Source: an uncultured bacterium (lineage in GTDB: Bacteria; Verrucomicrobiota; Kiritimatiellia; RFP12; UBA1067). Taken from it: 57,864 bases of DNA. The stretch's first letter is position 1, and each line of letters begins with the position of its first letter. A program made the position numbers and the translations under genes. The DNA is taken from NCBI GenBank assembly GCA_902780865.1, contig CACZHC010000010.1, positions 1-57,864 of the forward strand, in the 5' to 3' direction. Positions 1-57,864 of the stretch are shown here, piece after piece. The notes under the pieces are model-generated. The model saw only the letters and a program-made list of their open reading frames with translations, was not told the origin of the DNA and did no database searches.

Positions 1-151
1 TATACGCCGAGTGGGGCGAAGGACGCCGGAATCGGCCGCTCTCGCAAGGCGAGCACGGTTGCCCGAAACAAAGCCGCACACTGGAAGGCAAACCAGCACA
101 GGACAGCCACGGGCACCATCGCAGTGCTCGCAGCCATGCCATGCGACAATA

Positions 152-160
152 TGGTATAAT
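152..160 (+). promoter_or_regulatory. extended -10 promoter (TGGTATAAT), 7 nt upstream of the aconitase ATG; probable leaderless transcript
   Basis: TGGTATAAT at 152-160, then ACGCGGC, then ATG at 168; no Shine-Dalgarno. Confidence 0.7.
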
Positions 161-167
161 ACGCGGC

Positions 168-2096
168 ATGAAAAAAGCGCAAAACGTTGTTGAGAAAATA
201 CTTTCTGCACATCTCGTCGAGGGCGATCCCGCGAAGGACCCCGAACTCGGCATCCGCATCGACCAGACGCTGACGCAGGACGCGACAGGCACAATGGCCT
301 ACCTCCAGTTCGAGTCGATGGACGTGCCGCACGTCAAAACCGACCTCTCGGTGAGCTACGTTGACCACAATACAGTCCAGATCGGATTCGAGAACGCCGA
401 CGACCACGATTTCCTCCAGTCAATCGCCAAGAAATACGGCATCGTCTACTCCAAGTGCGGCAACGGCATCTGCCACCAGCTCCACCTCGAGCGCTTCGGG
501 AAGCCCGGAACAACCCTCCTCGGCTCCGACTCCCACACCCCGACCGGCGGCGGTATTGGCCAGATCGCGATTGGCGCCGGCGGCATCGATATCGCCGTCG
601 CGATGGCCGGCGGCGCTTTCCACATCCCGACCCCCAAGGTCCGCGCAATCGTCCTCAAGGGCAAGCTCAAGAAAGGCGTCTCCGCCAAGGACGTCATCCT
701 CAAGGTTCTCGAGAAGTACGGCACCAAGGGCAACGTTGGCTGGATATTCGAGTACACCGGTCCCGGCGTCGCCACCCTCGATGTCCCCTCGCGCGCGACG
801 ATCACCAACATGGGCGCCGAACTCGGTGTCACTACGAGCGTCTTCCCGTCCGACCGCGTCACCAAGCAGTTCCTCGCCGCGCAGGGCCGCGCCAAGGACT
901 TCGTCGAGATCAAGGCCGACAAGGGCGCGAAGTACGACGACACGTTCGTAGTGGATCTCGCGAAGGTCGAGCCGATGATGGCCGCCCCGCACAGCCCCGG
1001 CAACGTCGTGACCGTAAAGTCGATGAAGGGCACGAAGGTAAACCAGATAATGATCGGCTCGTGCACCAACTCGTCCTACCGCGACATCAGGACCGTCGCC
1101 CTCTATCTCAAGGGCAAGCACGTCGCGGACGATGTCGAGGTCGGCATCGCGTGCGGTTCCCGCCAGGTCATCAACATGCTCGCCAAGGACGGATCGCTCG
1201 CGATTCTCCACTCGGCCGGCTGCCGTATGCTTGAGAACGCCTGCGGATTCTGCATCGGCGCGCACATGAGCCCAAGGACCGGCGCCGTGTCGCTTAGGAC
1301 GAACAACCGCAACTTCGAGGGCCGCTCGGGCACGAAGTCTGCGCAGGTCTATCTTGTCTCGCCCGAGACCGCCGCCGCCTCGGCGCTCACCGGCCGCGTC
1401 GAGCTCCCGACGAAGAAGCCGGTCGCCGCTGTGCCGAGCCCGAAGAAGTTCCCGATTGACGATTCCATGTTCCTCTATCGCGCAACCGCCGGAAAGGGCG
1501 TGAAGGGCGCTGAGATCGTGCGCGGGCCGAACATCGCGCAGGTTCCGAAGGGCGTGCCGCTCGCAAAGGATCTCTCGGCCGTCGCCGCGATCAAGGTCGG
1601 CGACAAGATCACGACCGACCACATCATGCCCGCGGGCGCGCGCCTCAAGTTCCGCTCGAACATCCCCGAGTACGCGAAGTTCGTCTTCGAGCCGTGCGAC
1701 CCCAAGTTCCACGACAAGTGCCTCGCTAACAAGGAGAAGGGCCTTGCCAATGTCATCGTCGCGGGCGAGAGCTACGGACAGGGCTCGAGCCGCGAACATG
1801 CGGCCCTTTGCCCCATGTATCTTGGCGTCAAGGCCGTGATCGCGAAGTCCATAGAGCGCATCCACCGCGCCAACCTCGTTAACTTCGGCATTGTGCCGTT
1901 CCTTTTCGAAAATCCGAAGGATTACGACAAGGTCGAGGCGGGCGACAAGCTCGAGCTCAAGGGCATCCGCGCGGCGGTTGAGGGCGATGGCGTTCTCGAG
2001 GTCAAGGGCCCGAAGGGGTCTTTCCGCGTCAAGGTGGCGCTTTCGGACCGCGAGAAGCATCTCCTCCTCTGCGGTGGTCTTCTTGCGAGCCTGTGA
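168..2096 (+). CDS. aconitate hydratase (small, Aquifex/TIGR01342-like aconitase family)
   Basis: Motifs QDATGTMA, YVDHN, GICHQ, GSDSHT, IGSCTNS, CGFCIG, NRNFEGR, ITTDHIMPAG, YGQGSSREHAA; start placed at ATG 168 (MKKAQN) after the -10 box. Confidence 0.9.
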   Translation: MKKAQNVVEKILSAHLVEGDPAKDPELGIRIDQTLTQDATGTMAYLQFESMDVPHVKTDLSVSYVDHNTVQIGFENADDHDFLQSIAKKYGIVYSKCGNGICHQLHLERFGKPGTTLLGSDSHTPTGGGIGQIAIGAGGIDIAVAMAGGAFHIPTPKVRAIVLKGKLKKGVSAKDVILKVLEKYGTKGNVGWIFEYTGPGVATLDVPSRATITNMGAELGVTTSVFPSDRVTKQFLAAQGRAKDFVEIKADKGAKYDDTFVVDLAKVEPMMAAPHSPGNVVTVKSMKGTKVNQIMIGSCTNSSYRDIRTVALYLKGKHVADDVEVGIACGSRQVINMLAKDGSLAILHSAGCRMLENACGFCIGAHMSPRTGAVSLRTNNRNFEGRSGTKSAQVYLVSPETAAASALTGRVELPTKKPVAAVPSPKKFPIDDSMFLYRATAGKGVKGAEIVRGPNIAQVPKGVPLAKDLSAVAAIKVGDKITTDHIMPAGARLKFRSNIPEYAKFVFEPCDPKFHDKCLANKEKGLANVIVAGESYGQGSSREHAALCPMYLGVKAVIAKSIERIHRANLVNFGIVPFLFENPKDYDKVEAGDKLELKGIRAAVEGDGVLEVKGPKGSFRVKVALSDREKHLLLCGGLLASL

Positions 2097-2118
2097 AAAA
2101 TTTAGTATAATTTCCGCC

Positions 2119-2946
2119 ATGAGAAACATTATCTTTGCAGTTGCCGTCGCTTGCGTGGCGGCTGGGTGTGCTACGAAACAGGTCGAACGGACCAGCGTCC
2201 GCTTCCTGCACTGGAGCGTCAGCCATTTCAGCGATGGAACCTATTCTGTTGCCTCGATTCCCGAATCCGAGGGGGAGAAGATGGCGGCCAAGTACGTCAA
2301 GTTCCTCGATTCCGTCGATGCCGACATCGTGGGCATTACGGAATACAACGAGAACTTCACCACGAACGGCTCCATGAAGGCGTCTACCGCGCTCTTCAAG
2401 GGGTACGAGAAGTCCGTCGGCCCGGCGAAGGGCGACGTCTGCAACGCCATCTTCTACAAGTCCGCCAAGGCCTCGAAGATCGAAGAGAAGGACGTTTTCT
2501 TCGAGCGCCACTTCGAGGACACGTACTACAGGGCCGTCAAACTCAACATCTCGGGCGTGCCTGTCTGGTTCGTGCAGACGCATCTTGACAGCAACACTTA
2601 CCTGGCTGGTCACCGCAAGGACCGCGCGGAGCAGATGAAGAAGCTTATCGAGGACTTTCGCGACATGCCGCATGTCGTCATCGCCGGCGATTTCCGCGTG
2701 GGCGTGCGTATCCCCGGCAAGCCGTGCTTTCCGGCTCCCGAGGAATACAAGGTGTTTGAAGATGCCGGGTTTGAGCTAGTCAACCTGTTTGGCACCGGCA
2801 CGTATCCAGTCGAGAGCCCCCTCCAGCCGCTTGACAACATACTGCTCAAGGGCGTGGGTGTTTCCGAGGTCAGGTTCATCGAGGCTGATCGCCTGAGCGA
2901 CCATCTTGCGATATCCTGCAAGCTGTCAATATACGACGGGGAATGA
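2119..2946 (+). CDS. endonuclease/exonuclease/phosphatase (EEP) family lipoprotein
   Basis: Lipobox VAAG-C; motifs DADIVGITEY, THLD, IAGDF, LDNI, SDH; TATAAT at 2106-2111 lies 7 nt before ATG 2119, so the ORF-track start at 1891 is an over-extension. Confidence 0.75.
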   Translation: MRNIIFAVAVACVAAGCATKQVERTSVRFLHWSVSHFSDGTYSVASIPESEGEKMAAKYVKFLDSVDADIVGITEYNENFTTNGSMKASTALFKGYEKSVGPAKGDVCNAIFYKSAKASKIEEKDVFFERHFEDTYYRAVKLNISGVPVWFVQTHLDSNTYLAGHRKDRAEQMKKLIEDFRDMPHVVIAGDFRVGVRIPGKPCFPAPEEYKVFEDAGFELVNLFGTGTYPVESPLQPLDNILLKGVGVSEVRFIEADRLSDHLAISCKLSIYDGE

Positions 2947-3803
2947 CGGTACGGTCCGAGAATAAGCTTTCCCTTTGTGCAGTCGCGGCGCTTTGCTGCC
3001 TTGCGGCCGTCGCCGAGCGCCAGCCGATCGACAGATACCAGTCGATCATAGACCGCCAGATGTTCGGCCAGCCGCCGCCGAACTTCGACCCGACCATTCC
3101 TCCGAACCTGGTTCAGAAAGGGAGCGGCAGCGATGAAACGGTGTTGACGGACGAGCAGAAGGCGGTGAAGAGCGCGATACATTTCAGCGCGATAAACGTA
3201 ACTCCTGCAGGCGATGTCGCCGTCGGTTTTACGGACAACTCCGACAGCAAGTTGCCTGTCCACTATTACCTTAAGGTCGGGGAGGAGCGCAATGGCTGGA
3301 AAGTCCTCGAGGCCGACCCAGTGAAGGCGACGATGAAGGTCGCGAAGGGCGATGTCGAAGTAGAACTTGACCTTGGCGCAAATTCCGGGAAAGGTGGCGG
3401 CTCGACCTCCCGCATCGGTGCGATGTCCGCCGGCAACATTGGCGCTGGTCGCCGCATGGGGCTTTTGGGGGGCGCCAGACGTCTTTCTGGCGATGGGGAC
3501 AATTCGAGGCCTGGGCTGATGGGATCCTCGCTTCGCGAGCGTCGTGCCTTGAGAGAACAGGCCCGACAGGAGGAGCTGGCAAAGGAGAAGGAGATTGAGG
3601 CCAAGCGCCAGGCCGAGGCTGCGGAGAAAGAGGCGGAGAAGGAGAAGGAGCGGGAAGCCCAGCGACAGGCCGATCGAGAGGAGCAGCGACGCGAGCTGCA
3701 GTTGCTGAAGGATGAACTAAAGGCGCAGCGTGAAGCCGCTGAACGAGCACGGGCAGAAAAAGAGGCTGCCCGCCAGAACGAAGATGCAGAAGACGAAAAT
3801 TGA
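2943..3803 (+). CDS. exported hypothetical protein with C-terminal charged coiled coil (possibly GspC-like)
   Basis: Signal-like N-terminus, RYQSIIDRQMFG, beta-rich core ending YYLKVGEERNGWKVLEAD, long E/R/K/A helix; ATGA overlap with the upstream gene; GspC-like role is inference. Confidence 0.6.
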   Translation: MTVRSENKLSLCAVAALCCLAAVAERQPIDRYQSIIDRQMFGQPPPNFDPTIPPNLVQKGSGSDETVLTDEQKAVKSAIHFSAINVTPAGDVAVGFTDNSDSKLPVHYYLKVGEERNGWKVLEADPVKATMKVAKGDVEVELDLGANSGKGGGSTSRIGAMSAGNIGAGRRMGLLGGARRLSGDGDNSRPGLMGSSLRERRALREQARQEELAKEKEIEAKRQAEAAEKEAEKEKEREAQRQADREEQRRELQLLKDELKAQREAAERARAEKEAARQNEDAEDEN

Positions 3804-4623
3804 GCAGTTCTATGCCTCGCTCTGTTCCACGGGGGCTTATTCCACTCCTCCTGAGCGTCGCAGGAAAAAACGCGTACGTCCGTCCGCCTGGAATACATTC
3901 CGCTACACGATTGGCGTCACCAAGGTTTTCCCCTATTGCGCGTTGACCGAGCCGTTCGGCCTCTTGACGACCGAGAAATGGGCCAAGGTATGCTTCTCTT
4001 CCGTTACGACCGCAGAGAAGCTTGGGATCAACGTGATTATCGAGGGCTTTGACGCCCGTCAGAAGCATGATGGCCCGGTAGTCTATCTCTGTAACCACAT
4101 GTCGACGACAGAGACGATTCTTCTTATGCCAACGCTTTTTGCGTTTGGGCCGTTCAGCTACGTCGCCAAGGCCTCGCTTGCGCACCTTCCGTTTCTCGAG
4201 AAAGCGGCCGAGCACATGCACATGGTCCCCGTCGGACGCAAGTCGCCGCGAGAGGACCTTATGACCGTCCTCAATGTCGGCACGGAGCGCATCAAGGGCG
4301 GCGAGAGTTTTCTGATCTTTCCCCAAGGGACGCGCCAGGAGGTTTTCAGCCGCAAGGTCTATTCTTCGATTGGCGCGAAGCTCGCGGAGAAGGCGGGCTG
4401 CCCCGTCGTTCCGATCGTCGTCGACACTCGCTGCCAGCTTACGCGCGAGAAGGGGATTTTCCGCAAGGTTTTCAAGGACTTCGGTCCTCTTGACCCGTCG
4501 CACGACATCCGCGTCGCATGCGGCCCTGTCATCCCGAACGCGAAGTCGCGCGTGATGCACGAGGCCGCGTTTGACTGGATGGCGTCCAAGCTCGACGAAT
4601 GGGGTCTCCCGACCGAGCGCTGA
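3784..4623 (+). CDS. plsC: 1-acyl-sn-glycerol-3-phosphate acyltransferase (lysophospholipid acyltransferase family)
   Basis: NHMS..E, YVAKASL, FPQGTR, PVVPI motifs; ATG 3784 overlaps the upstream gene end. Confidence 0.8.
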   Translation: MQKTKIEQFYASLCSTGAYSTPPERRRKKRVRPSAWNTFRYTIGVTKVFPYCALTEPFGLLTTEKWAKVCFSSVTTAEKLGINVIIEGFDARQKHDGPVVYLCNHMSTTETILLMPTLFAFGPFSYVAKASLAHLPFLEKAAEHMHMVPVGRKSPREDLMTVLNVGTERIKGGESFLIFPQGTRQEVFSRKVYSSIGAKLAEKAGCPVVPIVVDTRCQLTREKGIFRKVFKDFGPLDPSHDIRVACGPVIPNAKSRVMHEAAFDWMASKLDEWGLPTER

Positions 4624-4670
4624 CTTGCGGCATGGACTGTCGGCGCGTCTTCATATAGGAGGGCTATGAC

Positions 4671-7286
4671 ATGAAAAAAACTTTGCCTGTGGCTATTATT
4701 GCGGTCATGGCAATGATGGCGCCGGGAACGCTCGTCGCGAACGGCGTCGCGCTATCACCCGACAGGTTGGAGCAACTCTTCGACGCGCCTCCGCAGTCGT
4801 GTGGCGCGAACGCATGGTGGCACTGGCAGGGAGCGAACGTCACGAAGTCGGGGATAACCCGTGACCTCGAGGCGATGAAGGACGCAGGCCTTTCGGGCGC
4901 GACGATCTTCAACATCCAGGACGTCGGCTGGCATTGCGAGGAACGGATGTCCACGCCGCTTTGCCCAGGCATGGAGTACATGAACGACAAGTGGTGGGAC
5001 ATGGTCTCGTTCGCCGTTTCCGAGGCGAAGCGGCTCGGCCTCGAACTCGGCATCCACAACTGCCCGGGCTACTCGACTTCAGGCGGGCCGTGGATCACCC
5101 CCGAACTTGGCATGAAGAAGCTCGTCTGGGCGAAGGGCGACCTTGAGCCCGAGACGAAGCTCGGCTTCTACCGCGACATCGCGCGGGTCAAGACGAAGGA
5201 CGGCGTCTACCGCTTTGGCTACACGTGCACTGGCAAGAACACTCATCCATCGCCGCCAGAGGTCGAGGCGGGCTCGCTCGAAGCCGACAAGATGAGCGCA
5301 AAGGCCGTTGGCGTTCACATCGACAACCTTCTCAACGGGCTCGCCGCCCACGGGCTCGCCGCGTCCAATCCCGGGCTCGCCTTTATCCTGATGGACAGCT
5401 ACGAGGCGGGCGACGCAAATTGGACTGACGACTTCGCGCAGGAGTTCACGAAGCGCCGCGGATACGACCCTGTGCCGTTTCTGCCTGTGATCGCCAATCT
5501 CGGCACCGATTTCGGCCCGGAGCGCGAAGAGCAGTTCCGCCGCGACTTCACCCGCACGAAGAACGAGCTGCAGACTGAACGCCACTACCGGCTTTTCAAG
5601 GAGCGGCTCAATGCGGCAGGTTTCGCGTTCCATCTTGAGCCGTATTCGGGACCTTTCGACTCGATCGAGGCGACGCAGTTCTGCGACGTGCCGATGACAG
5701 AGTTCTGGGTTGGAACTCCGTTCTGGGCGAAGAAACCGTCGAATGGCGGCGCATGCTGGTTCGCAGGCCCCGTTTCCCGCGCCCTCGGCCGCAACATCAC
5801 CGGTGCGGAGTCCTTTACTGGCTATCCGATCGACGATCCTTTCGCGATTACGCCGCGCGACTTGAAAATCCCGCTCGACGCGACGCTCGCGCGCGGCGTG
5901 AACCGACTTTCGCTTCACCATTGGGAGCATCAGCCGCTCGGCGCGAACGCGCGTCCCGGCTACTCGATGGGGCCATGGGGAACGCACTTTGGCGAGAACC
6001 AGACTTGGCACGAGCCCGCGAAGGGCTTCTACCGCTACATTCAGCGTTGCCAGGCGCTTCTCCAGGAAGGCGAGATGCGCTGCGACGCGCTGGGGCTCGC
6101 GTCGTTCGACGAGGACGGTACCGACGCGCTGCCGCTCAGCAACTTCCTTACGAACACCGAGGTGACGGCAAGCGGGAAACTTCGCGTCAAGTCGTCGGGA
6201 CGCGAATACTCGCTTCTTTTTCTCGAGCGCGGCGCAGAGAAGCGTTTCGCAGACAACACGTCATGGGATGGCGTAGAGAAAAAGTGCTTCGATCTCGTGC
6301 GCGACTACGAGAAGAAGGGGCTAAAGGTCGGTCCCGCCTCGAAGCGTACGAAGTACTTTGAAATCGTTGAAGGCGACCGCGAAGGTGTAATGGCATCATG
6401 CCGCAAATCTGGCGACGCGGCGTTCTTCTTCGTCGCAAACACGACTGACAAGCCGAAGAAATTCACGGCGAACTTCCGCCAGATTGAAGGGCGCGACTTC
6501 CAGCCGGAGATCTGGAATCCCGAAACAGGCGACAAACGGTGCATCGGCTACTGGCGGACGAAGGACGGCGTGACGCCGGTCGAGCTCGAACTCTCTGCGG
6601 AGGGAAGCGTATTCGTCGTCTTCCGCAAAGAGGGCACGCGGTTCTGCCGGCGGATGCCGTTCCTCGTCGAGACCGTCCACGACGTGAAAGGGCCGTGGAC
6701 GCTTCGCTTCGATGCGGGCGGCGGTGCGCCTGAGGGCGTGCAGACTCTTCCCGCGCTCAAGTCGTGGACTGATTTTGCCGAACCTGGAATTCGCTACTAC
6801 TCCGGAACGGCTACTTACGAGACGACGCTCGACATTCCAGAAGGTCGCGAGTATGCGCTTGATCTCGGCGATGTGCGCGACGTGGCGGAGGTGTTTCTTG
6901 ACGGAGAGCGCATTGGCGCTCTTTGGCATGCGCCGTATCGCATCGAGTTTCCGCGTTCGGTCAAGCCAGGCCGCCATGCGCTCAAGGTGCGCGTGACGAA
7001 CGCCTGGACGAACCGTCTCATCGGCGACGAGAAGGAGCCGGACGACTGTGTCCTCTCGAAGAAGATGCTTGGCTTTGGAGTGCAGATGGTCCAGAGCGAG
7101 GGCAGGAAGCGCGACATTCCGCATGGCCGTGCCGTGATCGCCATTCCAGAGGAAATACGCGCTAACAAGCCGCGCAAGGTTGCGCGATATGCGTTCAGCT
7201 CGTGGCGCTACATACTCTCCGACAATGACCTTCGCCCGGCCGGGATTGTCGGTGACGTCAATTTGATCGTAAGGCAGGCAAGGTAG
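4671..7286 (+). CDS. glycoside hydrolase family 106 (alpha-L-rhamnosidase-like), secreted
   Basis: Signal peptide; WWHWQGANVTKSGITRDLEAMK, GYSTSGGPWITPE, DSYE, DVPMTEFW, GAESFT, C-terminal YYSGTATY...LDLGDVRDVAEV...VTNAWTNRLIGD; SD AGGAGG upstream. Confidence 0.85.
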   Translation: MKKTLPVAIIAVMAMMAPGTLVANGVALSPDRLEQLFDAPPQSCGANAWWHWQGANVTKSGITRDLEAMKDAGLSGATIFNIQDVGWHCEERMSTPLCPGMEYMNDKWWDMVSFAVSEAKRLGLELGIHNCPGYSTSGGPWITPELGMKKLVWAKGDLEPETKLGFYRDIARVKTKDGVYRFGYTCTGKNTHPSPPEVEAGSLEADKMSAKAVGVHIDNLLNGLAAHGLAASNPGLAFILMDSYEAGDANWTDDFAQEFTKRRGYDPVPFLPVIANLGTDFGPEREEQFRRDFTRTKNELQTERHYRLFKERLNAAGFAFHLEPYSGPFDSIEATQFCDVPMTEFWVGTPFWAKKPSNGGACWFAGPVSRALGRNITGAESFTGYPIDDPFAITPRDLKIPLDATLARGVNRLSLHHWEHQPLGANARPGYSMGPWGTHFGENQTWHEPAKGFYRYIQRCQALLQEGEMRCDALGLASFDEDGTDALPLSNFLTNTEVTASGKLRVKSSGREYSLLFLERGAEKRFADNTSWDGVEKKCFDLVRDYEKKGLKVGPASKRTKYFEIVEGDREGVMASCRKSGDAAFFFVANTTDKPKKFTANFRQIEGRDFQPEIWNPETGDKRCIGYWRTKDGVTPVELELSAEGSVFVVFRKEGTRFCRRMPFLVETVHDVKGPWTLRFDAGGGAPEGVQTLPALKSWTDFAEPGIRYYSGTATYETTLDIPEGREYALDLGDVRDVAEVFLDGERIGALWHAPYRIEFPRSVKPGRHALKVRVTNAWTNRLIGDEKEPDDCVLSKKMLGFGVQMVQSEGRKRDIPHGRAVIAIPEEIRANKPRKVARYAFSSWRYILSDNDLRPAGIVGDVNLIVRQAR

Positions 7287-7316
7287 ACTGCCACAACAAC
7301 CAACAGGGGGTGCGAT

Positions 7317-9764
7317 ATGTCCACAAGAAGATGCTCTAATGTACATGTAGGTGCGTTTGCACTGTTTTGCTCAGTGGTGCCTGTTGCCTGTCTTTCGGCA
7401 AGCGCGGCGGAATTCAGGGTCACTGCGCTTACGCCTGAATACATACTCGTTCAGGGCGACTGCTCGGCGGACGAAAACGCCGCGTTTTTCGCGGACCCTC
7501 GCTTCGAGGAGTCGAAGAGCGCCGGCGCGGACTGGCAGATAAGGCGCAAGCGTGTCGCCCTGCACGAAGACATCGTGAAAAAGGTTCGCGAACCGTTTGC
7601 GGAGAAGCTTAAGGCGATACAGGGCGTAGTCTCGTATTGGCCCGAGGCGAACGGCATGAAGCACTACGTAGCCCCAGACGGCGACCACTTCAACCTGACG
7701 GCTGGCGAAGTGATCCACAACGTCTTCGTAAAAGTCGCGCCTATGAAGAAGGGCGACAGCGTAGACCTCGGGGTGGCGGGCAAGTTTACCTACGACCCCG
7801 GCGTGCCGTCTCCCGTTTTCAAGGTCAACCAAGTTGGCTATGCGCCGAACGCGCGCAAGTACGCCTATGTCGGCGCATGGCTTGGAACGGCAGGCCCCTT
7901 GCCGCTTGCCGCGTTCGACGGGAAGACGTTTGCAGTCGTCGACGCAAAGAGCGGTGTGAAGGTCCTTGAGGGGAAGCTCGCGCCGCGTGTAGCCGATCCG
8001 GTAAACAAGGACGGCACGCCTTTCACGGGCGAGGAGACGCTTGAGGCAGATCTGACGCCGATCGAAAAGGAAGGACGCTACTATCTTTCAGTCGACGGAA
8101 TCGGCCGCTCGATGGAGTTCTCCGTGTCGCGCGACGCGATTGTCGAGGCGTGGGGACACCACATGCTTGGGCTTTTCAACAAGCGCTGCGGGATCGAGAA
8201 GAAGCCGCCCTACACACAGTGGACTTGCCCCGCCTGCCACCTTGACGTGATCCGCGGCGTCCAGCCGCCGGACGAGTGGCAGTACGACAAGTACGTCGTT
8301 CCCGCGGACGGCCAGCCAATCGTCGGCAAAGACGGGAAGCCCTTCAAGTTCAAGCACTTCAACGTGATTACTTCGAGCCGCGGGATGTGCGCGACTAACG
8401 AACATCTTTCGCTCCCTGGCGGATACCACGATGCCGCCGACTACGACCGCCGCCCGATGCATCTGCAGATTCCGCGTTCGCTCGCGCTTGACTATCTGCT
8501 GAAACCTGGTAATTTCACCGACGGACAGCTCTGCATCCCCGAATCTGGCAACGGAATCCCCGACATCCTCGACGAAGCGATGTGGGGCATAAAGCACCTT
8601 CTTGCCGCGCAGCAGAAGGACGGTGGCGTCGGCACGTGGATCGAGACGACTGGGCATCCAGGCGGCGAGCATGCAGCGCCTCAGCATGAGGGGCTTCAGT
8701 ACTACCTTTCGATTCCAACGCACAATTCGTGCTACGACTTTGCTGGAACTGTCGCGGTTGTCGCGCGTGCTTTCAAGGCGGCAGGGCAGAAGAAGACATC
8801 AGACATGCTTCTCGATCGTGCGATAAAGGCGTGGAAATGGGCCGAGACGCACGGTCCTGTCGTGCAGCAGATGAAAGGGTGCACAACCACCAAGTGGAAA
8901 ACTGGGCCGTGGGTCGATCTCGTCTACCGCGAGCCGGAGAATTGGTCGCCACGCTATATGCTGACTGCGGCGCTGAACCTCTCCGCGCTTACAGGCGACA
9001 TGCAGTATTTCAATTCGGTTGAAAAGCGCAAGGACGATCTCCAGAAGGAAATCAACAAGTCGAGCTGGGGCTGGAGCGCATACACGTTCCTCGAGTTCGC
9101 CTTGAAGGACCAGCGCATTCCCGACGAACTTGAGCAGATAAAGAAAGACTGGATCCGCCGCCGTGTCAACACTGCGAAAGAGTATCTCGACGAGCTCGAG
9201 AATGCCTATCCATACCGCACGCCATGGTTTTCTGCAAAGCACGGATTTGTCCACACGATGAGCTGGGGGAACAGCCATCCGCTCCGCCGCGCCGAGAGCT
9301 TTGTCGCCGCACATGCGCTCACTGGCGACCCGACGTATCTCGCGGGCGTCTACCTCGCCAACGACTTCCACAATGGGTGCAATCCGCGCGGCGAGTCGCT
9401 GACGAGCGGAATGGGCGTTGTTTATCCGGCGCGATTCCTTGACCTCCAGAGTATGGACGACGAGATCGCCGAATACGTCGGCGGCATAACGCCCTACAGG
9501 TGGACATATGGCGTAGCGCCAGACGCGAAGAAGTACGTATACGGAAACGACGCCGTGAAGTACTGGCCGATCTGGCGTCGCTTTGCGAATATCGAGAGCT
9601 ATTCCGTCGCGGCGAGCGAATACACCGTCTGGGAGACGATACTCCCGCCCGCGGCCGTTCTTGGCTACATGCTCGACGGACCGCGCAAAGTCCCAGCGGC
9701 TGTCTACTCGCGCAAGCCCGCCGGAAAAATATCAGACCTTCCCGGCTACTGGGTCAAACCGTGA
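7317..9764 (+). CDS. glycoside hydrolase family 9 with N-terminal Ig-like (CelD_N) domain, secreted
   Basis: KVNQVGYAP (CelD_N), GGYHDAADY (DAGD-like), IPESGNGIPDILDEAMWG, GCNPRGESLTSGMG, EYTVWE. Confidence 0.8.
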   Translation: MSTRRCSNVHVGAFALFCSVVPVACLSASAAEFRVTALTPEYILVQGDCSADENAAFFADPRFEESKSAGADWQIRRKRVALHEDIVKKVREPFAEKLKAIQGVVSYWPEANGMKHYVAPDGDHFNLTAGEVIHNVFVKVAPMKKGDSVDLGVAGKFTYDPGVPSPVFKVNQVGYAPNARKYAYVGAWLGTAGPLPLAAFDGKTFAVVDAKSGVKVLEGKLAPRVADPVNKDGTPFTGEETLEADLTPIEKEGRYYLSVDGIGRSMEFSVSRDAIVEAWGHHMLGLFNKRCGIEKKPPYTQWTCPACHLDVIRGVQPPDEWQYDKYVVPADGQPIVGKDGKPFKFKHFNVITSSRGMCATNEHLSLPGGYHDAADYDRRPMHLQIPRSLALDYLLKPGNFTDGQLCIPESGNGIPDILDEAMWGIKHLLAAQQKDGGVGTWIETTGHPGGEHAAPQHEGLQYYLSIPTHNSCYDFAGTVAVVARAFKAAGQKKTSDMLLDRAIKAWKWAETHGPVVQQMKGCTTTKWKTGPWVDLVYREPENWSPRYMLTAALNLSALTGDMQYFNSVEKRKDDLQKEINKSSWGWSAYTFLEFALKDQRIPDELEQIKKDWIRRRVNTAKEYLDELENAYPYRTPWFSAKHGFVHTMSWGNSHPLRRAESFVAAHALTGDPTYLAGVYLANDFHNGCNPRGESLTSGMGVVYPARFLDLQSMDDEIAEYVGGITPYRWTYGVAPDAKKYVYGNDAVKYWPIWRRFANIESYSVAASEYTVWETILPPAAVLGYMLDGPRKVPAAVYSRKPAGKISDLPGYWVKP

Positions 9765-9803
9765 AGTCGCGCAAACGCGCGTCAGTTTGGTATAATATGC
9801 GGC

Positions 9804-9925
9804 TAACCGCCCTCAAGTCCGAGATCGACGCCGCCAAGGCCAAGGCCCCCGAGTCCGTCAAGGGCGACTTGCAGGCCATTGACGACCAGGTCGTCCGTGT
9901 CCTCGAGAATATCAAGAAAGACTGA
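9804..9925 (+). pseudogene. 3' remnant of a gene (…TALKSEIDAAKAKAPESVKGDLQAIDDQVVRVLENIKKD*) directly behind a promoter
   Basis: Host-type codon usage and a stop at 9923-9925; the only ATG (9797) abuts TATAAT (9791-9796) and would lie upstream of the expected transcription start. Confidence 0.5.
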
Positions 9926-9975
9926 TTCTGAAGGGCCGTTCGGGAGGACGCTCTTCCAAGAGAAAGGTTTATTGT

Positions 9976-10260
9976 ATGGAAAACGACGTGACTGTTGCGG
10001 ATCGGAACACCAAGGCGAAGCTTTCGGAGTTTCGATGGTTTGGGACATGGATTGTCTTTTACCTGTCGTCGGTAATCGGCGGGGCGATGATGGGGCTCGT
10101 TGCCGGCGCCGTCGTCGGGGCGATCTTTGGCATTCTCGGATTTGACACGAAGGTTATTGCCGCCATTTGCGCGGTGCTTGGATTTGTCCTTGGCGCGATC
10201 CTGTCGTACGCCCTGTTTCGCATCCTCGTCCAGAAGATGATCGTCGACAAGATCGTCTAG
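9976..10260 (+). CDS. small membrane protein (2 hydrophobic Gly-rich helices)
   Basis: 94 aa, two long hydrophobic stretches with GxxxG repeats; GAAAGG SD-like site upstream. Confidence 0.7.
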   Translation: MENDVTVADRNTKAKLSEFRWFGTWIVFYLSSVIGGAMMGLVAGAVVGAIFGILGFDTKVIAAICAVLGFVLGAILSYALFRILVQKMIVDKIV

Positions 10261-10385
10261 AGTCAAGAAGGCAAGTGCCCATGTGAGTCCAAAGGGCATA
10301 AACTGCCCTAGGCGTGATCGGCTTCGATCGGTCACAGTCGCAGTCGACGCCAACGTCGCGGCGGCTTTTTGGTATAATATGCGGC

Positions 10386-11712
10386 ATGATGAATGTCTAT
10401 AACTCGCTGACGCGCAGGGTCGAGGAACTCAAGCCCCTTGAAGGGAACGAAATCCGCCTCTACACCTGCGGTCCAACCGTTTACAATTTTGCGCACATCG
10501 GCAACTTCCGCGCCTACGCGTTCGAGGACATCCTCCGCCGCGTAGTCCAGTTCAACGGCATGAAGATCCGCCAGGTGATGAACCTCACCGACGTCGACGA
10601 CAAGACGATCCGCGGCGCAAATGCCGCGGGCGTCGCGCTCACGGACTACACTAAGACGTACAAGGACGCGTTCTTTGCGGATTTGAAGAAGCTCAACATC
10701 CAGCCGGCAGAGGTCTATCCTGCGGCGACCGACCACATCCCCGAGATGATCGCGCTCGTACAGAAGCTTATGGACAAGGGCGTTGCCTACCAGAGCGAAG
10801 ACGGTTCGGTCTACTTCAAGGTGCGCGAGTTCCCGGGCTACGGCAAGCTTGCCCACATCGACTTCGACAACCAGCGCACGGGCCTGAGGTGCGCGGCGGA
10901 CGAATACGACAAGGAGAACGTCGGCGACTTCGCGCTGTGGAAGGCGTGGGAGGAGTCCGACGGTCCTGTCGGCTGGGATTCACCATGGGGACGCGGCCGC
11001 CCCGGCTGGCACATCGAGTGCTCCGCGATGTCGATGAAGTATCTCGGCGAGACGTTCGACCTTCATACGGGCGGCATAGACAACCTCTTCCCGCACCACG
11101 AGAACGAAATCGCCCAGGCCGAGGCCGCGACAGGCAAGGAGTTTGTCAGGACTTGGATGCACTGCGCGCACCTGCGCGTCAACGGCGAGAAGATGTCTAA
11201 GAGCGCGGGCAACTTCTTCACGCTCCGCGACCTTCTCGAGAAGGGTTATACAGGGCGCGAGATCCGCTACGTTCTCATCAACGCGCACTACCGCACGGGT
11301 CTCAACTTCGCGTTTGACGCGCTCGAGGACGCGAGGAAGTCGCTCAGCCGCATTGACGCATGCGTCGACCGCTTGGCTCGAGTCGCGAAAACATCCTCCC
11401 ATCCCGAAGGCATTCGCCTCCCTCTTTGAGCTTGTAAGGACATGTAACGGAATGGAAGTGGACGCCGAAGCCGCGAGCGAGGCCTTGGGCGTGTTCAGGC
11501 GCATGGACGAGGTTCTCGGCATTGTCTTCTTCGAGAACGAGAAGAAGGAAGTCGAGGTTCCTGCCGAAGTTAAGGCGCTTCTCGATGCCCGCGCCGAGGC
11601 GAGAAAGGCGAAGAACTGGACCGAGTCCGACCGACTCCGCGACGAAATCGCCGCGCTTGGATGGGCTGTAAAAGACTCCCGTGATGGACAGAGTGTGGAG
11701 AAGAAGGGTTAG
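10386..11712 (+). CDS. cysS: cysteinyl-tRNA synthetase, frame-broken near 11390-11402
   Basis: YTCGPTVY, HIGN, GRPGWHIECSAMS, FPHHENE, KMSKS in frame 10386-11429; C-terminal IPKAFASLFELVR...ARKAKNWTESDRLRDEI in another frame ending at 11712; TGGTATAAT 7 nt before ATG 10386. Confidence 0.9.
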
Positions 11713-11780
11713 GAGTCAGGAGTCAGGGGTCAGTACTTAGGAGTCGGGGGTCAGGAGTCAGGAGTTAGGAAGTAGGGGTG
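11704..11780 (+). repeat. heptamer tandem array, consensus AGGAGTC, 11 units
   Basis: AAGGGTT AGGAGTC AGGAGTC AGGGGTC AGTACTT AGGAGTC GGGGGTC AGGAGTC AGGAGTT AGGAAGT AGGGGTG; spans the cysS stop and the dxr GTG start. Confidence 0.9.
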
Positions 11781-12845
11781 GCAAAGAAAATTGTTATTCT
11801 TGGCGCGACGGGGTCGATCGGCAGAAATGCGATTGACGTCGCCCTGTCACATCCTGACGAATTCAAGGTTGTCGCGCTTGTGGTACGCAGTTCACGCGAC
11901 CAATGTGAGGCGCTTGCACGCGAGCTTGGCGCGAAGGCGTATTGCGGCGAAGACGCCGCGGTTCGCGCAGTCGAAGAGAACGACGCAGACATTTGTCTCG
12001 TTGCGACCGTAGGAATGTCGGGCCTCAAGCCGACGATGGCGGCGATCGAGAAGGGGATGGACGTCGCGCTCGCCACGAAGGAAGTCATGGTGATGGCGGG
12101 CGAGTTCGTCACGCGTCGCGCGAGAGAAAAGGGCGTGCGGCTTCTGCCCGTTGACAGCGAACATTCTGCGATTTTCCAGTGTCTCCAGGGATCGCCGCGC
12201 GAATCAGTCGAGCGGCTGGTCCTGACGGCGAGCGGCGGACCGTTTCTCGACGAACCCGCCGACCTTTCGTCTGTTACCGTTGAACAGGCGCTCAACCATC
12301 CGCGCTGGAAGATGGGCCCAAAGGTCACGATCGACAGTTCCACGATGATGAACAAAGGCTTCGAGATCCTTGAGGCGCGCTGGCTCTTTGATATGCCTGT
12401 CGAGAAGATTGACGTCGTTGTGCATCCAGAGTCAATAGTCCACTCGCTCGTCACCTTTTCCGACGGCGCGACGCTCGCGCAGCTTTCGCCGCCCGATATG
12501 CGCGTTGCGATACAGTATGCGCTCACTTGGCCTGGCCGCCTTGCGTCGAAGCGCGAACAACTCGATCTCGCGGCGCTCGGCTCTTTAACCTTCCGTACGC
12601 CGGACCCAGTGCGCTTCCCATGCCTCAGGCTAGTGAAGGAGGCGTGCGCCCGCGGCGGATGCGCCGCGGCCGTTCTCGCCGCGGCGGACGAACTTGCGGT
12701 GCAGGCGTTCCTCGACGGCAAGATAAAGTACACCGACATCGCGGCCACGGTCGCAGACTGTCTGGATCTCGCCCCCGAAATCCCCTGCGATTCCCTCGAC
12801 GCGGTTTGGGCGGCGACGGAGTGGGTGTCGAAGCGGCTGGGGTAG
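11778..12845 (+). CDS. dxr: 1-deoxy-D-xylulose-5-phosphate reductoisomerase
   Basis: LGATGSIG, LATKE, PVDSEHSAIFQ, LTASGGPF, HPRWKMGPKVTIDSSTMMNKGFE, HPESIVHS, PDMR. Confidence 0.95.
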   Translation: MAKKIVILGATGSIGRNAIDVALSHPDEFKVVALVVRSSRDQCEALARELGAKAYCGEDAAVRAVEENDADICLVATVGMSGLKPTMAAIEKGMDVALATKEVMVMAGEFVTRRAREKGVRLLPVDSEHSAIFQCLQGSPRESVERLVLTASGGPFLDEPADLSSVTVEQALNHPRWKMGPKVTIDSSTMMNKGFEILEARWLFDMPVEKIDVVVHPESIVHSLVTFSDGATLAQLSPPDMRVAIQYALTWPGRLASKREQLDLAALGSLTFRTPDPVRFPCLRLVKEACARGGCAAAVLAAADELAVQAFLDGKIKYTDIAATVADCLDLAPEIPCDSLDAVWAATEWVSKRLG

Positions 12846-12893
12846 AAGACCTCGTGGTGGAATGCGGAGGCGCGTGCGCGCCTTAATTCTACC
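12841..12893. repeat. REP-like palindromic element overlapping the dxr stop
   Basis: GGTAGAA (12841-47) ... TTCTACC (12887-93) terminal inverted repeat enclosing AGGCGCG-TG-CGCGCCT (12868-83). Confidence 0.45.
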
Positions 12894-12896
12894 AGG

Positions 12897-12973
12897 CGGA
12901 TGCTACGCCGACACTGCCCCCAATCGGCTCTATCCGACGGATACTACGCTGACACTGACCCCATCGACTCTAT
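12897..12973 (+). repeat. two imperfect ~37-bp direct repeats with CTG(A/C)CCCC core
   Basis: CGGATGCTACGCCGACACTGCCCCCAATCGGCTCTAT (12897-12933) vs CGGATACTACGCTGACACTGACCCCATCGACTCTAT (12938-12973). Confidence 0.8.
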
Positions 12974-13000
12974 ATGTCCCTATTCTGACCCTGGCAGTTT

Positions 13001-13025
13001 ATCGCGGCAAATATGCCGCGATTTC
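13001..13025 (+). terminator. probable intrinsic terminator downstream of dxr
   Basis: Perfect 9-bp stem ATCGCGGCA-AATA-TGCCGCGAT followed by a short T run. Confidence 0.5.
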
Positions 13026-13083
13026 GTCCGTACCATAATCTCATTTCGCCAATCTTGTTCAAAATTTCTGACCCTTTAGCCAC

Positions 13084-13113
13084 TTGCGGCTTGCAAGGGC
13101 TTTTTGTTATAAT
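13084..13113 (+). promoter_or_regulatory. sigma70-type promoter for the island (TTGCGG-18-TATAAT, extended TG)
   Basis: TTGCGG 13084-89; TGTTATAAT 13105-13113; about 190 nt of leader before ATG 13306. Confidence 0.6.
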
Positions 13114-13305
13114 TCACTTGTTAGGTTGAGGGGCGGGCGAAACCGCCGCGATGCCGAGCGTTAGATTTCCCGCGTGGTTGGGGCGAAGAACAGTAGCCAA
13201 CCGCCGCGTTTGGGATTGCGTTGAGTTTATCTATGTCATCAGAGGAGGTGTCTATGTTCCCCGCACCGATTCCGATACGAAACAAGGGGAAAGAAAGGTG
13301 CGGAG

Positions 13306-16300
13306 ATGATGAGAAAACTGGCGATGATGTTCTTGCTGATGCCGTTCGCGGCGATGGCGGGTACGCTGGGCGACGGCTTGGATAACACAAGTCTCGTTTG
13401 GACGACTGGCGGAACGCCATCGGTCTCTGGAGAAAATGTCAATTGGTCGTACATTGCCGACGACTCATATTCGGATGGCGACTGCGTCACTTCTGGTGCC
13501 GGTGGAGCTGGGGATGCAACCTCATGGCTTAGGACAACCGTTGTGGGTCCATGTACGATTTCTTTCTACTATCGGTTTCAGACATACGGCGGTTCATTTA
13601 CTTTCAGGTGCGATTCGACTGCCCTTATATCGCGCAATGAATATACAAGTATGGACGAACCTTGGATATACGAAGAGTTTGAATTAGGATCAGGAAGTCA
13701 TGAGTTGACATGGGAATACCACCATCCAGGCATGGGATTTGTCGGGGCGTTCAACGGAGTCCATCTTGACAATTTCGTGGCAACCAACCAAAACACGCCA
13801 ACACCATCCAGCCCGACTACTTGGTATGTCAACGGCACAAGCGGTTCGGATTACAATTCCGGCACAAGCCAATCGTCCGCCAAGGCGACGATACAGGCGG
13901 CGATTGATGCTTCGTCGGCTGGTGATACGATTCTTGTTGCACCAGGTACATACTCGCCGATTGTAACTGCAAACAAAGCGATAACCATCCGTAGTACAGC
14001 CGGAGCGGCTAATACCATTATTGATGGTGAAGGTTCAAGTCGTTGCGCATATCTAGGCGAAGATGCTGCCGAGACCTCTACAACGATAGATGGTTTTACA
14101 CTTAAGAATGGATATCTTTACATTAGTTGGATGGGCAAGGGTGGCGCTGGAGTTCGTGGTGGAACGGTCAGGAACTGCATAATTTGTGATTGTAGGGTGG
14201 AAGGATCATGGAGTGGGTATGGTGGCGAGGGCGGAGGTGCCAATGGTTCCCGGCTTGAAGACTGTGAGATTCGAAATTGTTCTGCACTTGCGGGCGGTGG
14301 TCTTCGTGATGGTTTTGCGTGCAGATGTATTTTTGAAGGGAACTATGCACGTGATGATGGGGGTGCAACGCAGAGATCGCTTGCGGTTGATTGTCTGATG
14401 AAAGGAAATTATGCCTATAACACTGGAGGCCAAGGTGCGGGAGCTGCTGGATCCGATGTAACAAACATCAATTGCACTATTGTTGGGAATCATGCGGAGT
14501 CTGGCGGGATAATAGCTGGTATCTCTGTGCTGAAGAATTGTATCATCTACGACAACGCTTGCGATAGCGGAGATGTCGTTTATACAGATTCTGAACAGAC
14601 AACAAGCATGCTGTCTTGTTGCTTTTCCAATCCCTGCTTTGTTGATGCCGCGAACGGCGACTATCGGCTGGCGGCGGGATCGCCGTGCATCGATGCGGGC
14701 GACAATTCGTATGTGACGGGCGACAAGGATTTGGCAGGCAATGCTCGCATCGCCAACGGCACGGTCGATATCGGTTGCTATGAGTATGGGGCGACGGGGA
14801 CTCCGGCGGCAAACGGATTGTACATGGTCATAGATCTTTCTGGTGGCTCGTCGGCTACATCTTATTCAGTCAGTTACCTTGAAGCAGTCCCTGACGGCGG
14901 CTGGACGGATGAATACAAGACGACGAAGCTCGTGTTGCGGAGAATTGAGCCAGGCACATTTACCATGGGTAGCCCTACGGGGGAAATCGGACGTTACGCT
15001 GGTCGGGAAACGCAAAGGGAAGTTGCGCTTACAAAGGCGTACTACATTGGTGTGTTTGAAATGACTCAGCGTCAATGGGAGCTTGTCATGGGGTCTTCGC
15101 CCTCGCAGTATGCAGGTGCTCTGCGACCTGTTGAGTCGGTATCTTATGACATGATTAGAGGTGATAATGCAGGAGCCGGATGGCCGACCAGTTCGCTTGT
15201 TGACAGCAACAGTTTTATAGGAGTGTTACGGGCAAAGACTGGACAAGAGAACTTTGACTTGCCGACAAGCGCTCAGTGGGAGTACGCATGTCGAGCAGGG
15301 ACTGTAACGGCATATAATAACGGGGCTGATGCCAATTCAGAAGTGGAGGATGATAACTTATCTCAACTAGGTCGGTATGTTCACAACCAAGACGATGATA
15401 AAGGAGGATATACGACAAGACACACGGCCGTTGGCTCGTATGTTCCTAACGCATGGGGAATATATGACATGCTCGGTAATGTACTAGAGTGGTGCCTTGA
15501 CTATTATGAAGAGACGGTAAGTGTAACTACTGGAGTTGCAGATCCTGTTGGGCCAGAATCTGGAACGACGCGAGTTCAGCGTGGGGGATCCGCGTGGTCG
15601 GACTCCCGTGACTGTCGTTCGGCATTTGTTATGGGGCAGTATAGTTGGCATGGCCCTTCGAGCTATGGAGATTTTGGTTTTCGTATTGCGATAACGACTG
15701 ATGATACGGCAGTTACACCGACAACGATGTACACGGTGACATTTGACATGAACGGTGCGGATGGAGCCGCGCCGGCGCAACGCCAAGTCGCGGAAGGAGC
15801 GGCAATCGGGTCTCTGCCGACGGCGACGCGCGAGGGGTACGAGTTCCTCGGTTGGCATGTGGGCAAGGAGGCGTCGAGCGAAGAGGTGACGGCGCCGACC
15901 ATCGTGACGGCGGACATGACCGTGTACGCTGTGTGGCGGATCAACAGCTACACGGTGACGTTCGATGCGCAGGGCGGCGCGGGCGGCGGAACGGTCGCGC
16001 GCAACCACGGCGCGGCGCTCGGCGAGTTGCCTGTGCCGACGCGGGACGGGTTCTCGTTCGACGGCTGGTTTACGGCGGCAAGCGGTGGGACGGAGGTTTC
16101 CTCCGCGACCGTCATCACTGGCGCGGTCACATTCTACGCACATTGGACGGAGCAGTCCCTCTATCAGACGCCCGTGTGGTACGACGAGGACGGCGAGGAG
16201 ATCGACTGGGCGCAGTACTACGACGGCGACGAGGAGCCGTTCGCGGCTGAGTCCGCCGCGACCTTCGACGGATACGTGCTTGACGGCGAGGAGGTCTGCG

Positions 16301-17322
16301 GTGTCGTGCAGGTGAAGGTCGGAAAGGCCAACAAGAAGACAGAGACGGCCAAGGTGACGGCGGCGCTGACGCTTCTCGGCGACCCGAAGAAAAGGTCATA
16401 CAAGGGCACGATGTCGAAGCGCGGCATCGCGGAGCTGACGTGCAACGGCAAGGGGAACCTTTCGCTCTGCCTCGGTACGAACGCGATGTGGGGCGAGGTC
16501 GAGGGGCTGTCCGTCAGCGGCGCGCGCAACGTGTTCGCGAAGGCGGGCGATCCTCTCGCGGCAGTGTTGTCGCGCTGGCAGGGGACGTACACGCTCGTTC
16601 TGGAGACAGTGGACGCCGAGGGCTCTGGCGCGTCGCTCGCGTGGGGTTACAGCGGACTGTCGCTGACCGTCGCCGCGAAGGGCAAGGTCAAGATTCAGGG
16701 CACGATGGTGGACGGTGCGAAGGTGAATGTCTCGTCCCAGTTGCTTGTGGGCGAGAAGCGTTGCTGCATACCAGTTGTCGCCCCGCTCTACTCGAAGAAG
16801 GGCGGCTTCGGGTTCAACCTGTGGTTGCAGGACGACGGCACTCTGGAAGTCGGCGAACTGAGCGAATGGAACGCCACGGCCTCGAAGACGCCATTCACGG
16901 CGTGGTTCGGCGAAAACGTCCCGGCGGCTCGCGCCGGTGCGGCTCTGCCCAGCTCGCTCTCCTTCATGTTCCTCGGTGAGCCGGACATTGACGGCGCGGA
17001 GGTTCTTTATGACTTCCTGCCGTGGGAGGTACTTGTGACGACGGGGTCGCGCTGGACATTGCCGGCGGCGGGGAACGTCAAGTACGATCGCGAGGCGGAG
17101 GACTACGTCGATGTGAAAGAGTCGTCGAATCCGGCGGGTCTGAAGTTGACATACGTGTCGAAGACAGGCGCATTCAAAGGCTCGTTCAAGATGTATGCGG
17201 AAGACGCCGGTGGTCGTCTGAAGAAGTACACGGTCAATGTTTCCGGTGTTATGGTCAACGGCGTCGGCTACGGCACGGCTACCGCTAAGGGTGTCGGCTC
17301 TTGGCCTGTCGCAATAGAATAG
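13306..17322 (+). CDS. large mosaic secreted/surface protein: N-terminal beta domain, right-handed beta-helix with choice-of-anchor Q-like end, FGE-sulfatase (SUMF1) domain, two InlB B-repeats, beta-rich C-terminal domain
   Basis: Signal peptide; TWYVNG...AKATIQAAID...GDTILVAPGTY; DYRLAAGSPCIDAG...TVDIGCYEY; FTMGSP...LPTSAQWEYACRAG...PNAWGIYDMLGNVLEWC...RGGS...FGFR; YTVTFD...TREGYEFLGW and YTVTFD...TRDGFSFDGW. Confidence 0.85.
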   Translation: MMRKLAMMFLLMPFAAMAGTLGDGLDNTSLVWTTGGTPSVSGENVNWSYIADDSYSDGDCVTSGAGGAGDATSWLRTTVVGPCTISFYYRFQTYGGSFTFRCDSTALISRNEYTSMDEPWIYEEFELGSGSHELTWEYHHPGMGFVGAFNGVHLDNFVATNQNTPTPSSPTTWYVNGTSGSDYNSGTSQSSAKATIQAAIDASSAGDTILVAPGTYSPIVTANKAITIRSTAGAANTIIDGEGSSRCAYLGEDAAETSTTIDGFTLKNGYLYISWMGKGGAGVRGGTVRNCIICDCRVEGSWSGYGGEGGGANGSRLEDCEIRNCSALAGGGLRDGFACRCIFEGNYARDDGGATQRSLAVDCLMKGNYAYNTGGQGAGAAGSDVTNINCTIVGNHAESGGIIAGISVLKNCIIYDNACDSGDVVYTDSEQTTSMLSCCFSNPCFVDAANGDYRLAAGSPCIDAGDNSYVTGDKDLAGNARIANGTVDIGCYEYGATGTPAANGLYMVIDLSGGSSATSYSVSYLEAVPDGGWTDEYKTTKLVLRRIEPGTFTMGSPTGEIGRYAGRETQREVALTKAYYIGVFEMTQRQWELVMGSSPSQYAGALRPVESVSYDMIRGDNAGAGWPTSSLVDSNSFIGVLRAKTGQENFDLPTSAQWEYACRAGTVTAYNNGADANSEVEDDNLSQLGRYVHNQDDDKGGYTTRHTAVGSYVPNAWGIYDMLGNVLEWCLDYYEETVSVTTGVADPVGPESGTTRVQRGGSAWSDSRDCRSAFVMGQYSWHGPSSYGDFGFRIAITTDDTAVTPTTMYTVTFDMNGADGAAPAQRQVAEGAAIGSLPTATREGYEFLGWHVGKEASSEEVTAPTIVTADMTVYAVWRINSYTVTFDAQGGAGGGTVARNHGAALGELPVPTRDGFSFDGWFTAASGGTEVSSATVITGAVTFYAHWTEQSLYQTPVWYDEDGEEIDWAQYYDGDEEPFAAESAATFDGYVLDGEEVCGVVQVKVGKANKKTETAKVTAALTLLGDPKKRSYKGTMSKRGIAELTCNGKGNLSLCLGTNAMWGEVEGLSVSGARNVFAKAGDPLAAVLSRWQGTYTLVLETVDAEGSGASLAWGYSGLSLTVAAKGKVKIQGTMVDGAKVNVSSQLLVGEKRCCIPVVAPLYSKKGGFGFNLWLQDDGTLEVGELSEWNATASKTPFTAWFGENVPAARAGAALPSSLSFMFLGEPDIDGAEVLYDFLPWEVLVTTGSRWTLPAAGNVKYDREAEDYVDVKESSNPAGLKLTYVSKTGAFKGSFKMYAEDAGGRLKKYTVNVSGVMVNGVGYGTATAKGVGSWPVAIE

Positions 17323-17404
17323 GCGGCATGTCGCGGTATATTTTGATGGAAACTAATCCAAGGATCGAGACAATTCCATAACTAAACAAGAGGAGAACAG
17401 AAAA

Positions 17405-18979
17405 ATGAAAAGATTGACGATGATGTTTGCGTGTGCGGCATATGCCATTGGTGCGGGTGCGGCAACGTTTACTGGAGAACTGTTCGGATTTTGGTACGGG
17501 GACAAAGAAGATTGTGGTCTCTACAGATACGAAGAGGCGTGGAAGAGTGAAGTGACATGGAGGAGTGATTACGTGGAATGCGATGGCGTCAAGGAGCCGG
17601 CTCTATTCGGTTGGGACGCTTACGCGTTTCCTGTGACGATTTCGCCCGGAGAGACATTCGATGCGGAAGTCATCCACGGGACCTCCACCGCTAAACACAT
17701 CAATTCGGTCAAGGTGTTGTCTGATGCGCAGATGTACGACAAGTTCATCGATTCGGATGAGTGGGAAAACAGCTCCGATCCATATCCATACACTTGCTAC
17801 AGAGCCATGCGTCGGTTATGGTCTAACGGCGCGAAGTCCACGCGGGCATGGATTGTTGTGGAGCAGAAGAACGTCACGTCGGGAGCGACATACTCGCTTG
17901 ATCTTGCGAAATGGCCGATAGTCGATGAAGACAACGGCGGACTTTCCTCCTCGTGGACGATTGCTTCCTACGCCAAGTCTTGCGGCGCGGCGCTTTCCGG
18001 GATTCGCAAGGTGACGGCATCAGTATGGTACAAGGTCGGCATAAAGGGAGGTGAGGAGTTTCCGCAACGGGTCTGGAACGTGTGTGATCCCTTTTCAAAA
18101 GATGGCAGGGCTCTCGAAAAGATCGAAGACAGCAACGGGAGCGAAGAGTTGGTAAGCGCGCCAGGCCTTTTCTTCATCACGCCCGACATGATAGGAGGTG
18201 GTGGCGGATCGGAGGTTTCCATCCCCGAAGAGTGGCAAAAGGCGCGGACACTGAAAGGAGTGGCGACGAGAGCGATGAAAAATCCAGTCGTCGGCATCTT
18301 TGAGTTGAAGTGTGGGAAGGCGAGCAAGAAGGGCGAGGCCAAGGTGTCCGCCGTTTTGACGGGCCTTGACGGGAAGAAACGCCAATATAAGGCGAAGACC
18401 GTGAGTGTGAACGGCGAAACGGTGTCGGTGGAACTTGACGGTCTTTCGTTGTCCATTGAGGGCGATGCCTTTTCAGGAGGAGAAGGACTACCTGGCGGGT
18501 TGAGCGTGGAATCTGCGGATGTTGGCGGCGACTGGACAAAGAATACGGCAAGCGCGAGCGTCTTTGTGGACGATCTCTCGATGTTCGAGGGCATGGTGCT
18601 TGTAGACTTTCTGCCGCAGGACGAACAGGCGGTAGTGAAGAGTGGCAAATGGGTGTTTGCGAAGGCATCGGGCGTCAAGTGGGCCAAGCCGAAGAAGGGC
18701 GAGGTTCTGCCGGAATTCTACGACAAGGAGTCTGGCAAGGGGCTGATTGTGGACGTCGCCAAGGACAAGACGAATCTTTCTGGGCTGAAGCTCTCATATA
18801 CGCCTAAGAAGGGCACATTCAAGGGATCGTTCAAGGTGTACGCCCTGGATGGGAAAGGCAAGACAACCAAGCTCAAAAAATACACAATCAATATGAGTGG
18901 TGTAGTAGTGGACGGTATCGGTTACGGCACGGCTATTGCTAAGAAGCCCTTCGCAAGCTGGCCCGTGATGGTTCGATAG
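17405..18979 (+). CDS. secreted protein with unique N-terminal domain and the same beta-rich C-terminal domain as 13306-17322
   Basis: Signal peptide, GGGGG linker, CTD ending NLSGLKLSYTPKKGTFKGSFKVY...SGVVVDGIGYGTA...SWPVMVR; SD GAGGAG. Confidence 0.8.
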   Translation: MKRLTMMFACAAYAIGAGAATFTGELFGFWYGDKEDCGLYRYEEAWKSEVTWRSDYVECDGVKEPALFGWDAYAFPVTISPGETFDAEVIHGTSTAKHINSVKVLSDAQMYDKFIDSDEWENSSDPYPYTCYRAMRRLWSNGAKSTRAWIVVEQKNVTSGATYSLDLAKWPIVDEDNGGLSSSWTIASYAKSCGAALSGIRKVTASVWYKVGIKGGEEFPQRVWNVCDPFSKDGRALEKIEDSNGSEELVSAPGLFFITPDMIGGGGGSEVSIPEEWQKARTLKGVATRAMKNPVVGIFELKCGKASKKGEAKVSAVLTGLDGKKRQYKAKTVSVNGETVSVELDGLSLSIEGDAFSGGEGLPGGLSVESADVGGDWTKNTASASVFVDDLSMFEGMVLVDFLPQDEQAVVKSGKWVFAKASGVKWAKPKKGEVLPEFYDKESGKGLIVDVAKDKTNLSGLKLSYTPKKGTFKGSFKVYALDGKGKTTKLKKYTINMSGVVVDGIGYGTAIAKKPFASWPVMVR

Positions 18980-19034
18980 GTTAAGTGGGCCGTCGCCGGC
19001 TGCCGAGAAACCTTAAGACGGAAATGGAGGAAGC

Positions 19035-21473
19035 ATGCCGCGGTGGTTGCTCTTTGCTTTCGGGCTTCTTCTCCCGGCTATTGCCGTCGGGAAGGATCTA
19101 AATGCCGCCGACGGTCGGCATGCATGGCTTCAGGGGTCGCCAGACGAGTCCGCACCGCCGCCGCTGAACATAGTCCTTGACTGTTCGCGCGGAGAGATAC
19201 ACGTCTTGCGCAGTTGGGCGAAGGACCATTTTTTCAGCACGAACGTGACGGCTCGGATGCAGTTCAGGGTATGTCCGCTTGAGCTGAGCGTTGCCGCGCT
19301 TGACAATGCAAACGTCCTTGTCGCTCCGCTGTGCGGGGGCAGCGCGTTTCCGGAATTCGACAAGACCGAGACCCACATCATGTCCGGGTTTGTGGAACGG
19401 GGCGGATTGCTTGTTGTGCCGGTTGACGGCGGCTCGGTTGCCTATGGTAAGTTCCTTGGTGACTACGGCGTTAAGTTCGAAGAGGTGTACCGAGAAAAGA
19501 TGGGCGCAGTGAAGTGTGCGCCGATTCCCCTGCGTGGATTCGACATTGAGTTGTCCGAAAAGTGGCCGAAGGAATCCTTTATGCGGCTTTCGGACAATTC
19601 TGGGTGGATTCCGATCTTTACGGCCGGAAACGAGAACGGAGAAGACGTTGCGCTCGTGGCCGTCAAGAGAGTGGGCAAGGGCTGCATCCTTGCTTGCCAT
19701 CGTGTGGTTGCCTGCGATCAAATGAACAGCAGGCTGTTCGCTAAGTTGGTCGATGCACTGGCGCGGCATATTCGCAGGATCGATTCTGATATTCCGTTTG
19801 AGAACATGACCATAACCTCTGGCATGTGTCGTCGTGCCCATGGCATTCCGATTTATTCCTGCGAGAAATTCGCCAGGGGGGCTGATCTATTCCAGGACGA
19901 GCTGAATAGGTTTATGCCTGAGCTGGAGAAGGAGCTTGGTCCGCTCTATCGTTTTCCTTCCGATGCTGCGTACCGAGCGATAGGGCGGACTGGAATTAAT
20001 GGATGTAGGATTAGAACGGATAAAGAGAACGGCTACTTTATATTCCCAGTTGGAGTTTGCTGTGATTCCCCACTTAGAGGAATGATAGAGACATGTGGCA
20101 ACCACTGGGCCATTTACTTTGACCGTTTTTTTATTTCTCAGTGCAGGTTTTTGGGGCATCCGTGGAGACAATCATTACGCGTATTTTTACTTCTGCGTGC
20201 CATGTCGCGTTCAGGGCATAAGGAGTTTGCGGAACGCAACCACAATGCTTTTTTGAGACGAGACGGAGCGTTTCGCGCGTTTTCCAAGTTGGTCGACGAG
20301 GAGCCGGAGGCCATGCAGGAGTTCTTCAATGTGTATCTTCGCCATGAGGAGAGCCACGACTTTGTGGCTCCCGTTGACGCACACCAGCTTGCGTACATGT
20401 TCGCGGAGGCGATGTATCCTCTTGGCAAGGATGCGAACAAGTACATGGGCGACCCAAACATCGCAATGAAGAAGGTGTTCGCACTGTTCAATGAATGCGG
20501 GGTCAAGGCGCGCCTCGACAGGGTGAAGTTCGAGAAGTCGCCCGTGAGGGTGGCGGGCATCCTGCCCTGGGTCTGGGACAACGGCAAGGAAATGCCAACG
20601 AAGACGTTCCGGCTGGGGAGCGCGGGCGAGACTCTGGAGTTCGCCGGATGCAAGACGGGGCGCTTCGAGATGGGCTGCCGCGATCCCGGCGACAGGAACA
20701 ACGACCCCCTTGGCCTGCATGTCGTGGCGATGACCAGGCCGTTTATGATAACGAAGACCCAGATCACGAAAGGGCAGTTCCATGCCGTGATGGGCGGCAG
20801 ACGGTGGAGGTCTTACACCAGGCTTGAGAAACTCTTCGGCGCGGAGAAAGCTGCGGCCGATGGCATCACGCTCGCCGACGCCGAGGCGTTCTGCGGGAAG
20901 CTTGCGAAGCGATACGGGAACAGGCTTCCGCCCGGCTACGAGTTCCGCCTGCCGACCGAGGCGGAATGGGAGTATGCGCTCTGGGGCGCTGAGTGCAGCA
21001 CCTCGCGGAGGAACTGGTTGCTCGGACTCCCTGCTGAGAAGGCCCGGCCACATTTCCTTCTGCCGGAGGAAAGTACACGGCTTCTGGAGCAGGCCGGATA
21101 CACGCTTGCAAAAGACGAGCAGATGCCGATGGGCCCCGTGGGGACCAAGCAGCCGAACGCCCTTGGCGTCTATGACATGCTCGGCAACGGCTGGGAGCTG
21201 CTGGCCGACCGTTTCGCCGCGCCTAAGGACGGCGCGCCCGTTTCCGATCCGCTCGTGATGGGAGAGATGCTGGGGTACAGGGAGACGGAGACAAACGCCG
21301 TCAGGGGTGTCGGGCTGGAGGCTGGCTACGGCCTTTTGCGCGGCGGGGAGTTTCTGCCCGGGCACGGGCTCTGCAAGCGCATGTTCCCGCTCGACGCGAA
21401 GGAGATGCCGCGCGACACGACGTTCCGCATTGTCATCGGCCCGAAGCTCGGCATTGGCAAGGAGGGGAAATGA
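19035..21473 (+). CDS. secreted protein with C-terminal FGE-sulfatase (SUMF1) domain and N-terminal GATase1/DUF4350-like region
   Basis: Signal peptide; FVERGGLLVV...RVGKG (GATase-like, inference); FEMG, FRLPTEAEWEYA, PNALGVYDMLGNGWE, RGG, TFRIV. Confidence 0.75.
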   Translation: MPRWLLFAFGLLLPAIAVGKDLNAADGRHAWLQGSPDESAPPPLNIVLDCSRGEIHVLRSWAKDHFFSTNVTARMQFRVCPLELSVAALDNANVLVAPLCGGSAFPEFDKTETHIMSGFVERGGLLVVPVDGGSVAYGKFLGDYGVKFEEVYREKMGAVKCAPIPLRGFDIELSEKWPKESFMRLSDNSGWIPIFTAGNENGEDVALVAVKRVGKGCILACHRVVACDQMNSRLFAKLVDALARHIRRIDSDIPFENMTITSGMCRRAHGIPIYSCEKFARGADLFQDELNRFMPELEKELGPLYRFPSDAAYRAIGRTGINGCRIRTDKENGYFIFPVGVCCDSPLRGMIETCGNHWAIYFDRFFISQCRFLGHPWRQSLRVFLLLRAMSRSGHKEFAERNHNAFLRRDGAFRAFSKLVDEEPEAMQEFFNVYLRHEESHDFVAPVDAHQLAYMFAEAMYPLGKDANKYMGDPNIAMKKVFALFNECGVKARLDRVKFEKSPVRVAGILPWVWDNGKEMPTKTFRLGSAGETLEFAGCKTGRFEMGCRDPGDRNNDPLGLHVVAMTRPFMITKTQITKGQFHAVMGGRRWRSYTRLEKLFGAEKAAADGITLADAEAFCGKLAKRYGNRLPPGYEFRLPTEAEWEYALWGAECSTSRRNWLLGLPAEKARPHFLLPEESTRLLEQAGYTLAKDEQMPMGPVGTKQPNALGVYDMLGNGWELLADRFAAPKDGAPVSDPLVMGEMLGYRETETNAVRGVGLEAGYGLLRGGEFLPGHGLCKRMFPLDAKEMPRDTTFRIVIGPKLGIGKEGK

Positions 21474-22564
21474 AGAAGGTTCTGATTGGCGCGGCTTTGT
21501 TGGCTCTTTGCCTTGCCGCAGAAGCTGTTAACAATGACGAAGAGTCGGTCAAGGTGCTTCGCGTCATCGACGGGGATTCGCTTGTCGTCAAACGTCCAGA
21601 TGGGGCGGAGTGTCTTTTACGGTTGGATCTCGTTGACGCGCCAGAGGAAGGACAGAAATACTGGCGTGCAGCCAAGGGCAGGCTCACGGCCCTTGTCGGT
21701 GGACAAGATGTGTTGCTTGAGCATCAACGAACGGACGAGGCGGGGACCCTCAGGGGAATTGTGTGGATTGGCGGCGTTGATGTGAATCTGCTTCTCTTGC
21801 AAGAAGGCTGGGCATGGCCGGACAAGAAAGGTGAAGCTTCGGTCTTTTATTCGTCCGCAGCCCGGCAGGCAGAGGAAGAGAAGAGGGGTCTTTGGCGCGG
21901 CAAGGCGGAAAAACCCTGGGAATGGAGGGTCGCGCACAACAGGCAGACGGTGGCGCCTGTCGATGCCGAACGGATTGACAGGCTCGCGACCTACAAGAGC
22001 TATGCCGACGCACAAGAGGCGATATCTGTGGCGTTTTCGGCGGATGAAGACAATGCGCATTGGAGCAGATATGCTGCACCGCGCAAAGGCAAGAAGAAAG
22101 GTCTCTTCGCAAAGCCTATCGGCGATTTTTCAATAGAGAATGTCTTTACTTACGATACTGCCGGCGATTATGGAGGAGGGGTTCGCAAGATCGGGCTGGC
22201 TGTTTCGGTAAGAGTGCGCCTTAGCTACCTTGAAGGCGAGAATCCTCCGACTGAACAACAGTGCATGGGGAGGGTGTCCGATCTTGCCACAAGTGGAGGA
22301 GAAATACTCGACGAGTCGTGCCGGCTGAACAGGATTCTCCCCTTGCGGGAGTCTGCCAAGAGGCGTTTTGGCGCATCGTCGGTTAAGAATTGCATATACG
22401 ATGCCAATGGAGGGAAGGTAGTTGTTTTCCTGGAGAACTGCATGGCAGCAAGGGTGAACAACGCATATTGTCCATCTACACTCAGCTCTTCGACGCCAAA
22501 GCCGTCAAAGAATGAATCGTATCTGAGGCAGGAGCGTATCAACGCATCATGGTTCGACCTATGA
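21470..22564 (+). CDS. thermonuclease (SNase) family protein with unknown C-terminal domain, secreted
   Basis: VLRVIDGDSL, LRLDLVDAPEEGQ, DVNLLLLQEGWAW, AEEEKRGLW, KPWEWR; ATGA overlap. Confidence 0.8.
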   Translation: MKKVLIGAALLALCLAAEAVNNDEESVKVLRVIDGDSLVVKRPDGAECLLRLDLVDAPEEGQKYWRAAKGRLTALVGGQDVLLEHQRTDEAGTLRGIVWIGGVDVNLLLLQEGWAWPDKKGEASVFYSSAARQAEEEKRGLWRGKAEKPWEWRVAHNRQTVAPVDAERIDRLATYKSYADAQEAISVAFSADEDNAHWSRYAAPRKGKKKGLFAKPIGDFSIENVFTYDTAGDYGGGVRKIGLAVSVRVRLSYLEGENPPTEQQCMGRVSDLATSGGEILDESCRLNRILPLRESAKRRFGASSVKNCIYDANGGKVVVFLENCMAARVNNAYCPSTLSSSTPKPSKNESYLRQERINASWFDL

Positions 22565-22718
22565 CGGTTCCTTCACGGATTCTTTCAAAGTCTATGCCGT
22601 CAACGACGGCAAGCCGAAGGTGGCGACTGTGAATGTGGTCGGCGTAGTGGTTGGCGGTGTCGGCTACGGCATGGTGACGATCAAGGGCAAAGGCTTTGTC
22701 GCCGTGACGATTGAATAG
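22563..22718 (+). pseudogene. orphan 3' stub of the shared beta-rich C-terminal domain
   Basis: Translates as DGSFTDSFKVYAVNDGKPKVATVNVVGVVVGGVGYGMVTIKGKGFVAVTIE*, aligning with the last ~55 aa of 13306-17322 and 17405-18979; no start codon. Confidence 0.85.
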
Positions 22719-22871
22719 AGTGCTTCGGATGGCTGTTAGGTCTTCGGCCGGGGCTCTGGGTTAATTTTTCCCACCCCGCCCAGAACGTGCACCAGTGGAA
22801 GGGTTTCTGAAAGCGCCAGAGGAAAACAAGGTGTGTGAAATGCAATACTTGCCCATTTTTGGGCCAGTATT

Positions 22872-22880
22872 TGGTATAAT
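22872..22880 (+). promoter_or_regulatory. extended -10 promoter for rseP-ispG operon
   Basis: TGGTATAAT 22872-80, about 85 nt before ATG 22967; AAGGA SD-like site. Confidence 0.55.
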
Positions 22881-22966
22881 ATATAATCTGACGTAAGTGG
22901 TGTCGCAAACGGTAGTAAAGTCCGTGTTTCGCCGCAAGCAGAAAAGGAAATAGAAAAAGAAAGAAT

Positions 22967-24142
22967 ATGGAGATTTTAATTACAATCGGCTATATTGCGA
23001 TCTGCATCGTGTTCTTCTCGCTCGCGATCGCGATTCACGAGTTCGGGCACTTCATCGTCGCGCTTAAGCTGGGGCTCAAAGTCGATCGCTTCTCGATTGG
23101 CTTTGGCCCCGCGATCTGGAAGAAGACGTGGCGCGGCGTAGAGTACAGGATCAGCTGGATCCCGCTCGGCGGCTACGTGATGATCCCCGATGTGGACCCG
23201 GAGGGGACGAAGAAGCTTGAGGGGGGATCCGGGAATGGAGAGCCGGAAACGGGGAAGAGGGAGATTTCGCCATGGAAGGAGATCGCCGTCGCGATTGCAG
23301 GCCCTGGGATGAACATTTTCCTTGCCGTCGTGCTGGCGTTTCTCCTTTCCGCGCTGTCGGCTGACAAGTTCGGCGAACTTACCTGCGAAGTCACGGCCAC
23401 GATAGAGGGAATGCCAGCTGAAAAAGCCGGCGTCAAGAAGGGCGATACCGTTGTCTCGGTCGCCGGGAAGAAGGTGAACACCTGGTCTCAGATGCATGTG
23501 GAGGTGCAGATTGCCGGAGGGAAGGAAACGGAGTTCGTCATTCGCGACAGGAGCGGCGCGGAGCGCACCGTGGTGATGACGCCAGATCAGGACAAGGTCA
23601 CCGGTGTGTTCGCGATTGGCGCCGTAAGCCTTCCGATGGAGAACGGCCTGAGGCACTGGCTCCCGGCGAGGAGCCCGATTAAGCAGCTTCTCTGGGACGC
23701 AGGGTCGATATTCCGCGTGCTGAAGGGGCTTGTGACTCCGAAGGAGACTAAAAACACCGCTAAGGCGTTGGGCGGCCCGCTGATGATAGTGGAGGGGATT
23801 TACAAGTCCGTAAGGCACGATTTCTGGGACGGAATCGGCTTTCTCAGATTCCTTAACGTCAATCTCGCCGTCCTTAACTTGCTGCCTATACCGGTGCTCG
23901 ACGGAGGTCTCATCATGTTCGCGCTTATCGCGCTTGTCTTCCGTCGGCGTGTGCCGGAGAGGATCGTATCTACTGTTTCAACGGTGTTTATGTTCCTTCT
24001 TCTCGGCGCGATGGCGATACTGATTTTCCGCGATGCGCAAAGGAGCTGGCGCATCCACACCTACAAGCCGGAGGTCGAGGAGTCGGCAGTAACTAATACG
24101 GTTACTACAGTCACGAATGAGACGGACAACGCGAGCAATTAA
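22967..24142 (+). CDS. rseP: RIP metalloprotease RseP (M50, PDZ)
   Basis: HEFGH, FSIGFGP, IPLGGYV, AGPGMN, PDZ PAEKAGVKKGD, NLLPIPVLDGG. Confidence 0.93.
   Translation: MEILITIGYIAICIVFFSLAIAIHEFGHFIVALKLGLKVDRFSIGFGPAIWKKTWRGVEYRISWIPLGGYVMIPDVDPEGTKKLEGGSGNGEPETGKREISPWKEIAVAIAGPGMNIFLAVVLAFLLSALSADKFGELTCEVTATIEGMPAEKAGVKKGDTVVSVAGKKVNTWSQMHVEVQIAGGKETEFVIRDRSGAERTVVMTPDQDKVTGVFAIGAVSLPMENGLRHWLPARSPIKQLLWDAGSIFRVLKGLVTPKETKNTAKALGGPLMIVEGIYKSVRHDFWDGIGFLRFLNVNLAVLNLLPIPVLDGGLIMFALIALVFRRRVPERIVSTVSTVFMFLLLGAMAILIFRDAQRSWRIHTYKPEVEESAVTNTVTTVTNETDNASN
23224..23265 (+). repeat. degenerate in-frame heptamer array (GGGAANN x6) in an RseP loop
   Basis: GGGATCC GGGAATG GAGAGCC GGAAACG GGGAAGA GGGAGAT, 42 nt, encoding GSGNGEPETGKRE. 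Confidence 0.55.
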
Positions 24143-25187
24143 GGTCGGAACGCTTGCCATCGGCGGTGGAGCGCCGGTGAGCGTCCAGACCATGGCGAAC
24201 GCAGACCCCCACGATGCGGCGGCGCTCGTCGAGCAGGTTCGCTCGTGCGCGGCGCTTGGCTGCGACGTCTTTCGCCTGACTGTTCCCGACGTAGAGGCGG
24301 CGAAAGTTCTCGGCGAAGTAAAAAAGTCATCTCCGATTCCGCTTGTTGCCGACATCCACTTCGACTACCGCTGCGCGCTCGCCGCCATAGAGGCGGGAAC
24401 AGACGCGCTTCGCCTGAATCCCGGCAACATCGGCTCGCGCGACAGGGTCCAGGCCGTCGCCCGCGCGGCGAAGGAAAAGAAGGTCCCGATTCGCATTGGC
24501 GTGAACCTCGGCTCTCTTGAGAAGGGCTTGCGCGAAGAACTTGACGCTGGGAAGATCGACGTTCCCGAGGCGCTTGTGCGCTCGGCGCTCGGACACTTGA
24601 AGTTGCTTGAAGACGAGGGTTTCCATGATGTCGTCATTTCCGCAAAGACGTCGAACGTCATTGAGACGCTTGCGACCTATCGCCTTCTTGCGGAAAGGAC
24701 CGACTGCCCGCTACATGTCGGCGTCACCGAGGCGGGGACGCTCATTCCGGGAGCGGTCAGGAACTCGGTCGCGCTCGGCATCCTTCTTTCCGAAGGAATC
24801 GGCGACACGATAAGGGTGTCACTTACCGCGAAACCCGAGAAGGAAGTCAGGGTCGGCATGGAGATTCTTCGCGCGCTTGGCCTACGGGAGCCGGGCCCCG
24901 CAATTACGTCATGCCCGACTTGCGGCCGCACAAAAGTCGACTTGATGCATGTCGCCTCTCAGGTCGAGATCGCGCTCGAGACGCTTGCGAAGGACGGCGT
25001 TAAGTTGCCGCGTGTCGCCGTCATGGGCTGTGCCGTTAACGGCCCCGGCGAGGCGAAGGGCGCCGACGTCGCGCTATGCGGCGGAGACGGCGAGTTTCTT
25101 TTGTATGTAAAGGGCAAGCAGGTTTGCAAGGTGTCCGAGGAGGATGCCGCAGGAAAGGTGATTGAATATGCGCTATCTCTACGATAA
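24117..25187 (+). CDS. ispG: (E)-4-hydroxy-3-methylbut-2-enyl-diphosphate synthase
   Basis: PLVADIHFD, RLNPGNIG, IRIGVN, PLHVGVTEAG, GIGDTIRVSL, CPTCGRT, GCAVNGPGE. Confidence 0.95.
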   Translation: MRRTTRAIKVGTLAIGGGAPVSVQTMANADPHDAAALVEQVRSCAALGCDVFRLTVPDVEAAKVLGEVKKSSPIPLVADIHFDYRCALAAIEAGTDALRLNPGNIGSRDRVQAVARAAKEKKVPIRIGVNLGSLEKGLREELDAGKIDVPEALVRSALGHLKLLEDEGFHDVVISAKTSNVIETLATYRLLAERTDCPLHVGVTEAGTLIPGAVRNSVALGILLSEGIGDTIRVSLTAKPEKEVRVGMEILRALGLREPGPAITSCPTCGRTKVDLMHVASQVEIALETLAKDGVKLPRVAVMGCAVNGPGEAKGADVALCGGDGEFLLYVKGKQVCKVSEEDAAGKVIEYALSLR

Positions 25188-26811
25188 CGTAGTCGTCCTC
25201 GCCGTGTTCTTCGTCCTGGCCGCGTTCGCGTGGCTCTTCGGCGGCACGCGCTCGGAGTATCTCGTCCCGGTGATGCCGTGGCTTACGGCCATTCTCGTCG
25301 AGGCCATGGTGTGCTTCCCGCAGCAGCACGACGGCGAGACGTCCTATGAGGCGCGGGCGAGGGTGTGGTCGGCGCTGAAGAAGGACCCGCTGGTGTGGAC
25401 CTCGCTCGCCCTGATCGTCATTCTTCTCATCCCGTTCATGAATGTCGGGCTTTGCCAGGTGTGCGACTATCCCGCGATAGCGGCGGGCGCGGATCCGAGC
25501 CCCACGATACCTTTCTTCCCGTTTTGCGTCGACAGGGTGCAGCACCTCAACGTCGTCCTGTGGTTCGTGCCGTCGCTTGTCGCCCTTGTCGCCACGAAGC
25601 ACGCGATGCTGAAGCGCGGCAAGCGCATGCTCCTTGCGCTCATAGTCTGGAATGGTCTTGCACTCGGCGTGATAGGCGCGCTTCAGCAGGTGACGCATGC
25701 GAGCGGGCCCCTGTGGCTGGATGAAGGCATCAAGGGGGCGTATTTCTTCTCGACGTTCGGATATCCAAACATGGCCGGCGACTACTTTACGACGCTTTTC
25801 GGCCTTTCGATTGGCCTCTGGCGCTGGCAGCTCGACGACATGCGCCGCAAGGAGGCGGAGATGAACGTCTCGATTTCACACTCGTCTTCCCATTCGTCTG
25901 CGAAATCTGCGGACGGGAATGCCTCCGTGGAAAAGCCAGATGCGCCGAACGGCTCCGGCAAGGAGGACTCGCCAAGGCACCACCATCACCACCACAGTTC
26001 GCAGGGCGCCCAGAAGACGGTGCCGTTCTGGGAGAAGCACTACTACCTGATCCCTGCGCTTGTCTTCTTCTTCTGCGCGCTCGACACTCTTTCCCGCGCG
26101 GCTGTGATGCTCGTCACCGGGCTCGCGGTCATATTCTTCCTGCACACGTTCATGTGCCTCTTCTCCAAGATGAAGAAAGCCCAGCGCGTCAAGGCCATGG
26201 TCTTCAGCGCCGTTGCGCTTACGCTCATCTCGCTTTGCGCCGTCACGTTCATGCCGGACGATCTCCATCGCGAAGTTAACACGATCGACACGACCGAAGT
26301 CCTCGATCGCGTGACCGGCAAGGGCCAGTACCACGTGCGCGTCGCAACGGAGATATGGAAGAAGCACCCGCTCTTCGGCGTCGGCGGATGGGGCTACAAG
26401 CACTTCTGCCTCCAGTACATGACCGACAAGGAGCTGCGCCAGATACAGATTGTCGGCGGCATGAACGTCCACAACGACTACCTGCAGTTCCTCGCCGAGC
26501 ATGGCATCGTCGGGCTCGGGCTGCTCGTGGCTATCGTCCTGATGACGGTGTTGCCGCTGGGCAGGACATGGAGGGCCCTTATCGAGCTCTACCGCTTCAC
26601 GCCGCCGAAGGAGCAGCCGCCGCAGCCTATACAGATATTCGTCATCCCCGCTCCCGTCTTCTGCATTTTGCTGACGGCGGTTGCCACGTTGATACATGCC
26701 TTCGGCGACTGCCCCCTCAGGTCTCCGGCCGTGTTGTCGCTGTTCCTCGTGTCGCTTGCGACAATCGACGGGTACTTGCCGCGCCTGAAGAAAAGCAGCC
26801 GCCATTCATAA
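25168..26811 (+). CDS. O-antigen ligase / Wzy_C family membrane protein with Ser/His-rich cytoplasmic insertion
   Basis: Many TM helices; TFGYPNMAG, TLSRAA, HPLFGVGGWGY, VHNDYLQFLAEHGIVG, IHAFGDCPL. Confidence 0.8.
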   Translation: MRYLYDNVVVLAVFFVLAAFAWLFGGTRSEYLVPVMPWLTAILVEAMVCFPQQHDGETSYEARARVWSALKKDPLVWTSLALIVILLIPFMNVGLCQVCDYPAIAAGADPSPTIPFFPFCVDRVQHLNVVLWFVPSLVALVATKHAMLKRGKRMLLALIVWNGLALGVIGALQQVTHASGPLWLDEGIKGAYFFSTFGYPNMAGDYFTTLFGLSIGLWRWQLDDMRRKEAEMNVSISHSSSHSSAKSADGNASVEKPDAPNGSGKEDSPRHHHHHHSSQGAQKTVPFWEKHYYLIPALVFFFCALDTLSRAAVMLVTGLAVIFFLHTFMCLFSKMKKAQRVKAMVFSAVALTLISLCAVTFMPDDLHREVNTIDTTEVLDRVTGKGQYHVRVATEIWKKHPLFGVGGWGYKHFCLQYMTDKELRQIQIVGGMNVHNDYLQFLAEHGIVGLGLLVAIVLMTVLPLGRTWRALIELYRFTPPKEQPPQPIQIFVIPAPVFCILLTAVATLIHAFGDCPLRSPAVLSLFLVSLATIDGYLPRLKKSSRHS

Positions 26812-26855
26812 GCTTCAAACTTCAAACATCTAACATCAAACATAAAGCTCTCAAC
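26807..26855 (+). repeat. heptamer tandem array, consensus WTCAAAC, 7 units
   Basis: CATAAGC TTCAAAC TTCAAAC ATCTAAC ATCAAAC ATAAAGC TCTCAAC, filling the spacer before dapL. Confidence 0.8.
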
Positions 26856-26857
26856 CC

Positions 26858-28081
26858 ATGCTCCACGTAAACGAAAACTACTCTAAGATACAGGCAAGCT
26901 ACCTCTTCACCGAGATAGCCCATCGTGTCGCCGCGCACCAGTCGGCGAACCCAGACGCGAAGATAATCCGTCTTGGCATAGGCGACGTCACCGAGCCGCT
27001 TTGCGACGCGGTCGTGAAGGCGATGCACAAGGCCGTCGACGACGAGGCGACGCGCAAGGACTTCCACGGCTACGGCCCGGAGCAGGGCTACGCTTTCCTC
27101 CGCGAGAAGGCGGCGAAGGTCGACTTTCAGGACCGCGGCATCGACATCGCGGCCGACGAGATATTCGTCTCCGACGGCGCGAAGTGCGACTGCGGCAACA
27201 TACAGGAGCTTTTCGGCAACGATGTCAAGATCGCTGTCGGCGATCCCGTCTATCCGGTCTATGTCGACACGAACGTGATGGCCGGCCGTACGGGCGCGAA
27301 CGACGGCGGGCGCTACTCTGGACTCGTCTACTTGACGTGTGACGCGTCGAACGGCTTTGTGCCCGGCCCTGAATTGGCCGAGGGCGCGGACATCGTATAC
27401 CTCTGCTATCCGAACAACCCGACTGGCGCAGTCGCCACGAAGGAACAGCTTCAGAAGTGGGTCGACTGGGCGAACGCCAATAAGTCGCTCATCCTCTTCG
27501 ACGCCGCATACGAGGCGTTCATAAGGACCCCCGGGATTCCGCACTCCATCTACGAGTGCGAGGGTGCGCGCAGCTGCGCGATAGAGTTTCGCAGCTACTC
27601 TAAGACTGCCGGCTTCACCGGCGTCCGCTGCGGCTACACGGTGGTTCCGAAGGGCCTTGTCGCGTATGCAAAGGACGGCTCGCCCGTCGAGCTGAGGCCG
27701 ATGTGGACGCGTCGCCAGACGACGAAATTCAACGGTGCGAGCTACATTACCCAGCGCGGCGCGGAGGCGATCTACTCGCCCGAGGGCCAGGCTCAGACGA
27801 AGGCGACGATCGACTTCTACCTTGAAAACGGGCGGCTCATGAAAGAGGCGCTTTCGGCTCTCGGCTACGATGTGACAGGAGGCGGCAACTCGCCGTATCT
27901 CTGGGTCAACGTGAAGGGCGACAGCTGGGAGTTTTTCGACAAGCTACTCAAGAAGGCAAATGTCGTCACGACCCCCGGTGCCGGCTTCGGCAGGGCTGGC
28001 GAGGGATACATAAGGATTTCGTCGTTTAACTCGCGCGAGAACGTCCTCGAGGCGGTCGAGCGGTTGAGGAATGTTCTGTGA
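26858..28081 (+). CDS. dapL: LL-diaminopimelate aminotransferase
   Basis: [82 protein letters not shown]. Confidence 0.95.
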
Positions 28082-28127
28082 CGGGCGCCTTGACGCTAAA
28101 GAAGAAACTCAAATCGGAGGACGCGGA

Positions 28128-30005
28128 ATGAAAGAATCATCCATTGGACGCAAGATCGCAGCAGGGCTCTCCCTCGCGCTGCTCGTAGCTTTTGGCGCTG
28201 TTGCCGCGCCGATGATGACGCAGTGGGGCGAGAAGGTGACGCCAGAGAGCGCATGGCGCGGATATCCCCGCCCGCAGATGGTTCGCGAAAACTGGACGAA
28301 CCTGAACGGCAAGTGGGACTATGCCGTGACGAGCGTCACCAACACTCCCGGTCGGCCGACGAAGTGGGACGGGAAGATCCTCGTGCCGTTCGCGATCGAG
28401 AGCGCGCTTTCTGGCGTGGGGCGCCTCCTTGAGCCGAATGAATTCCTCTGGTACACGCGCAAGATCGAATGCGACCCCAAGCCGGGCGAGAGGATACTCC
28501 TCCACTTCGGCGGCGTCGACTTCCGCACAATGGTCTTCATCGGGCACGACGAGGTGACCGACGTTCCGCACGAAGGCGGGCAGAATCCGTTCACGCTCGA
28601 CATCACCGACTACGTGAAGAAGGGCGAGAACGAGCTTACGGTCTGCGTGTGGGATCCGACCGACGATTTCATCAACTCCCGCGGCAAGCAGTGCTTCAAG
28701 CCGGCTGGCTGCTTCTATACGCGCGTCTCCGGCATTTGGCAGACGGTGTGGATGGAGACCGTGCCCAATTGCCGCATCGAGAAATACACGGTGGTGACGG
28801 ACATTGACGAAGGCACTGCGACGCTCAATTTCTGTCTTGCCGGTCGTGGCACCGATCGCGTGACGGTGTCTGTCGACGGCGTCGGCGAGTTCGACGGCGA
28901 CGGCAAGGTCGTTGTGAAACTGCCGTCCGGTTTCAAGCACTGGAGCCCGGAGTCTCCCGCCCTCTACAACTTCACGGCGAAGTACGGCAAGGACGTGGTG
29001 AAGGGCTACTTCGGCATGCGCAAGATCGAGAAGCGCAAGGACGCGAAGGGCGTTCTCAGGTTCTTCCTCAACAACAAGCCCTACTTCATGATCGGCACTC
29101 TCGACCAGGGATGGTGGCCCGACGGGCTTCTTACTCCGCCGTCCGAGGAGGGCATGGAATACGACGTTAAGGTGCTGAAGGACTGCGGCTTCAACATGCT
29201 CCGCAAGCACATCAAGGTCGAGCCCCAGCAGTACTACGCGATGTGCGACAGGCTTGGCATCCTCGTCGTACAGGACCTTCCGAGCGGCGACGGCAGGTCG
29301 ATCTCGCCCGAGAGAGCCGACACGGTTAGGCGCTACTGGCTCGGGCGCCAGGAAATGAAGGAGATGATGGACGACCTCCAGTCGTTCCCGTCCATCGTCA
29401 TGTGGAACCCGTACAACGAGGGCTGGTCGCAGCCAGGTGAGTTCCTCACCCACTCGATGCTCGACTTCACGCGCCGCCACGACCCGACGCGCCTCGTCAA
29501 CGGCCCGAGCGGATGCTGGGACTGGGAGGGCGGCCACCTTCTGCCGAAGGGTTGGGCGTGGAACGACCGCGTCTGGTCGAAGCACAAGCCTGAAGGAGAG
29601 TGCGAGGCGGCGGACACCGTCGACCTGCATCTCTACCGCGGCCCTGACATGTTCCCCGTCAACGACCGCCGCGTGAGCTTCCTTGGCGAGTTCGGCGGCC
29701 TCGGCCATCCAGTCGAGGGCCATCTCTGGAAAGAGGCCAAGGGCAGTTGGGGCTACGGCGGCATCGCGGACACGAAGACGCGCGAAGGGCTTGAAAAGAC
29801 ATATCTCGGCCTTATGGAAAAAGTCGGGCTTCTCGCGGAGAAGGGTCTTGGCGGCTCCGTCTACACCCAGACGACCGATGTTGAGGTCGAGGTAAACGGG
29901 CTGCTCACCTACGACCGCAAGGTCCTCAAGTATGATCCAGCCGTTCTCAAGAAGGCGCACGAGGCCATAGTGCGCAGAGCCGAGTCGGCAGCTTCTGGAA
30001 ACTGA
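28128..30005 (+). CDS. glycoside hydrolase family 2, secreted
   Basis: Signal peptide; YPRPQMVR..WTNLNG, VPFAIESALSG, SGIWQTVW, LDQGWWPDG, RKHIKVEP, WNPYNEGW, GEFGG, YTQTTDVE; SD GGAGG before ATG 28128. Confidence 0.88.
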   Translation: MKESSIGRKIAAGLSLALLVAFGAVAAPMMTQWGEKVTPESAWRGYPRPQMVRENWTNLNGKWDYAVTSVTNTPGRPTKWDGKILVPFAIESALSGVGRLLEPNEFLWYTRKIECDPKPGERILLHFGGVDFRTMVFIGHDEVTDVPHEGGQNPFTLDITDYVKKGENELTVCVWDPTDDFINSRGKQCFKPAGCFYTRVSGIWQTVWMETVPNCRIEKYTVVTDIDEGTATLNFCLAGRGTDRVTVSVDGVGEFDGDGKVVVKLPSGFKHWSPESPALYNFTAKYGKDVVKGYFGMRKIEKRKDAKGVLRFFLNNKPYFMIGTLDQGWWPDGLLTPPSEEGMEYDVKVLKDCGFNMLRKHIKVEPQQYYAMCDRLGILVVQDLPSGDGRSISPERADTVRRYWLGRQEMKEMMDDLQSFPSIVMWNPYNEGWSQPGEFLTHSMLDFTRRHDPTRLVNGPSGCWDWEGGHLLPKGWAWNDRVWSKHKPEGECEAADTVDLHLYRGPDMFPVNDRRVSFLGEFGGLGHPVEGHLWKEAKGSWGYGGIADTKTREGLEKTYLGLMEKVGLLAEKGLGGSVYTQTTDVEVEVNGLLTYDRKVLKYDPAVLKKAHEAIVRRAESAASGN

Positions 30006-30022
30006 TGCCGGGCCGTCGCCAC

Positions 30023-30052
30023 TTGCGGCGGCAATCGTCGGTTTGGTATAAT
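30023..30052 (+). promoter_or_regulatory. promoter TTGCGG-18-TATAAT with extended TG
   Basis: TTGCGG 30023-28; TGGTATAAT 30044-52. Confidence 0.6.
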
Positions 30053-30086
30053 AGTCGCAAATGCAATTCTACAATCGGGGATATAA

Positions 30087-31286
30087 ATGAAAAAGACAAT
30101 AATCGCCGCCGCCATGGTGGCATTGCTCGCTGGATGCGGCGAGAACGAGGCCAAGAGGTTTGGGTACAAGGGCGTGGATCTTTCGGACGACGACAATATG
30201 TTCTTCACGACGGGTTTGGCCGTAACCAACTGGGTCCCGGCACGCGTCTTGAGCGTTTGCGAGGAGTATCCCATTAGCCCGGACGAAGCGGCCCTCATCG
30301 CGGCTGCCGGCGTCATAACGCCCAGCGAATCCTTCGAGAAGGTGCCTGAGGGCTACGCAAAGGCCTCAGAGGAACCTTGGTTCGTCATGTGGACGAAGGA
30401 GTCTGAGAACTTCGGGCGCAAGGGCGTCAACGGCTTCATCTCGCACTGGAACGAGGACAAGAACGTCTGGGAGACGAGCGAGACGTATTTCTCGTCGTAC
30501 TATCCCGACGAGGCCGGCGCTCTCGCCGCGCTTGCCGAGACGCGCAAGATCATCGGCGACAAGTTCTCCCCGAAGAAGTTCCATGACTTCGACAAGTGCT
30601 GGGTTGCCGAGTACCTGCGTCTGCGCGTGATGTGCATCGTTGGGCAGAAGCCAGACGGAACGTGGTCGTGCATGCTCGACATAAACGACAAGTGCCGCCC
30701 AGGTTGCGGACAGTGGGAGCCGGTCGAAGCGCAGGACGAGCGTCTTGCCGACTACAAGTACCGCAAGGCTCTCGCCGCGTGGCGGGCGGAGAAGGCCAAG
30801 ATCCTCGAGGGGAACCATGCGGCCGTCGAGAAGCTTCGCGCCGAGAAGGGACTTGCGCTTCTTGGCTCGGAGGCAAGGGAGTTTGAATCACAGGACGGTC
30901 GCAAGGCCTATGTCCGCATCGGCACGTGCGATGCCGCGTCCGTGACGAACAGACTTGAATTCTGGAAGGAGAAGGCCGAGGCTCTTGCCGCCGCCACAGG
31001 CGTGGTCTTCGAGGGCGAGCCGACGAGCGAAGAGGATCCTTCCGGGTACGTCGCGTTGGGTCTTGTCGCATCGAGCGAACTCTACGACGTCCGTCTCGAC
31101 ATCGCCTTCCCTCGTCCTGCCGATGCGAAAGAGGAAGCGGAGAAGCCGGCGGAGGAGAAGCCCGAGGGCGAAAACGCCGAGGAAGAGCCTGCGCCGAAGC
31201 CGTCGGTCGAATGGCGTGAGCTCTGCTTCGAGAAGCTGCAGCCTGGCTTCGCGATTCCTCCGCGCCCCCAGCCGCCAAAGCGCTGA
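30087..31286 (+). CDS. hypothetical lipoprotein
   Basis: MKKTIIAAAMVALLAG-C lipobox; host-like codon usage; no recognisable domain. Confidence 0.75.
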   Translation: MKKTIIAAAMVALLAGCGENEAKRFGYKGVDLSDDDNMFFTTGLAVTNWVPARVLSVCEEYPISPDEAALIAAAGVITPSESFEKVPEGYAKASEEPWFVMWTKESENFGRKGVNGFISHWNEDKNVWETSETYFSSYYPDEAGALAALAETRKIIGDKFSPKKFHDFDKCWVAEYLRLRVMCIVGQKPDGTWSCMLDINDKCRPGCGQWEPVEAQDERLADYKYRKALAAWRAEKAKILEGNHAAVEKLRAEKGLALLGSEAREFESQDGRKAYVRIGTCDAASVTNRLEFWKEKAEALAAATGVVFEGEPTSEEDPSGYVALGLVASSELYDVRLDIAFPRPADAKEEAEKPAEEKPEGENAEEEPAPKPSVEWRELCFEKLQPGFAIPPRPQPPKR

Positions 31287-31299
31287 TCGGCGCATTGCG

Positions 31300-32736
31300 C
31301 TATTCGTGGAATACCTCGGCCTGGAACGTCTCGAACTTAGCCCCGTCTTTCCACGCGTCCGCGGCGAGTCCCGCCTTTAGCGAAAGGTACGAGAGGGTCG
31401 TTGCGAGATCCCAGCCCTGTTCGGGCGCGACTTGAGGCAGGAAAACGGCGAAGCAGCCGTCTTTCTCCAGCGTCATGCCGTCTCGCCCGAGCACGATGTC
31501 GCGCCATGTGCCGACGCGCCTCGGCGGCGTCAAGGCCGAGACCTCGACGCGTATGTTGGCGAGTTCTCGTTCGGAGACTGGCGAAAAGCGCGGATCGCGT
31601 AGCGCCGCGTCCACTGCACGCGCCGCGACGGCCTCGGCCAGCGGACGCATGGGAAGTATTTCGCCGATGCAGCCGCGAAGCGCGCCAGTCGTCTTGTCGT
31701 TCAGGGTGACGAACGCGCCCATTTTCGCAAGCGTCGCCTTCGGGGCGTCTCCGACGTCGACAAGGCCTTTTCTGTGAATGCCGTCTTTCACCGCACGTTC
31801 GAGGGACGCGCGCGCCACCTTGAGAAGATACGCCCTGTCTGTCGCCGAAAGGACGGCTTCCCCGTCGCGTTTCCATTCTGCGCGTCCTGTCGCCGCGAGA
31901 TAGCACACGAAGCGCGAATAGTCGCCGTCGCCGTCGCCCGAAGTGGCGTATCTGACTTTGGCAAGCGTCGTGCCATGCGGAAAGGAGCGGAGGGCAAGCT
32001 CGATCGGAACGTGCCCGCAGATTGTCGCGCCAGTGCGCTTCACGAACACCGCGAATCCGTCTGCATCGCCCTTGGCGGCGAGTGCAAACGCCTCGGCGTC
32101 CACGGCGGCGACCTGCTTGCGCACGTCCGCGCCGCCGCCTGTGCCGTATGGCGTGTAGTCGAAGTCTACGCCGTAGTGTGTGAAGTCGGAAGACAACACG
32201 AGCAGCGTCTCGTCGTCCATTAATCGGGATATTGCCCGGGCGCACATTCCCATCTGGTCCTGGCCAAGCGAGCCGATGACGAGCGGAACGACGGCAAAGC
32301 CAGAGCCGAGCGCGAGCTGGAGCAGGGGAAATTCGATTTGCGCGGAATGTTCGGCCAGGTGGATGCTGTCGTTGCGCATCACCGGCGCGAGGAGAGACAG
32401 CCGGTCAAGCCAGTCGCGGTCGATCTTGATCTCTCCGAGCGGCGTTGCCACGGCGTCCGACTCCGGGGCGACGAGGCGGTTCTCGATAAATGCGCGGTGG
32501 CTTGGCGCGAGCACGACTACGCGGCTGAACTTCGCGCCGCGCACGGCGCGGACGGCGGACCATGCCGTCTCTCCCGAGTATCTCCAGCCGGCGTGCGGCA
32601 GGACGAGGACGTTTGGAATGTGCGTTGGATCGCCCTTGTCGTGCGTGCTTGCCGCTTCCCATTTCGCGGCGACATCCCGTATCGCCCGTTCGGTGCCAGG
32701 ATACCAGGACCCTGCAATTGTGCTTTCAAGTGCCAT
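31300..32736 (-). CDS. AmmeMemoRadiSam system protein B (Memo) fused to protein A (AMMECR1)
   Basis: AGSWYP, PHAGWRYSG, PSH, EHSAQIEFP, SSDFTHY, TICG (Memo); GAFVTL...LRGCIG...DPRF...VEVSALTP...FLPQVA (AMMECR1); SD GAGGAGG before ATG 32736. Confidence 0.88.
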   Translation of the reverse strand: MALESTIAGSWYPGTERAIRDVAAKWEAASTHDKGDPTHIPNVLVLPHAGWRYSGETAWSAVRAVRGAKFSRVVVLAPSHRAFIENRLVAPESDAVATPLGEIKIDRDWLDRLSLLAPVMRNDSIHLAEHSAQIEFPLLQLALGSGFAVVPLVIGSLGQDQMGMCARAISRLMDDETLLVLSSDFTHYGVDFDYTPYGTGGGADVRKQVAAVDAEAFALAAKGDADGFAVFVKRTGATICGHVPIELALRSFPHGTTLAKVRYATSGDGDGDYSRFVCYLAATGRAEWKRDGEAVLSATDRAYLLKVARASLERAVKDGIHRKGLVDVGDAPKATLAKMGAFVTLNDKTTGALRGCIGEILPMRPLAEAVAARAVDAALRDPRFSPVSERELANIRVEVSALTPPRRVGTWRDIVLGRDGMTLEKDGCFAVFLPQVAPEQGWDLATTLSYLSLKAGLAADAWKDGAKFETFQAEVFHE

Positions 32737-32753
32737 GTGCGAGCCTCCTCTCG

Positions 32754-33320
32754 TCAGCCGAGGAATTCGTCCATTGTGTCCGAGCCGGGGTGGTTGATGC
32801 CGTCCCGGCTCGCCGTCTTGAAGACGGTGAGGAAAAGAATCTTGAGGTCGAGGAGAAGAGAGCGGTTGTCGACGTACCAGACGTCGAGGCGGAATTTCTC
32901 CTCCCACGAAAGGGCGTTGCGACCGTTGACCTGCGCCCAGCCGGTGATGCCGGGCCTGACCTCGTGGCGGCGCGCCTGTTCGGGCGAATAGCGCGGAAGG
33001 TATCGCGTGGGGAGAGGGCGCGGGCCGACGAGGGCCATCTTGCCGGAAAGGACGTGCAGAAGCTGCGGTAGCTCGTCTAAAGAGGTCGCGCGCAAGAACC
33101 GCCCGAGCCGCGTAAGACGCTCGGCGTCCGTGCCTTCGCCGCCTCGCATCGTGCGGAACTTGAGCATCGTAAAGACGCGGCCGCCTTTGCCCGCGCGTTC
33201 CTGCTTGAAGAGGAGTGGACGGCCGTCAAAGACCAGAATTGCTACGGCGACGAGCGCGGCAATCGGGACCCACAGCGGAGCTGCGACAATCACGGCAAGA
33301 GATTCAATGACTCTTTTCAC
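32754..33320 (-). CDS. bacterial sugar transferase (PglC/WcaJ-type phosphoglycosyl transferase)
   Basis: KRVIE, FKQERAG, KFRTM, FLRATSLDELPQL, LVGPRP, RPGITGWAQVNGRN, DVWYVDN; GTG start 6 nt after a reverse-strand TATAAT. Confidence 0.9.
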   Translation of the reverse strand: MKRVIESLAVIVAAPLWVPIAALVAVAILVFDGRPLLFKQERAGKGGRVFTMLKFRTMRGGEGTDAERLTRLGRFLRATSLDELPQLLHVLSGKMALVGPRPLPTRYLPRYSPEQARRHEVRPGITGWAQVNGRNALSWEEKFRLDVWYVDNRSLLLDLKILFLTVFKTASRDGINHPGSDTMDEFLG

Positions 33321-33326
33321 GGCACT

Positions 33327-33349
33327 ATTATAGCAAATTATGGTATAAT
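33327..33349. promoter_or_regulatory. back-to-back divergent extended -10 promoters
   Basis: ATTATAGCA (reverse TGCTATAAT, 33327-35) AATTA TGGTATAAT (33341-49). Confidence 0.7.
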
Positions 33350-33373
33350 TTACGCACAGCAAGGAGAATTCCC

Positions 33374-33985
33374 ATGAGAGACCTTTTTATTGTAGGAGCG
33401 GGCGGCTTCGGCCGCGAGGCAATCTGGACCGTCGAGCGCATCAACGCGCTTTCGCAGCAGCCGCAGTGGAACATCATCGGCTACGCCGACGACGACCCTA
33501 AGTGGAAGAAGGGCGACAACTTCGAGGGATTCCCGATCCTCGGAACTCTTGAGGAGGCGTCACGCGACTATCCCGGGGCGTCGGTCTTCATCGCCGTCGG
33601 CAAGAACTCGAAGCGCGCCGACATCGCGAAGCGCCTGTGCGGGCATGACTTCCCGGCGATCATCGACCCGAAGGCGCAGATTTCCCCGACGACCGACTTC
33701 CTCGAAGGCGCGTTCATCGCCGCCGGTGCAGTCGTGCAGGTGGGAGCCGAGCTTGGCCGCTTTGTGATCGTTGGAGCAAACGCCGTCGTCTGCCACGATG
33801 CGCATCTTGGCGATTTCGTCAACATGGGCCCCGGCACCGTCGTCGCCTCTGGCGTAAAGGTAGAGGACAACGTTTCCTTCTTCGCCAACTCCTCCACGAT
33901 GCCGTGGATCACGATCGGCACCGGTTCGGTCATTAACTGCGGCAAGGGTGTCAAGGAAAGCATCCCGGCGAATACCGAGGTCTGA
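33374..33985 (+). CDS. NeuD/PglD-type sugar O-acyltransferase (hexapeptide repeat)
   Basis: IVGAGGFGRE, GYADD, FIAVG...R, hexapeptide repeats, CHD motif; SD AAGGAG. Confidence 0.85.
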   Translation: MRDLFIVGAGGFGREAIWTVERINALSQQPQWNIIGYADDDPKWKKGDNFEGFPILGTLEEASRDYPGASVFIAVGKNSKRADIAKRLCGHDFPAIIDPKAQISPTTDFLEGAFIAAGAVVQVGAELGRFVIVGANAVVCHDAHLGDFVNMGPGTVVASGVKVEDNVSFFANSSTMPWITIGTGSVINCGKGVKESIPANTEV

Positions 33986-33999
33986 AGGCGGCGCGAGGC

Positions 34000-36357
34000 G
34001 TGAAGAAGGTTGTCTATAACCTGCTGTTCGCCATCGTCTATCCGTTTCTCCTGCCTGGCTTTCTCGTCCGAATGCTGAGGCGCGGCGGATATGCCGCGCG
34101 GATGGGCGATAGGTTCGCCCTTTATCCGGACGAAGTACTGGCAAAGTTCAGGGAAGGCGGTTTCGTCTGGATTCACGCCGTTTCCGTCGGCGAGGTCCAG
34201 GTCGCGGGCCAGCTGATGCGCGAATGGCGAAAGGTCGAGCCAGCCGTCAAGTTCGCCTTTTCGACGACGAGTTCCACCGGCTGGAAGATGGCCGAGAAGG
34301 AAATCTCCGAACGCGACGTCCTCATATACAATCCGCTCGACTTCCCGAATTTCGTCAAGAGCGCGCTGAAGACCGTCCGTCCTCGCGCGGTAGTCCTCAC
34401 CGAAAGCGAAATCTGGCCCAACTTTATCTGGACGGCGCGACGCTACCGCATACCTGTCTTTCTAATAAACGCGCGCGTCAGCGACCGCAGCGCTCCGCGC
34501 TACAAGGCCGCCCGCTGGTTCTTCGGCGACGTTCTCTCTTCGTTCGCCCGCATCTTCGCGCAGTCCGATCTCGACGCAACCCGCCTCGTTGCCGCGGGCG
34601 CCCCTGAAAGAATCGTCGAGGTGACGGGCAGCTTCAAGTTTGACGTCGCGCACCGCAACGAGGCGAAGGAGCGTGAGCTCAGGGACTGGATAGGCCCAGG
34701 ACGCATACTTCTCGGCGGCTCGACCTGGCCAGGAGAGGACGAGGCGCTTCTCCGCATATACTCCGATATCACGAAGGCGCAGGGCGGCGTGCCGCAAGTA
34801 AAGCTCGTCATAGCCCCGCGCCACTTCGAGAAAGCCGACGCCGTAGAGGCGAACATCACATCCGCCGGCTTCTCGTGCGTTCGTCGCAGCAGAAAAGACT
34901 TGCCCACTCACCCACTCGCCAACTCCTCCACTCCCGTCTACCTCGCCGACACGACTGGCGAGCTGATGGGGCTTTACGGAATCGCTGATGTCGTGTTTGT
35001 CGGAAAGTCCCTCTGCGCCCACGGAAGCCAGAACATGATCGAGCCTTGTCTTTGCGGCAAGCCGACGGCCGTCGGGCCTTACACAGAAAACTTCCGTCCC
35101 GTCATGAGCGATCTTCTCGCGGCCGACGCCATACGCCAGGTGAAGGACGAAATGGAGCTTGGCGAATTCGTGAAAAGTTCTTTTGCCGACGATGGCGGGC
35201 TTGGCGAACGCGCGGCTGCGGCAGTCGAGCGCCGGAAGGGCGTCGTTCCGAAGTGCGTCGAGGCGATACGCCGCGTACTTGTCTGCGTCGCGCTTCTTCT
35301 CGTCGTCGCCGGATGCGGAAATGACGGCGGCGACGATGCCAAGAAGACAAAAGCCGAACCAGAGGAAAGCTCGTTTCGCCCCGTCAAGATAACAACCGCC
35401 TGCATCGCGGCAATCGAGAAGCCCACTGCGACGCGAGTGCTGCTCGTAGACGACAAGGCAGAGACGTTCAGGCCGTTCCTCTCTTCGTTTGGCGTAATCT
35501 GCGTCTCGAACGAGGAGGCCGCCGCTGAATCGAAGTTCGACATCGTATTTCTCGCCGGCACGGCTGATTCCGAGAAGCTTTCCGCCGCCCTTGGGCGTAC
35601 GGGCGAGACTGGCGTCCTCGCTTGGCGTCTTGCCGTCAAGGACATGAGCGCAGCGGACTTCAAGACTGCCGTCGAGTCGTTTCCTTGCGAAGCGGCGCAT
35701 CTCTGGATGCCAAGTGCCGAGGAATGGGTTTTCGTCGGCCGCCGCTCGCATCGCAAGTTAAAGCTCGACGCGATGATGGACGTCTTTTCGCGTGAAGTGG
35801 CGTTTGAGGCGCTTGCCGAGGCAAAGGCGACCGCGCTTTCCGACGTCTTTGCAAGCTATGTCGGAAATCTTGACGGTCTTTCGGGGGCGTTTGCGTCGAC
35901 GAACCTCTCTGTCGTGGTTCGCCCTGAGTTTTTCGTTACGAAGGACATCCCGCCGCTTGACTGGGTGACGCGCGGTGACGTTGACGAAGACATCTACAAG
36001 GCGACTCTCGCCGAGATTCGCTCGATGCAGGTCGTGCGCCGTCTTGTGATAGAGGGCGATCTCCTTGCCGCAGAGGGCAAGGCGGACGACGCCACCGAAG
36101 TGTGGGCGCGGGCCATGCTCAGGAATCCCCGCGACCCGATGCTGCTTGACCGCCTCGACAAATTGTCGCGCAATGCGGAGGCGCTTCTCGCCGTGGGCAA
36201 CGTCGCTGCTGCGGCAAAGTGCTACGAGACAATGGTTGTCATAAACCCGACGGATGCGTCGGCTGTGTTAAAATACGGCATGAGCCTTCGCCGCCTCGGC
36301 AAGAAGGAGATGTCCGATCAAGTGCTCAAACGAGCAGGGGAGCTGAGAAAGAAATGA
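34000..36357 (+). CDS. waaA: Kdo transferase WaaA fused via an internal signal-like segment to a ~350-aa domain ending in TPRs
   Basis: WIHAVSVGE, PLD, ESEIWPN, INARVSDRS, QS, GSFKFD, GSTWPGED, APRHFE, DTTGEL, FVGKSL, QNMIEP in the first ~425 aa, then RRVLVCVALLLVVAGC and C-terminal TPR-like helices. Confidence 0.8.
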   Translation: MKKVVYNLLFAIVYPFLLPGFLVRMLRRGGYAARMGDRFALYPDEVLAKFREGGFVWIHAVSVGEVQVAGQLMREWRKVEPAVKFAFSTTSSTGWKMAEKEISERDVLIYNPLDFPNFVKSALKTVRPRAVVLTESEIWPNFIWTARRYRIPVFLINARVSDRSAPRYKAARWFFGDVLSSFARIFAQSDLDATRLVAAGAPERIVEVTGSFKFDVAHRNEAKERELRDWIGPGRILLGGSTWPGEDEALLRIYSDITKAQGGVPQVKLVIAPRHFEKADAVEANITSAGFSCVRRSRKDLPTHPLANSSTPVYLADTTGELMGLYGIADVVFVGKSLCAHGSQNMIEPCLCGKPTAVGPYTENFRPVMSDLLAADAIRQVKDEMELGEFVKSSFADDGGLGERAAAAVERRKGVVPKCVEAIRRVLVCVALLLVVAGCGNDGGDDAKKTKAEPEESSFRPVKITTACIAAIEKPTATRVLLVDDKAETFRPFLSSFGVICVSNEEAAAESKFDIVFLAGTADSEKLSAALGRTGETGVLAWRLAVKDMSAADFKTAVESFPCEAAHLWMPSAEEWVFVGRRSHRKLKLDAMMDVFSREVAFEALAEAKATALSDVFASYVGNLDGLSGAFASTNLSVVVRPEFFVTKDIPPLDWVTRGDVDEDIYKATLAEIRSMQVVRRLVIEGDLLAAEGKADDATEVWARAMLRNPRDPMLLDRLDKLSRNAEALLAVGNVAAAAKCYETMVVINPTDASAVLKYGMSLRRLGKKEMSDQVLKRAGELRKK
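34897..34936 (+). repeat. in-frame octamer array (CACTCNCC x5) in a WaaA loop
   Basis: GACTTGCC CACTCACC CACTCGCC AACTCCTC CACTCCCG, encoding DLPTHPLANSSTP. Confidence 0.65.
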
Positions 36358-37055
36358 AAAAGACGATAATGGCATTGTCTATGCTTGCGTTTGCAGGCTG
36401 CTTCACGATATTCGAGAGCGAATATCCCGCCGTCGAAATGGCCTCTGCCGGCAATGCCGACGTAAAGGTGCAGCTTTCGGGCTTCGAGGCGGCGGTCACG
36501 ACATACGAAGTCCTCTACGGCTACGAGACATCCTACCGCTACCACCACTACTACGGGTACCGCCGTAACTACGGCTACTGGGGGCCGTCGACCGTGATGA
36601 CCGAGACGTACGTCCCTCAGACCAGGGCGACATCGGCCTACATCGACCGCGCGACGGAGATTCTCGAGCTCAACGGGTTCAACCCTAAGACCGACAAGCC
36701 AGAGTACCGCATAGAAGTGAAGTTCGGCGGTCCTTTCGTGTCCGACGGGGATCGCGCAGCCGAGGCCGCGTGGACGATATTCTCGCTCCTCACAGCGGAC
36801 TACGGTGTCCATACGTGGACTGCGAAGCTTAAGATCTACGATGTCGCCACCGGCAAGCTTCTCATGCACTACGACTATTCCGAGCGCTACTCTGCGCTTG
36901 TCTGGGGGCCGATTCCTCTTTTTAGCCCCGCAGGATCGGACAAGACCTCTACAAACTCCATGCAGAACTGGTGTCTGACGGCGCTTACGGACCGCGCCAT
37001 GGCCGATGCGACGGCGTTCCTCTCGGCGAAGGCAAAGCCAGCAAAGGCGGAGTGA
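36354..37055 (+). CDS. hypothetical lipoprotein
   Basis: MKKTIMALSMLAFAG-C; ATGA overlap with waaA; Tyr-rich segment. Confidence 0.75.
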   Translation: MKKTIMALSMLAFAGCFTIFESEYPAVEMASAGNADVKVQLSGFEAAVTTYEVLYGYETSYRYHHYYGYRRNYGYWGPSTVMTETYVPQTRATSAYIDRATEILELNGFNPKTDKPEYRIEVKFGGPFVSDGDRAAEAAWTIFSLLTADYGVHTWTAKLKIYDVATGKLLMHYDYSERYSALVWGPIPLFSPAGSDKTSTNSMQNWCLTALTDRAMADATAFLSAKAKPAKAE

Positions 37056-37091
37056 CGGAAGGAATTTTACATTAAGACAACAAGAAGACAA

Positions 37092-40052
37092 ATGGGAAAG
37101 ATCGTAATGACAGTTGTGGCGCTTGCCGTTGTAGCGGCAGGGCCTCTTTGCGCGGACGGAATGTTCGACGTAGGCGACAAGGTCAGCGGTTTTGTGGTAA
37201 AGTCTGTCACGGACCTCCCCGAGATCAAGGGGCGGATGGTTCGGATGGATTACGAGAAGAACGGCGCAGAGCTGGTCTGGTTTGATCGTGACGACGACTG
37301 CAAGACATTCGCCATCGGCTTTCGCACGCTGCCGTACGACGATACGGGTGTGCCGCACATAATTGAGCACTCGGTGCTGTGTGGTTCCGAAAAATATCCC
37401 GTGAAGGATCCGTTCGTGCAGCTTGCGAAGGGCTCCTTTGCGACGTTTCTGAACGCATTCACATCCCCGGACTGCACCTGCTATCCTGTCTGCTCGCGCA
37501 ACCAGCAGGAATTGCTCAACCTCATGGACGTTTATATGGATGCCGTCCTCCACCCACTGAGCGTTCGGTCGCCATTGGCGTTTAAGCAGGAGGGCTGGCA
37601 CTACGAGCTGGACGGGCCTGACGGCGAGCTTAAGCGCAATGGCATCGTGTACAGCGAAATGAAGGGCGGCTTTTCAAACCCCGAGAGGCTGCTTTACACC
37701 GAGGTCTCCCGACTGCTCTATCCCGACACTACGTATGGCTTTGTGTCTGGAGGCGACCCCGCTGCGATACCGACGCTCACGTTCGAGATGTACAAGCGCT
37801 TCTACAACCGCTTCTACCATCCGTCCAACGCCCGCATCTTTCTCGATGGGAACATGGACGTGAAAGCTGTTCTTGCGAAGCTCGACGGCTTCCTTTCGCC
37901 GTATGAGCGCAAGGTCGTGGACGCGCCCGTGGTGTTCCAGCGTCCAGTCAGCGCCGAGAAGACGATAGAATACGAGATAGGGGCGGACGAAAAGGCCGAC
38001 GGCAAGGTGTATGTCGCGACTGGATGGGTGTGCGGACGCTTCGACGAGCGCGAGAAAAGCCGCGCGCTTGAAGTGCTTGTCGCCGTGCTTGCCGGCGACA
38101 ACTCGTCGCCGCTGAAAAAAGCGCTCGTCGACGCGGGGCTTTGCGAAGACGTTTACTGGGGTTGCGGGCAGATGGCGCAGATAAGGTCGGGATTGACAGT
38201 CAAGGGCGTCAAGGCCGAGAATGTCGATGCCGTCCGCAGCACGATTCGCGAAACGCTTTCACGCCTTGCCGCAGAAGGGCTCGACCATGCCCGCATAGAG
38301 GCGGTTCTCGACCGCACGGAGTTTCGCGTCAGGGAGAAAGACACTGGTTCCACGCCGCGTGGGCTTGATATTTATTTTGACGCGTCCCTTTTCTGGAACT
38401 ACGGCGGCGATCCGGCGGATGCGTTCCGCAACGATGCGATATTCGCCTCGCTTCGCGGGAAGATCGCGTCCGGCTGGTTCGAGAAGCTGCTCAAGGAGTG
38501 CTTTATCGACAATCCGCATGTCGTGCGGCTTACGATGATGCCTTCAAAGACGATTGCCGCGGAGCGCGCCGAGGCGGAAAAGAAGGCGCTTGCAGCGATA
38601 AAGGCCGGGTGGAGCAAAGAGGAACTCGAGAATGTGATTGCCGAATGCAGCGCCCTTAAGAAATTCCAGGCAGATCCAACCAAGCCCGAGGACCTTGCGA
38701 AGCTCCCGCGCCTGTCGCTGTCCGACATTCCGGAGAAGGGCACGTACGTCCCCCGCGAGATCGTCAAGGCCGGCGGCGTTACGGTCGTGCGTCCGCACAC
38801 CCATGCAAACGGCGTCCTTCATGCAGAGTGCCATTTCAGCGCTGAGGACTTTACGGCAGATGAGCTTGCCGACCTTCCCTTCCTGGCAGATCTTTTCACG
38901 AACCTTCGCACGTCTCGTCGTTCGCTTGACGACCTGCGCAACTTCCGGGACGGACGCCTTGGGCGCTTTTACTCGTCGGTGGGCATCTATTCCTCGCCAA
39001 AGGACGGCGAGGGCCGTCCATATTTCACCGTCAGGGTGTCGGCTCTCGAGTCCCGGGCGGACGACGCGCTCGCCTTCGTCGCCGAAGTGCTGCGCGAGAC
39101 GCAGTTCGACGACATAAAGGCGATTGGCAAGCTGCTCAGGCAGGATCGTCTTGACGCGGAGCAGATGCCAAACGGAATCTCGGGATCCCGTTTCGCGAGT
39201 AGTCGCGCAGCCGCGCAGCTGACGTCTCGTGGCGCGATGGACGAAATCGTCGGCGGCATTGCCCACATCCGCCATCTGCAGAGGGTGGACGACGACTTCG
39301 CGGAGTATGGCGCGGAATATGCCAAGCGTCTCGCCGGCCTCGCTGCACGGCTCTTTACGAGAGACCGCCTTGTCGTGTGTCTGCCCGACAACATTCCGCT
39401 TTCCTGGGCCGAGCGCATTGCCGAGTCGTTCCCGCACGGCGCGATCTGGCCGCGGCAGGAAATAAAGCCGTTCCCGAGAAAGAAGGTGGGTTTCCGCACT
39501 TTGGGCACAATAAGCGGAACGGCCATGGTTGCCCATCCAGTCAAGAACCCGTACAGCGGGAAGGCGATTGTCGCCGCTCGCGTGCTTTCATACGGCTATC
39601 TCTGGGAGGAGATACGCGTGAAGGGCGGTGCCTATGGCGGCAATTTCGGGATTGGCCGCAGCGGCGACGCAAGTTGGTCGTCATGGAACGACCCGAAGCC
39701 GGCGCGCACGCTTGACGTATATGCCGGGTGCGGCAAGGCCCTCAGGGCGTTTGCGGACGGCGAGGATTCGCTGGACAGCCAGATAGTGAGCGCCGTCGCC
39801 AAGTCGGAGCCGTACCAGACGCCGAGCGCCGAGACATACTCTGCGTCGTCTTTGTGGCTTTCCGGCCGCACGCCTGACGACCTGCAGCGCACCCGCTCGG
39901 AAATGCTCAAGACCACGAAGCAGGACCTTCGCGCCTTTGCCGACGAAATCGACGCGATGGCGTCTTCCACCGCAATCTGCGTCGTAGGCGGTGCCCAGCT
40001 CGTGGATTCCTGTACGAACCTGCTCGACCATGTCGAGACGCTTGCGCGATGA
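37092..40052 (+). CDS. M16C (insulinase/PreP-like) zinc metallopeptidase with signal peptide
   Basis: TGVPHIIEHSVLCGSEKYP (inverted HxxEH), FLNAFT, QEGWH, GIVYSEMKG, SGGDP, YHPSNA, YLWEEIRVKGGAYG. Confidence 0.9.
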   Translation: MGKIVMTVVALAVVAAGPLCADGMFDVGDKVSGFVVKSVTDLPEIKGRMVRMDYEKNGAELVWFDRDDDCKTFAIGFRTLPYDDTGVPHIIEHSVLCGSEKYPVKDPFVQLAKGSFATFLNAFTSPDCTCYPVCSRNQQELLNLMDVYMDAVLHPLSVRSPLAFKQEGWHYELDGPDGELKRNGIVYSEMKGGFSNPERLLYTEVSRLLYPDTTYGFVSGGDPAAIPTLTFEMYKRFYNRFYHPSNARIFLDGNMDVKAVLAKLDGFLSPYERKVVDAPVVFQRPVSAEKTIEYEIGADEKADGKVYVATGWVCGRFDEREKSRALEVLVAVLAGDNSSPLKKALVDAGLCEDVYWGCGQMAQIRSGLTVKGVKAENVDAVRSTIRETLSRLAAEGLDHARIEAVLDRTEFRVREKDTGSTPRGLDIYFDASLFWNYGGDPADAFRNDAIFASLRGKIASGWFEKLLKECFIDNPHVVRLTMMPSKTIAAERAEAEKKALAAIKAGWSKEELENVIAECSALKKFQADPTKPEDLAKLPRLSLSDIPEKGTYVPREIVKAGGVTVVRPHTHANGVLHAECHFSAEDFTADELADLPFLADLFTNLRTSRRSLDDLRNFRDGRLGRFYSSVGIYSSPKDGEGRPYFTVRVSALESRADDALAFVAEVLRETQFDDIKAIGKLLRQDRLDAEQMPNGISGSRFASSRAAAQLTSRGAMDEIVGGIAHIRHLQRVDDDFAEYGAEYAKRLAGLAARLFTRDRLVVCLPDNIPLSWAERIAESFPHGAIWPRQEIKPFPRKKVGFRTLGTISGTAMVAHPVKNPYSGKAIVAARVLSYGYLWEEIRVKGGAYGGNFGIGRSGDASWSSWNDPKPARTLDVYAGCGKALRAFADGEDSLDSQIVSAVAKSEPYQTPSAETYSASSLWLSGRTPDDLQRTRSEMLKTTKQDLRAFADEIDAMASSTAICVVGGAQLVDSCTNLLDHVETLAR

Positions 40053-40086
40053 ACTTTCTTGGCGTCCGCGGACTCTTGCGTCTGAC

Positions 40087-40106
40087 GCCCGTTTAAGTTG
40101 ACGGGC
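40087..40106 (+). terminator. possible hairpin terminator after the M16 peptidase gene
   Basis: GCCCGT-TTAAGTTG-ACGGGC; weak U tract. Confidence 0.3.
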
Positions 40107-40108
40107 AG

Positions 40109-40138
40109 TTGCCGAGATGCGGTCTATAATGGTATAAT
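40109..40138 (+). promoter_or_regulatory. promoter of pseudopilin operon (TTGCCG-18-TATAAT; second TATAAT 8 nt upstream)
   Basis: TTGCCG 40109-14; TATAAT 40125-30 and 40133-38; SD AGGAGG before ATG 40158. Confidence 0.6.
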
Positions 40139-40157
40139 ATCGGCAACAGGAGGAAAT

Positions 40158-40589
40158 ATGAAGAGAGAAGAGACAGTTGCAGTTTCGGCGATGCGCGCTG
40201 GCTTTACGCTTGTAGAGCTTCTGGTCGTTGTCGCGATCATCGGCATCCTTGGCACGATTGCCATACAGAATGTCAAGGCGCATATCGACAGGACAAACGA
40301 GACGGCCGCTCGCGCGACGGTGCAGAGCGTTTCCGAGGCCGTCACTGCGTATTACATCGGGAAGAAGAAGATGCCGACATCCCTCAACCAGCTTGTCGAG
40401 GGCTCTGACGACGATCCGCCTGTTCTCGACGGCGGCGAGGGTGCCCTGGAGGATCCGTGGGGCAACGAGCTCAAGTACGAGATAAAAGGCAAGCGCTTTG
40501 TCGTGATTTCGGCCGGTCCTGACGGTGACTTTGGCACGGAGGACGACATTCGCAGCGACAAGAAGGGCTCCTCCAAGTCCGGCAATTGA
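40158..40589 (+). CDS. gspG: type II secretion major pseudopilin
   Basis: RAG|FTLVELLVVVAIIG prepilin site; EDPWG, ISAGPDG.FGTEDDI C-terminal GspG motif. Confidence 0.9.
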   Translation: MKREETVAVSAMRAGFTLVELLVVVAIIGILGTIAIQNVKAHIDRTNETAARATVQSVSEAVTAYYIGKKKMPTSLNQLVEGSDDDPPVLDGGEGALEDPWGNELKYEIKGKRFVVISAGPDGDFGTEDDIRSDKKGSSKSGN

Positions 40590-40608
40590 CGGCCTTGCGT
40601 GAACGCCT

Positions 40609-41409
40609 ATGGCGCGCAGGGCTTTTACCTTGATCGAACTTCTCGTCATCGTCGCAATCATGGCGACGATGGTGTCTGTCAGCGTGGTCAGCATACGCGC
40701 CGGCCAGAGCTCTGCCAGGATAAAAGGCGCGACGCGCAACGTAATGGCGGCGATACGCCACGCACGTTCGATGGCACTCGTGATGATGCAGCCCGCCATC
40801 GTCACCTATTCCACCACGACGGTCGACGACGAGGTCTGTGCGCAGGTCAAGGTCGATGGCGCGAAGCTCGCCGATTCACACAAGGCATCGGACGTCGTCG
40901 AGACTCTTTCGGGTGAGCCGATTCACCGCGACGGCACGGAAGTAAAGCGCAATGACAGAAGCGCCCATGGGGAAGAGGAAGAGCCTGTCCTTGCCGAGGG
41001 AGACGGGCAGACGGTGATGGATGTGCTTTTTGAGCCGGTATCGACAGAAGTGGTGCGCGGTGTGCGCATCAAGGTCGCCGTCGGTGACGAACTGCCCCAG
41101 TTCGAGCAGGAGGAGGAGAAGAAGGCGAATAAGATATCTGTGTTCTCCAATGTCGACTATCTGCTCGGCAAGTACAGGGATCAGAAGCAGGAAGAGAAGA
41201 AAAAGGCCGAAGAGGAAAGCGCCTCCGCGCCCATGCCGGCGAAGGCCGACGAGGGCCAGGAGCCAGTGAGCATTGTCTGGGAGGCGAATGGGCGCTGCGA
41301 CCCGCACCGCGTCTGGGTATATCTCGACGGCTCGACCCCCGATAAGGGTCTGTGCATCAAGGTCGATCGCTTCGGCGCGGCAAAAGTAGTCTCGGACGAC
41401 GAGGATTGA
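40609..41409 (+). CDS. gspH: type II secretion minor pseudopilin H-like
   Basis: RRA|FTLIELL; AIRHARSMA helix; position after gspG. Confidence 0.7.
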   Translation: MARRAFTLIELLVIVAIMATMVSVSVVSIRAGQSSARIKGATRNVMAAIRHARSMALVMMQPAIVTYSTTTVDDEVCAQVKVDGAKLADSHKASDVVETLSGEPIHRDGTEVKRNDRSAHGEEEEPVLAEGDGQTVMDVLFEPVSTEVVRGVRIKVAVGDELPQFEQEEEKKANKISVFSNVDYLLGKYRDQKQEEKKKAEEESASAPMPAKADEGQEPVSIVWEANGRCDPHRVWVYLDGSTPDKGLCIKVDRFGAAKVVSDDED

Positions 41410-41413
41410 CGCC

Positions 41414-41872
41414 ATGCGAAGCGGTTTTACACTTCTTGAAGTCCTTCTCGCCTCGATAATTCTCGGGGCGGGGCTGGCCGCGATACTCGTCTCGATGTCG
41501 CAGAGCCAGAAGATGATGCTGTCTTCTGCCTCCCTCGAGACTGCCCAGGAAGTCATGGACCTTGGCGAGATGGCGTATCCGCTTTCGGATGTAAAGGATC
41601 CCGACCAGGACCTCGACGTAAGGGAGACAAAGGCGAGCGAGTTGTGGGACATCGTCGCCGGCTCGCATGGACCCAAGCTGACGCGCGAGCAGGAGGAGAA
41701 GTTCCACGGCTACACGTGGGAACGCGAAGCGCTGAACCGAAAGGACAGCGAGGAGGACATAAAGCGCATCGGCAACCTATACACCGTGCGCATCACGGTT
41801 CGCTGGGGCAACCACCGGCGCGGCGAGAACGAGGAGGAGAGCTACGTCACGTTCTGGAGGAAGAAGGAATGA
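41414..41872 (+). CDS. gspI: type II secretion minor pseudopilin I-like
   Basis: RSG|FTLLEVLLA; YTWER...TVRITVRW. Confidence 0.7.
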   Translation: MRSGFTLLEVLLASIILGAGLAAILVSMSQSQKMMLSSASLETAQEVMDLGEMAYPLSDVKDPDQDLDVRETKASELWDIVAGSHGPKLTREQEEKFHGYTWEREALNRKDSEEDIKRIGNLYTVRITVRWGNHRRGENEEESYVTFWRKKE

Positions 41873-42873
41873 GACGCGCCTTTACCCTTGTCGAGCTTCT
41901 TCTGGCCGTCGTCCTTCTCGGCGTCCTTACGTCGCTTACGATGATGACTTTCAACTCGGTTACGCGCGGCTGGCAGGTTTCGACGGACTACCTCGACAAG
42001 ATGCAGCGCACCGACTTCGCGCTGAACCAGGTCATATCGGGCTTGAGGAGTCTCTACTACCCCCATGGCGGCGAGCAGAGCTACGATTACGGCTTTTATC
42101 TCACGGACAACGGCAACGGCGAAGACCCTGACAGTTCGGACGTGATAGAGTGGTCAAAGCGCGGCTCTGCAATCGTGGGCTCTAAGAGCGCGGCGGCAGA
42201 CACGGTCCATCGGGTCCAGCTCATGGTGCTTGAAGAAGGCAACCACGACTATTTGGATCCCATAGAGGTCACCGGGCTCTATGCGCGGCATTGTCCCGAT
42301 GTTACGCTTCGTCCAAAGAACAATCGCGACGACATCGACTTTTCCTTCGCCAACGACGAGATGTACCAGCCGGTTCTAATAGCGGACGGTATCGTCGGCT
42401 TCAACTGCAGGGTGCTGCCATCCGACGAGAAGGTGGAGGCCGAGCACGATGAATCGCTTTTCGAAGACACTTGGGACACGTCCAACGCGGTACCATACAA
42501 GATCGAGCTCACTTTCTATCTCGCCGATCCCGAGGGGCGAGCATACCGCTCGAACACGGCGCCGATAATGCGCATAGTGCGAATGCCCCTGTACGAGCAG
42601 GGCAAGGACGGCGCTGCGCCTCCGTCCGAAAAGGCGGCAAAGGAAGGCGCCGGTTCGAGACGCAGGAATTCCGGAGGGGCTGGACGTACGAGCGGCGGTG
42701 GCTCGGGCGGCACTCGCCCCGGCGGTGGTGGTCAGCCAGGCGGTGGCGGGACGCGTCCTGGTGGCGGTGGCCAGCCAGGCGGCGGAATGGGGCCTGGTGG
42801 CGGAGGTCAACCAGGCGGCGGCGGAATGGGGCCTGGTGGCGGAGGCGCGCCACCGGGAGGAGGAATGCGATGA
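41869..42873 (+). CDS. gspJ: type II secretion minor pseudopilin J-like with Gly/Pro-rich tail
   Basis: MRRA|FTLVELLLA; WDTSNAVPYKIELT; PGGGG repeats; ATGA overlaps on both sides. Confidence 0.7.
   Translation: MRRAFTLVELLLAVVLLGVLTSLTMMTFNSVTRGWQVSTDYLDKMQRTDFALNQVISGLRSLYYPHGGEQSYDYGFYLTDNGNGEDPDSSDVIEWSKRGSAIVGSKSAAADTVHRVQLMVLEEGNHDYLDPIEVTGLYARHCPDVTLRPKNNRDDIDFSFANDEMYQPVLIADGIVGFNCRVLPSDEKVEAEHDESLFEDTWDTSNAVPYKIELTFYLADPEGRAYRSNTAPIMRIVRMPLYEQGKDGAAPPSEKAAKEGAGSRRRNSGGAGRTSGGGSGGTRPGGGGQPGGGGTRPGGGGQPGGGMGPGGGGQPGGGGMGPGGGGAPPGGGMR
42700..42860 (+). repeat. coding (TR/M)PGGGGQPGGG repeats
   Basis: Repeated CCTGGTGGCGG(A/T)GG and CA(G/A)CCAGGCGG units. Confidence 0.75.
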
Positions 42874-44120
42874 GACGGGCAAGTGCTCTATTGATGGCTC
42901 TTTGGATAATCGCCGTGCTGTCGATCATGGTGCTGTCCTTCGCATCCGAGGCGCATATCCAGACGGGGATCAACGTGTATGTGCGCGAACGAAACCGCGT
43001 AAACCGCCTTGTCGATGCCGGGCGCATACTTGCCGAAGTCGTGATATCCGACTACTCAAGCGTGTCCGAATGGTCGGAGGACGAGGACGCCGAACAGCTT
43101 TTCGAGGACGATAGATGGTACAAGGTGAAGAGAGACCTGAAAATAGGACGGCCCTGCGTCATTGGTCCGATTCTCGTCGACGAGGAGAACCCGGAGTCTG
43201 GCACCGTCAAGGTGGAGATTCGCATTACGCGTGGGCTCAACATAAACGAGCTCACGCCAGACGGCGACAAGAACTGGAGGCTCAGGTGGGAGATTCTGCT
43301 GACTAAGATCTGCGGCATTCCGGAGGACTACGAGGTCGAGGCATACGATTCGCAGCACCATTCTCGCAGCCATTTCAAGCTGACCAACCTTCTTATCGCA
43401 AGTTTTGCGGACTGGGTTGATGCAGACGACAATGCGACGTCAGTCGACGGCGAGGACTGCGGCGCCGAGTCAAATTGGTACGAAGAAGAGTATGAAGACA
43501 CCAAGGTCGACGACGAAGACAAGCGATATCCGCGCAACGGGGCGATCCCGGACATAAAGGAGCTTTCCTACATACGCGGTTTCCGCGACTTCCCGGTAGT
43601 GCTTACGGGCGGAGTGCTCAACCCCGAGGACGATCCCAAGGATCAGATAACCGTGCGCGGAATCGCCGACATGTTCAACACGCTCGGTAGCGCGAAGGTC
43701 TACGTCAACGACTGCACTCGCGACGAGCTGCTGACCGTTCCCGGCATTTTCAACGAGGAAGACGAGGAAGACCTCGAAAAGAGCACCGAGGTCATAGATG
43801 CGATTCTTGGCGCCAAGAGCGAGGAGCCAGACTACGACGTGGACATGTCGCTCAATTGGTGGCAGTACAAGGACTTCCAGGATCTCCAGCAGCGCGTTTC
43901 GGACTATGGCGGTGGCAGCAGCGTCCAGGTCGGAATGGAGGCGAACGAATATCTCCTTTTCAAGCCGGACGACACGACGATTTTCGAGATTACCATAGAG
44001 TGTGAATCTATGGGAATGACCCGCTCGGTCAGGGCGAAGGCGTACTTGAAGGACAAGGAAGTCCGCTATGTAGAATGGGAGGAAGATCCCGTAGGGGACA
44101 GGAAGGAATCTGCACAATGA
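42870..44120 (+). CDS. gspK: type II secretion minor pseudopilin K
   Basis: RRAS|ALLMALWII (no E5), LNINEL, ADWVDADD, GAES..Y, PRNG...ELSYIRGF, VYVN...L..VPGI. Confidence 0.85.
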   Translation: MRRASALLMALWIIAVLSIMVLSFASEAHIQTGINVYVRERNRVNRLVDAGRILAEVVISDYSSVSEWSEDEDAEQLFEDDRWYKVKRDLKIGRPCVIGPILVDEENPESGTVKVEIRITRGLNINELTPDGDKNWRLRWEILLTKICGIPEDYEVEAYDSQHHSRSHFKLTNLLIASFADWVDADDNATSVDGEDCGAESNWYEEEYEDTKVDDEDKRYPRNGAIPDIKELSYIRGFRDFPVVLTGGVLNPEDDPKDQITVRGIADMFNTLGSAKVYVNDCTRDELLTVPGIFNEEDEEDLEKSTEVIDAILGAKSEEPDYDVDMSLNWWQYKDFQDLQQRVSDYGGGSSVQVGMEANEYLLFKPDDTTIFEITIECESMGMTRSVRAKAYLKDKEVRYVEWEEDPVGDRKESAQ

Positions 44121-44989
44121 AGCTGATAGACGGCAAGGAGCTTGCGCATAGCCTGCGCGGCGAGATCGCGGCTGGAGTCGCCGGGCTGAAGGCAGAGAAG
44201 GGCGTGACGCCCGGTCTTGCCGTAATACTCGTGGGCGACAATCCGGCGAGCGTCAGCTACGTTACCGCGAAAAAAAGGGCATGCGCCGAAGCGGGGATGC
44301 TCTCACGCGAAATACGACTTCCCGCCGAGACGACAGAGGAAGAGCTCGTCGCGCGCGTTAAGGAGCTCAATGCCGATCCCGAGATACACGGGATACTTGT
44401 GCAGCTGCCAGTCCCGAAGCATATCCGCGACAAGGCCGTCATCGACGCGATCGCGCCGGAGAAGGACGTCGACGGGTTTACTCCGATCAACGTCGGCAAG
44501 ATGATGATCGGAGACGAGTGCTTTCTCCCGTGCACGCCTCATGGCATTATCAAGCTTATTGAATTTTCTGGTATGGACATCCGCGGCAAACATGCCGTAG
44601 TCATCGGGCGTAGCAACATCGTCGGGAAGCCCGTCGCCGCGCTTCTTGCCCGCAAGGAGACTAACGCGACTGTCACGCTTTGCCATACGGGAACGCCCGA
44701 CGTCGGTCATTTCACCCGCGACGCAGATATCGTCGTCGTCGCGGCAGGACGGCCAAACACGCTTACCGGCGACATGCTTAAAGATGGCGCAGTCGTCATA
44801 GACGTCGGCGTGAACAGGATTCCCGACGAGACGAATCCGAAGGGCTTCCGGCTTGTTGGCGATGCCGATTTCGAAAGCTGCTCCAAGGTCGCAGGCGCAA
44901 TTACCCCAGTTCCGGGCGGCGTCGGACCGATGACGATAACGATGCTTCTCTGGAACACTCTCGAAAGCGCCCGCCGCGTCGCCAAGTAA
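44117..44989 (+). CDS. folD: bifunctional methylenetetrahydrofolate dehydrogenase/cyclohydrolase
   Basis: PGLAVILVG, YVTAK, HGILVQLP, KDVDGF, PCTP, GRSNIVGKP, IDVGVN, ITPVPGGVGPMT. Confidence 0.95.
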   Translation: MKLIDGKELAHSLRGEIAAGVAGLKAEKGVTPGLAVILVGDNPASVSYVTAKKRACAEAGMLSREIRLPAETTEEELVARVKELNADPEIHGILVQLPVPKHIRDKAVIDAIAPEKDVDGFTPINVGKMMIGDECFLPCTPHGIIKLIEFSGMDIRGKHAVVIGRSNIVGKPVAALLARKETNATVTLCHTGTPDVGHFTRDADIVVVAAGRPNTLTGDMLKDGAVVIDVGVNRIPDETNPKGFRLVGDADFESCSKVAGAITPVPGGVGPMTITMLLWNTLESARRVAK

Positions 44990-45035
44990 ACGCGATGCAT
45001 GCCGGCAGGTCTGCTATATGCAAAAAACGCCTGCG

Positions 45036-46187
45036 TTAACGGCGTGAGCTTTGCGTGGGTGTGCTTTTCCTGTATTCTCGCATTGTCAGTCCTGTGCGGG
45101 CGAGAAACATCTTCTTGACGAAGGCGTCGGAACGATAACCGCAGTGAGTGACCACGGTGGCGATTGGAAGCCGTGTTCTTGAAAGAAGATCGCACGCCTT
45201 CTCGAAGCGGTGCTCGTGTATTTCCGCAAGCATTGTGCGCCCCGTCTCCTTCTTGAACTGGAGCGTCCCCATCCTTCGCGAGCAGCCCATGTCCTTGATG
45301 ATGTTGTCAAGGCGTATCGACTGGCTGCAGGCGTTGCGGCGTATATATTCCAATGCGCGTCTTACGCGAGCGCTTGTCCCTGACGGAGCTGCGGTCGATC
45401 CTCTTCGTACAAGCCGCAACGGCCCATAGAACTCGACTCTTTCCTTTTTCCTCTTTCCTTTCCTCTTTTTCTTTTCATCGATTTCTTCCGCAAGCATCTG
45501 CGCGAGACGATAGCCAGCTCCTTCAAAGTCCGGTTCTGCGCTCGTAAGCCCCGGCGTGACGGATTCACAGAACATTTCATCGTTGTCGATTCCGGCAATT
45601 GCGACATCGTCGGGGATGGATAGCCCGGCGGTCGTCGCGGCATGATAGGCCTTGACTGCGCAGTCGTCGTTCGCGCCGAGTATTCCGCAGGGCTTGGGTA
45701 GCGCACAGATCGCTTCTCTTAGCCCTGTCTGCGGCAAAACCGTCACCGAAGACCCGGCGGCACTCGCGTCCTTTCGGAACTGCATAAAACGGTCGTTGTC
45801 CCAGTGTAGTTTCTTCCCAGTTCCGATGTATGCGTATGATTTGCAGTTGAGCTTCAGAAGCTCTCCTCCTGCGATGGAGGCTTCGGCTGCCGAATCGTGC
45901 AGCAGGCAAGGATGTCGCTTCGAGCGGTGCGCGGGATTCTGGTCGAGGTATACGGTTGGAATATCTCGAAAAAGCAGGTCGGGCGGCGCACCGTTGCTCA
46001 TCGCGCAATCGACAAGGCATCCTATCGGCCTCCACTCGTCTAGGGAGCTGCGTATTTCGTCTGGGGTCGCATAGCGACCGATCACCTGCACGAACCATCC
46101 GCGTTCCTGCGCGAACATGTGCACCCCCGCAAGCTTCTGTCGCCAGCTTTTGCGAAGCGTCGACTGAAAGAAGAGTATGATTTCCAT
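45036..46187 (-). CDS. XylR-type transcriptional regulator (LacI-like ligand-binding domain + AraC HTH)
   Basis: LPKPCGILGAND, IPDDVAIAGIDND, LTS...GY..A..L, RRGST, then AraC HTH (FKKETG, R..KACDLL..T, CGY). Confidence 0.88.
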   Translation of the reverse strand: MEIILFFQSTLRKSWRQKLAGVHMFAQERGWFVQVIGRYATPDEIRSSLDEWRPIGCLVDCAMSNGAPPDLLFRDIPTVYLDQNPAHRSKRHPCLLHDSAAEASIAGGELLKLNCKSYAYIGTGKKLHWDNDRFMQFRKDASAAGSSVTVLPQTGLREAICALPKPCGILGANDDCAVKAYHAATTAGLSIPDDVAIAGIDNDEMFCESVTPGLTSAEPDFEGAGYRLAQMLAEEIDEKKKRKGKRKKERVEFYGPLRLVRRGSTAAPSGTSARVRRALEYIRRNACSQSIRLDNIIKDMGCSRRMGTLQFKKETGRTMLAEIHEHRFEKACDLLSRTRLPIATVVTHCGYRSDAFVKKMFLARTGLTMREYRKSTPTQSSRR

Positions 46188-46193
46188 GTGCAA

Positions 46194-46202
46194 AGTATAT
46201 CA
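46194..46202 (-). promoter_or_regulatory. extended -10 (TGATATACT) 6 nt before the regulator ATG; leaderless
   Basis: Reverse strand reads TGATATACT-TTGCAC-ATG(46187). Confidence 0.55.
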
Positions 46203-46209
46203 TATTCAT

Positions 46210-46274
46210 TGCCCTAATGGATATGAATTTTTGTCATAAACGGGCATGTTGGTCGTGAGGTGGTCTGGTATAAT
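46210..46274 (+). promoter_or_regulatory. operator copy 1 (TGCCCTAAT-N19-AAACGGGCA-TGTT) + TGGTATAAT
   Basis: Half-sites 46210-18 and 46238-46; TATAAT 46269-74 lies 22 nt after the right half-site; ATG 46282 is 7 nt later. Confidence 0.75.
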
Positions 46275-46281
46275 ACGATGC

Positions 46282-49200
46282 ATGAAACAAATCAATGTCT
46301 TTACGGTCGTTGCCTTCTTTGGTTGCTTTGCCGCAGTCGGAGAAGTCTTTTTCAAGGAAGATTCTGTCGTCCTCCCGACGTATGCGCCGGGTGGATACGA
46401 CAAGACGCCGCTCTTCTACACGGGGCGCGTCTATCAGGGTGCGCAAGGACGCGTCTACCCGTATCCGATGCAGGACGTCCTGCACGATGAGAAGTTCGAC
46501 GAGACGTACAAGTACCTGACGCTCGAGAATGACTGGCTTCAGATGGGGCTTCTTCCCGAGCACGGCGGACATCTCCTCAACTTCACCGACAAAGCGACCG
46601 GTTTTGAGACCTTTTATCGCCAGCATGTCATAAAGCCCGCGCTCATCGGAATGCTCGGCGCGTGGATATCTGGCGGCGTCGAATGGAACTTCCCGCACCA
46701 CCACCGCGCGACGACGGCGATGCCCATCGACTGGCGGGCGGTCGAGAACGCGGACGGATCGAAGACGATCTGGATCGGCGAGACGGAGCTGCCGCCGCCT
46801 TAAATGGACGATTGGCCTCTCGCTTCTCCCCGACCGCGCCGTTTTGAAGGCGGAGAACGTCTTCATGAACCGCCAGCCGTGGATCGAGTCGATGATCTAC
46901 TGGGCGAACGTGTCCGTTCACTGCGGCGACGACTATCAGATTCTCTTCCCGCCGTCCATGCACCTTGGCTTCGACCACCACAAGAACTACTGGACGAGTT
47001 TTCCGATTGGCCCCAGGAAGGAGGAGGTGGAGCTTCTTCCATCTCAGCGCTCGAAGTATGCGGACGACATATCGGGCACGATGGACCTTTCTTGGTGGAA
47101 GAACTTCACCATCGAGTCGCGTTCAATTTTCGGAATGGATCCCGACAACGCGTTCATGGCCGGCTACGATCACAAGAAGCAGTGCGGAACGGCGCATGTC
47201 TCGAACCGCCACATCACGGTCGGCAAGAAATTCTTCCTCTGGGGCAACTTCCCCGAGGCGCACGTGTGGGACAAGGTTCTCACGGACAACGACGGACCCT
47301 ACCTCGAACTGATGGTCGGCTGCTGGTCGGACAACCAGCCGGACTACTCGTGGATCGCGCCGTACGAGACGCGCAAGGTCGAGCAGTTCTGGTTTCCAGT
47401 GAAGGGGATCGGCGGCATCAAGAACGTGACGATCGACGGTGCGGTAAATGTTGACCGTCTCGCAGATGACAAGATGCTCGTCGGTTTCCACTCGACGCGC
47501 GTACTGAAGGATTGCACGATCACTCTCTTCAAGGATCGCGAGGCGGTCTTTACCGAGAAGGGCGTAGCCATCGATCCGAACGCGCCTTGGTGCAAGACGA
47601 TTGCCGCAGAGAAGGGGGTTGCTGACCAGCGCTACACGGCGGCGATAGCAGACGCTTCGGGCAAGGTGTTTCTCTCTTATACTCCAGTTCCGCCGCAGGG
47701 TGATGTAGAACTGCCGCCAAAAGTGGAGAACCCGAAGCCACCGCAGGAATACACGTCCGCCGAACTTGCCTACGAGGTGGGATTGCGCCTCGACCAGTTC
47801 CAGAACGGAATTCTCGATCCCGTGCCGTACTACAAACGCGCACTTGAAATCGACCCCGACTATTCGAAGGCCAATCTTGCAATGGGCGTGCGGTTTGCGA
47901 AGAACGGTAGCTACGCCGAGGCGAAGCCGTATCTTGAAAAGGCGGTTGCGCGCGCAACACAGAACCATACGCGCGCGCTCGACGCTGCGCCAGAATATTA
48001 CCTCGCGCTCGTGGAGCGATATCTTGGCAACCTGAAGCGTGCGGAAGACCTCTTCTGGCGCTGCACATGGCGTCTCACGCACAAGAAGGAATCGTATGTC
48101 GAACTTGCCAGAATTGCCGCGCTCAAAGGCGACTGGCAGGAAGCGCTCGCGCGAATTGACGATGCCCTCGCGCTCGGCCAGGACGAGGCGAAGCTGTGGA
48201 CGATGAAGGGCATCTTCCTGAGGAAGTTGAGAGTTGAAGAGGGAGTTTTCAAAGCATCCAACGTTTACCACTCCTACGCCGTTAAGCTCGACAGAGCGCT
48301 GAAATGTGATCCGATAGAATACTGGGCGGTGGTTGAAAAAGACGGGTTTGAAGCGGCCGAGAAGAACCGCGGGCTCAAGGCGCAGCAGCTCTTGGAGTGC
48401 GTGAGCGACTACTGGGGCATCGGATGCTACGACGAGGTAATCGCGCTCTGCGACGCCGCGCTCGCGAAAGCCGCGGCAGAAAAGCCATACGCGACCGAGG
48501 GCGCCCTGCCGCTCAAGGATACTATTGCCGCCTGCGACAGCTACAAGAACGCGCTCTTCGGCTACTTCAAGGGGGCGGCGATACTGGAAAAGTTGAAAGT
48601 TGAAAGTGAAAAGTTTAAAGTTGAGTGCAGAGTCGACAGCAACTTTAAACTTTCAACTTCAAACTTTAAACTCGCACAAGCGGCGTTTGCCGCCGCTGCG
48701 GCGATGCCCACCGACTACTGCTTCCCGAACCGGCTTGAAGAGGAAGAAGTTCTGAAGATGGCGGCGAAGGCAGCGCCAGACCTTGCGAACACCTGGTACT
48801 ATCTCGGATGCTGCGAATGGAACCACGACCGCAAAGATGCTGGCCTCGCCGACTGGAAGAAATGTGTCGTGCTGTGTGAATCCGCAAATCCTGTCAATCC
48901 TGTTAATCCTGTCAAAAAGACATCTTCCTACGCCCTTGCGCTTCGCTGTATTGGCTTTGCGCTCTCGCATCCCGGCTCGTACTTCACCAACACGGGCATA
49001 CCTTCGGGCGTCGCAAGCCGCGAGGCATACGACTATTACCTGAAGTCTCTCGAAGCCGATTCCGGCAATTTCCGCGCACTCGACGAGGCGGGCAAGCTCG
49101 CCGAGAAGCTGAACCTTCCCGCGGCGGAGCGTCTGGCGCTTATGGAAAAATATCGCGCGACGGTCGACAAGTACGATCCGTGCATCCTGCGCTACGCCTA

Positions 49201-49674
49201 CACGCTGAACGCGGTGGGACGCTACGCGGAGGCGCACGAGATACTGACGACGCGGCGCTTCCACGTGTGGGAGGGTGCAGACGGACTTCTCGCGCCGTTC
49301 GTGGAGTCGTGCCTTGGACTTGGAAAAGCCGCGATGGAGAAGGGCGACTACAAGTCGGCGCTGAAATTCTTCGAGGAGTCGACGACTTATCCCGAAAACC
49401 TCCAGGCGGGGCGTCCGGGCGACGCAGGCACCGAGCCGAAGAGCCGCTACTACATGGCGCAGTGCAAGAAGGCGCTTGGGGACGCGACGCGGAGTGCGCT
49501 CCGCTCATCGCTGAGCTGAAGCAGGCGATAAAGGAACTCGAGACGCCACAGCCGGAAATCATCAACGCCTACGCCAAGTTCGCCGGCGACAACTCGGCGA
49601 TGGAGCGTGCGGCCAAGGCACGCGAGAAGGCCGGCTTCCTCCGTTCGCTCCTCTCCGAGATCGACAGGCAGTAG
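46282..49674 (+). CDS. DUF5107-domain + TPR protein, secreted; two frame breaks (~46792 and ~49485)
   Basis: LPTY, YQGAQGRVYPYP, LENDWL...PEHGG, IKPALIG..GAWISGGVEWNFP.HHR, YWAN, GKKFFLWG, LTDNDGPYLELMVG..SDNQPD, TPRs, FHVWEG; three consecutive frames. Confidence 0.8.
48224..48247 (+). repeat. short degenerate AAGTTGA-family heptamer run, in frame
   Basis: AAGTTGA GAGTTGA AGAGGGA GTT, encoding KLRVEEGV. Confidence 0.4.
48590..48673. repeat. 84-nt in-frame palindromic element: 5x AAGTTGA / 14-nt loop / 5x TCAACTT
   Basis: AAGTTGA AAGTTGA AAGTGAA AAGTTTA AAGTTGA GTGCAGAGTCGACA GCAACTT TAAACTT TCAACTT CAAACTT TAAACTC; encodes KLKVESEKFKVECRVDSNFKLSTSNFKL. Confidence 0.92.
48879..48918 (+). repeat. 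in-frame nonamer array AATCCTGTY x3
   Basis: AATCCGCA AATCCTGTC AATCCTGTT AATCCTGTC AAAAA, encoding ANPVNPVNPVKK. Confidence 0.85.
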
Positions 49675-49703
49675 AGGCGTGGATTGTGGTATAATCAGCG
49701 CTG

Positions 49704-50411
49704 ATGGAAGCATGTAGAGACGGCGGGAGTCTATGGCGGGTCGGCTGGGAGTCCGTAAAGGCGAATCGGCTGCCGATGGTCGTGCTGTGGCTGCTGGCGG
49801 CGGCGTTGGTGGCGGGTTACACCTACGTGCCGTGCGTGCGGGCGGCGCTGCAACCGATCTTCGATTTCCAGACTGGCGGAGGATGGAAGGCGGCGGTTGC
49901 GAACAGAATCGCATTCTGCGGACTTCTCCCCGGCGTGTTTCTGCTTTCAATCCGCTCGATAAGGCCACCGCGCCCTCTGCTGACGGTGTTCGCCAACTGC
50001 GTGTGGATGGGGTCTTGGGGCGTGGCGAGCAATACGTTCTTCACGCTGCAGGCGCAGATGTTCGGCTCGGGGCACGACATTGCGACGCTCGTCGCAAAGG
50101 TGCTTGTCGACAAATGCGTATGGTCCGCGCTTCTCTGCGTTCCGCTCAATTCCGTGTTCTTCTTCTGGGAGGGGCGCGACTTTTCTCTCGCGCGGTGCCG
50201 CGCGGAGTGGCCGCGAAGCTACCTGCGGCAGATTTACCTTCCGATTCTTCTCGCCGATTTTTCCGTCTGGATTCCGGTTCAGTTCGCGGTATACATCTTT
50301 CCGCTGCCGCTCCAGATCCAGCTTGTCGGCTTCGCCGGGGCGTTCTGGTCGCTCGTCGGCCTCTCGTCCGGCATCCGCCTAGCTCGGGTCGGTCCGAAGA
50401 AGACGGGATGA
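49704..50411 (+). CDS. membrane protein, Mpv17/PMP22-like C-terminal half
   Basis: KVLVDKCVWSALL, VWIPVQFAVYIFPLPLQI..GFAGAFWSL resembles Mpv17/PMP22; TGGTATAAT 8 nt before ATG. Confidence 0.65.
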   Translation: MEACRDGGSLWRVGWESVKANRLPMVVLWLLAAALVAGYTYVPCVRAALQPIFDFQTGGGWKAAVANRIAFCGLLPGVFLLSIRSIRPPRPLLTVFANCVWMGSWGVASNTFFTLQAQMFGSGHDIATLVAKVLVDKCVWSALLCVPLNSVFFFWEGRDFSLARCRAEWPRSYLRQIYLPILLADFSVWIPVQFAVYIFPLPLQIQLVGFAGAFWSLVGLSSGIRLARVGPKKTG

Positions 50412-50426
50412 AAGAACCCATCGCTT

Positions 50427-50491
50427 TGCCCGATTGAGCAGTTTTAATTTCCATAATCGGGTATGTTGTGCAGGGGAAGGTTTGGTATAAT
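50427..50491 (+). promoter_or_regulatory. operator copy 2 (TGCCCGATT-N19-AATCGGGTA-TGTT) + TGGTATAAT
   Basis: Half-sites 50427-35 and 50455-63; TATAAT 50486-91 is 22 nt downstream. Confidence 0.8.
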
Positions 50492-50514
50492 ACAAGCAGC
50501 AAAAAGGAGACGAC

Positions 50515-51483
50515 ATGACAAAACACAAGTCTATGGGTATGGGTTTATTTGCGGCTTTCGCGGCCTGTCTTGCTTTTGCGCAGACGGCGCAATGCATGGA
50601 CGTCGTTACGATTGAAGGGTGCGAGCCGTCGCTTCTCCCGCAGGGAAAGAAATTCAAACTTGTCTGGAACGACGAGTTTGACGGCGATCGGCTGGATGCG
50701 TCGAAGTGGAGCTACCGCACCAATTTCTGGGGGCAGCGTGCCTATTGGTTCGCGACGCCCGAGGACAACGCGGTTGAAGTGAAGGACGGGCTTCTTCACT
50801 TGAAGATCGTCAAGAAGGCGGACGGACAGTTCGTGTCGCCGCAGCTCCAGACGGGCGAGCTCGTCTGGGACATTCCCCACGAGGAGAATCCCAAGGGCTT
50901 CTGGCCGCTTCCGAAGCGCGAGAAGGCGAAGTTTATGCACCGCTACGGATACTATGAGTGCCGGTGCCGTCTGCAGCAGATGCCGGGCTGGTGGTCGGCG
51001 TTCTGGATGCAGACGCCCATGCAGGGATGTTCGCTCGATCCGCGAAGAGCGGGGATTGAGCACGATATCATGGAGTCGTTCGATGTCGGAGAGGTGACTC
51101 CTCACTATTTCCACGCAAACGGTTACGGTGCGGACTATCTTGGTTTCTCCGTGCCTAGGCGTTTGAAGGGCGTAGACTCTGACACATTCAGCCGTGAAAA
51201 CTCCGTGAAGCTCGACAAGACGGCGTTTCATGTCTTCGGCATGCTCTGGGAGCCGGACGGTTACACGATTTTCATCGACGGAAGACAGCACGGCCAGAAA
51301 GTCGGACAGGGAGAAGGCGAAGCGGTTTCACAGGTCGAGGAATTCGTCCTTGTTACGACCGAGGCAAAATGGTACCGCAACAACCGCATGACTGGAAAGG
51401 GCGTCCCGGAACTTGACGCGGCAGCTGCGGCGGGCGACGATTTCGTCGTCGACTACGTGCGTGTCTACGACATCGTCGAATAG
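50515..51483 (+). CDS. glycoside hydrolase family 16, secreted
   Basis: KLVWNDEFDG, YGYYECR, WSAFWM, EHDIME (ExDxxE), FHVFGMLW, VDYVRVY; SD AAGGAG. Confidence 0.88.
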   Translation: MTKHKSMGMGLFAAFAACLAFAQTAQCMDVVTIEGCEPSLLPQGKKFKLVWNDEFDGDRLDASKWSYRTNFWGQRAYWFATPEDNAVEVKDGLLHLKIVKKADGQFVSPQLQTGELVWDIPHEENPKGFWPLPKREKAKFMHRYGYYECRCRLQQMPGWWSAFWMQTPMQGCSLDPRRAGIEHDIMESFDVGEVTPHYFHANGYGADYLGFSVPRRLKGVDSDTFSRENSVKLDKTAFHVFGMLWEPDGYTIFIDGRQHGQKVGQGEGEAVSQVEEFVLVTTEAKWYRNNRMTGKGVPELDAAAAAGDDFVVDYVRVYDIVE

Positions 51484-51633
51484 CCGGTTGAGTGTGGTAT
51501 AATTGCACTGACAATGAGAACGACGGCTGTATTTTCGAGGTATTTCAAACGACTGAAAACAAGGTCGACTCGCCTGTTAAAGTTGACATGTCATTTGCGC
51601 ACGCATGGCAGCTCATTTGATATGCTTCAAGGC

Positions 51634-53844
51634 ATGAAGAGAGTAGCAGCATCCGCCTGCGCAGCGATGGCGTTCGCGACCGTCTGGGCAGACACAGGTT
51701 TTTCCGTGGGACGCTGGAACGTCGCCTTTTCCGACGAAGGCGAACGACTCGTCCTGTCCCATGCCGACGGCTTTGCCGAAGTTTCGGGAACGGTTTCGTT
51801 TAAAGGACCGGCCGTCGTCACGGGAGCGGGGGTCGGCGCGGACGGTTCGGCCGCACGCTGGCGCGTCGCCTCGCCACGCGACGGCGCGAAAGAACGTCTT
51901 GCGCTTGTTGACGCGCGGGACAACGTGAACGGCTACATTTCGTTCCAGCCGGACGGCGAGGGCGTTTCGATGCTCGTCTACCATCGCACGGCGTTCGCAT
52001 ACGAAGGGGCGCTCTCGTTCGCCGGAGAAGTCCGCTACCGGGACGACGCGTATCCGTGCCGTCTTTCGCCGATCGCGGGCGACAGGGTGCTTTCCGTCAA
52101 GAGCGGCAACGCCGTCTCAAATCTCGATGACGCGCTTTTCTCGCCATCGGCGGACGAGGCGCTGGAGTTCAAGAGTTTAAAGCTGAAAGAGAAAAGTGGA
52201 AAGTTGTCGGTATCGGCGAAACTCAAGATCGACGACGCGACTGCGAACGCGATGTCAGTCAAGATCGTCAAGGATTGGTACAAGTCGCGCTGGGTGCCGT
52301 ACTGGCGAGCTCCGAACCGCGATCGTTCACCCCATGCGCCCACTGGCTGGCTCAGCTGGAATACTTACTTCGACACAGCCGGCTCAAAGGAGAATCTTGA
52401 CGAGGCGCGTTTTGCCGCGAAGTGGTTCAAGCCGTTTGGGATGGAGATATGGAACATCGAGTCGTGGCAGGACAATTCGCCGAAACTCCCCGTCTCGAAT
52501 TTCCACAACATGAACCTCGAGACGTACAAGACGCAGTTCCCCGAGGGGATGAAGTGGCTCGCGGACGAGATTCGGAAACTCGGTTTCAGACCGGGACTCT
52601 GGATGGCGCCCTATGGAACAGGCAACGACGAATTCTATGCGCGGCACAAAGACTGGTTCCTCCACGACAAGGAAGGAAAGCCCATCCGCTCATGGAACGG
52701 AAAGTATACGCTCGACCCGACTGCGCCAGGTGCGCTTGAGCATTTGACTTCGATATTCGACAGGGCATCGCACGAGTGGGGGTACGAGTTCTTCAAGATC
52801 GACGGAATGTCGGGACGCGGACCCGGCTACTGCGCGCATCTCTACGAGCGGCCCGAAGTGCGCGCGGCGATGCACGACACGTCGTGTCCCAATCCGTTCG
52901 AGCGCACCGTCGCCGCGTACAGGAAGGGCATCGGCGACGACCGCATCTTTCTCGCCTGTCAAGGTCATTTCACGGGTGCGGAGGCGGGTTATGCCGACGC
53001 AAGCCGCACGGGAGCGGACATAGTCCACCCCAACGAACCGGTAAAGTGGGAGAACATCCTTCTTCAGGCGCGCTGCACGGTCAACCAGTTTTTCGCGCAC
53101 GCTAACGTGTTCTGGTCAGACCCAGACTGCATGCTCGTCTCGCAAGGTGCGCTTGCACGCGAACAGGCGCAGGTCGAGGCGACGGTCGTCGCGCTCCCCG
53201 GGCAGCAGACGTTCGCAGGCGACAAGCTCGCTGAACTCGCGCCAGACCGTGTGCGGCTCATCCAGCAGGCGCTTCCCGTGTGCCCGACGCGTCCGGGGAA
53301 GCTCTATCCGATGTTCGGGCACCTGCCGGTCTGGGATCTCCACGTGTCGCGTCCTTTCGGCGACTGGCATGTCGTCGCACTCTTCAACTGGGGCGATGAC
53401 GAGAAAGTCGTTTCCGTCTCGTGGAATGAACTCGGCGAAGACCCAGACAGACGCTTCGTCGCGTGGGAGTTCTGGACGGATACCTACCTTGGAGAGCGGA
53501 AGGGCAGTCTTTCCGCGGCAGTTCCGCCGCGCGGCGTTCGGCTCTTCGCCCTCCAGCCGCTTGCGGACCATCCGCAGTTTCTCACGTCCGATCGTCATCT
53601 GACACAGGGCGCAGTTGGGCTTCTTGGCCAGAAGTGGGATGGATCGCGTCTTGTTGCAAAAGTTGATGCCGTTGGCGGTTTCCCGCAAGTTGCGCGTTTT
53701 GCGGTGCCGAAAGAATGGAAGATCAAAAGTGCAACGGCCAATGGCGTTGGCATCAAGGTGAAAGAGGAGTGTAGCGGAAGGGTGGCTGCCGTGGAGCTTT
53801 CTGTTCCTCGCTCCTGTGTCGTAGACCTTTGCCTTGACTTTTAG
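51634..53844 (+). CDS. clan GH-D (GH36/GH27-like) alpha-galactosidase-like hydrolase, secreted
   Basis: PTGWLSWN, FPEGMKWLAD, PGLWMAP, LDPTAP, FFKIDG, SRTGADI, WSDPD; signal peptide starts at ATG 51634, preceded by TGATATGCT + 7 nt. Confidence 0.8.
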   Translation: MKRVAASACAAMAFATVWADTGFSVGRWNVAFSDEGERLVLSHADGFAEVSGTVSFKGPAVVTGAGVGADGSAARWRVASPRDGAKERLALVDARDNVNGYISFQPDGEGVSMLVYHRTAFAYEGALSFAGEVRYRDDAYPCRLSPIAGDRVLSVKSGNAVSNLDDALFSPSADEALEFKSLKLKEKSGKLSVSAKLKIDDATANAMSVKIVKDWYKSRWVPYWRAPNRDRSPHAPTGWLSWNTYFDTAGSKENLDEARFAAKWFKPFGMEIWNIESWQDNSPKLPVSNFHNMNLETYKTQFPEGMKWLADEIRKLGFRPGLWMAPYGTGNDEFYARHKDWFLHDKEGKPIRSWNGKYTLDPTAPGALEHLTSIFDRASHEWGYEFFKIDGMSGRGPGYCAHLYERPEVRAAMHDTSCPNPFERTVAAYRKGIGDDRIFLACQGHFTGAEAGYADASRTGADIVHPNEPVKWENILLQARCTVNQFFAHANVFWSDPDCMLVSQGALAREQAQVEATVVALPGQQTFAGDKLAELAPDRVRLIQQALPVCPTRPGKLYPMFGHLPVWDLHVSRPFGDWHVVALFNWGDDEKVVSVSWNELGEDPDRRFVAWEFWTDTYLGERKGSLSAAVPPRGVRLFALQPLADHPQFLTSDRHLTQGAVGLLGQKWDGSRLVAKVDAVGGFPQVARFAVPKEWKIKSATANGVGIKVKEECSGRVAAVELSVPRSCVVDLCLDF
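52165..52207 (+). repeat. degenerate in-frame AAGTTGA-family heptamer array
   Basis: GAGTTCA A GAGTTTA AAGCTGA AAGAGAA AAGTGGA AAGTTGT, an A-rich patch encoding EFKSLKLKEKSGKL. Confidence 0.6.
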
Positions 53845-53851
53845 CTACAGC

Positions 53852-54610
53852 TCATGCGAGCGGACGCGCTACCTTGTTTCGGGCGAGGATTGAACTCTTG
53901 CGGTCGTAGACGAGCGCGTTTCCGTCGATGTCGGTGACGATTCCGCCGGCCTCTTCGACGATCAGCGCGCCTGCCGCATAGTCCCAAGGGGAAAGCGACA
54001 GTTCGAAGAACAACTCTGCGCGTCCGGCCGCGACAGAACACATGTCGAGCGCAGCGGATCCTGTTCGCCGGACGTCTACCGATTTTTTGAAATACGAATA
54101 GGCGAGCTTGAAGGAGCGCTCGCTCAATTCCTCGTTGTATGGGGAAGTTCCGAAGATGACAAGTCCGTTTTCAAGCGGTTCTGACGAGACGTGGATTCTC
54201 TGCCCGTTGCAAAAGGCGCCATGCCCGCGTATCGCCGTGAACATCTCGTCAAGGTAGGGGTTGTATATCGCGCCAAGTTCTGCCCTGCCGTCGACGACGA
54301 GCGCGACCGAGATGCTGCTTGCTTGGAAATCCTTTATGAAGTTTGTGGTGCCGTCGATTGGATCTACGATGAAGAACTTTCCTGTTGGCGAGAATTCCTG
54401 TGTCGTGCCTTCTTCGCCTATGAAATGTGCGTCGGGCATTATCTTCAGAAGCCCGGTTCTCAGCCGCTCTTGTACTTTCTTGTCGCAGTCCGTGACGAAA
54501 TTGGCGTGACCGGCTTTCGAGCCGATCTGCAGCGTTGCCCTGTCGATGTCCTTTATGGTTCTGCCACATTCACGCATCAACTCGCATATTGCCTCTATGT
54601 CGTGTTTCAT
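53852..54610 (-). CDS. suhB: inositol monophosphatase family protein
   Basis: FVTDCD, IGEE, VDPIDGTTNF, RRTGSAALD, PWDYAAG. Confidence 0.85.
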   Translation of the reverse strand: MKHDIEAICELMRECGRTIKDIDRATLQIGSKAGHANFVTDCDKKVQERLRTGLLKIMPDAHFIGEEGTTQEFSPTGKFFIVDPIDGTTNFIKDFQASSISVALVVDGRAELGAIYNPYLDEMFTAIRGHGAFCNGQRIHVSSEPLENGLVIFGTSPYNEELSERSFKLAYSYFKKSVDVRRTGSAALDMCSVAAGRAELFFELSLSPWDYAAGALIVEEAGGIVTDIDGNALVYDRKSSILARNKVARPLA

Positions 54611-54718
54611 CTAATTTCCTCATGCTTGCCAGTTTTCACTGCTGCAATAGAATAACATATATTGCCGTTGCTTGCATAGCTTGAGAACCATGAGCCAATG
54701 GTATTTCGACTTTCACAT

Positions 54719-54783
54719 TGCCCGATTGAGTTGTTTTGTCTCGCACAATCGGGTATGTTGCGCGGTTGGGAATATGGTATAAT
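54719..54783 (+). promoter_or_regulatory. operator copy 3 (TGCCCGATT-N19-AATCGGGTA-TGTT) + TGGTATAAT
   Basis: Half-sites 54719-27 and 54747-55; TATAAT 54778-83 is 22 nt downstream; SD AAGGAG before ATG 54807. Confidence 0.8.
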
Positions 54784-54806
54784 GTTGCCAATGTGAAAGG
54801 AGAAAC

Positions 54807-56531
54807 ATGAGAATTAACATGGCGCATTCTTTCTTTGCCGCCGCGCTTTGCGGTGCGGTTTTGCTGACTGGACGTGGTGTTTTCGCCGCGCCCTCGGAGT
54901 TTACGGCGACGACCGATTCCGACAACAACGGCTACACCGGAACAGTCTCCTCCAGCGGCGACGGCTACGCATTCACGGCGGAAGACTCGGCGAGGTACTA
55001 CAAATTCCTCAACCTCTACAACGACCTGCTGCTCGACGGCGAGGCATGCGCGGGCTGCACGAACTGGCATACGGTGACAGTCGGCGGAACTTGGTCGTCC
55101 CGACCCGTCACCGTCACGATTACGAATGGCGCGCGGATGGTGACGTGGCGGAACCGGAACATCCTGTTCAGGGGAAAGGGCGGCACGATCGTCGTCTCGG
55201 AGCCGACGGCGCGGGACCTTGACTGGAAAAATCCCGTCGGCAACAAAATCACGACCGCCTTCGGAGACACCTACACCAACATGATCGGCACGGTCGGCCA
55301 CGGCTCGAAGTTCACGCTTTGCAGTGATGTCACGTCCGACACCGGAACGAACGACATCCTGCGGCTTCTCGCCAACGGAACGGCGTCCTACCATTTTATC
55401 AGCAACCAGAACGCCTCCGTCGCCGCCCGCATTCTCTTCGAGGGAGGGGAAATGTGGTCTTTTAGCGAGGCTTCCACGAAATTTCAGGTCTCCGACGGTG
55501 CGAAGATCATTCTCCAGAGCGTGGACGGCCAGCCCATCAAGCTGCGCTCCTATGGCTACGACTATCGGCTCTTCGCCGGGCCGGGGACGTTCGAGACGGC
55601 CGGCGACGGCGACTTCGTCCTGCTCCAGAATTCCTACTCGACCAACCGGAAGACGGTCACGCTTTCCACCGACGAGGGCGGCAGATTCGTCTGGGGCCAT
55701 TCGGGTCGCTTCGTCCTCGGCGGCCTTTGCATCCTCGAAATGGGGTCAGATGACGTTCTCCCCCATGGTCCGCAGACTGGACCCGTCTTCATTGCCAACG
55801 GCCTCGCGTCAAGCGAAACAGGCCCGCTTGTCATCGACCTCAACGGCACGTCGAACACCGTGAACGGCATCGCCTGGATCGACGACTGGAACGACGGCAA
55901 TTGGTCTTTTTCCAGAAACCACGTTGTCACGAACTCGTCCGCGACGGTCGCGACGCTGGGGCTGGACGTTTCCTCTCGCACGAATTTGAGCGAGATCCTC
56001 AACGCGAAGTTCGCGGCGGACGCGCCGACGACCATTAACCTTCGCAAGGTTGGCGCCGGGACGCTTGCGGTGAACAACGCGAAGGCCGTCGCCACGCTCG
56101 CGACGAACGCCTGTCTGCAAGTCGCGGAGGGCGTCGTTTCTTTCGACGTCGATGCGACGCTTGTGCGCCCCCTTTCGGTCGATGGCGGTTCTGTTGCGGT
56201 CGCATCCGGCACAACGCTTGACACCTCGTCGATAGCAGACGCAAATATCTCCATCGGCGGCCTCACGGTCGATTCCGCCGCTGCGTCCAGCCCCACGATC
56301 ACCAAGTTCCGTCCGGCACCGAACGGCAAGTTGTATCTGACGAATTTCCCGGGCGAACTCGCGTCGAACTACACGGTGCCGATCAATCTGACGAACGTCG
56401 TCGATGCGGAGAATTTCGCGTCGTGGAAGGTCTACGTGAACGGCGCGGAGGTGCGCGGATTCGTTCCGGAGTATGTGAACGGCGTACTCAAGGCCAAGTT
56501 CAAACACGGTCTAGCCATCTTCATCAGGTAA
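54807..56531 (+). CDS. secreted beta-helix-like protein with an autotransporter-passenger-type repeat and a short C-terminal G-hydrophobic-R motif
   Basis: Signal peptide; T/S/G/N-rich beta repeats; IDLNG, LRKVGAGTLAV (PATR-like); ends KFKHGLAIFIR; no beta-barrel. Confidence 0.7.
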   Translation: MRINMAHSFFAAALCGAVLLTGRGVFAAPSEFTATTDSDNNGYTGTVSSSGDGYAFTAEDSARYYKFLNLYNDLLLDGEACAGCTNWHTVTVGGTWSSRPVTVTITNGARMVTWRNRNILFRGKGGTIVVSEPTARDLDWKNPVGNKITTAFGDTYTNMIGTVGHGSKFTLCSDVTSDTGTNDILRLLANGTASYHFISNQNASVAARILFEGGEMWSFSEASTKFQVSDGAKIILQSVDGQPIKLRSYGYDYRLFAGPGTFETAGDGDFVLLQNSYSTNRKTVTLSTDEGGRFVWGHSGRFVLGGLCILEMGSDDVLPHGPQTGPVFIANGLASSETGPLVIDLNGTSNTVNGIAWIDDWNDGNWSFSRNHVVTNSSATVATLGLDVSSRTNLSEILNAKFAADAPTTINLRKVGAGTLAVNNAKAVATLATNACLQVAEGVVSFDVDATLVRPLSVDGGSVAVASGTTLDTSSIADANISIGGLTVDSAAASSPTITKFRPAPNGKLYLTNFPGELASNYTVPINLTNVVDAENFASWKVYVNGAEVRGFVPEYVNGVLKAKFKHGLAIFIR

Positions 56532-56533
56532 AA

Positions 56534-57864
56534 ATGACAATGTGTAAATGTGAAAATATTGCCAATTACCAATACCCAATGTTGCAAGTTGGAAATTGGA
56601 AACTTATATTGTCAATACTGGCAACACTGGCAACATTCACCACGGCTTTTGCGGGCATCAAGTACGATATCCCGATGATGGATATCAGCAAAGAGGCGGG
56701 ACCTAACGGAACGCGCCTTGGAGACGTGTGCCTTGCCGGGAAAAAGTACTGGGCTTCGCTTTGCGTCAAGACGCCCAGTCGAGTCACGATCCCGCTTGGC
56801 GGCGGTGCAGTTTCGCTCAGCGCCGTCAGTGGAGTCGACTGCCGCAACGAGGTGGACGAACCTGCGACATTCCGCATAGTCGCTCCGGACGGAAAGGTCA
56901 TGTGGGAGAAGGCGGGCGTCAAGAAAGGCGTGAAGCTTGATGCGACGGTGGACCTGACGGGCCTTGAGTCCGTCGTTCTTGAGGTGTCCGGCGCTGACGG
57001 CATAATGGCCGGATGGGCGTTCGGAACCGTCTTCGAGTTTGCCGACGGGAAGTATCCGCCGAACGACGTCAGGATGCACACGCCACAGCTTGGCATTCTT
57101 ACGCCTCCAGAGAGCGCAAAACCGCGCATCAACGGGCCTGTCGTGTACGGCGTGAGACCCGGCCATCCGATCATCTACCGCGTGCCAGTCACAGGCCAGA
57201 GGCCGATGAAGATTTCCTTAGCCGCAAAGAACACAAAGTGCGCAAAGAACTGTAGCGAATGTCTTTGCGATCTTTGCGTCCTTTGCGGCAAAAAAATAAC
57301 CTTCGATCCGGTGATGCATGTGATTACTGGCGCAATTGATCAGCCAGGCGAGTACAAGATTACTATTGTCGCAGAAAACAGCGAGGGGCGCGATTGCCGC
57401 GACTTCACGATCAAGGTCGGCGACAAGATCTCGCTGACCCCCGCGATGGGCTGGAACAGCTGGAACTGTTTCTCCTGGAATGTAACCGCCGACGATGTCC
57501 GCAAAGCGGCGGATGCGTTCGAGAAGACCGGGCTTGCCGAACACGGCTGGGCATACGTCAACATCGACGACTTCTGGCAGAACAAGCCAACGTCATGGAT
57601 GAAGGAACTCCACGGTCCTGTGCGTGACGAGAATGGAAAGGTAAACACGAACAAGCGCTTTCCGGACATGAAGGGGCTTGTCGACTACATCCACTCCAAG
57701 GGGTTCAAGGCCGGGATCTATTCTTCACCCGGGCCAAAGACATGCGGAGGATGCGAAGGAAGCTGGCAGCACGAGGCGCAGGATGCGAAGACCTATGCCG
57801 AATGGGGCTTTGACTACCTGAAGCACGACTGGTGCAGCTACGGGAGCGTCGCGACTGGCGAAGG
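56534..57864 (+). CDS. GH27 alpha-galactosidase with N-terminal NPCBM-like and Ig-like (He_PIG) domains; truncated by window end
   Basis: Own translation from ATG 56534 is open to the window end: signal-like ...ILSILATLATFTTAFA, ILTPP..AKPRINGP.VYGVRPG, TPAMGWNSWN, YVNIDDFW, FPDMKGLVDYIHS.G.K.GIYSSPG, WGFDYLKHDWC. Confidence 0.88.
   Translation, partial: MTMCKCENIANYQYPMLQVGNWKLILSILATLATFTTAFAGIKYDIPMMDISKEAGPNGTRLGDVCLAGKKYWASLCVKTPSRVTIPLGGGAVSLSAVSGVDCRNEVDEPATFRIVAPDGKVMWEKAGVKKGVKLDATVDLTGLESVVLEVSGADGIMAGWAFGTVFEFADGKYPPNDVRMHTPQLGILTPPESAKPRINGPVVYGVRPGHPIIYRVPVTGQRPMKISLAAKNTKCAKNCSECLCDLCVLCGKKITFDPVMHVITGAIDQPGEYKITIVAENSEGRDCRDFTIKVGDKISLTPAMGWNSWNCFSWNVTADDVRKAADAFEKTGLAEHGWAYVNIDDFWQNKPTSWMKELHGPVRDENGKVNTNKRFPDMKGLVDYIHSKGFKAGIYSSPGPKTCGGCEGSWQHEAQDAKTYAEWGFDYLKHDWCSYGSVATGE
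56539..56637. repeat. degenerate palindromic AT-rich repeat element forming the 5' end of the GH27 gene
   Basis: AATGTGTA AATGTGAA AATATTGCCAAT TACCAAT ACCCAAT ... TTGGAAA TTGGAAA ... ATTGTCAAT ACTGGCAAC ACTGGCAACATT. Confidence 0.7.
57221..57289. repeat. 69-nt in-frame palindromic element: 3x NNCGCAAAG / loop / 3x CTTTGCGNN
   Basis: GCCGCAAAG AACACAAAG TGCGCAAAG AACTGTAGCGAATGT CTTTGCGAT CTTTGCGTC CTTTGCGGC; encodes AAKNTKCAKNCSECLCDLCVLCG. Confidence 0.92.

Follow-up and report, generated by a model that had tools for sequence, protein, structure and literature searches.

Short periodic, often palindromic segments that lie within genes and at gene junctions may represent low-complexity sequence, host RNA signals or the footprints of mobile elements, and ten of them were flagged in the initial annotation of the stretch of DNA considered here. 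This window comprises 57,864 nt (CACZHC010000010.1, positions 1-57,864, forward strand; GCA_902780865.1) from an uncultured gut bacterium of the Kiritimatiellia (RFP12; UBA1067), which belongs to a genus of ruminant-gut Kiritimatiellia and whose assembly is 85.6% complete, with repeats that assemble poorly. What are these segments, and where do they come from?

Periodic elements of the window

Short-period arrays were called using TRF and palindromes by a repeat search, the RNA folding of the two palindromes was compared with 200 shuffles each, the 39 ORFs of the window were searched against Pfam, and contigs from other metagenomes (X2, X3, X5) were compared with the window as a strain-level check. 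The ten sites resolve as follows.

11704..11779, + strand: solo G-rich arm-type array, AGGRGTC × 8.6 (~9 units) (TRF)
23224..23265, + strand: on present evidence not an element; G/A-rich loop-coding stretch of RseP, an M50 protease (no TRF call, orthologue lengths)
26815..26843, + strand: heptamer array, TCAAACW × 4.1 (TRF)
34903..34935, + strand: solo C-rich arm, CCCACTCC × 4.1, in frame in KdtA (TRF, Pfam)
48224..48262, + strand: decayed GAGTTGA-type remnant, in frame in a DUF5107-TPR protein (orthologue comparison)
48589..48672, + strand: intact hairpin, in frame within the same DUF5107-TPR protein (palindrome search, folding)
48887..48918, + strand: solo C/T-rich arm, AATCCTGTC × 3 (× 3.2 by TRF) with an AAAAAG terminus, in frame (TRF)
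52165..52208, + strand: not an element; ordinary coding sequence of a 776-aa melibiase-type (GH) protein (alignment)
56535..56640, + strand: nested composite element where two glycoside-hydrolase-type genes meet (sequence, orthologue comparison)
57218..57292, + strand: intact hairpin of the CGCAAAGAA family, in frame between NPCBM and GH27-type domains (palindrome search, folding)

Real elements occupy eight of the ten sites (11704, 26807, 34897, 48224, 48590, 48879, 56539 and 57221). Five lie within CDSs (34897, 48224, 48590, 48879, 57221), one extends across a gene start (56539) and two are in intergenic spacers (11704, 26807), which corrects the initial count of eight of ten inside CDSs. 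The segment at 52165 aligns collinearly, residue by residue, with all 11 orthologues or paralogues compared and is ruled out as an insert; that at 23224 was not called by TRF, the RseP protein is equal in length to its two closest orthologues (G003, G013), and on present evidence this segment is not an element either. Across the genus at large the RseP loop is variable, with tandem inserts in G033, G032 and G040.

The array at 11704 spans the entire spacer between cysS and dxr (Pfam CysS_C and DXP reductoisomerase) in sense orientation: the cysS stop codon (TAG, 11710-11712) falls within its first unit, and it reaches the GTG start of dxr at 11778. The array at 26815-26843 sits in the 46 nt that separate a Wzy_C-type gene, with its stop at 26811, from an aminotransferase gene that starts at 26858. 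Within genes, the arm at 34903-34935 codes for part of a KdtA loop, KDLPTHPLANSSTP, and that at 48887-48918 for the peptide NPVNPVNPVKK. The composite at 56535-56640 combines the left words AATGTG and TTGCCAAT with the right words ATTGGAAA and TGGCAACA, and its right half supplies a start codon and a signal peptide, MLQVGNWKLILSILATLATFTTAFA; the same composite also begins a 2717-aa protein elsewhere in the genome (C14:40952).

The palindrome at 48589-48672 has the 84 nt first ascribed to it, with 33-nt arms that are 85% complementary: a G/A-rich (GAAAGTT)n arm (48589-48622), a 17-nt loop and a C/T-rich (AACTTTM)n arm (48640-48672). It encodes EKLKVESEKFKVECRVDSNFKLSTSNFKL, and its heptamer register breaks exactly where a TGA would enter the frame. 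The second palindrome (57218-57292) measures 75 nt, the 69 nt originally given being only its inner part; its 31-nt arms are 84% complementary, it is laid out as TTAGC-(CRCAAAGNN)×3, a loop of 12-13 nt and (NTCTTTGCG)×3-GC-AAAAAAA, and it encodes LAAKNTKCAKNCSECLCDLCVLCGK. Both keep the frame open with Pfam domains on either side, both are without the hairpin in some orthologues, and both fold strongly (z of -3.9 at 48590 and -6.2 at 57221, with 0/200 shuffles as good).

Word families, placement and reading frame

Across the genome, 86 arrays of period 7, 59 of period 8 and 66 of period 9 have at least three copies, compared to 0-1 each in two second-order Markov shuffles. The arms do recur, and the units are not, as first supposed, unrelated sequences defined by periodicity: 208 of 348 arrays with periods 7-10 and at least 2.8 copies could be assigned, within one mismatch, to 17 labelled word families, and the families have conserved non-repeated termini (TTTTAA...TTAAAA, TTTTAGC...GCTAAAA and TTTTTA-GACAGGATT...AATCCTGTC-TAAAAA). 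One family, for example, reads TTTTAGC-(CGCAAAGAN)×3...loop...(NTCTTTGCG)×3-GCTAAAA, and the 9-mer families have exactly three units per arm. The same words recur in both orientations, inside and outside genes, and around the gene-bearing cassettes described below. An explanation by ordinary low-complexity coding sequence or chance microsatellites of no common origin holds for 23224 and 52165, both collinear with their orthologues; for the eight real sites it is refuted by the shuffles, the recurring words and the cassette arms, and we give it next to no credence for the set as a whole.

The majority of arrays stand alone, without an inverted partner close by. Where inverted pairs with a gap of at most 111 nt occur in this genome, the purine- or G-richer arm comes first in 10 of 11, and hairpins of a single family differ in their loops, which share neither sequence nor length. 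Five short hairpin loops (31-111 nt) had no match at E ≤ 1e-3 among all fetched cassette loci. The unrelated loops within one family, together with these five unmatched loops, give no sign that hairpins arise from cassettes by cargo deletion and make simple copy-and-paste of a master element unlikely.

By a crude gene model that leaves ~12% of the genome intergenic, 140 of the 208 assigned arrays are intergenic, as are, counting gene edges, 61 of the 86 period-7 arrays, and many extend exactly from a stop codon to the next start codon. This placement is what would be expected of selected host RNA elements, either RNase III processing or stability hairpins or multi-Shine-Dalgarno (AGGAG) spacers that couple translation, the CDS copies being accidental. 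The strong folding of both palindromes, the orientation of AGGRGTC arrays between co-directional genes (sense 16 vs 7) and, according to the account in PMC4990558, the cutting of the analogous stem of rRNA intervening sequences (IVS) by RNase III also speak for it. Position, however, is not conserved: the array is present in 0/29 other dxr loci examined in the genus, and the 26807 array is missing from G003 and G013, the closest relatives (94% aa identity), other short arrays being found there in other congeners (L159, L161). Furthermore, 44 arrays lie well within strongly coding ORFs, AAACTTY arrays have the opposite orientation bias (5 sense vs 15 antisense), and hairpin stems are preceded by a U-run and followed by an A-run, the reverse of an intrinsic terminator. 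Taken together, a host RNA role as the origin of the arrays appears very unlikely.

The frame preservation that the initial annotation regarded as a property of the elements is not seen outside genes, where hairpin lengths, terminus to terminus, divide 10/9/10 by mod 3. In the absence of a mod-3 bias, frame preservation looks like survivorship, and it is presumably selection on the host gene that retains such copies. Inside model CDSs, AGGRGTC arrays have the stop-free orientation in 8/8 cases.

Cassettes around GxxExxY and four-helix-bundle genes

The window itself contains gene-less forms only, non-autonomous as first described, and the Pfam search revealed no candidate mobilising gene among the 39 ORFs. 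A link of similar arms to four-helix-bundle and GxxExxY genes, originally offered from recall, was borne out when PF13366 (GxxExxY, TIGR04256) and PF05635 (four-helix-bundle) were searched across 61 genomes of the genus. PF13366 is present in 42/61 and PF05635 in 43/61 (35 of the 43 above cut-off), and in congeneric genomes both are bracketed by the same arm families. At least three inverted 7-mers were common to both flanks at 23/25 usable GxxExxY loci and at 24/27 four-helix-bundle loci, with the G-rich copy upstream of the gene in 21/23 and 24/24 cases, respectively. A proposed connection to DUF559/Vsr genes found no counterpart, as this 85.6%-complete genome has no PF04480 match.

Families of the window that appear among the printed cassette arms are GACAGGATT, ACGCAGAG, CACAAAGAA, AGGRGTC, GAGTTGA/AAAGTTG and the TTGCCAAT/TGGCAACA composite. 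A four-helix-bundle cassette in G039 (L194) has arms of the AGGRGTC family, as at 11704, another in G004 (L199) has arms of the 48590 hairpin family, and the words of 56535-56640 flank a four-helix-bundle gene in G053 (L203). In G013, G034 and G056, GxxExxY cassettes with an ORF ending in ...NPVNPVNPV* have a right arm that matches 48887-48918 letter for letter, and the CACAAAGAA family, which is related to that of the 57221 hairpin, flanks a GxxExxY gene in G031 (L054). Across the printed GxxExxY loci, the protein subfamily follows the arm family. The sole four-helix-bundle match in the window's own genome (C48:30638-30865, below Pfam's cut-off) lies between inverted decamer arrays that are asymmetric, with 5 vs 19 units. 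This one gene and a GxxExxY fragment stand against more than 200 arrays, a disproportion that counts against a cassette origin, in an assembly that is 85.6% complete. No paper linking the arms to GxxExxY or four-helix-bundle genes was found.

We consider it probable that the real elements are the hairpins and solo arms, without a gene, of a family of small cassettes similar to the ORF-bearing IVS of 23S rRNA and subject to rapid turnover. A full cassette consists of a G/purine-rich arm in which a word of 7-10 nt is repeated in tandem 3 to ~20 times, a tiny gene that has its own start signals and encodes either a GxxExxY PD-(D/E)XK nuclease-like or a four-helix-bundle Avd/S23p-like protein, and a reverse-complementary C/pyrimidine-rich arm. 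Such cassettes are presumably selfish and mobile, the hairpins would derive from them or use their insertion mechanism, and copy number may change later by slippage. Since two unrelated cargo families use one design, the cargo may not be the mobilising agent; no transposase-like gene tied to the arms was found.

Turnover and relation to known elements

Alignment of orthologues yielded the empty sites that had been predicted for mobile elements, at 11704, 34897, 48224, 48590, 48879 and 57221, and the site at 26807 is empty or otherwise filled; target duplications, also anticipated, are not visible at the best filled/empty pair, cysS-dxr. There, the stop and start codons of G003 (92% aa identity) overlap in the string TAATG, which is the empty site. 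In-frame copies provide new peptide loops, as had been suggested: the KdtA loop at 34903-34935 exceeds that of G013 (84% identity) by 8 aa, and in this loop G042 has a GGTGAAG/CTTCACC hairpin and G040 another one. At 48224 the window protein is ~10 aa longer than its G007 and G018 orthologues, and G006 has a full GAGTTSG/CSAACTC hairpin. G006 also contains a hairpin of a different unit at the site of the 48590 hairpin, which is missing in G016, G007 and G018, as is the 48879 arm (48887-48918). At 56539, the G018 orthologue has the TGGCAAYA part only (MKLAILATLATF). The position at 57221 holds a GACAGGATT hairpin in G018 (85% aa identity), the GACAGGATT left arm in G012 and no hairpin in G013; three different arm families are found at this one nucleotide position in different relatives.

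Contigs from other metagenomes show the same at strain level, with 48580 joined to 48683 and loose ends at the 48590 arm borders, 24 other letters in place of 48875-48943 (X3), omission of 56550-56607 (X2, with 85 letters on the shorter side) and 57207 joined to an AAAGTTG arm (X2 and X5). Exactly at the arms, depth goes up 5- to 20-fold. This turnover between orthologues suggests that the elements are mobile.

The same observations bear on a different origin, in which the arms are written in place: a break or nick is healed as a short G-rich word is added repeatedly to both 3' ends, by templating or by slippage. Joining would give (word)n-loop-(reverse word)n, and whatever DNA lay at the break, even a small gene, would be left between the arms. 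G-rich-first polarity in nearly all pairs and cassettes is a prediction of addition to both 3' ends, and the unrelated loops within a family, the variable and asymmetric copy numbers (as at C48), the different word families at one position and the lack of a visible target duplication at cysS-dxr all fit. On the other hand, the conserved termini (TTTTAGC...GCTAAAA) and the three units per arm of the 9-mer families resemble copied units, the tracking of arm family by GxxExxY subfamily fits co-inheritance as a unit, no RVT_1 reverse transcriptase was found in this incompletely assembled genome, and no enzyme or template was found. We regard writing in place as unlikely, and the IVS-like cassette as the better model. 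Many word families coexist, and cassettes, hairpins and solo arms are rapidly gained, lost and replaced within the genus, mainly in short intergenic spacers. Under the cassette model, copies in CDSs would last only if the net change keeps the frame, avoids stops and hits a tolerant loop or linker, and survivors would be translated as low-complexity peptide loops or, in one case, as a signal peptide.

Rickettsia palindromic elements are non-autonomous palindromes, with 100-150-nt families conserved over their whole sequence, that insert in frame in functional protein genes and add a peptide segment at tolerant positions. The hairpins at 48590 and 57221 are likewise in frame inside functional CDSs and absent from orthologues. 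Unlike those elements, ours have arms of tandem 7-10-nt words, many word families, mostly intergenic copies and full-length relatives that carry a small gene, and their loops have nothing in common from copy to copy, a point against any such consensus over the whole element. They resemble MITEs and REP/REPIN sequences in being short, non-autonomous, hairpin-forming, dispersed and mostly intergenic, with terminal inverted repeats as in MITEs, but differ from MITEs in their unconserved internal sequence, the missing target duplication (cysS-dxr) and the failure to find an arm-linked transposase. As for RAYTs, the genome has four PF01797 (RAYT-like) genes with no word arrays within 2.5 kb of any, and the palindromes flanking the complete one (C21) are GC-rich and different from the word arrays.

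The ORF-bearing 23S IVS of Coxiella burnetii and Leptospira come closest, with a small PF05635-type gene between long-stem inverted repeats; in Coxiella, as described in PMC4990558, RNase III cuts the stem formed by the terminal inverted repeats, and the S23p ORF is preceded by tandem heptamers whose number varies between strains. Such IVS, sporadically distributed and thought to be horizontally acquired, are regarded there as selfish. Unlike IVS, which occupy helix 25 or 45 of the 23S rRNA gene, the copies of the window and the printed cassettes are all found within protein-coding genes or in the spacers between them; both arms consist wholly of tandem words, and a second cargo family, GxxExxY, has the same design. 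Cyanobacterial STRR and GGGNATC repeats (Xanthomonas, Nostoc) are also dispersed tandem 7-nt words, described as genome-wide, enriched between co-directional ORFs near stops and starts and variable in copy number (Rehm et al. 2015, PMC4692102). The elements here have other units and additional periods of 8, 9 and 10 nt, and their words recur as inverted arms on both sides of PF05635 genes in the genus and as hairpins in this genome; the reports concern solo G-quadruplex-forming repeats, and the abstract (PMC4692102) mentions neither inverted partners, nor cargo genes, nor copies in frame within CDSs.

More tentatively, these elements may belong to an undescribed and widespread bacterial system, in which inverted tandem-word arms are built or carried around tiny Avd-like or GxxExxY genes, families overwrite each other at a single nucleotide position, and gene-less copies regularly supply loops, linkers and signal peptides in essential genes. 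If so, STRR-type heptamer repeats and rRNA intervening sequences would be two faces of one system. The arrays matter for annotation: they fuse or extend ORFs, contribute stops, starts and signal peptides, and interrupt the assembly of metagenomes. The filled, empty and swapped sites at cysS-dxr, the KdtA loop, the DUF5107-TPR protein and 57221 offer concrete places to probe the chemistry of insertion and the fate of the RNA and protein. In this one genus, three long-unexplained things are joined: the excess of 7-9-nt tandem repeats in bacterial intergenic DNA, palindromes inserted within genes, and two very large protein families without a known function, GxxExxY and the 23S-IVS protein.

Short-period elements in the window

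Ten short-period elements had been proposed in the initial annotation; examination of the window with TRF, an inverted-repeat finder and direct reading confirmed eight of the ten coordinates, whereas 23224 and 52165 failed.

Elements confirmed in the window
11704-11779, array of about nine AGGRGTC units
26815-26843, array of four TCAAACW units
34903-34935, array of four CCCACTCC units
48224-48262, decayed element
48589-48672, 84-nt palindrome
48887-48918, array of three AATCCTGTC units
56535-56640, nested composite
57218-57292, 75-nt palindrome

At 23224, within the RseP gene, TRF made no call and the length equals that of the two closest orthologues, while the segment at 52165 is collinear, residue for residue, with 11 of 11 aligned relatives. 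An apparent 530-nt in-frame insert in RseP of the congeneric genome G018 consists of tandemly duplicated PDZ domains. The genes holding elements are real by Pfam comparison, namely those for KdtA, a DUF5107-TPR protein and an NPCBM/GH27-type protein. As had been stated earlier, the window contains no candidate mobilising gene: 39 ORFs from it gave no Pfam match to a transposase, reverse transcriptase, four-helix-bundle or GxxExxY protein. The sequencing runs containing the window are ruminant gut metagenomes.

An eleventh element, unlisted in the initial annotation, may be the array of 4.9 CTCTTTC units at 45437-45468, which lies in the minus-strand ORF of an AraC-type regulator (45036-46193) and would encode a K/E/G-rich stretch. 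A 39-nt repeat of ~3.6 copies (42705-42867), in the Gly/Pro/Gln-rich segment of a Pfam-less ORF (42471-44120), is a protein-level repeat with no relation to the word arrays. Directly 3' of dxr lies a 41-nt direct repeat (12897-12973; 1.9 copies, 86% matches).

Word families, termini and known systems

Across the whole assembly of the window's own genome (3.36 Mb, 178 contigs, 85.6% complete), TRF detected 86, 59, 66, 11 and 5 arrays of at least three copies with periods of 7, 8, 9, 10 and 11 nt, respectively, compared with 0-1 per period in two second-order Markov shuffles. With at most one mismatch allowed, 17 labelled words, including AGGRGTC, AAACTTY/AAAGTTG, ACGCAGAG, CGCAAAGAA, CGTGTAGAA, GACAGGATT, TTAGTCG, CAATCAAA, CCACTCCC and TTAGGGTCNN, cover 208 of 348 arrays, and the non-repeated ends of hairpin families, which consist of two inverted arms without a gene, are conserved in four types.

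Conserved ends of hairpin families
TTTTAA-(CGCAGAGN)3-4 ... (NCTCTGCG)3-4-TTAAAA
TTTTAGC-(CGCAAAGAN)3 ... (NTCTTTGCG)3-GCTAAAA
TTTTAGC-(CGTGTAGAN)3 ...
TTTTTA-(GACAGGATT)3 ... (AATCCTGTC)3-TAAAAA

Since words recur and termini are conserved, the units are not, as had been thought, unrelated at genome scale; the architecture common to many word families is real. By a crude, home-made gene model based on codon usage, whose 2299 ORFs cover 88% of the genome, 140 of the 208 assigned arrays are intergenic and 68 lie within ORFs, 44 of these at least 90 nt from both ends of a strongly coding ORF. A single strongly coding ORF of 1521 aa (contig C40, 4800-8400) holds four separate arm insertions, three of the CGCAAAGAA and one of the ACGCAGAG type, each with the TTTTAGC terminus in frame.

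Rickettsia palindromic elements are among the nearest published systems. According to one report, ORF-containing intervening sequences (IVS) of 23S rRNA have an inverted-repeat stem that RNase III cleaves and an S23p ORF preceded by tandem heptamers of variable number (PMC4990558); another describes heptamer repeats dispersed between aligned ORFs (PMC4692102). Full-text literature searches found no paper in which arms of tandem words are tied to four-helix-bundle or GxxExxY genes other than in rRNA IVS, and none joining rRNA IVS, dispersed heptamer repeats and Rickettsia palindromic elements. A REP/RAYT origin was rejected, as none of the genome's four PF01797 genes has a word array in the surrounding 2.5 kb and the complete PF01797 gene is flanked by other, GC-rich palindromes. 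These lie on both sides of this RAYT-like gene (C21:9000-10300), are of the GCCGCCAAGATGGCGGC and CTCCCAGT...ACTGGGAG types, and are a separate REP-like system of the genome.

Folding of both window palindromes is far above that of 200 dinucleotide shuffles (z of -3.9 and -6.2); the solo arrays show none in the same comparison. Intrinsic terminators were rejected because a T-run precedes the stem and an A-run follows it, on both strands, although some loops enclose a further GC hairpin with Ts after it. That the elements are RNA elements serving the host is improbable in our judgement. A GC-rich mini-hairpin, CTGGGGC-nnnn-GCCCCAG, recurs inside loops across different word families, often with a T-run after it, in a nested, terminator-like layout.

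Sites of the CTGGGGC mini-hairpin (own genome)
C141:5792-5822
C19:14920-14960
C26:11570-11600 and 21100-21140
C48:53410-53440
C110:920-945

Turnover at orthologous sites and reading frame

Empty sites among orthologues were indeed found: the positions 11704, 26807, 34897, 48224, 48590, 48879 and 57221 are differently filled or unfilled in congeneric genomes. The cysS-dxr synteny at 11704 is kept in G003 (92% amino acid identity), with stop and start overlapping as TAATG; in the window, TA and the start codon are separated by 65 nt of array, which provides the last base of the stop. The array is present in none of 29 other dxr loci. The window's cysS lies in two overlapping frames, 10314-11429 (catalytic domain) and 11143-11712 (DALR and anticodon-binding domains), a frameshift that is either genuine or due to misassembly. 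At 26807, G003 and G013 (94%) are without the array and other congeners have other short arrays, and at 34897 the window's KdtA loop exceeds that of G013 by 8 aa, the same loop holding unrelated hairpins in G042 and G040. The elements at 48224, 48590 and 48879 are missing from the G016, G007 and G018 orthologues, and G006 has a hairpin with different words at the first two sites. A 2-nt deletion (GAGCT--GCCGCC, within 46780-46850) breaks the DUF5107-TPR gene, which is a single ORF of ~1150-1190 aa in three orthologues. At 57221, the same flanks (ATGAAGATTTCYTT ... AAAAAAATA) enclose a GACAGGATT hairpin in G018 (85% amino acid identity); G012 shows a left arm of GACAGGATT units, and G013 no hairpin.

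Contigs of three other gut metagenomes (X2, X3, X5) and one RNA run (X16) were mapped to the window. Contig depth rises 5- to 20-fold over arm-holding bins, and loose contig ends coincide with arm borders (48589, 48621, 48640, 48672, 48887, 48918, 57262, 57294). Among contig joints, which rest on at least 90% likeness and may stem from related species rather than strains, X2 and X5 contigs join 48580 to 48683, one X2 contig skips 56550-56607 (shorter side, 85 letters), one X3 contig exchanges 48875-48943 for 24 other letters, and X2 and X5 contigs join 57207 to an AAAGTTG arm. Together with the 57221 orthologues, the last joint therefore places three arm families at one position. X16 yielded 59 short contigs only, none spanning an in-CDS hairpin. 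Another reading of the elements, that arms are written in place at breaks, is unlikely.

Frame preservation, previously proposed as a property of the elements, did not hold: intergenic hairpin lengths, terminus to terminus, divide 10/9/10 by remainder modulo 3, the one usable split, since the regular expression with two substitutions admits false pairs and the CDSs come from the crude model. By that model several hairpins in strong ORFs measure 61 or 70 nt. Copies within CDSs stay in frame because each of the two alleles is an open reading frame; frame keeping is a filter, not a mechanism. In the 48590 element a 6-nt unit followed by TTAAAGT interrupts the strict 7-nt register at the very point where TGA would enter the frame, and in-ORF AGGRGTC arrays are in the stop-free orientation in 8 of 8 cases, the reverse word having TGA in every frame. 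Judged from sequence, this register break and orientation are selection made visible.

Predicted arm translations are K/E/L/V-, G/S/Q/E- or N/P/V-rich loops; for the in-frame hairpins 48589-48672 and 57218-57292 the predicted peptides are LKVESEKFKVECRVDSNFKL and AAKNTKCAKNCSECLCDLCVLCGK. At 56539 the composite's right half provides a start codon and a plausible predicted signal peptide (MLQVGNWKLILSILATLATFTTAFA), and the G018 orthologue has a TGGCAAYA array alone (MKLAILATLATF). A composite of this type also begins a 2717-aa protein at C14:40952; at C14:40930-40990 and window 56590-56650 it encodes the first ~20 residues (ML.IGNWKL.L..LA.LAT) of two large secreted proteins that are unrelated to each other. 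The composite may be a portable start-plus-signal-peptide module.

Cassettes and gene-less forms

In cassettes, a tandem-word arm and its inverted counterpart enclose a tiny GxxExxY (PF13366/TIGR04256) or four-helix-bundle (PF05635) gene. Of 61 sampled genomes of the genus, 42 have PF13366 and 43 have PF05635, 35 of the latter with a score above the cut-off. Flanks were examined at 29 GxxExxY loci (25 usable for scoring) and 27 four-helix-bundle loci; at least three inverted 7-mers are common to the upstream and downstream flanks in 23/25 and 24/27, respectively, which bears out, within the genus, the link given in the initial annotation. The suggested DUF559/Vsr link found no support, with no PF04480 match in the 85.6%-complete own genome, nor is there an RVT_1 reverse transcriptase match in that assembly. 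Its sole PF05635 match (C48:30638-30865; 29.3 bits, below cut-off) is flanked by inverted arrays of decamers, one with 5 units and the other with 19, and its sole PF13366 match is a fragment on C23, followed by a right-arm-like end, CTTTGTGGCTAAAAAA.

Window families serving as cassette arms in congeneric loci
GACAGGATT: L036, L038, L043, L045, L049
ACGCAGAG: L041, L047, L048, L052
CACAAAGAA: L054
AGGRGTC: L194
GAGTTGA/AAAGTTG: L199
Composite TTGCCAAT/TGGCAACA: L203

By inspection of the loci, without a tree, GxxExxY protein subfamily tracks the arm word. One GxxExxY protein, scoring 142.5 bits against TIGR04256, has an ORF that enters the right arm and ends ...NPVNPVNPV*, a peptide that the 48887 arm also adds to the TPR protein. 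At L036:1486-1902 the right arm together with its TAAAA terminus supplies the last nine residues (NPVNPVNPV) and the stop codon of the GxxExxY ORF. A sequence search of the PDB with the GxxExxY protein found no relative at E<=0.01. The extended -10-like motif TGGTATAAT or TTGATATAAT, which precedes many start codons genus-wide by 5-30 nt (seen at L119-L146, upstream of dxr, and L030-L046, including inside GxxExxY cassettes), is probably the common promoter form in the genus.

The G-rich copy lies upstream in 24/24 four-helix-bundle and 21/23 GxxExxY loci, and in the own genome the purine-/G-richer arm comes first in 10 of 11 inverted pairs with gaps of at most 111 nt. Because a palindrome is identical on both strands, polarity is a property of the element, not of gene orientation.

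Typical MITEs were rejected, as loops differ wholly among copies of one family, none of five short loops matched the fetched GxxExxY and four-helix-bundle loci (blastn, tblastx), and no target duplication was seen at the filled/empty pair of window and G003 at 11704. Loops as cargo-gene remnants were likewise rejected: of eight inter-arm stretches, only arm words in a 662-nt stretch of C110 matched, and that stretch contains an unrelated ORF of 186 aa.

We favour, as the probable reading, that the window elements are gene-less derivatives of selfish IVS-like cassettes. What the window newly provides is clean filled, empty and swapped orthologous sites inside essential genes, a G-rich-first polarity with counts, a single position where one arm family has taken the place of another, and a predicted signal peptide encoded by an arm.
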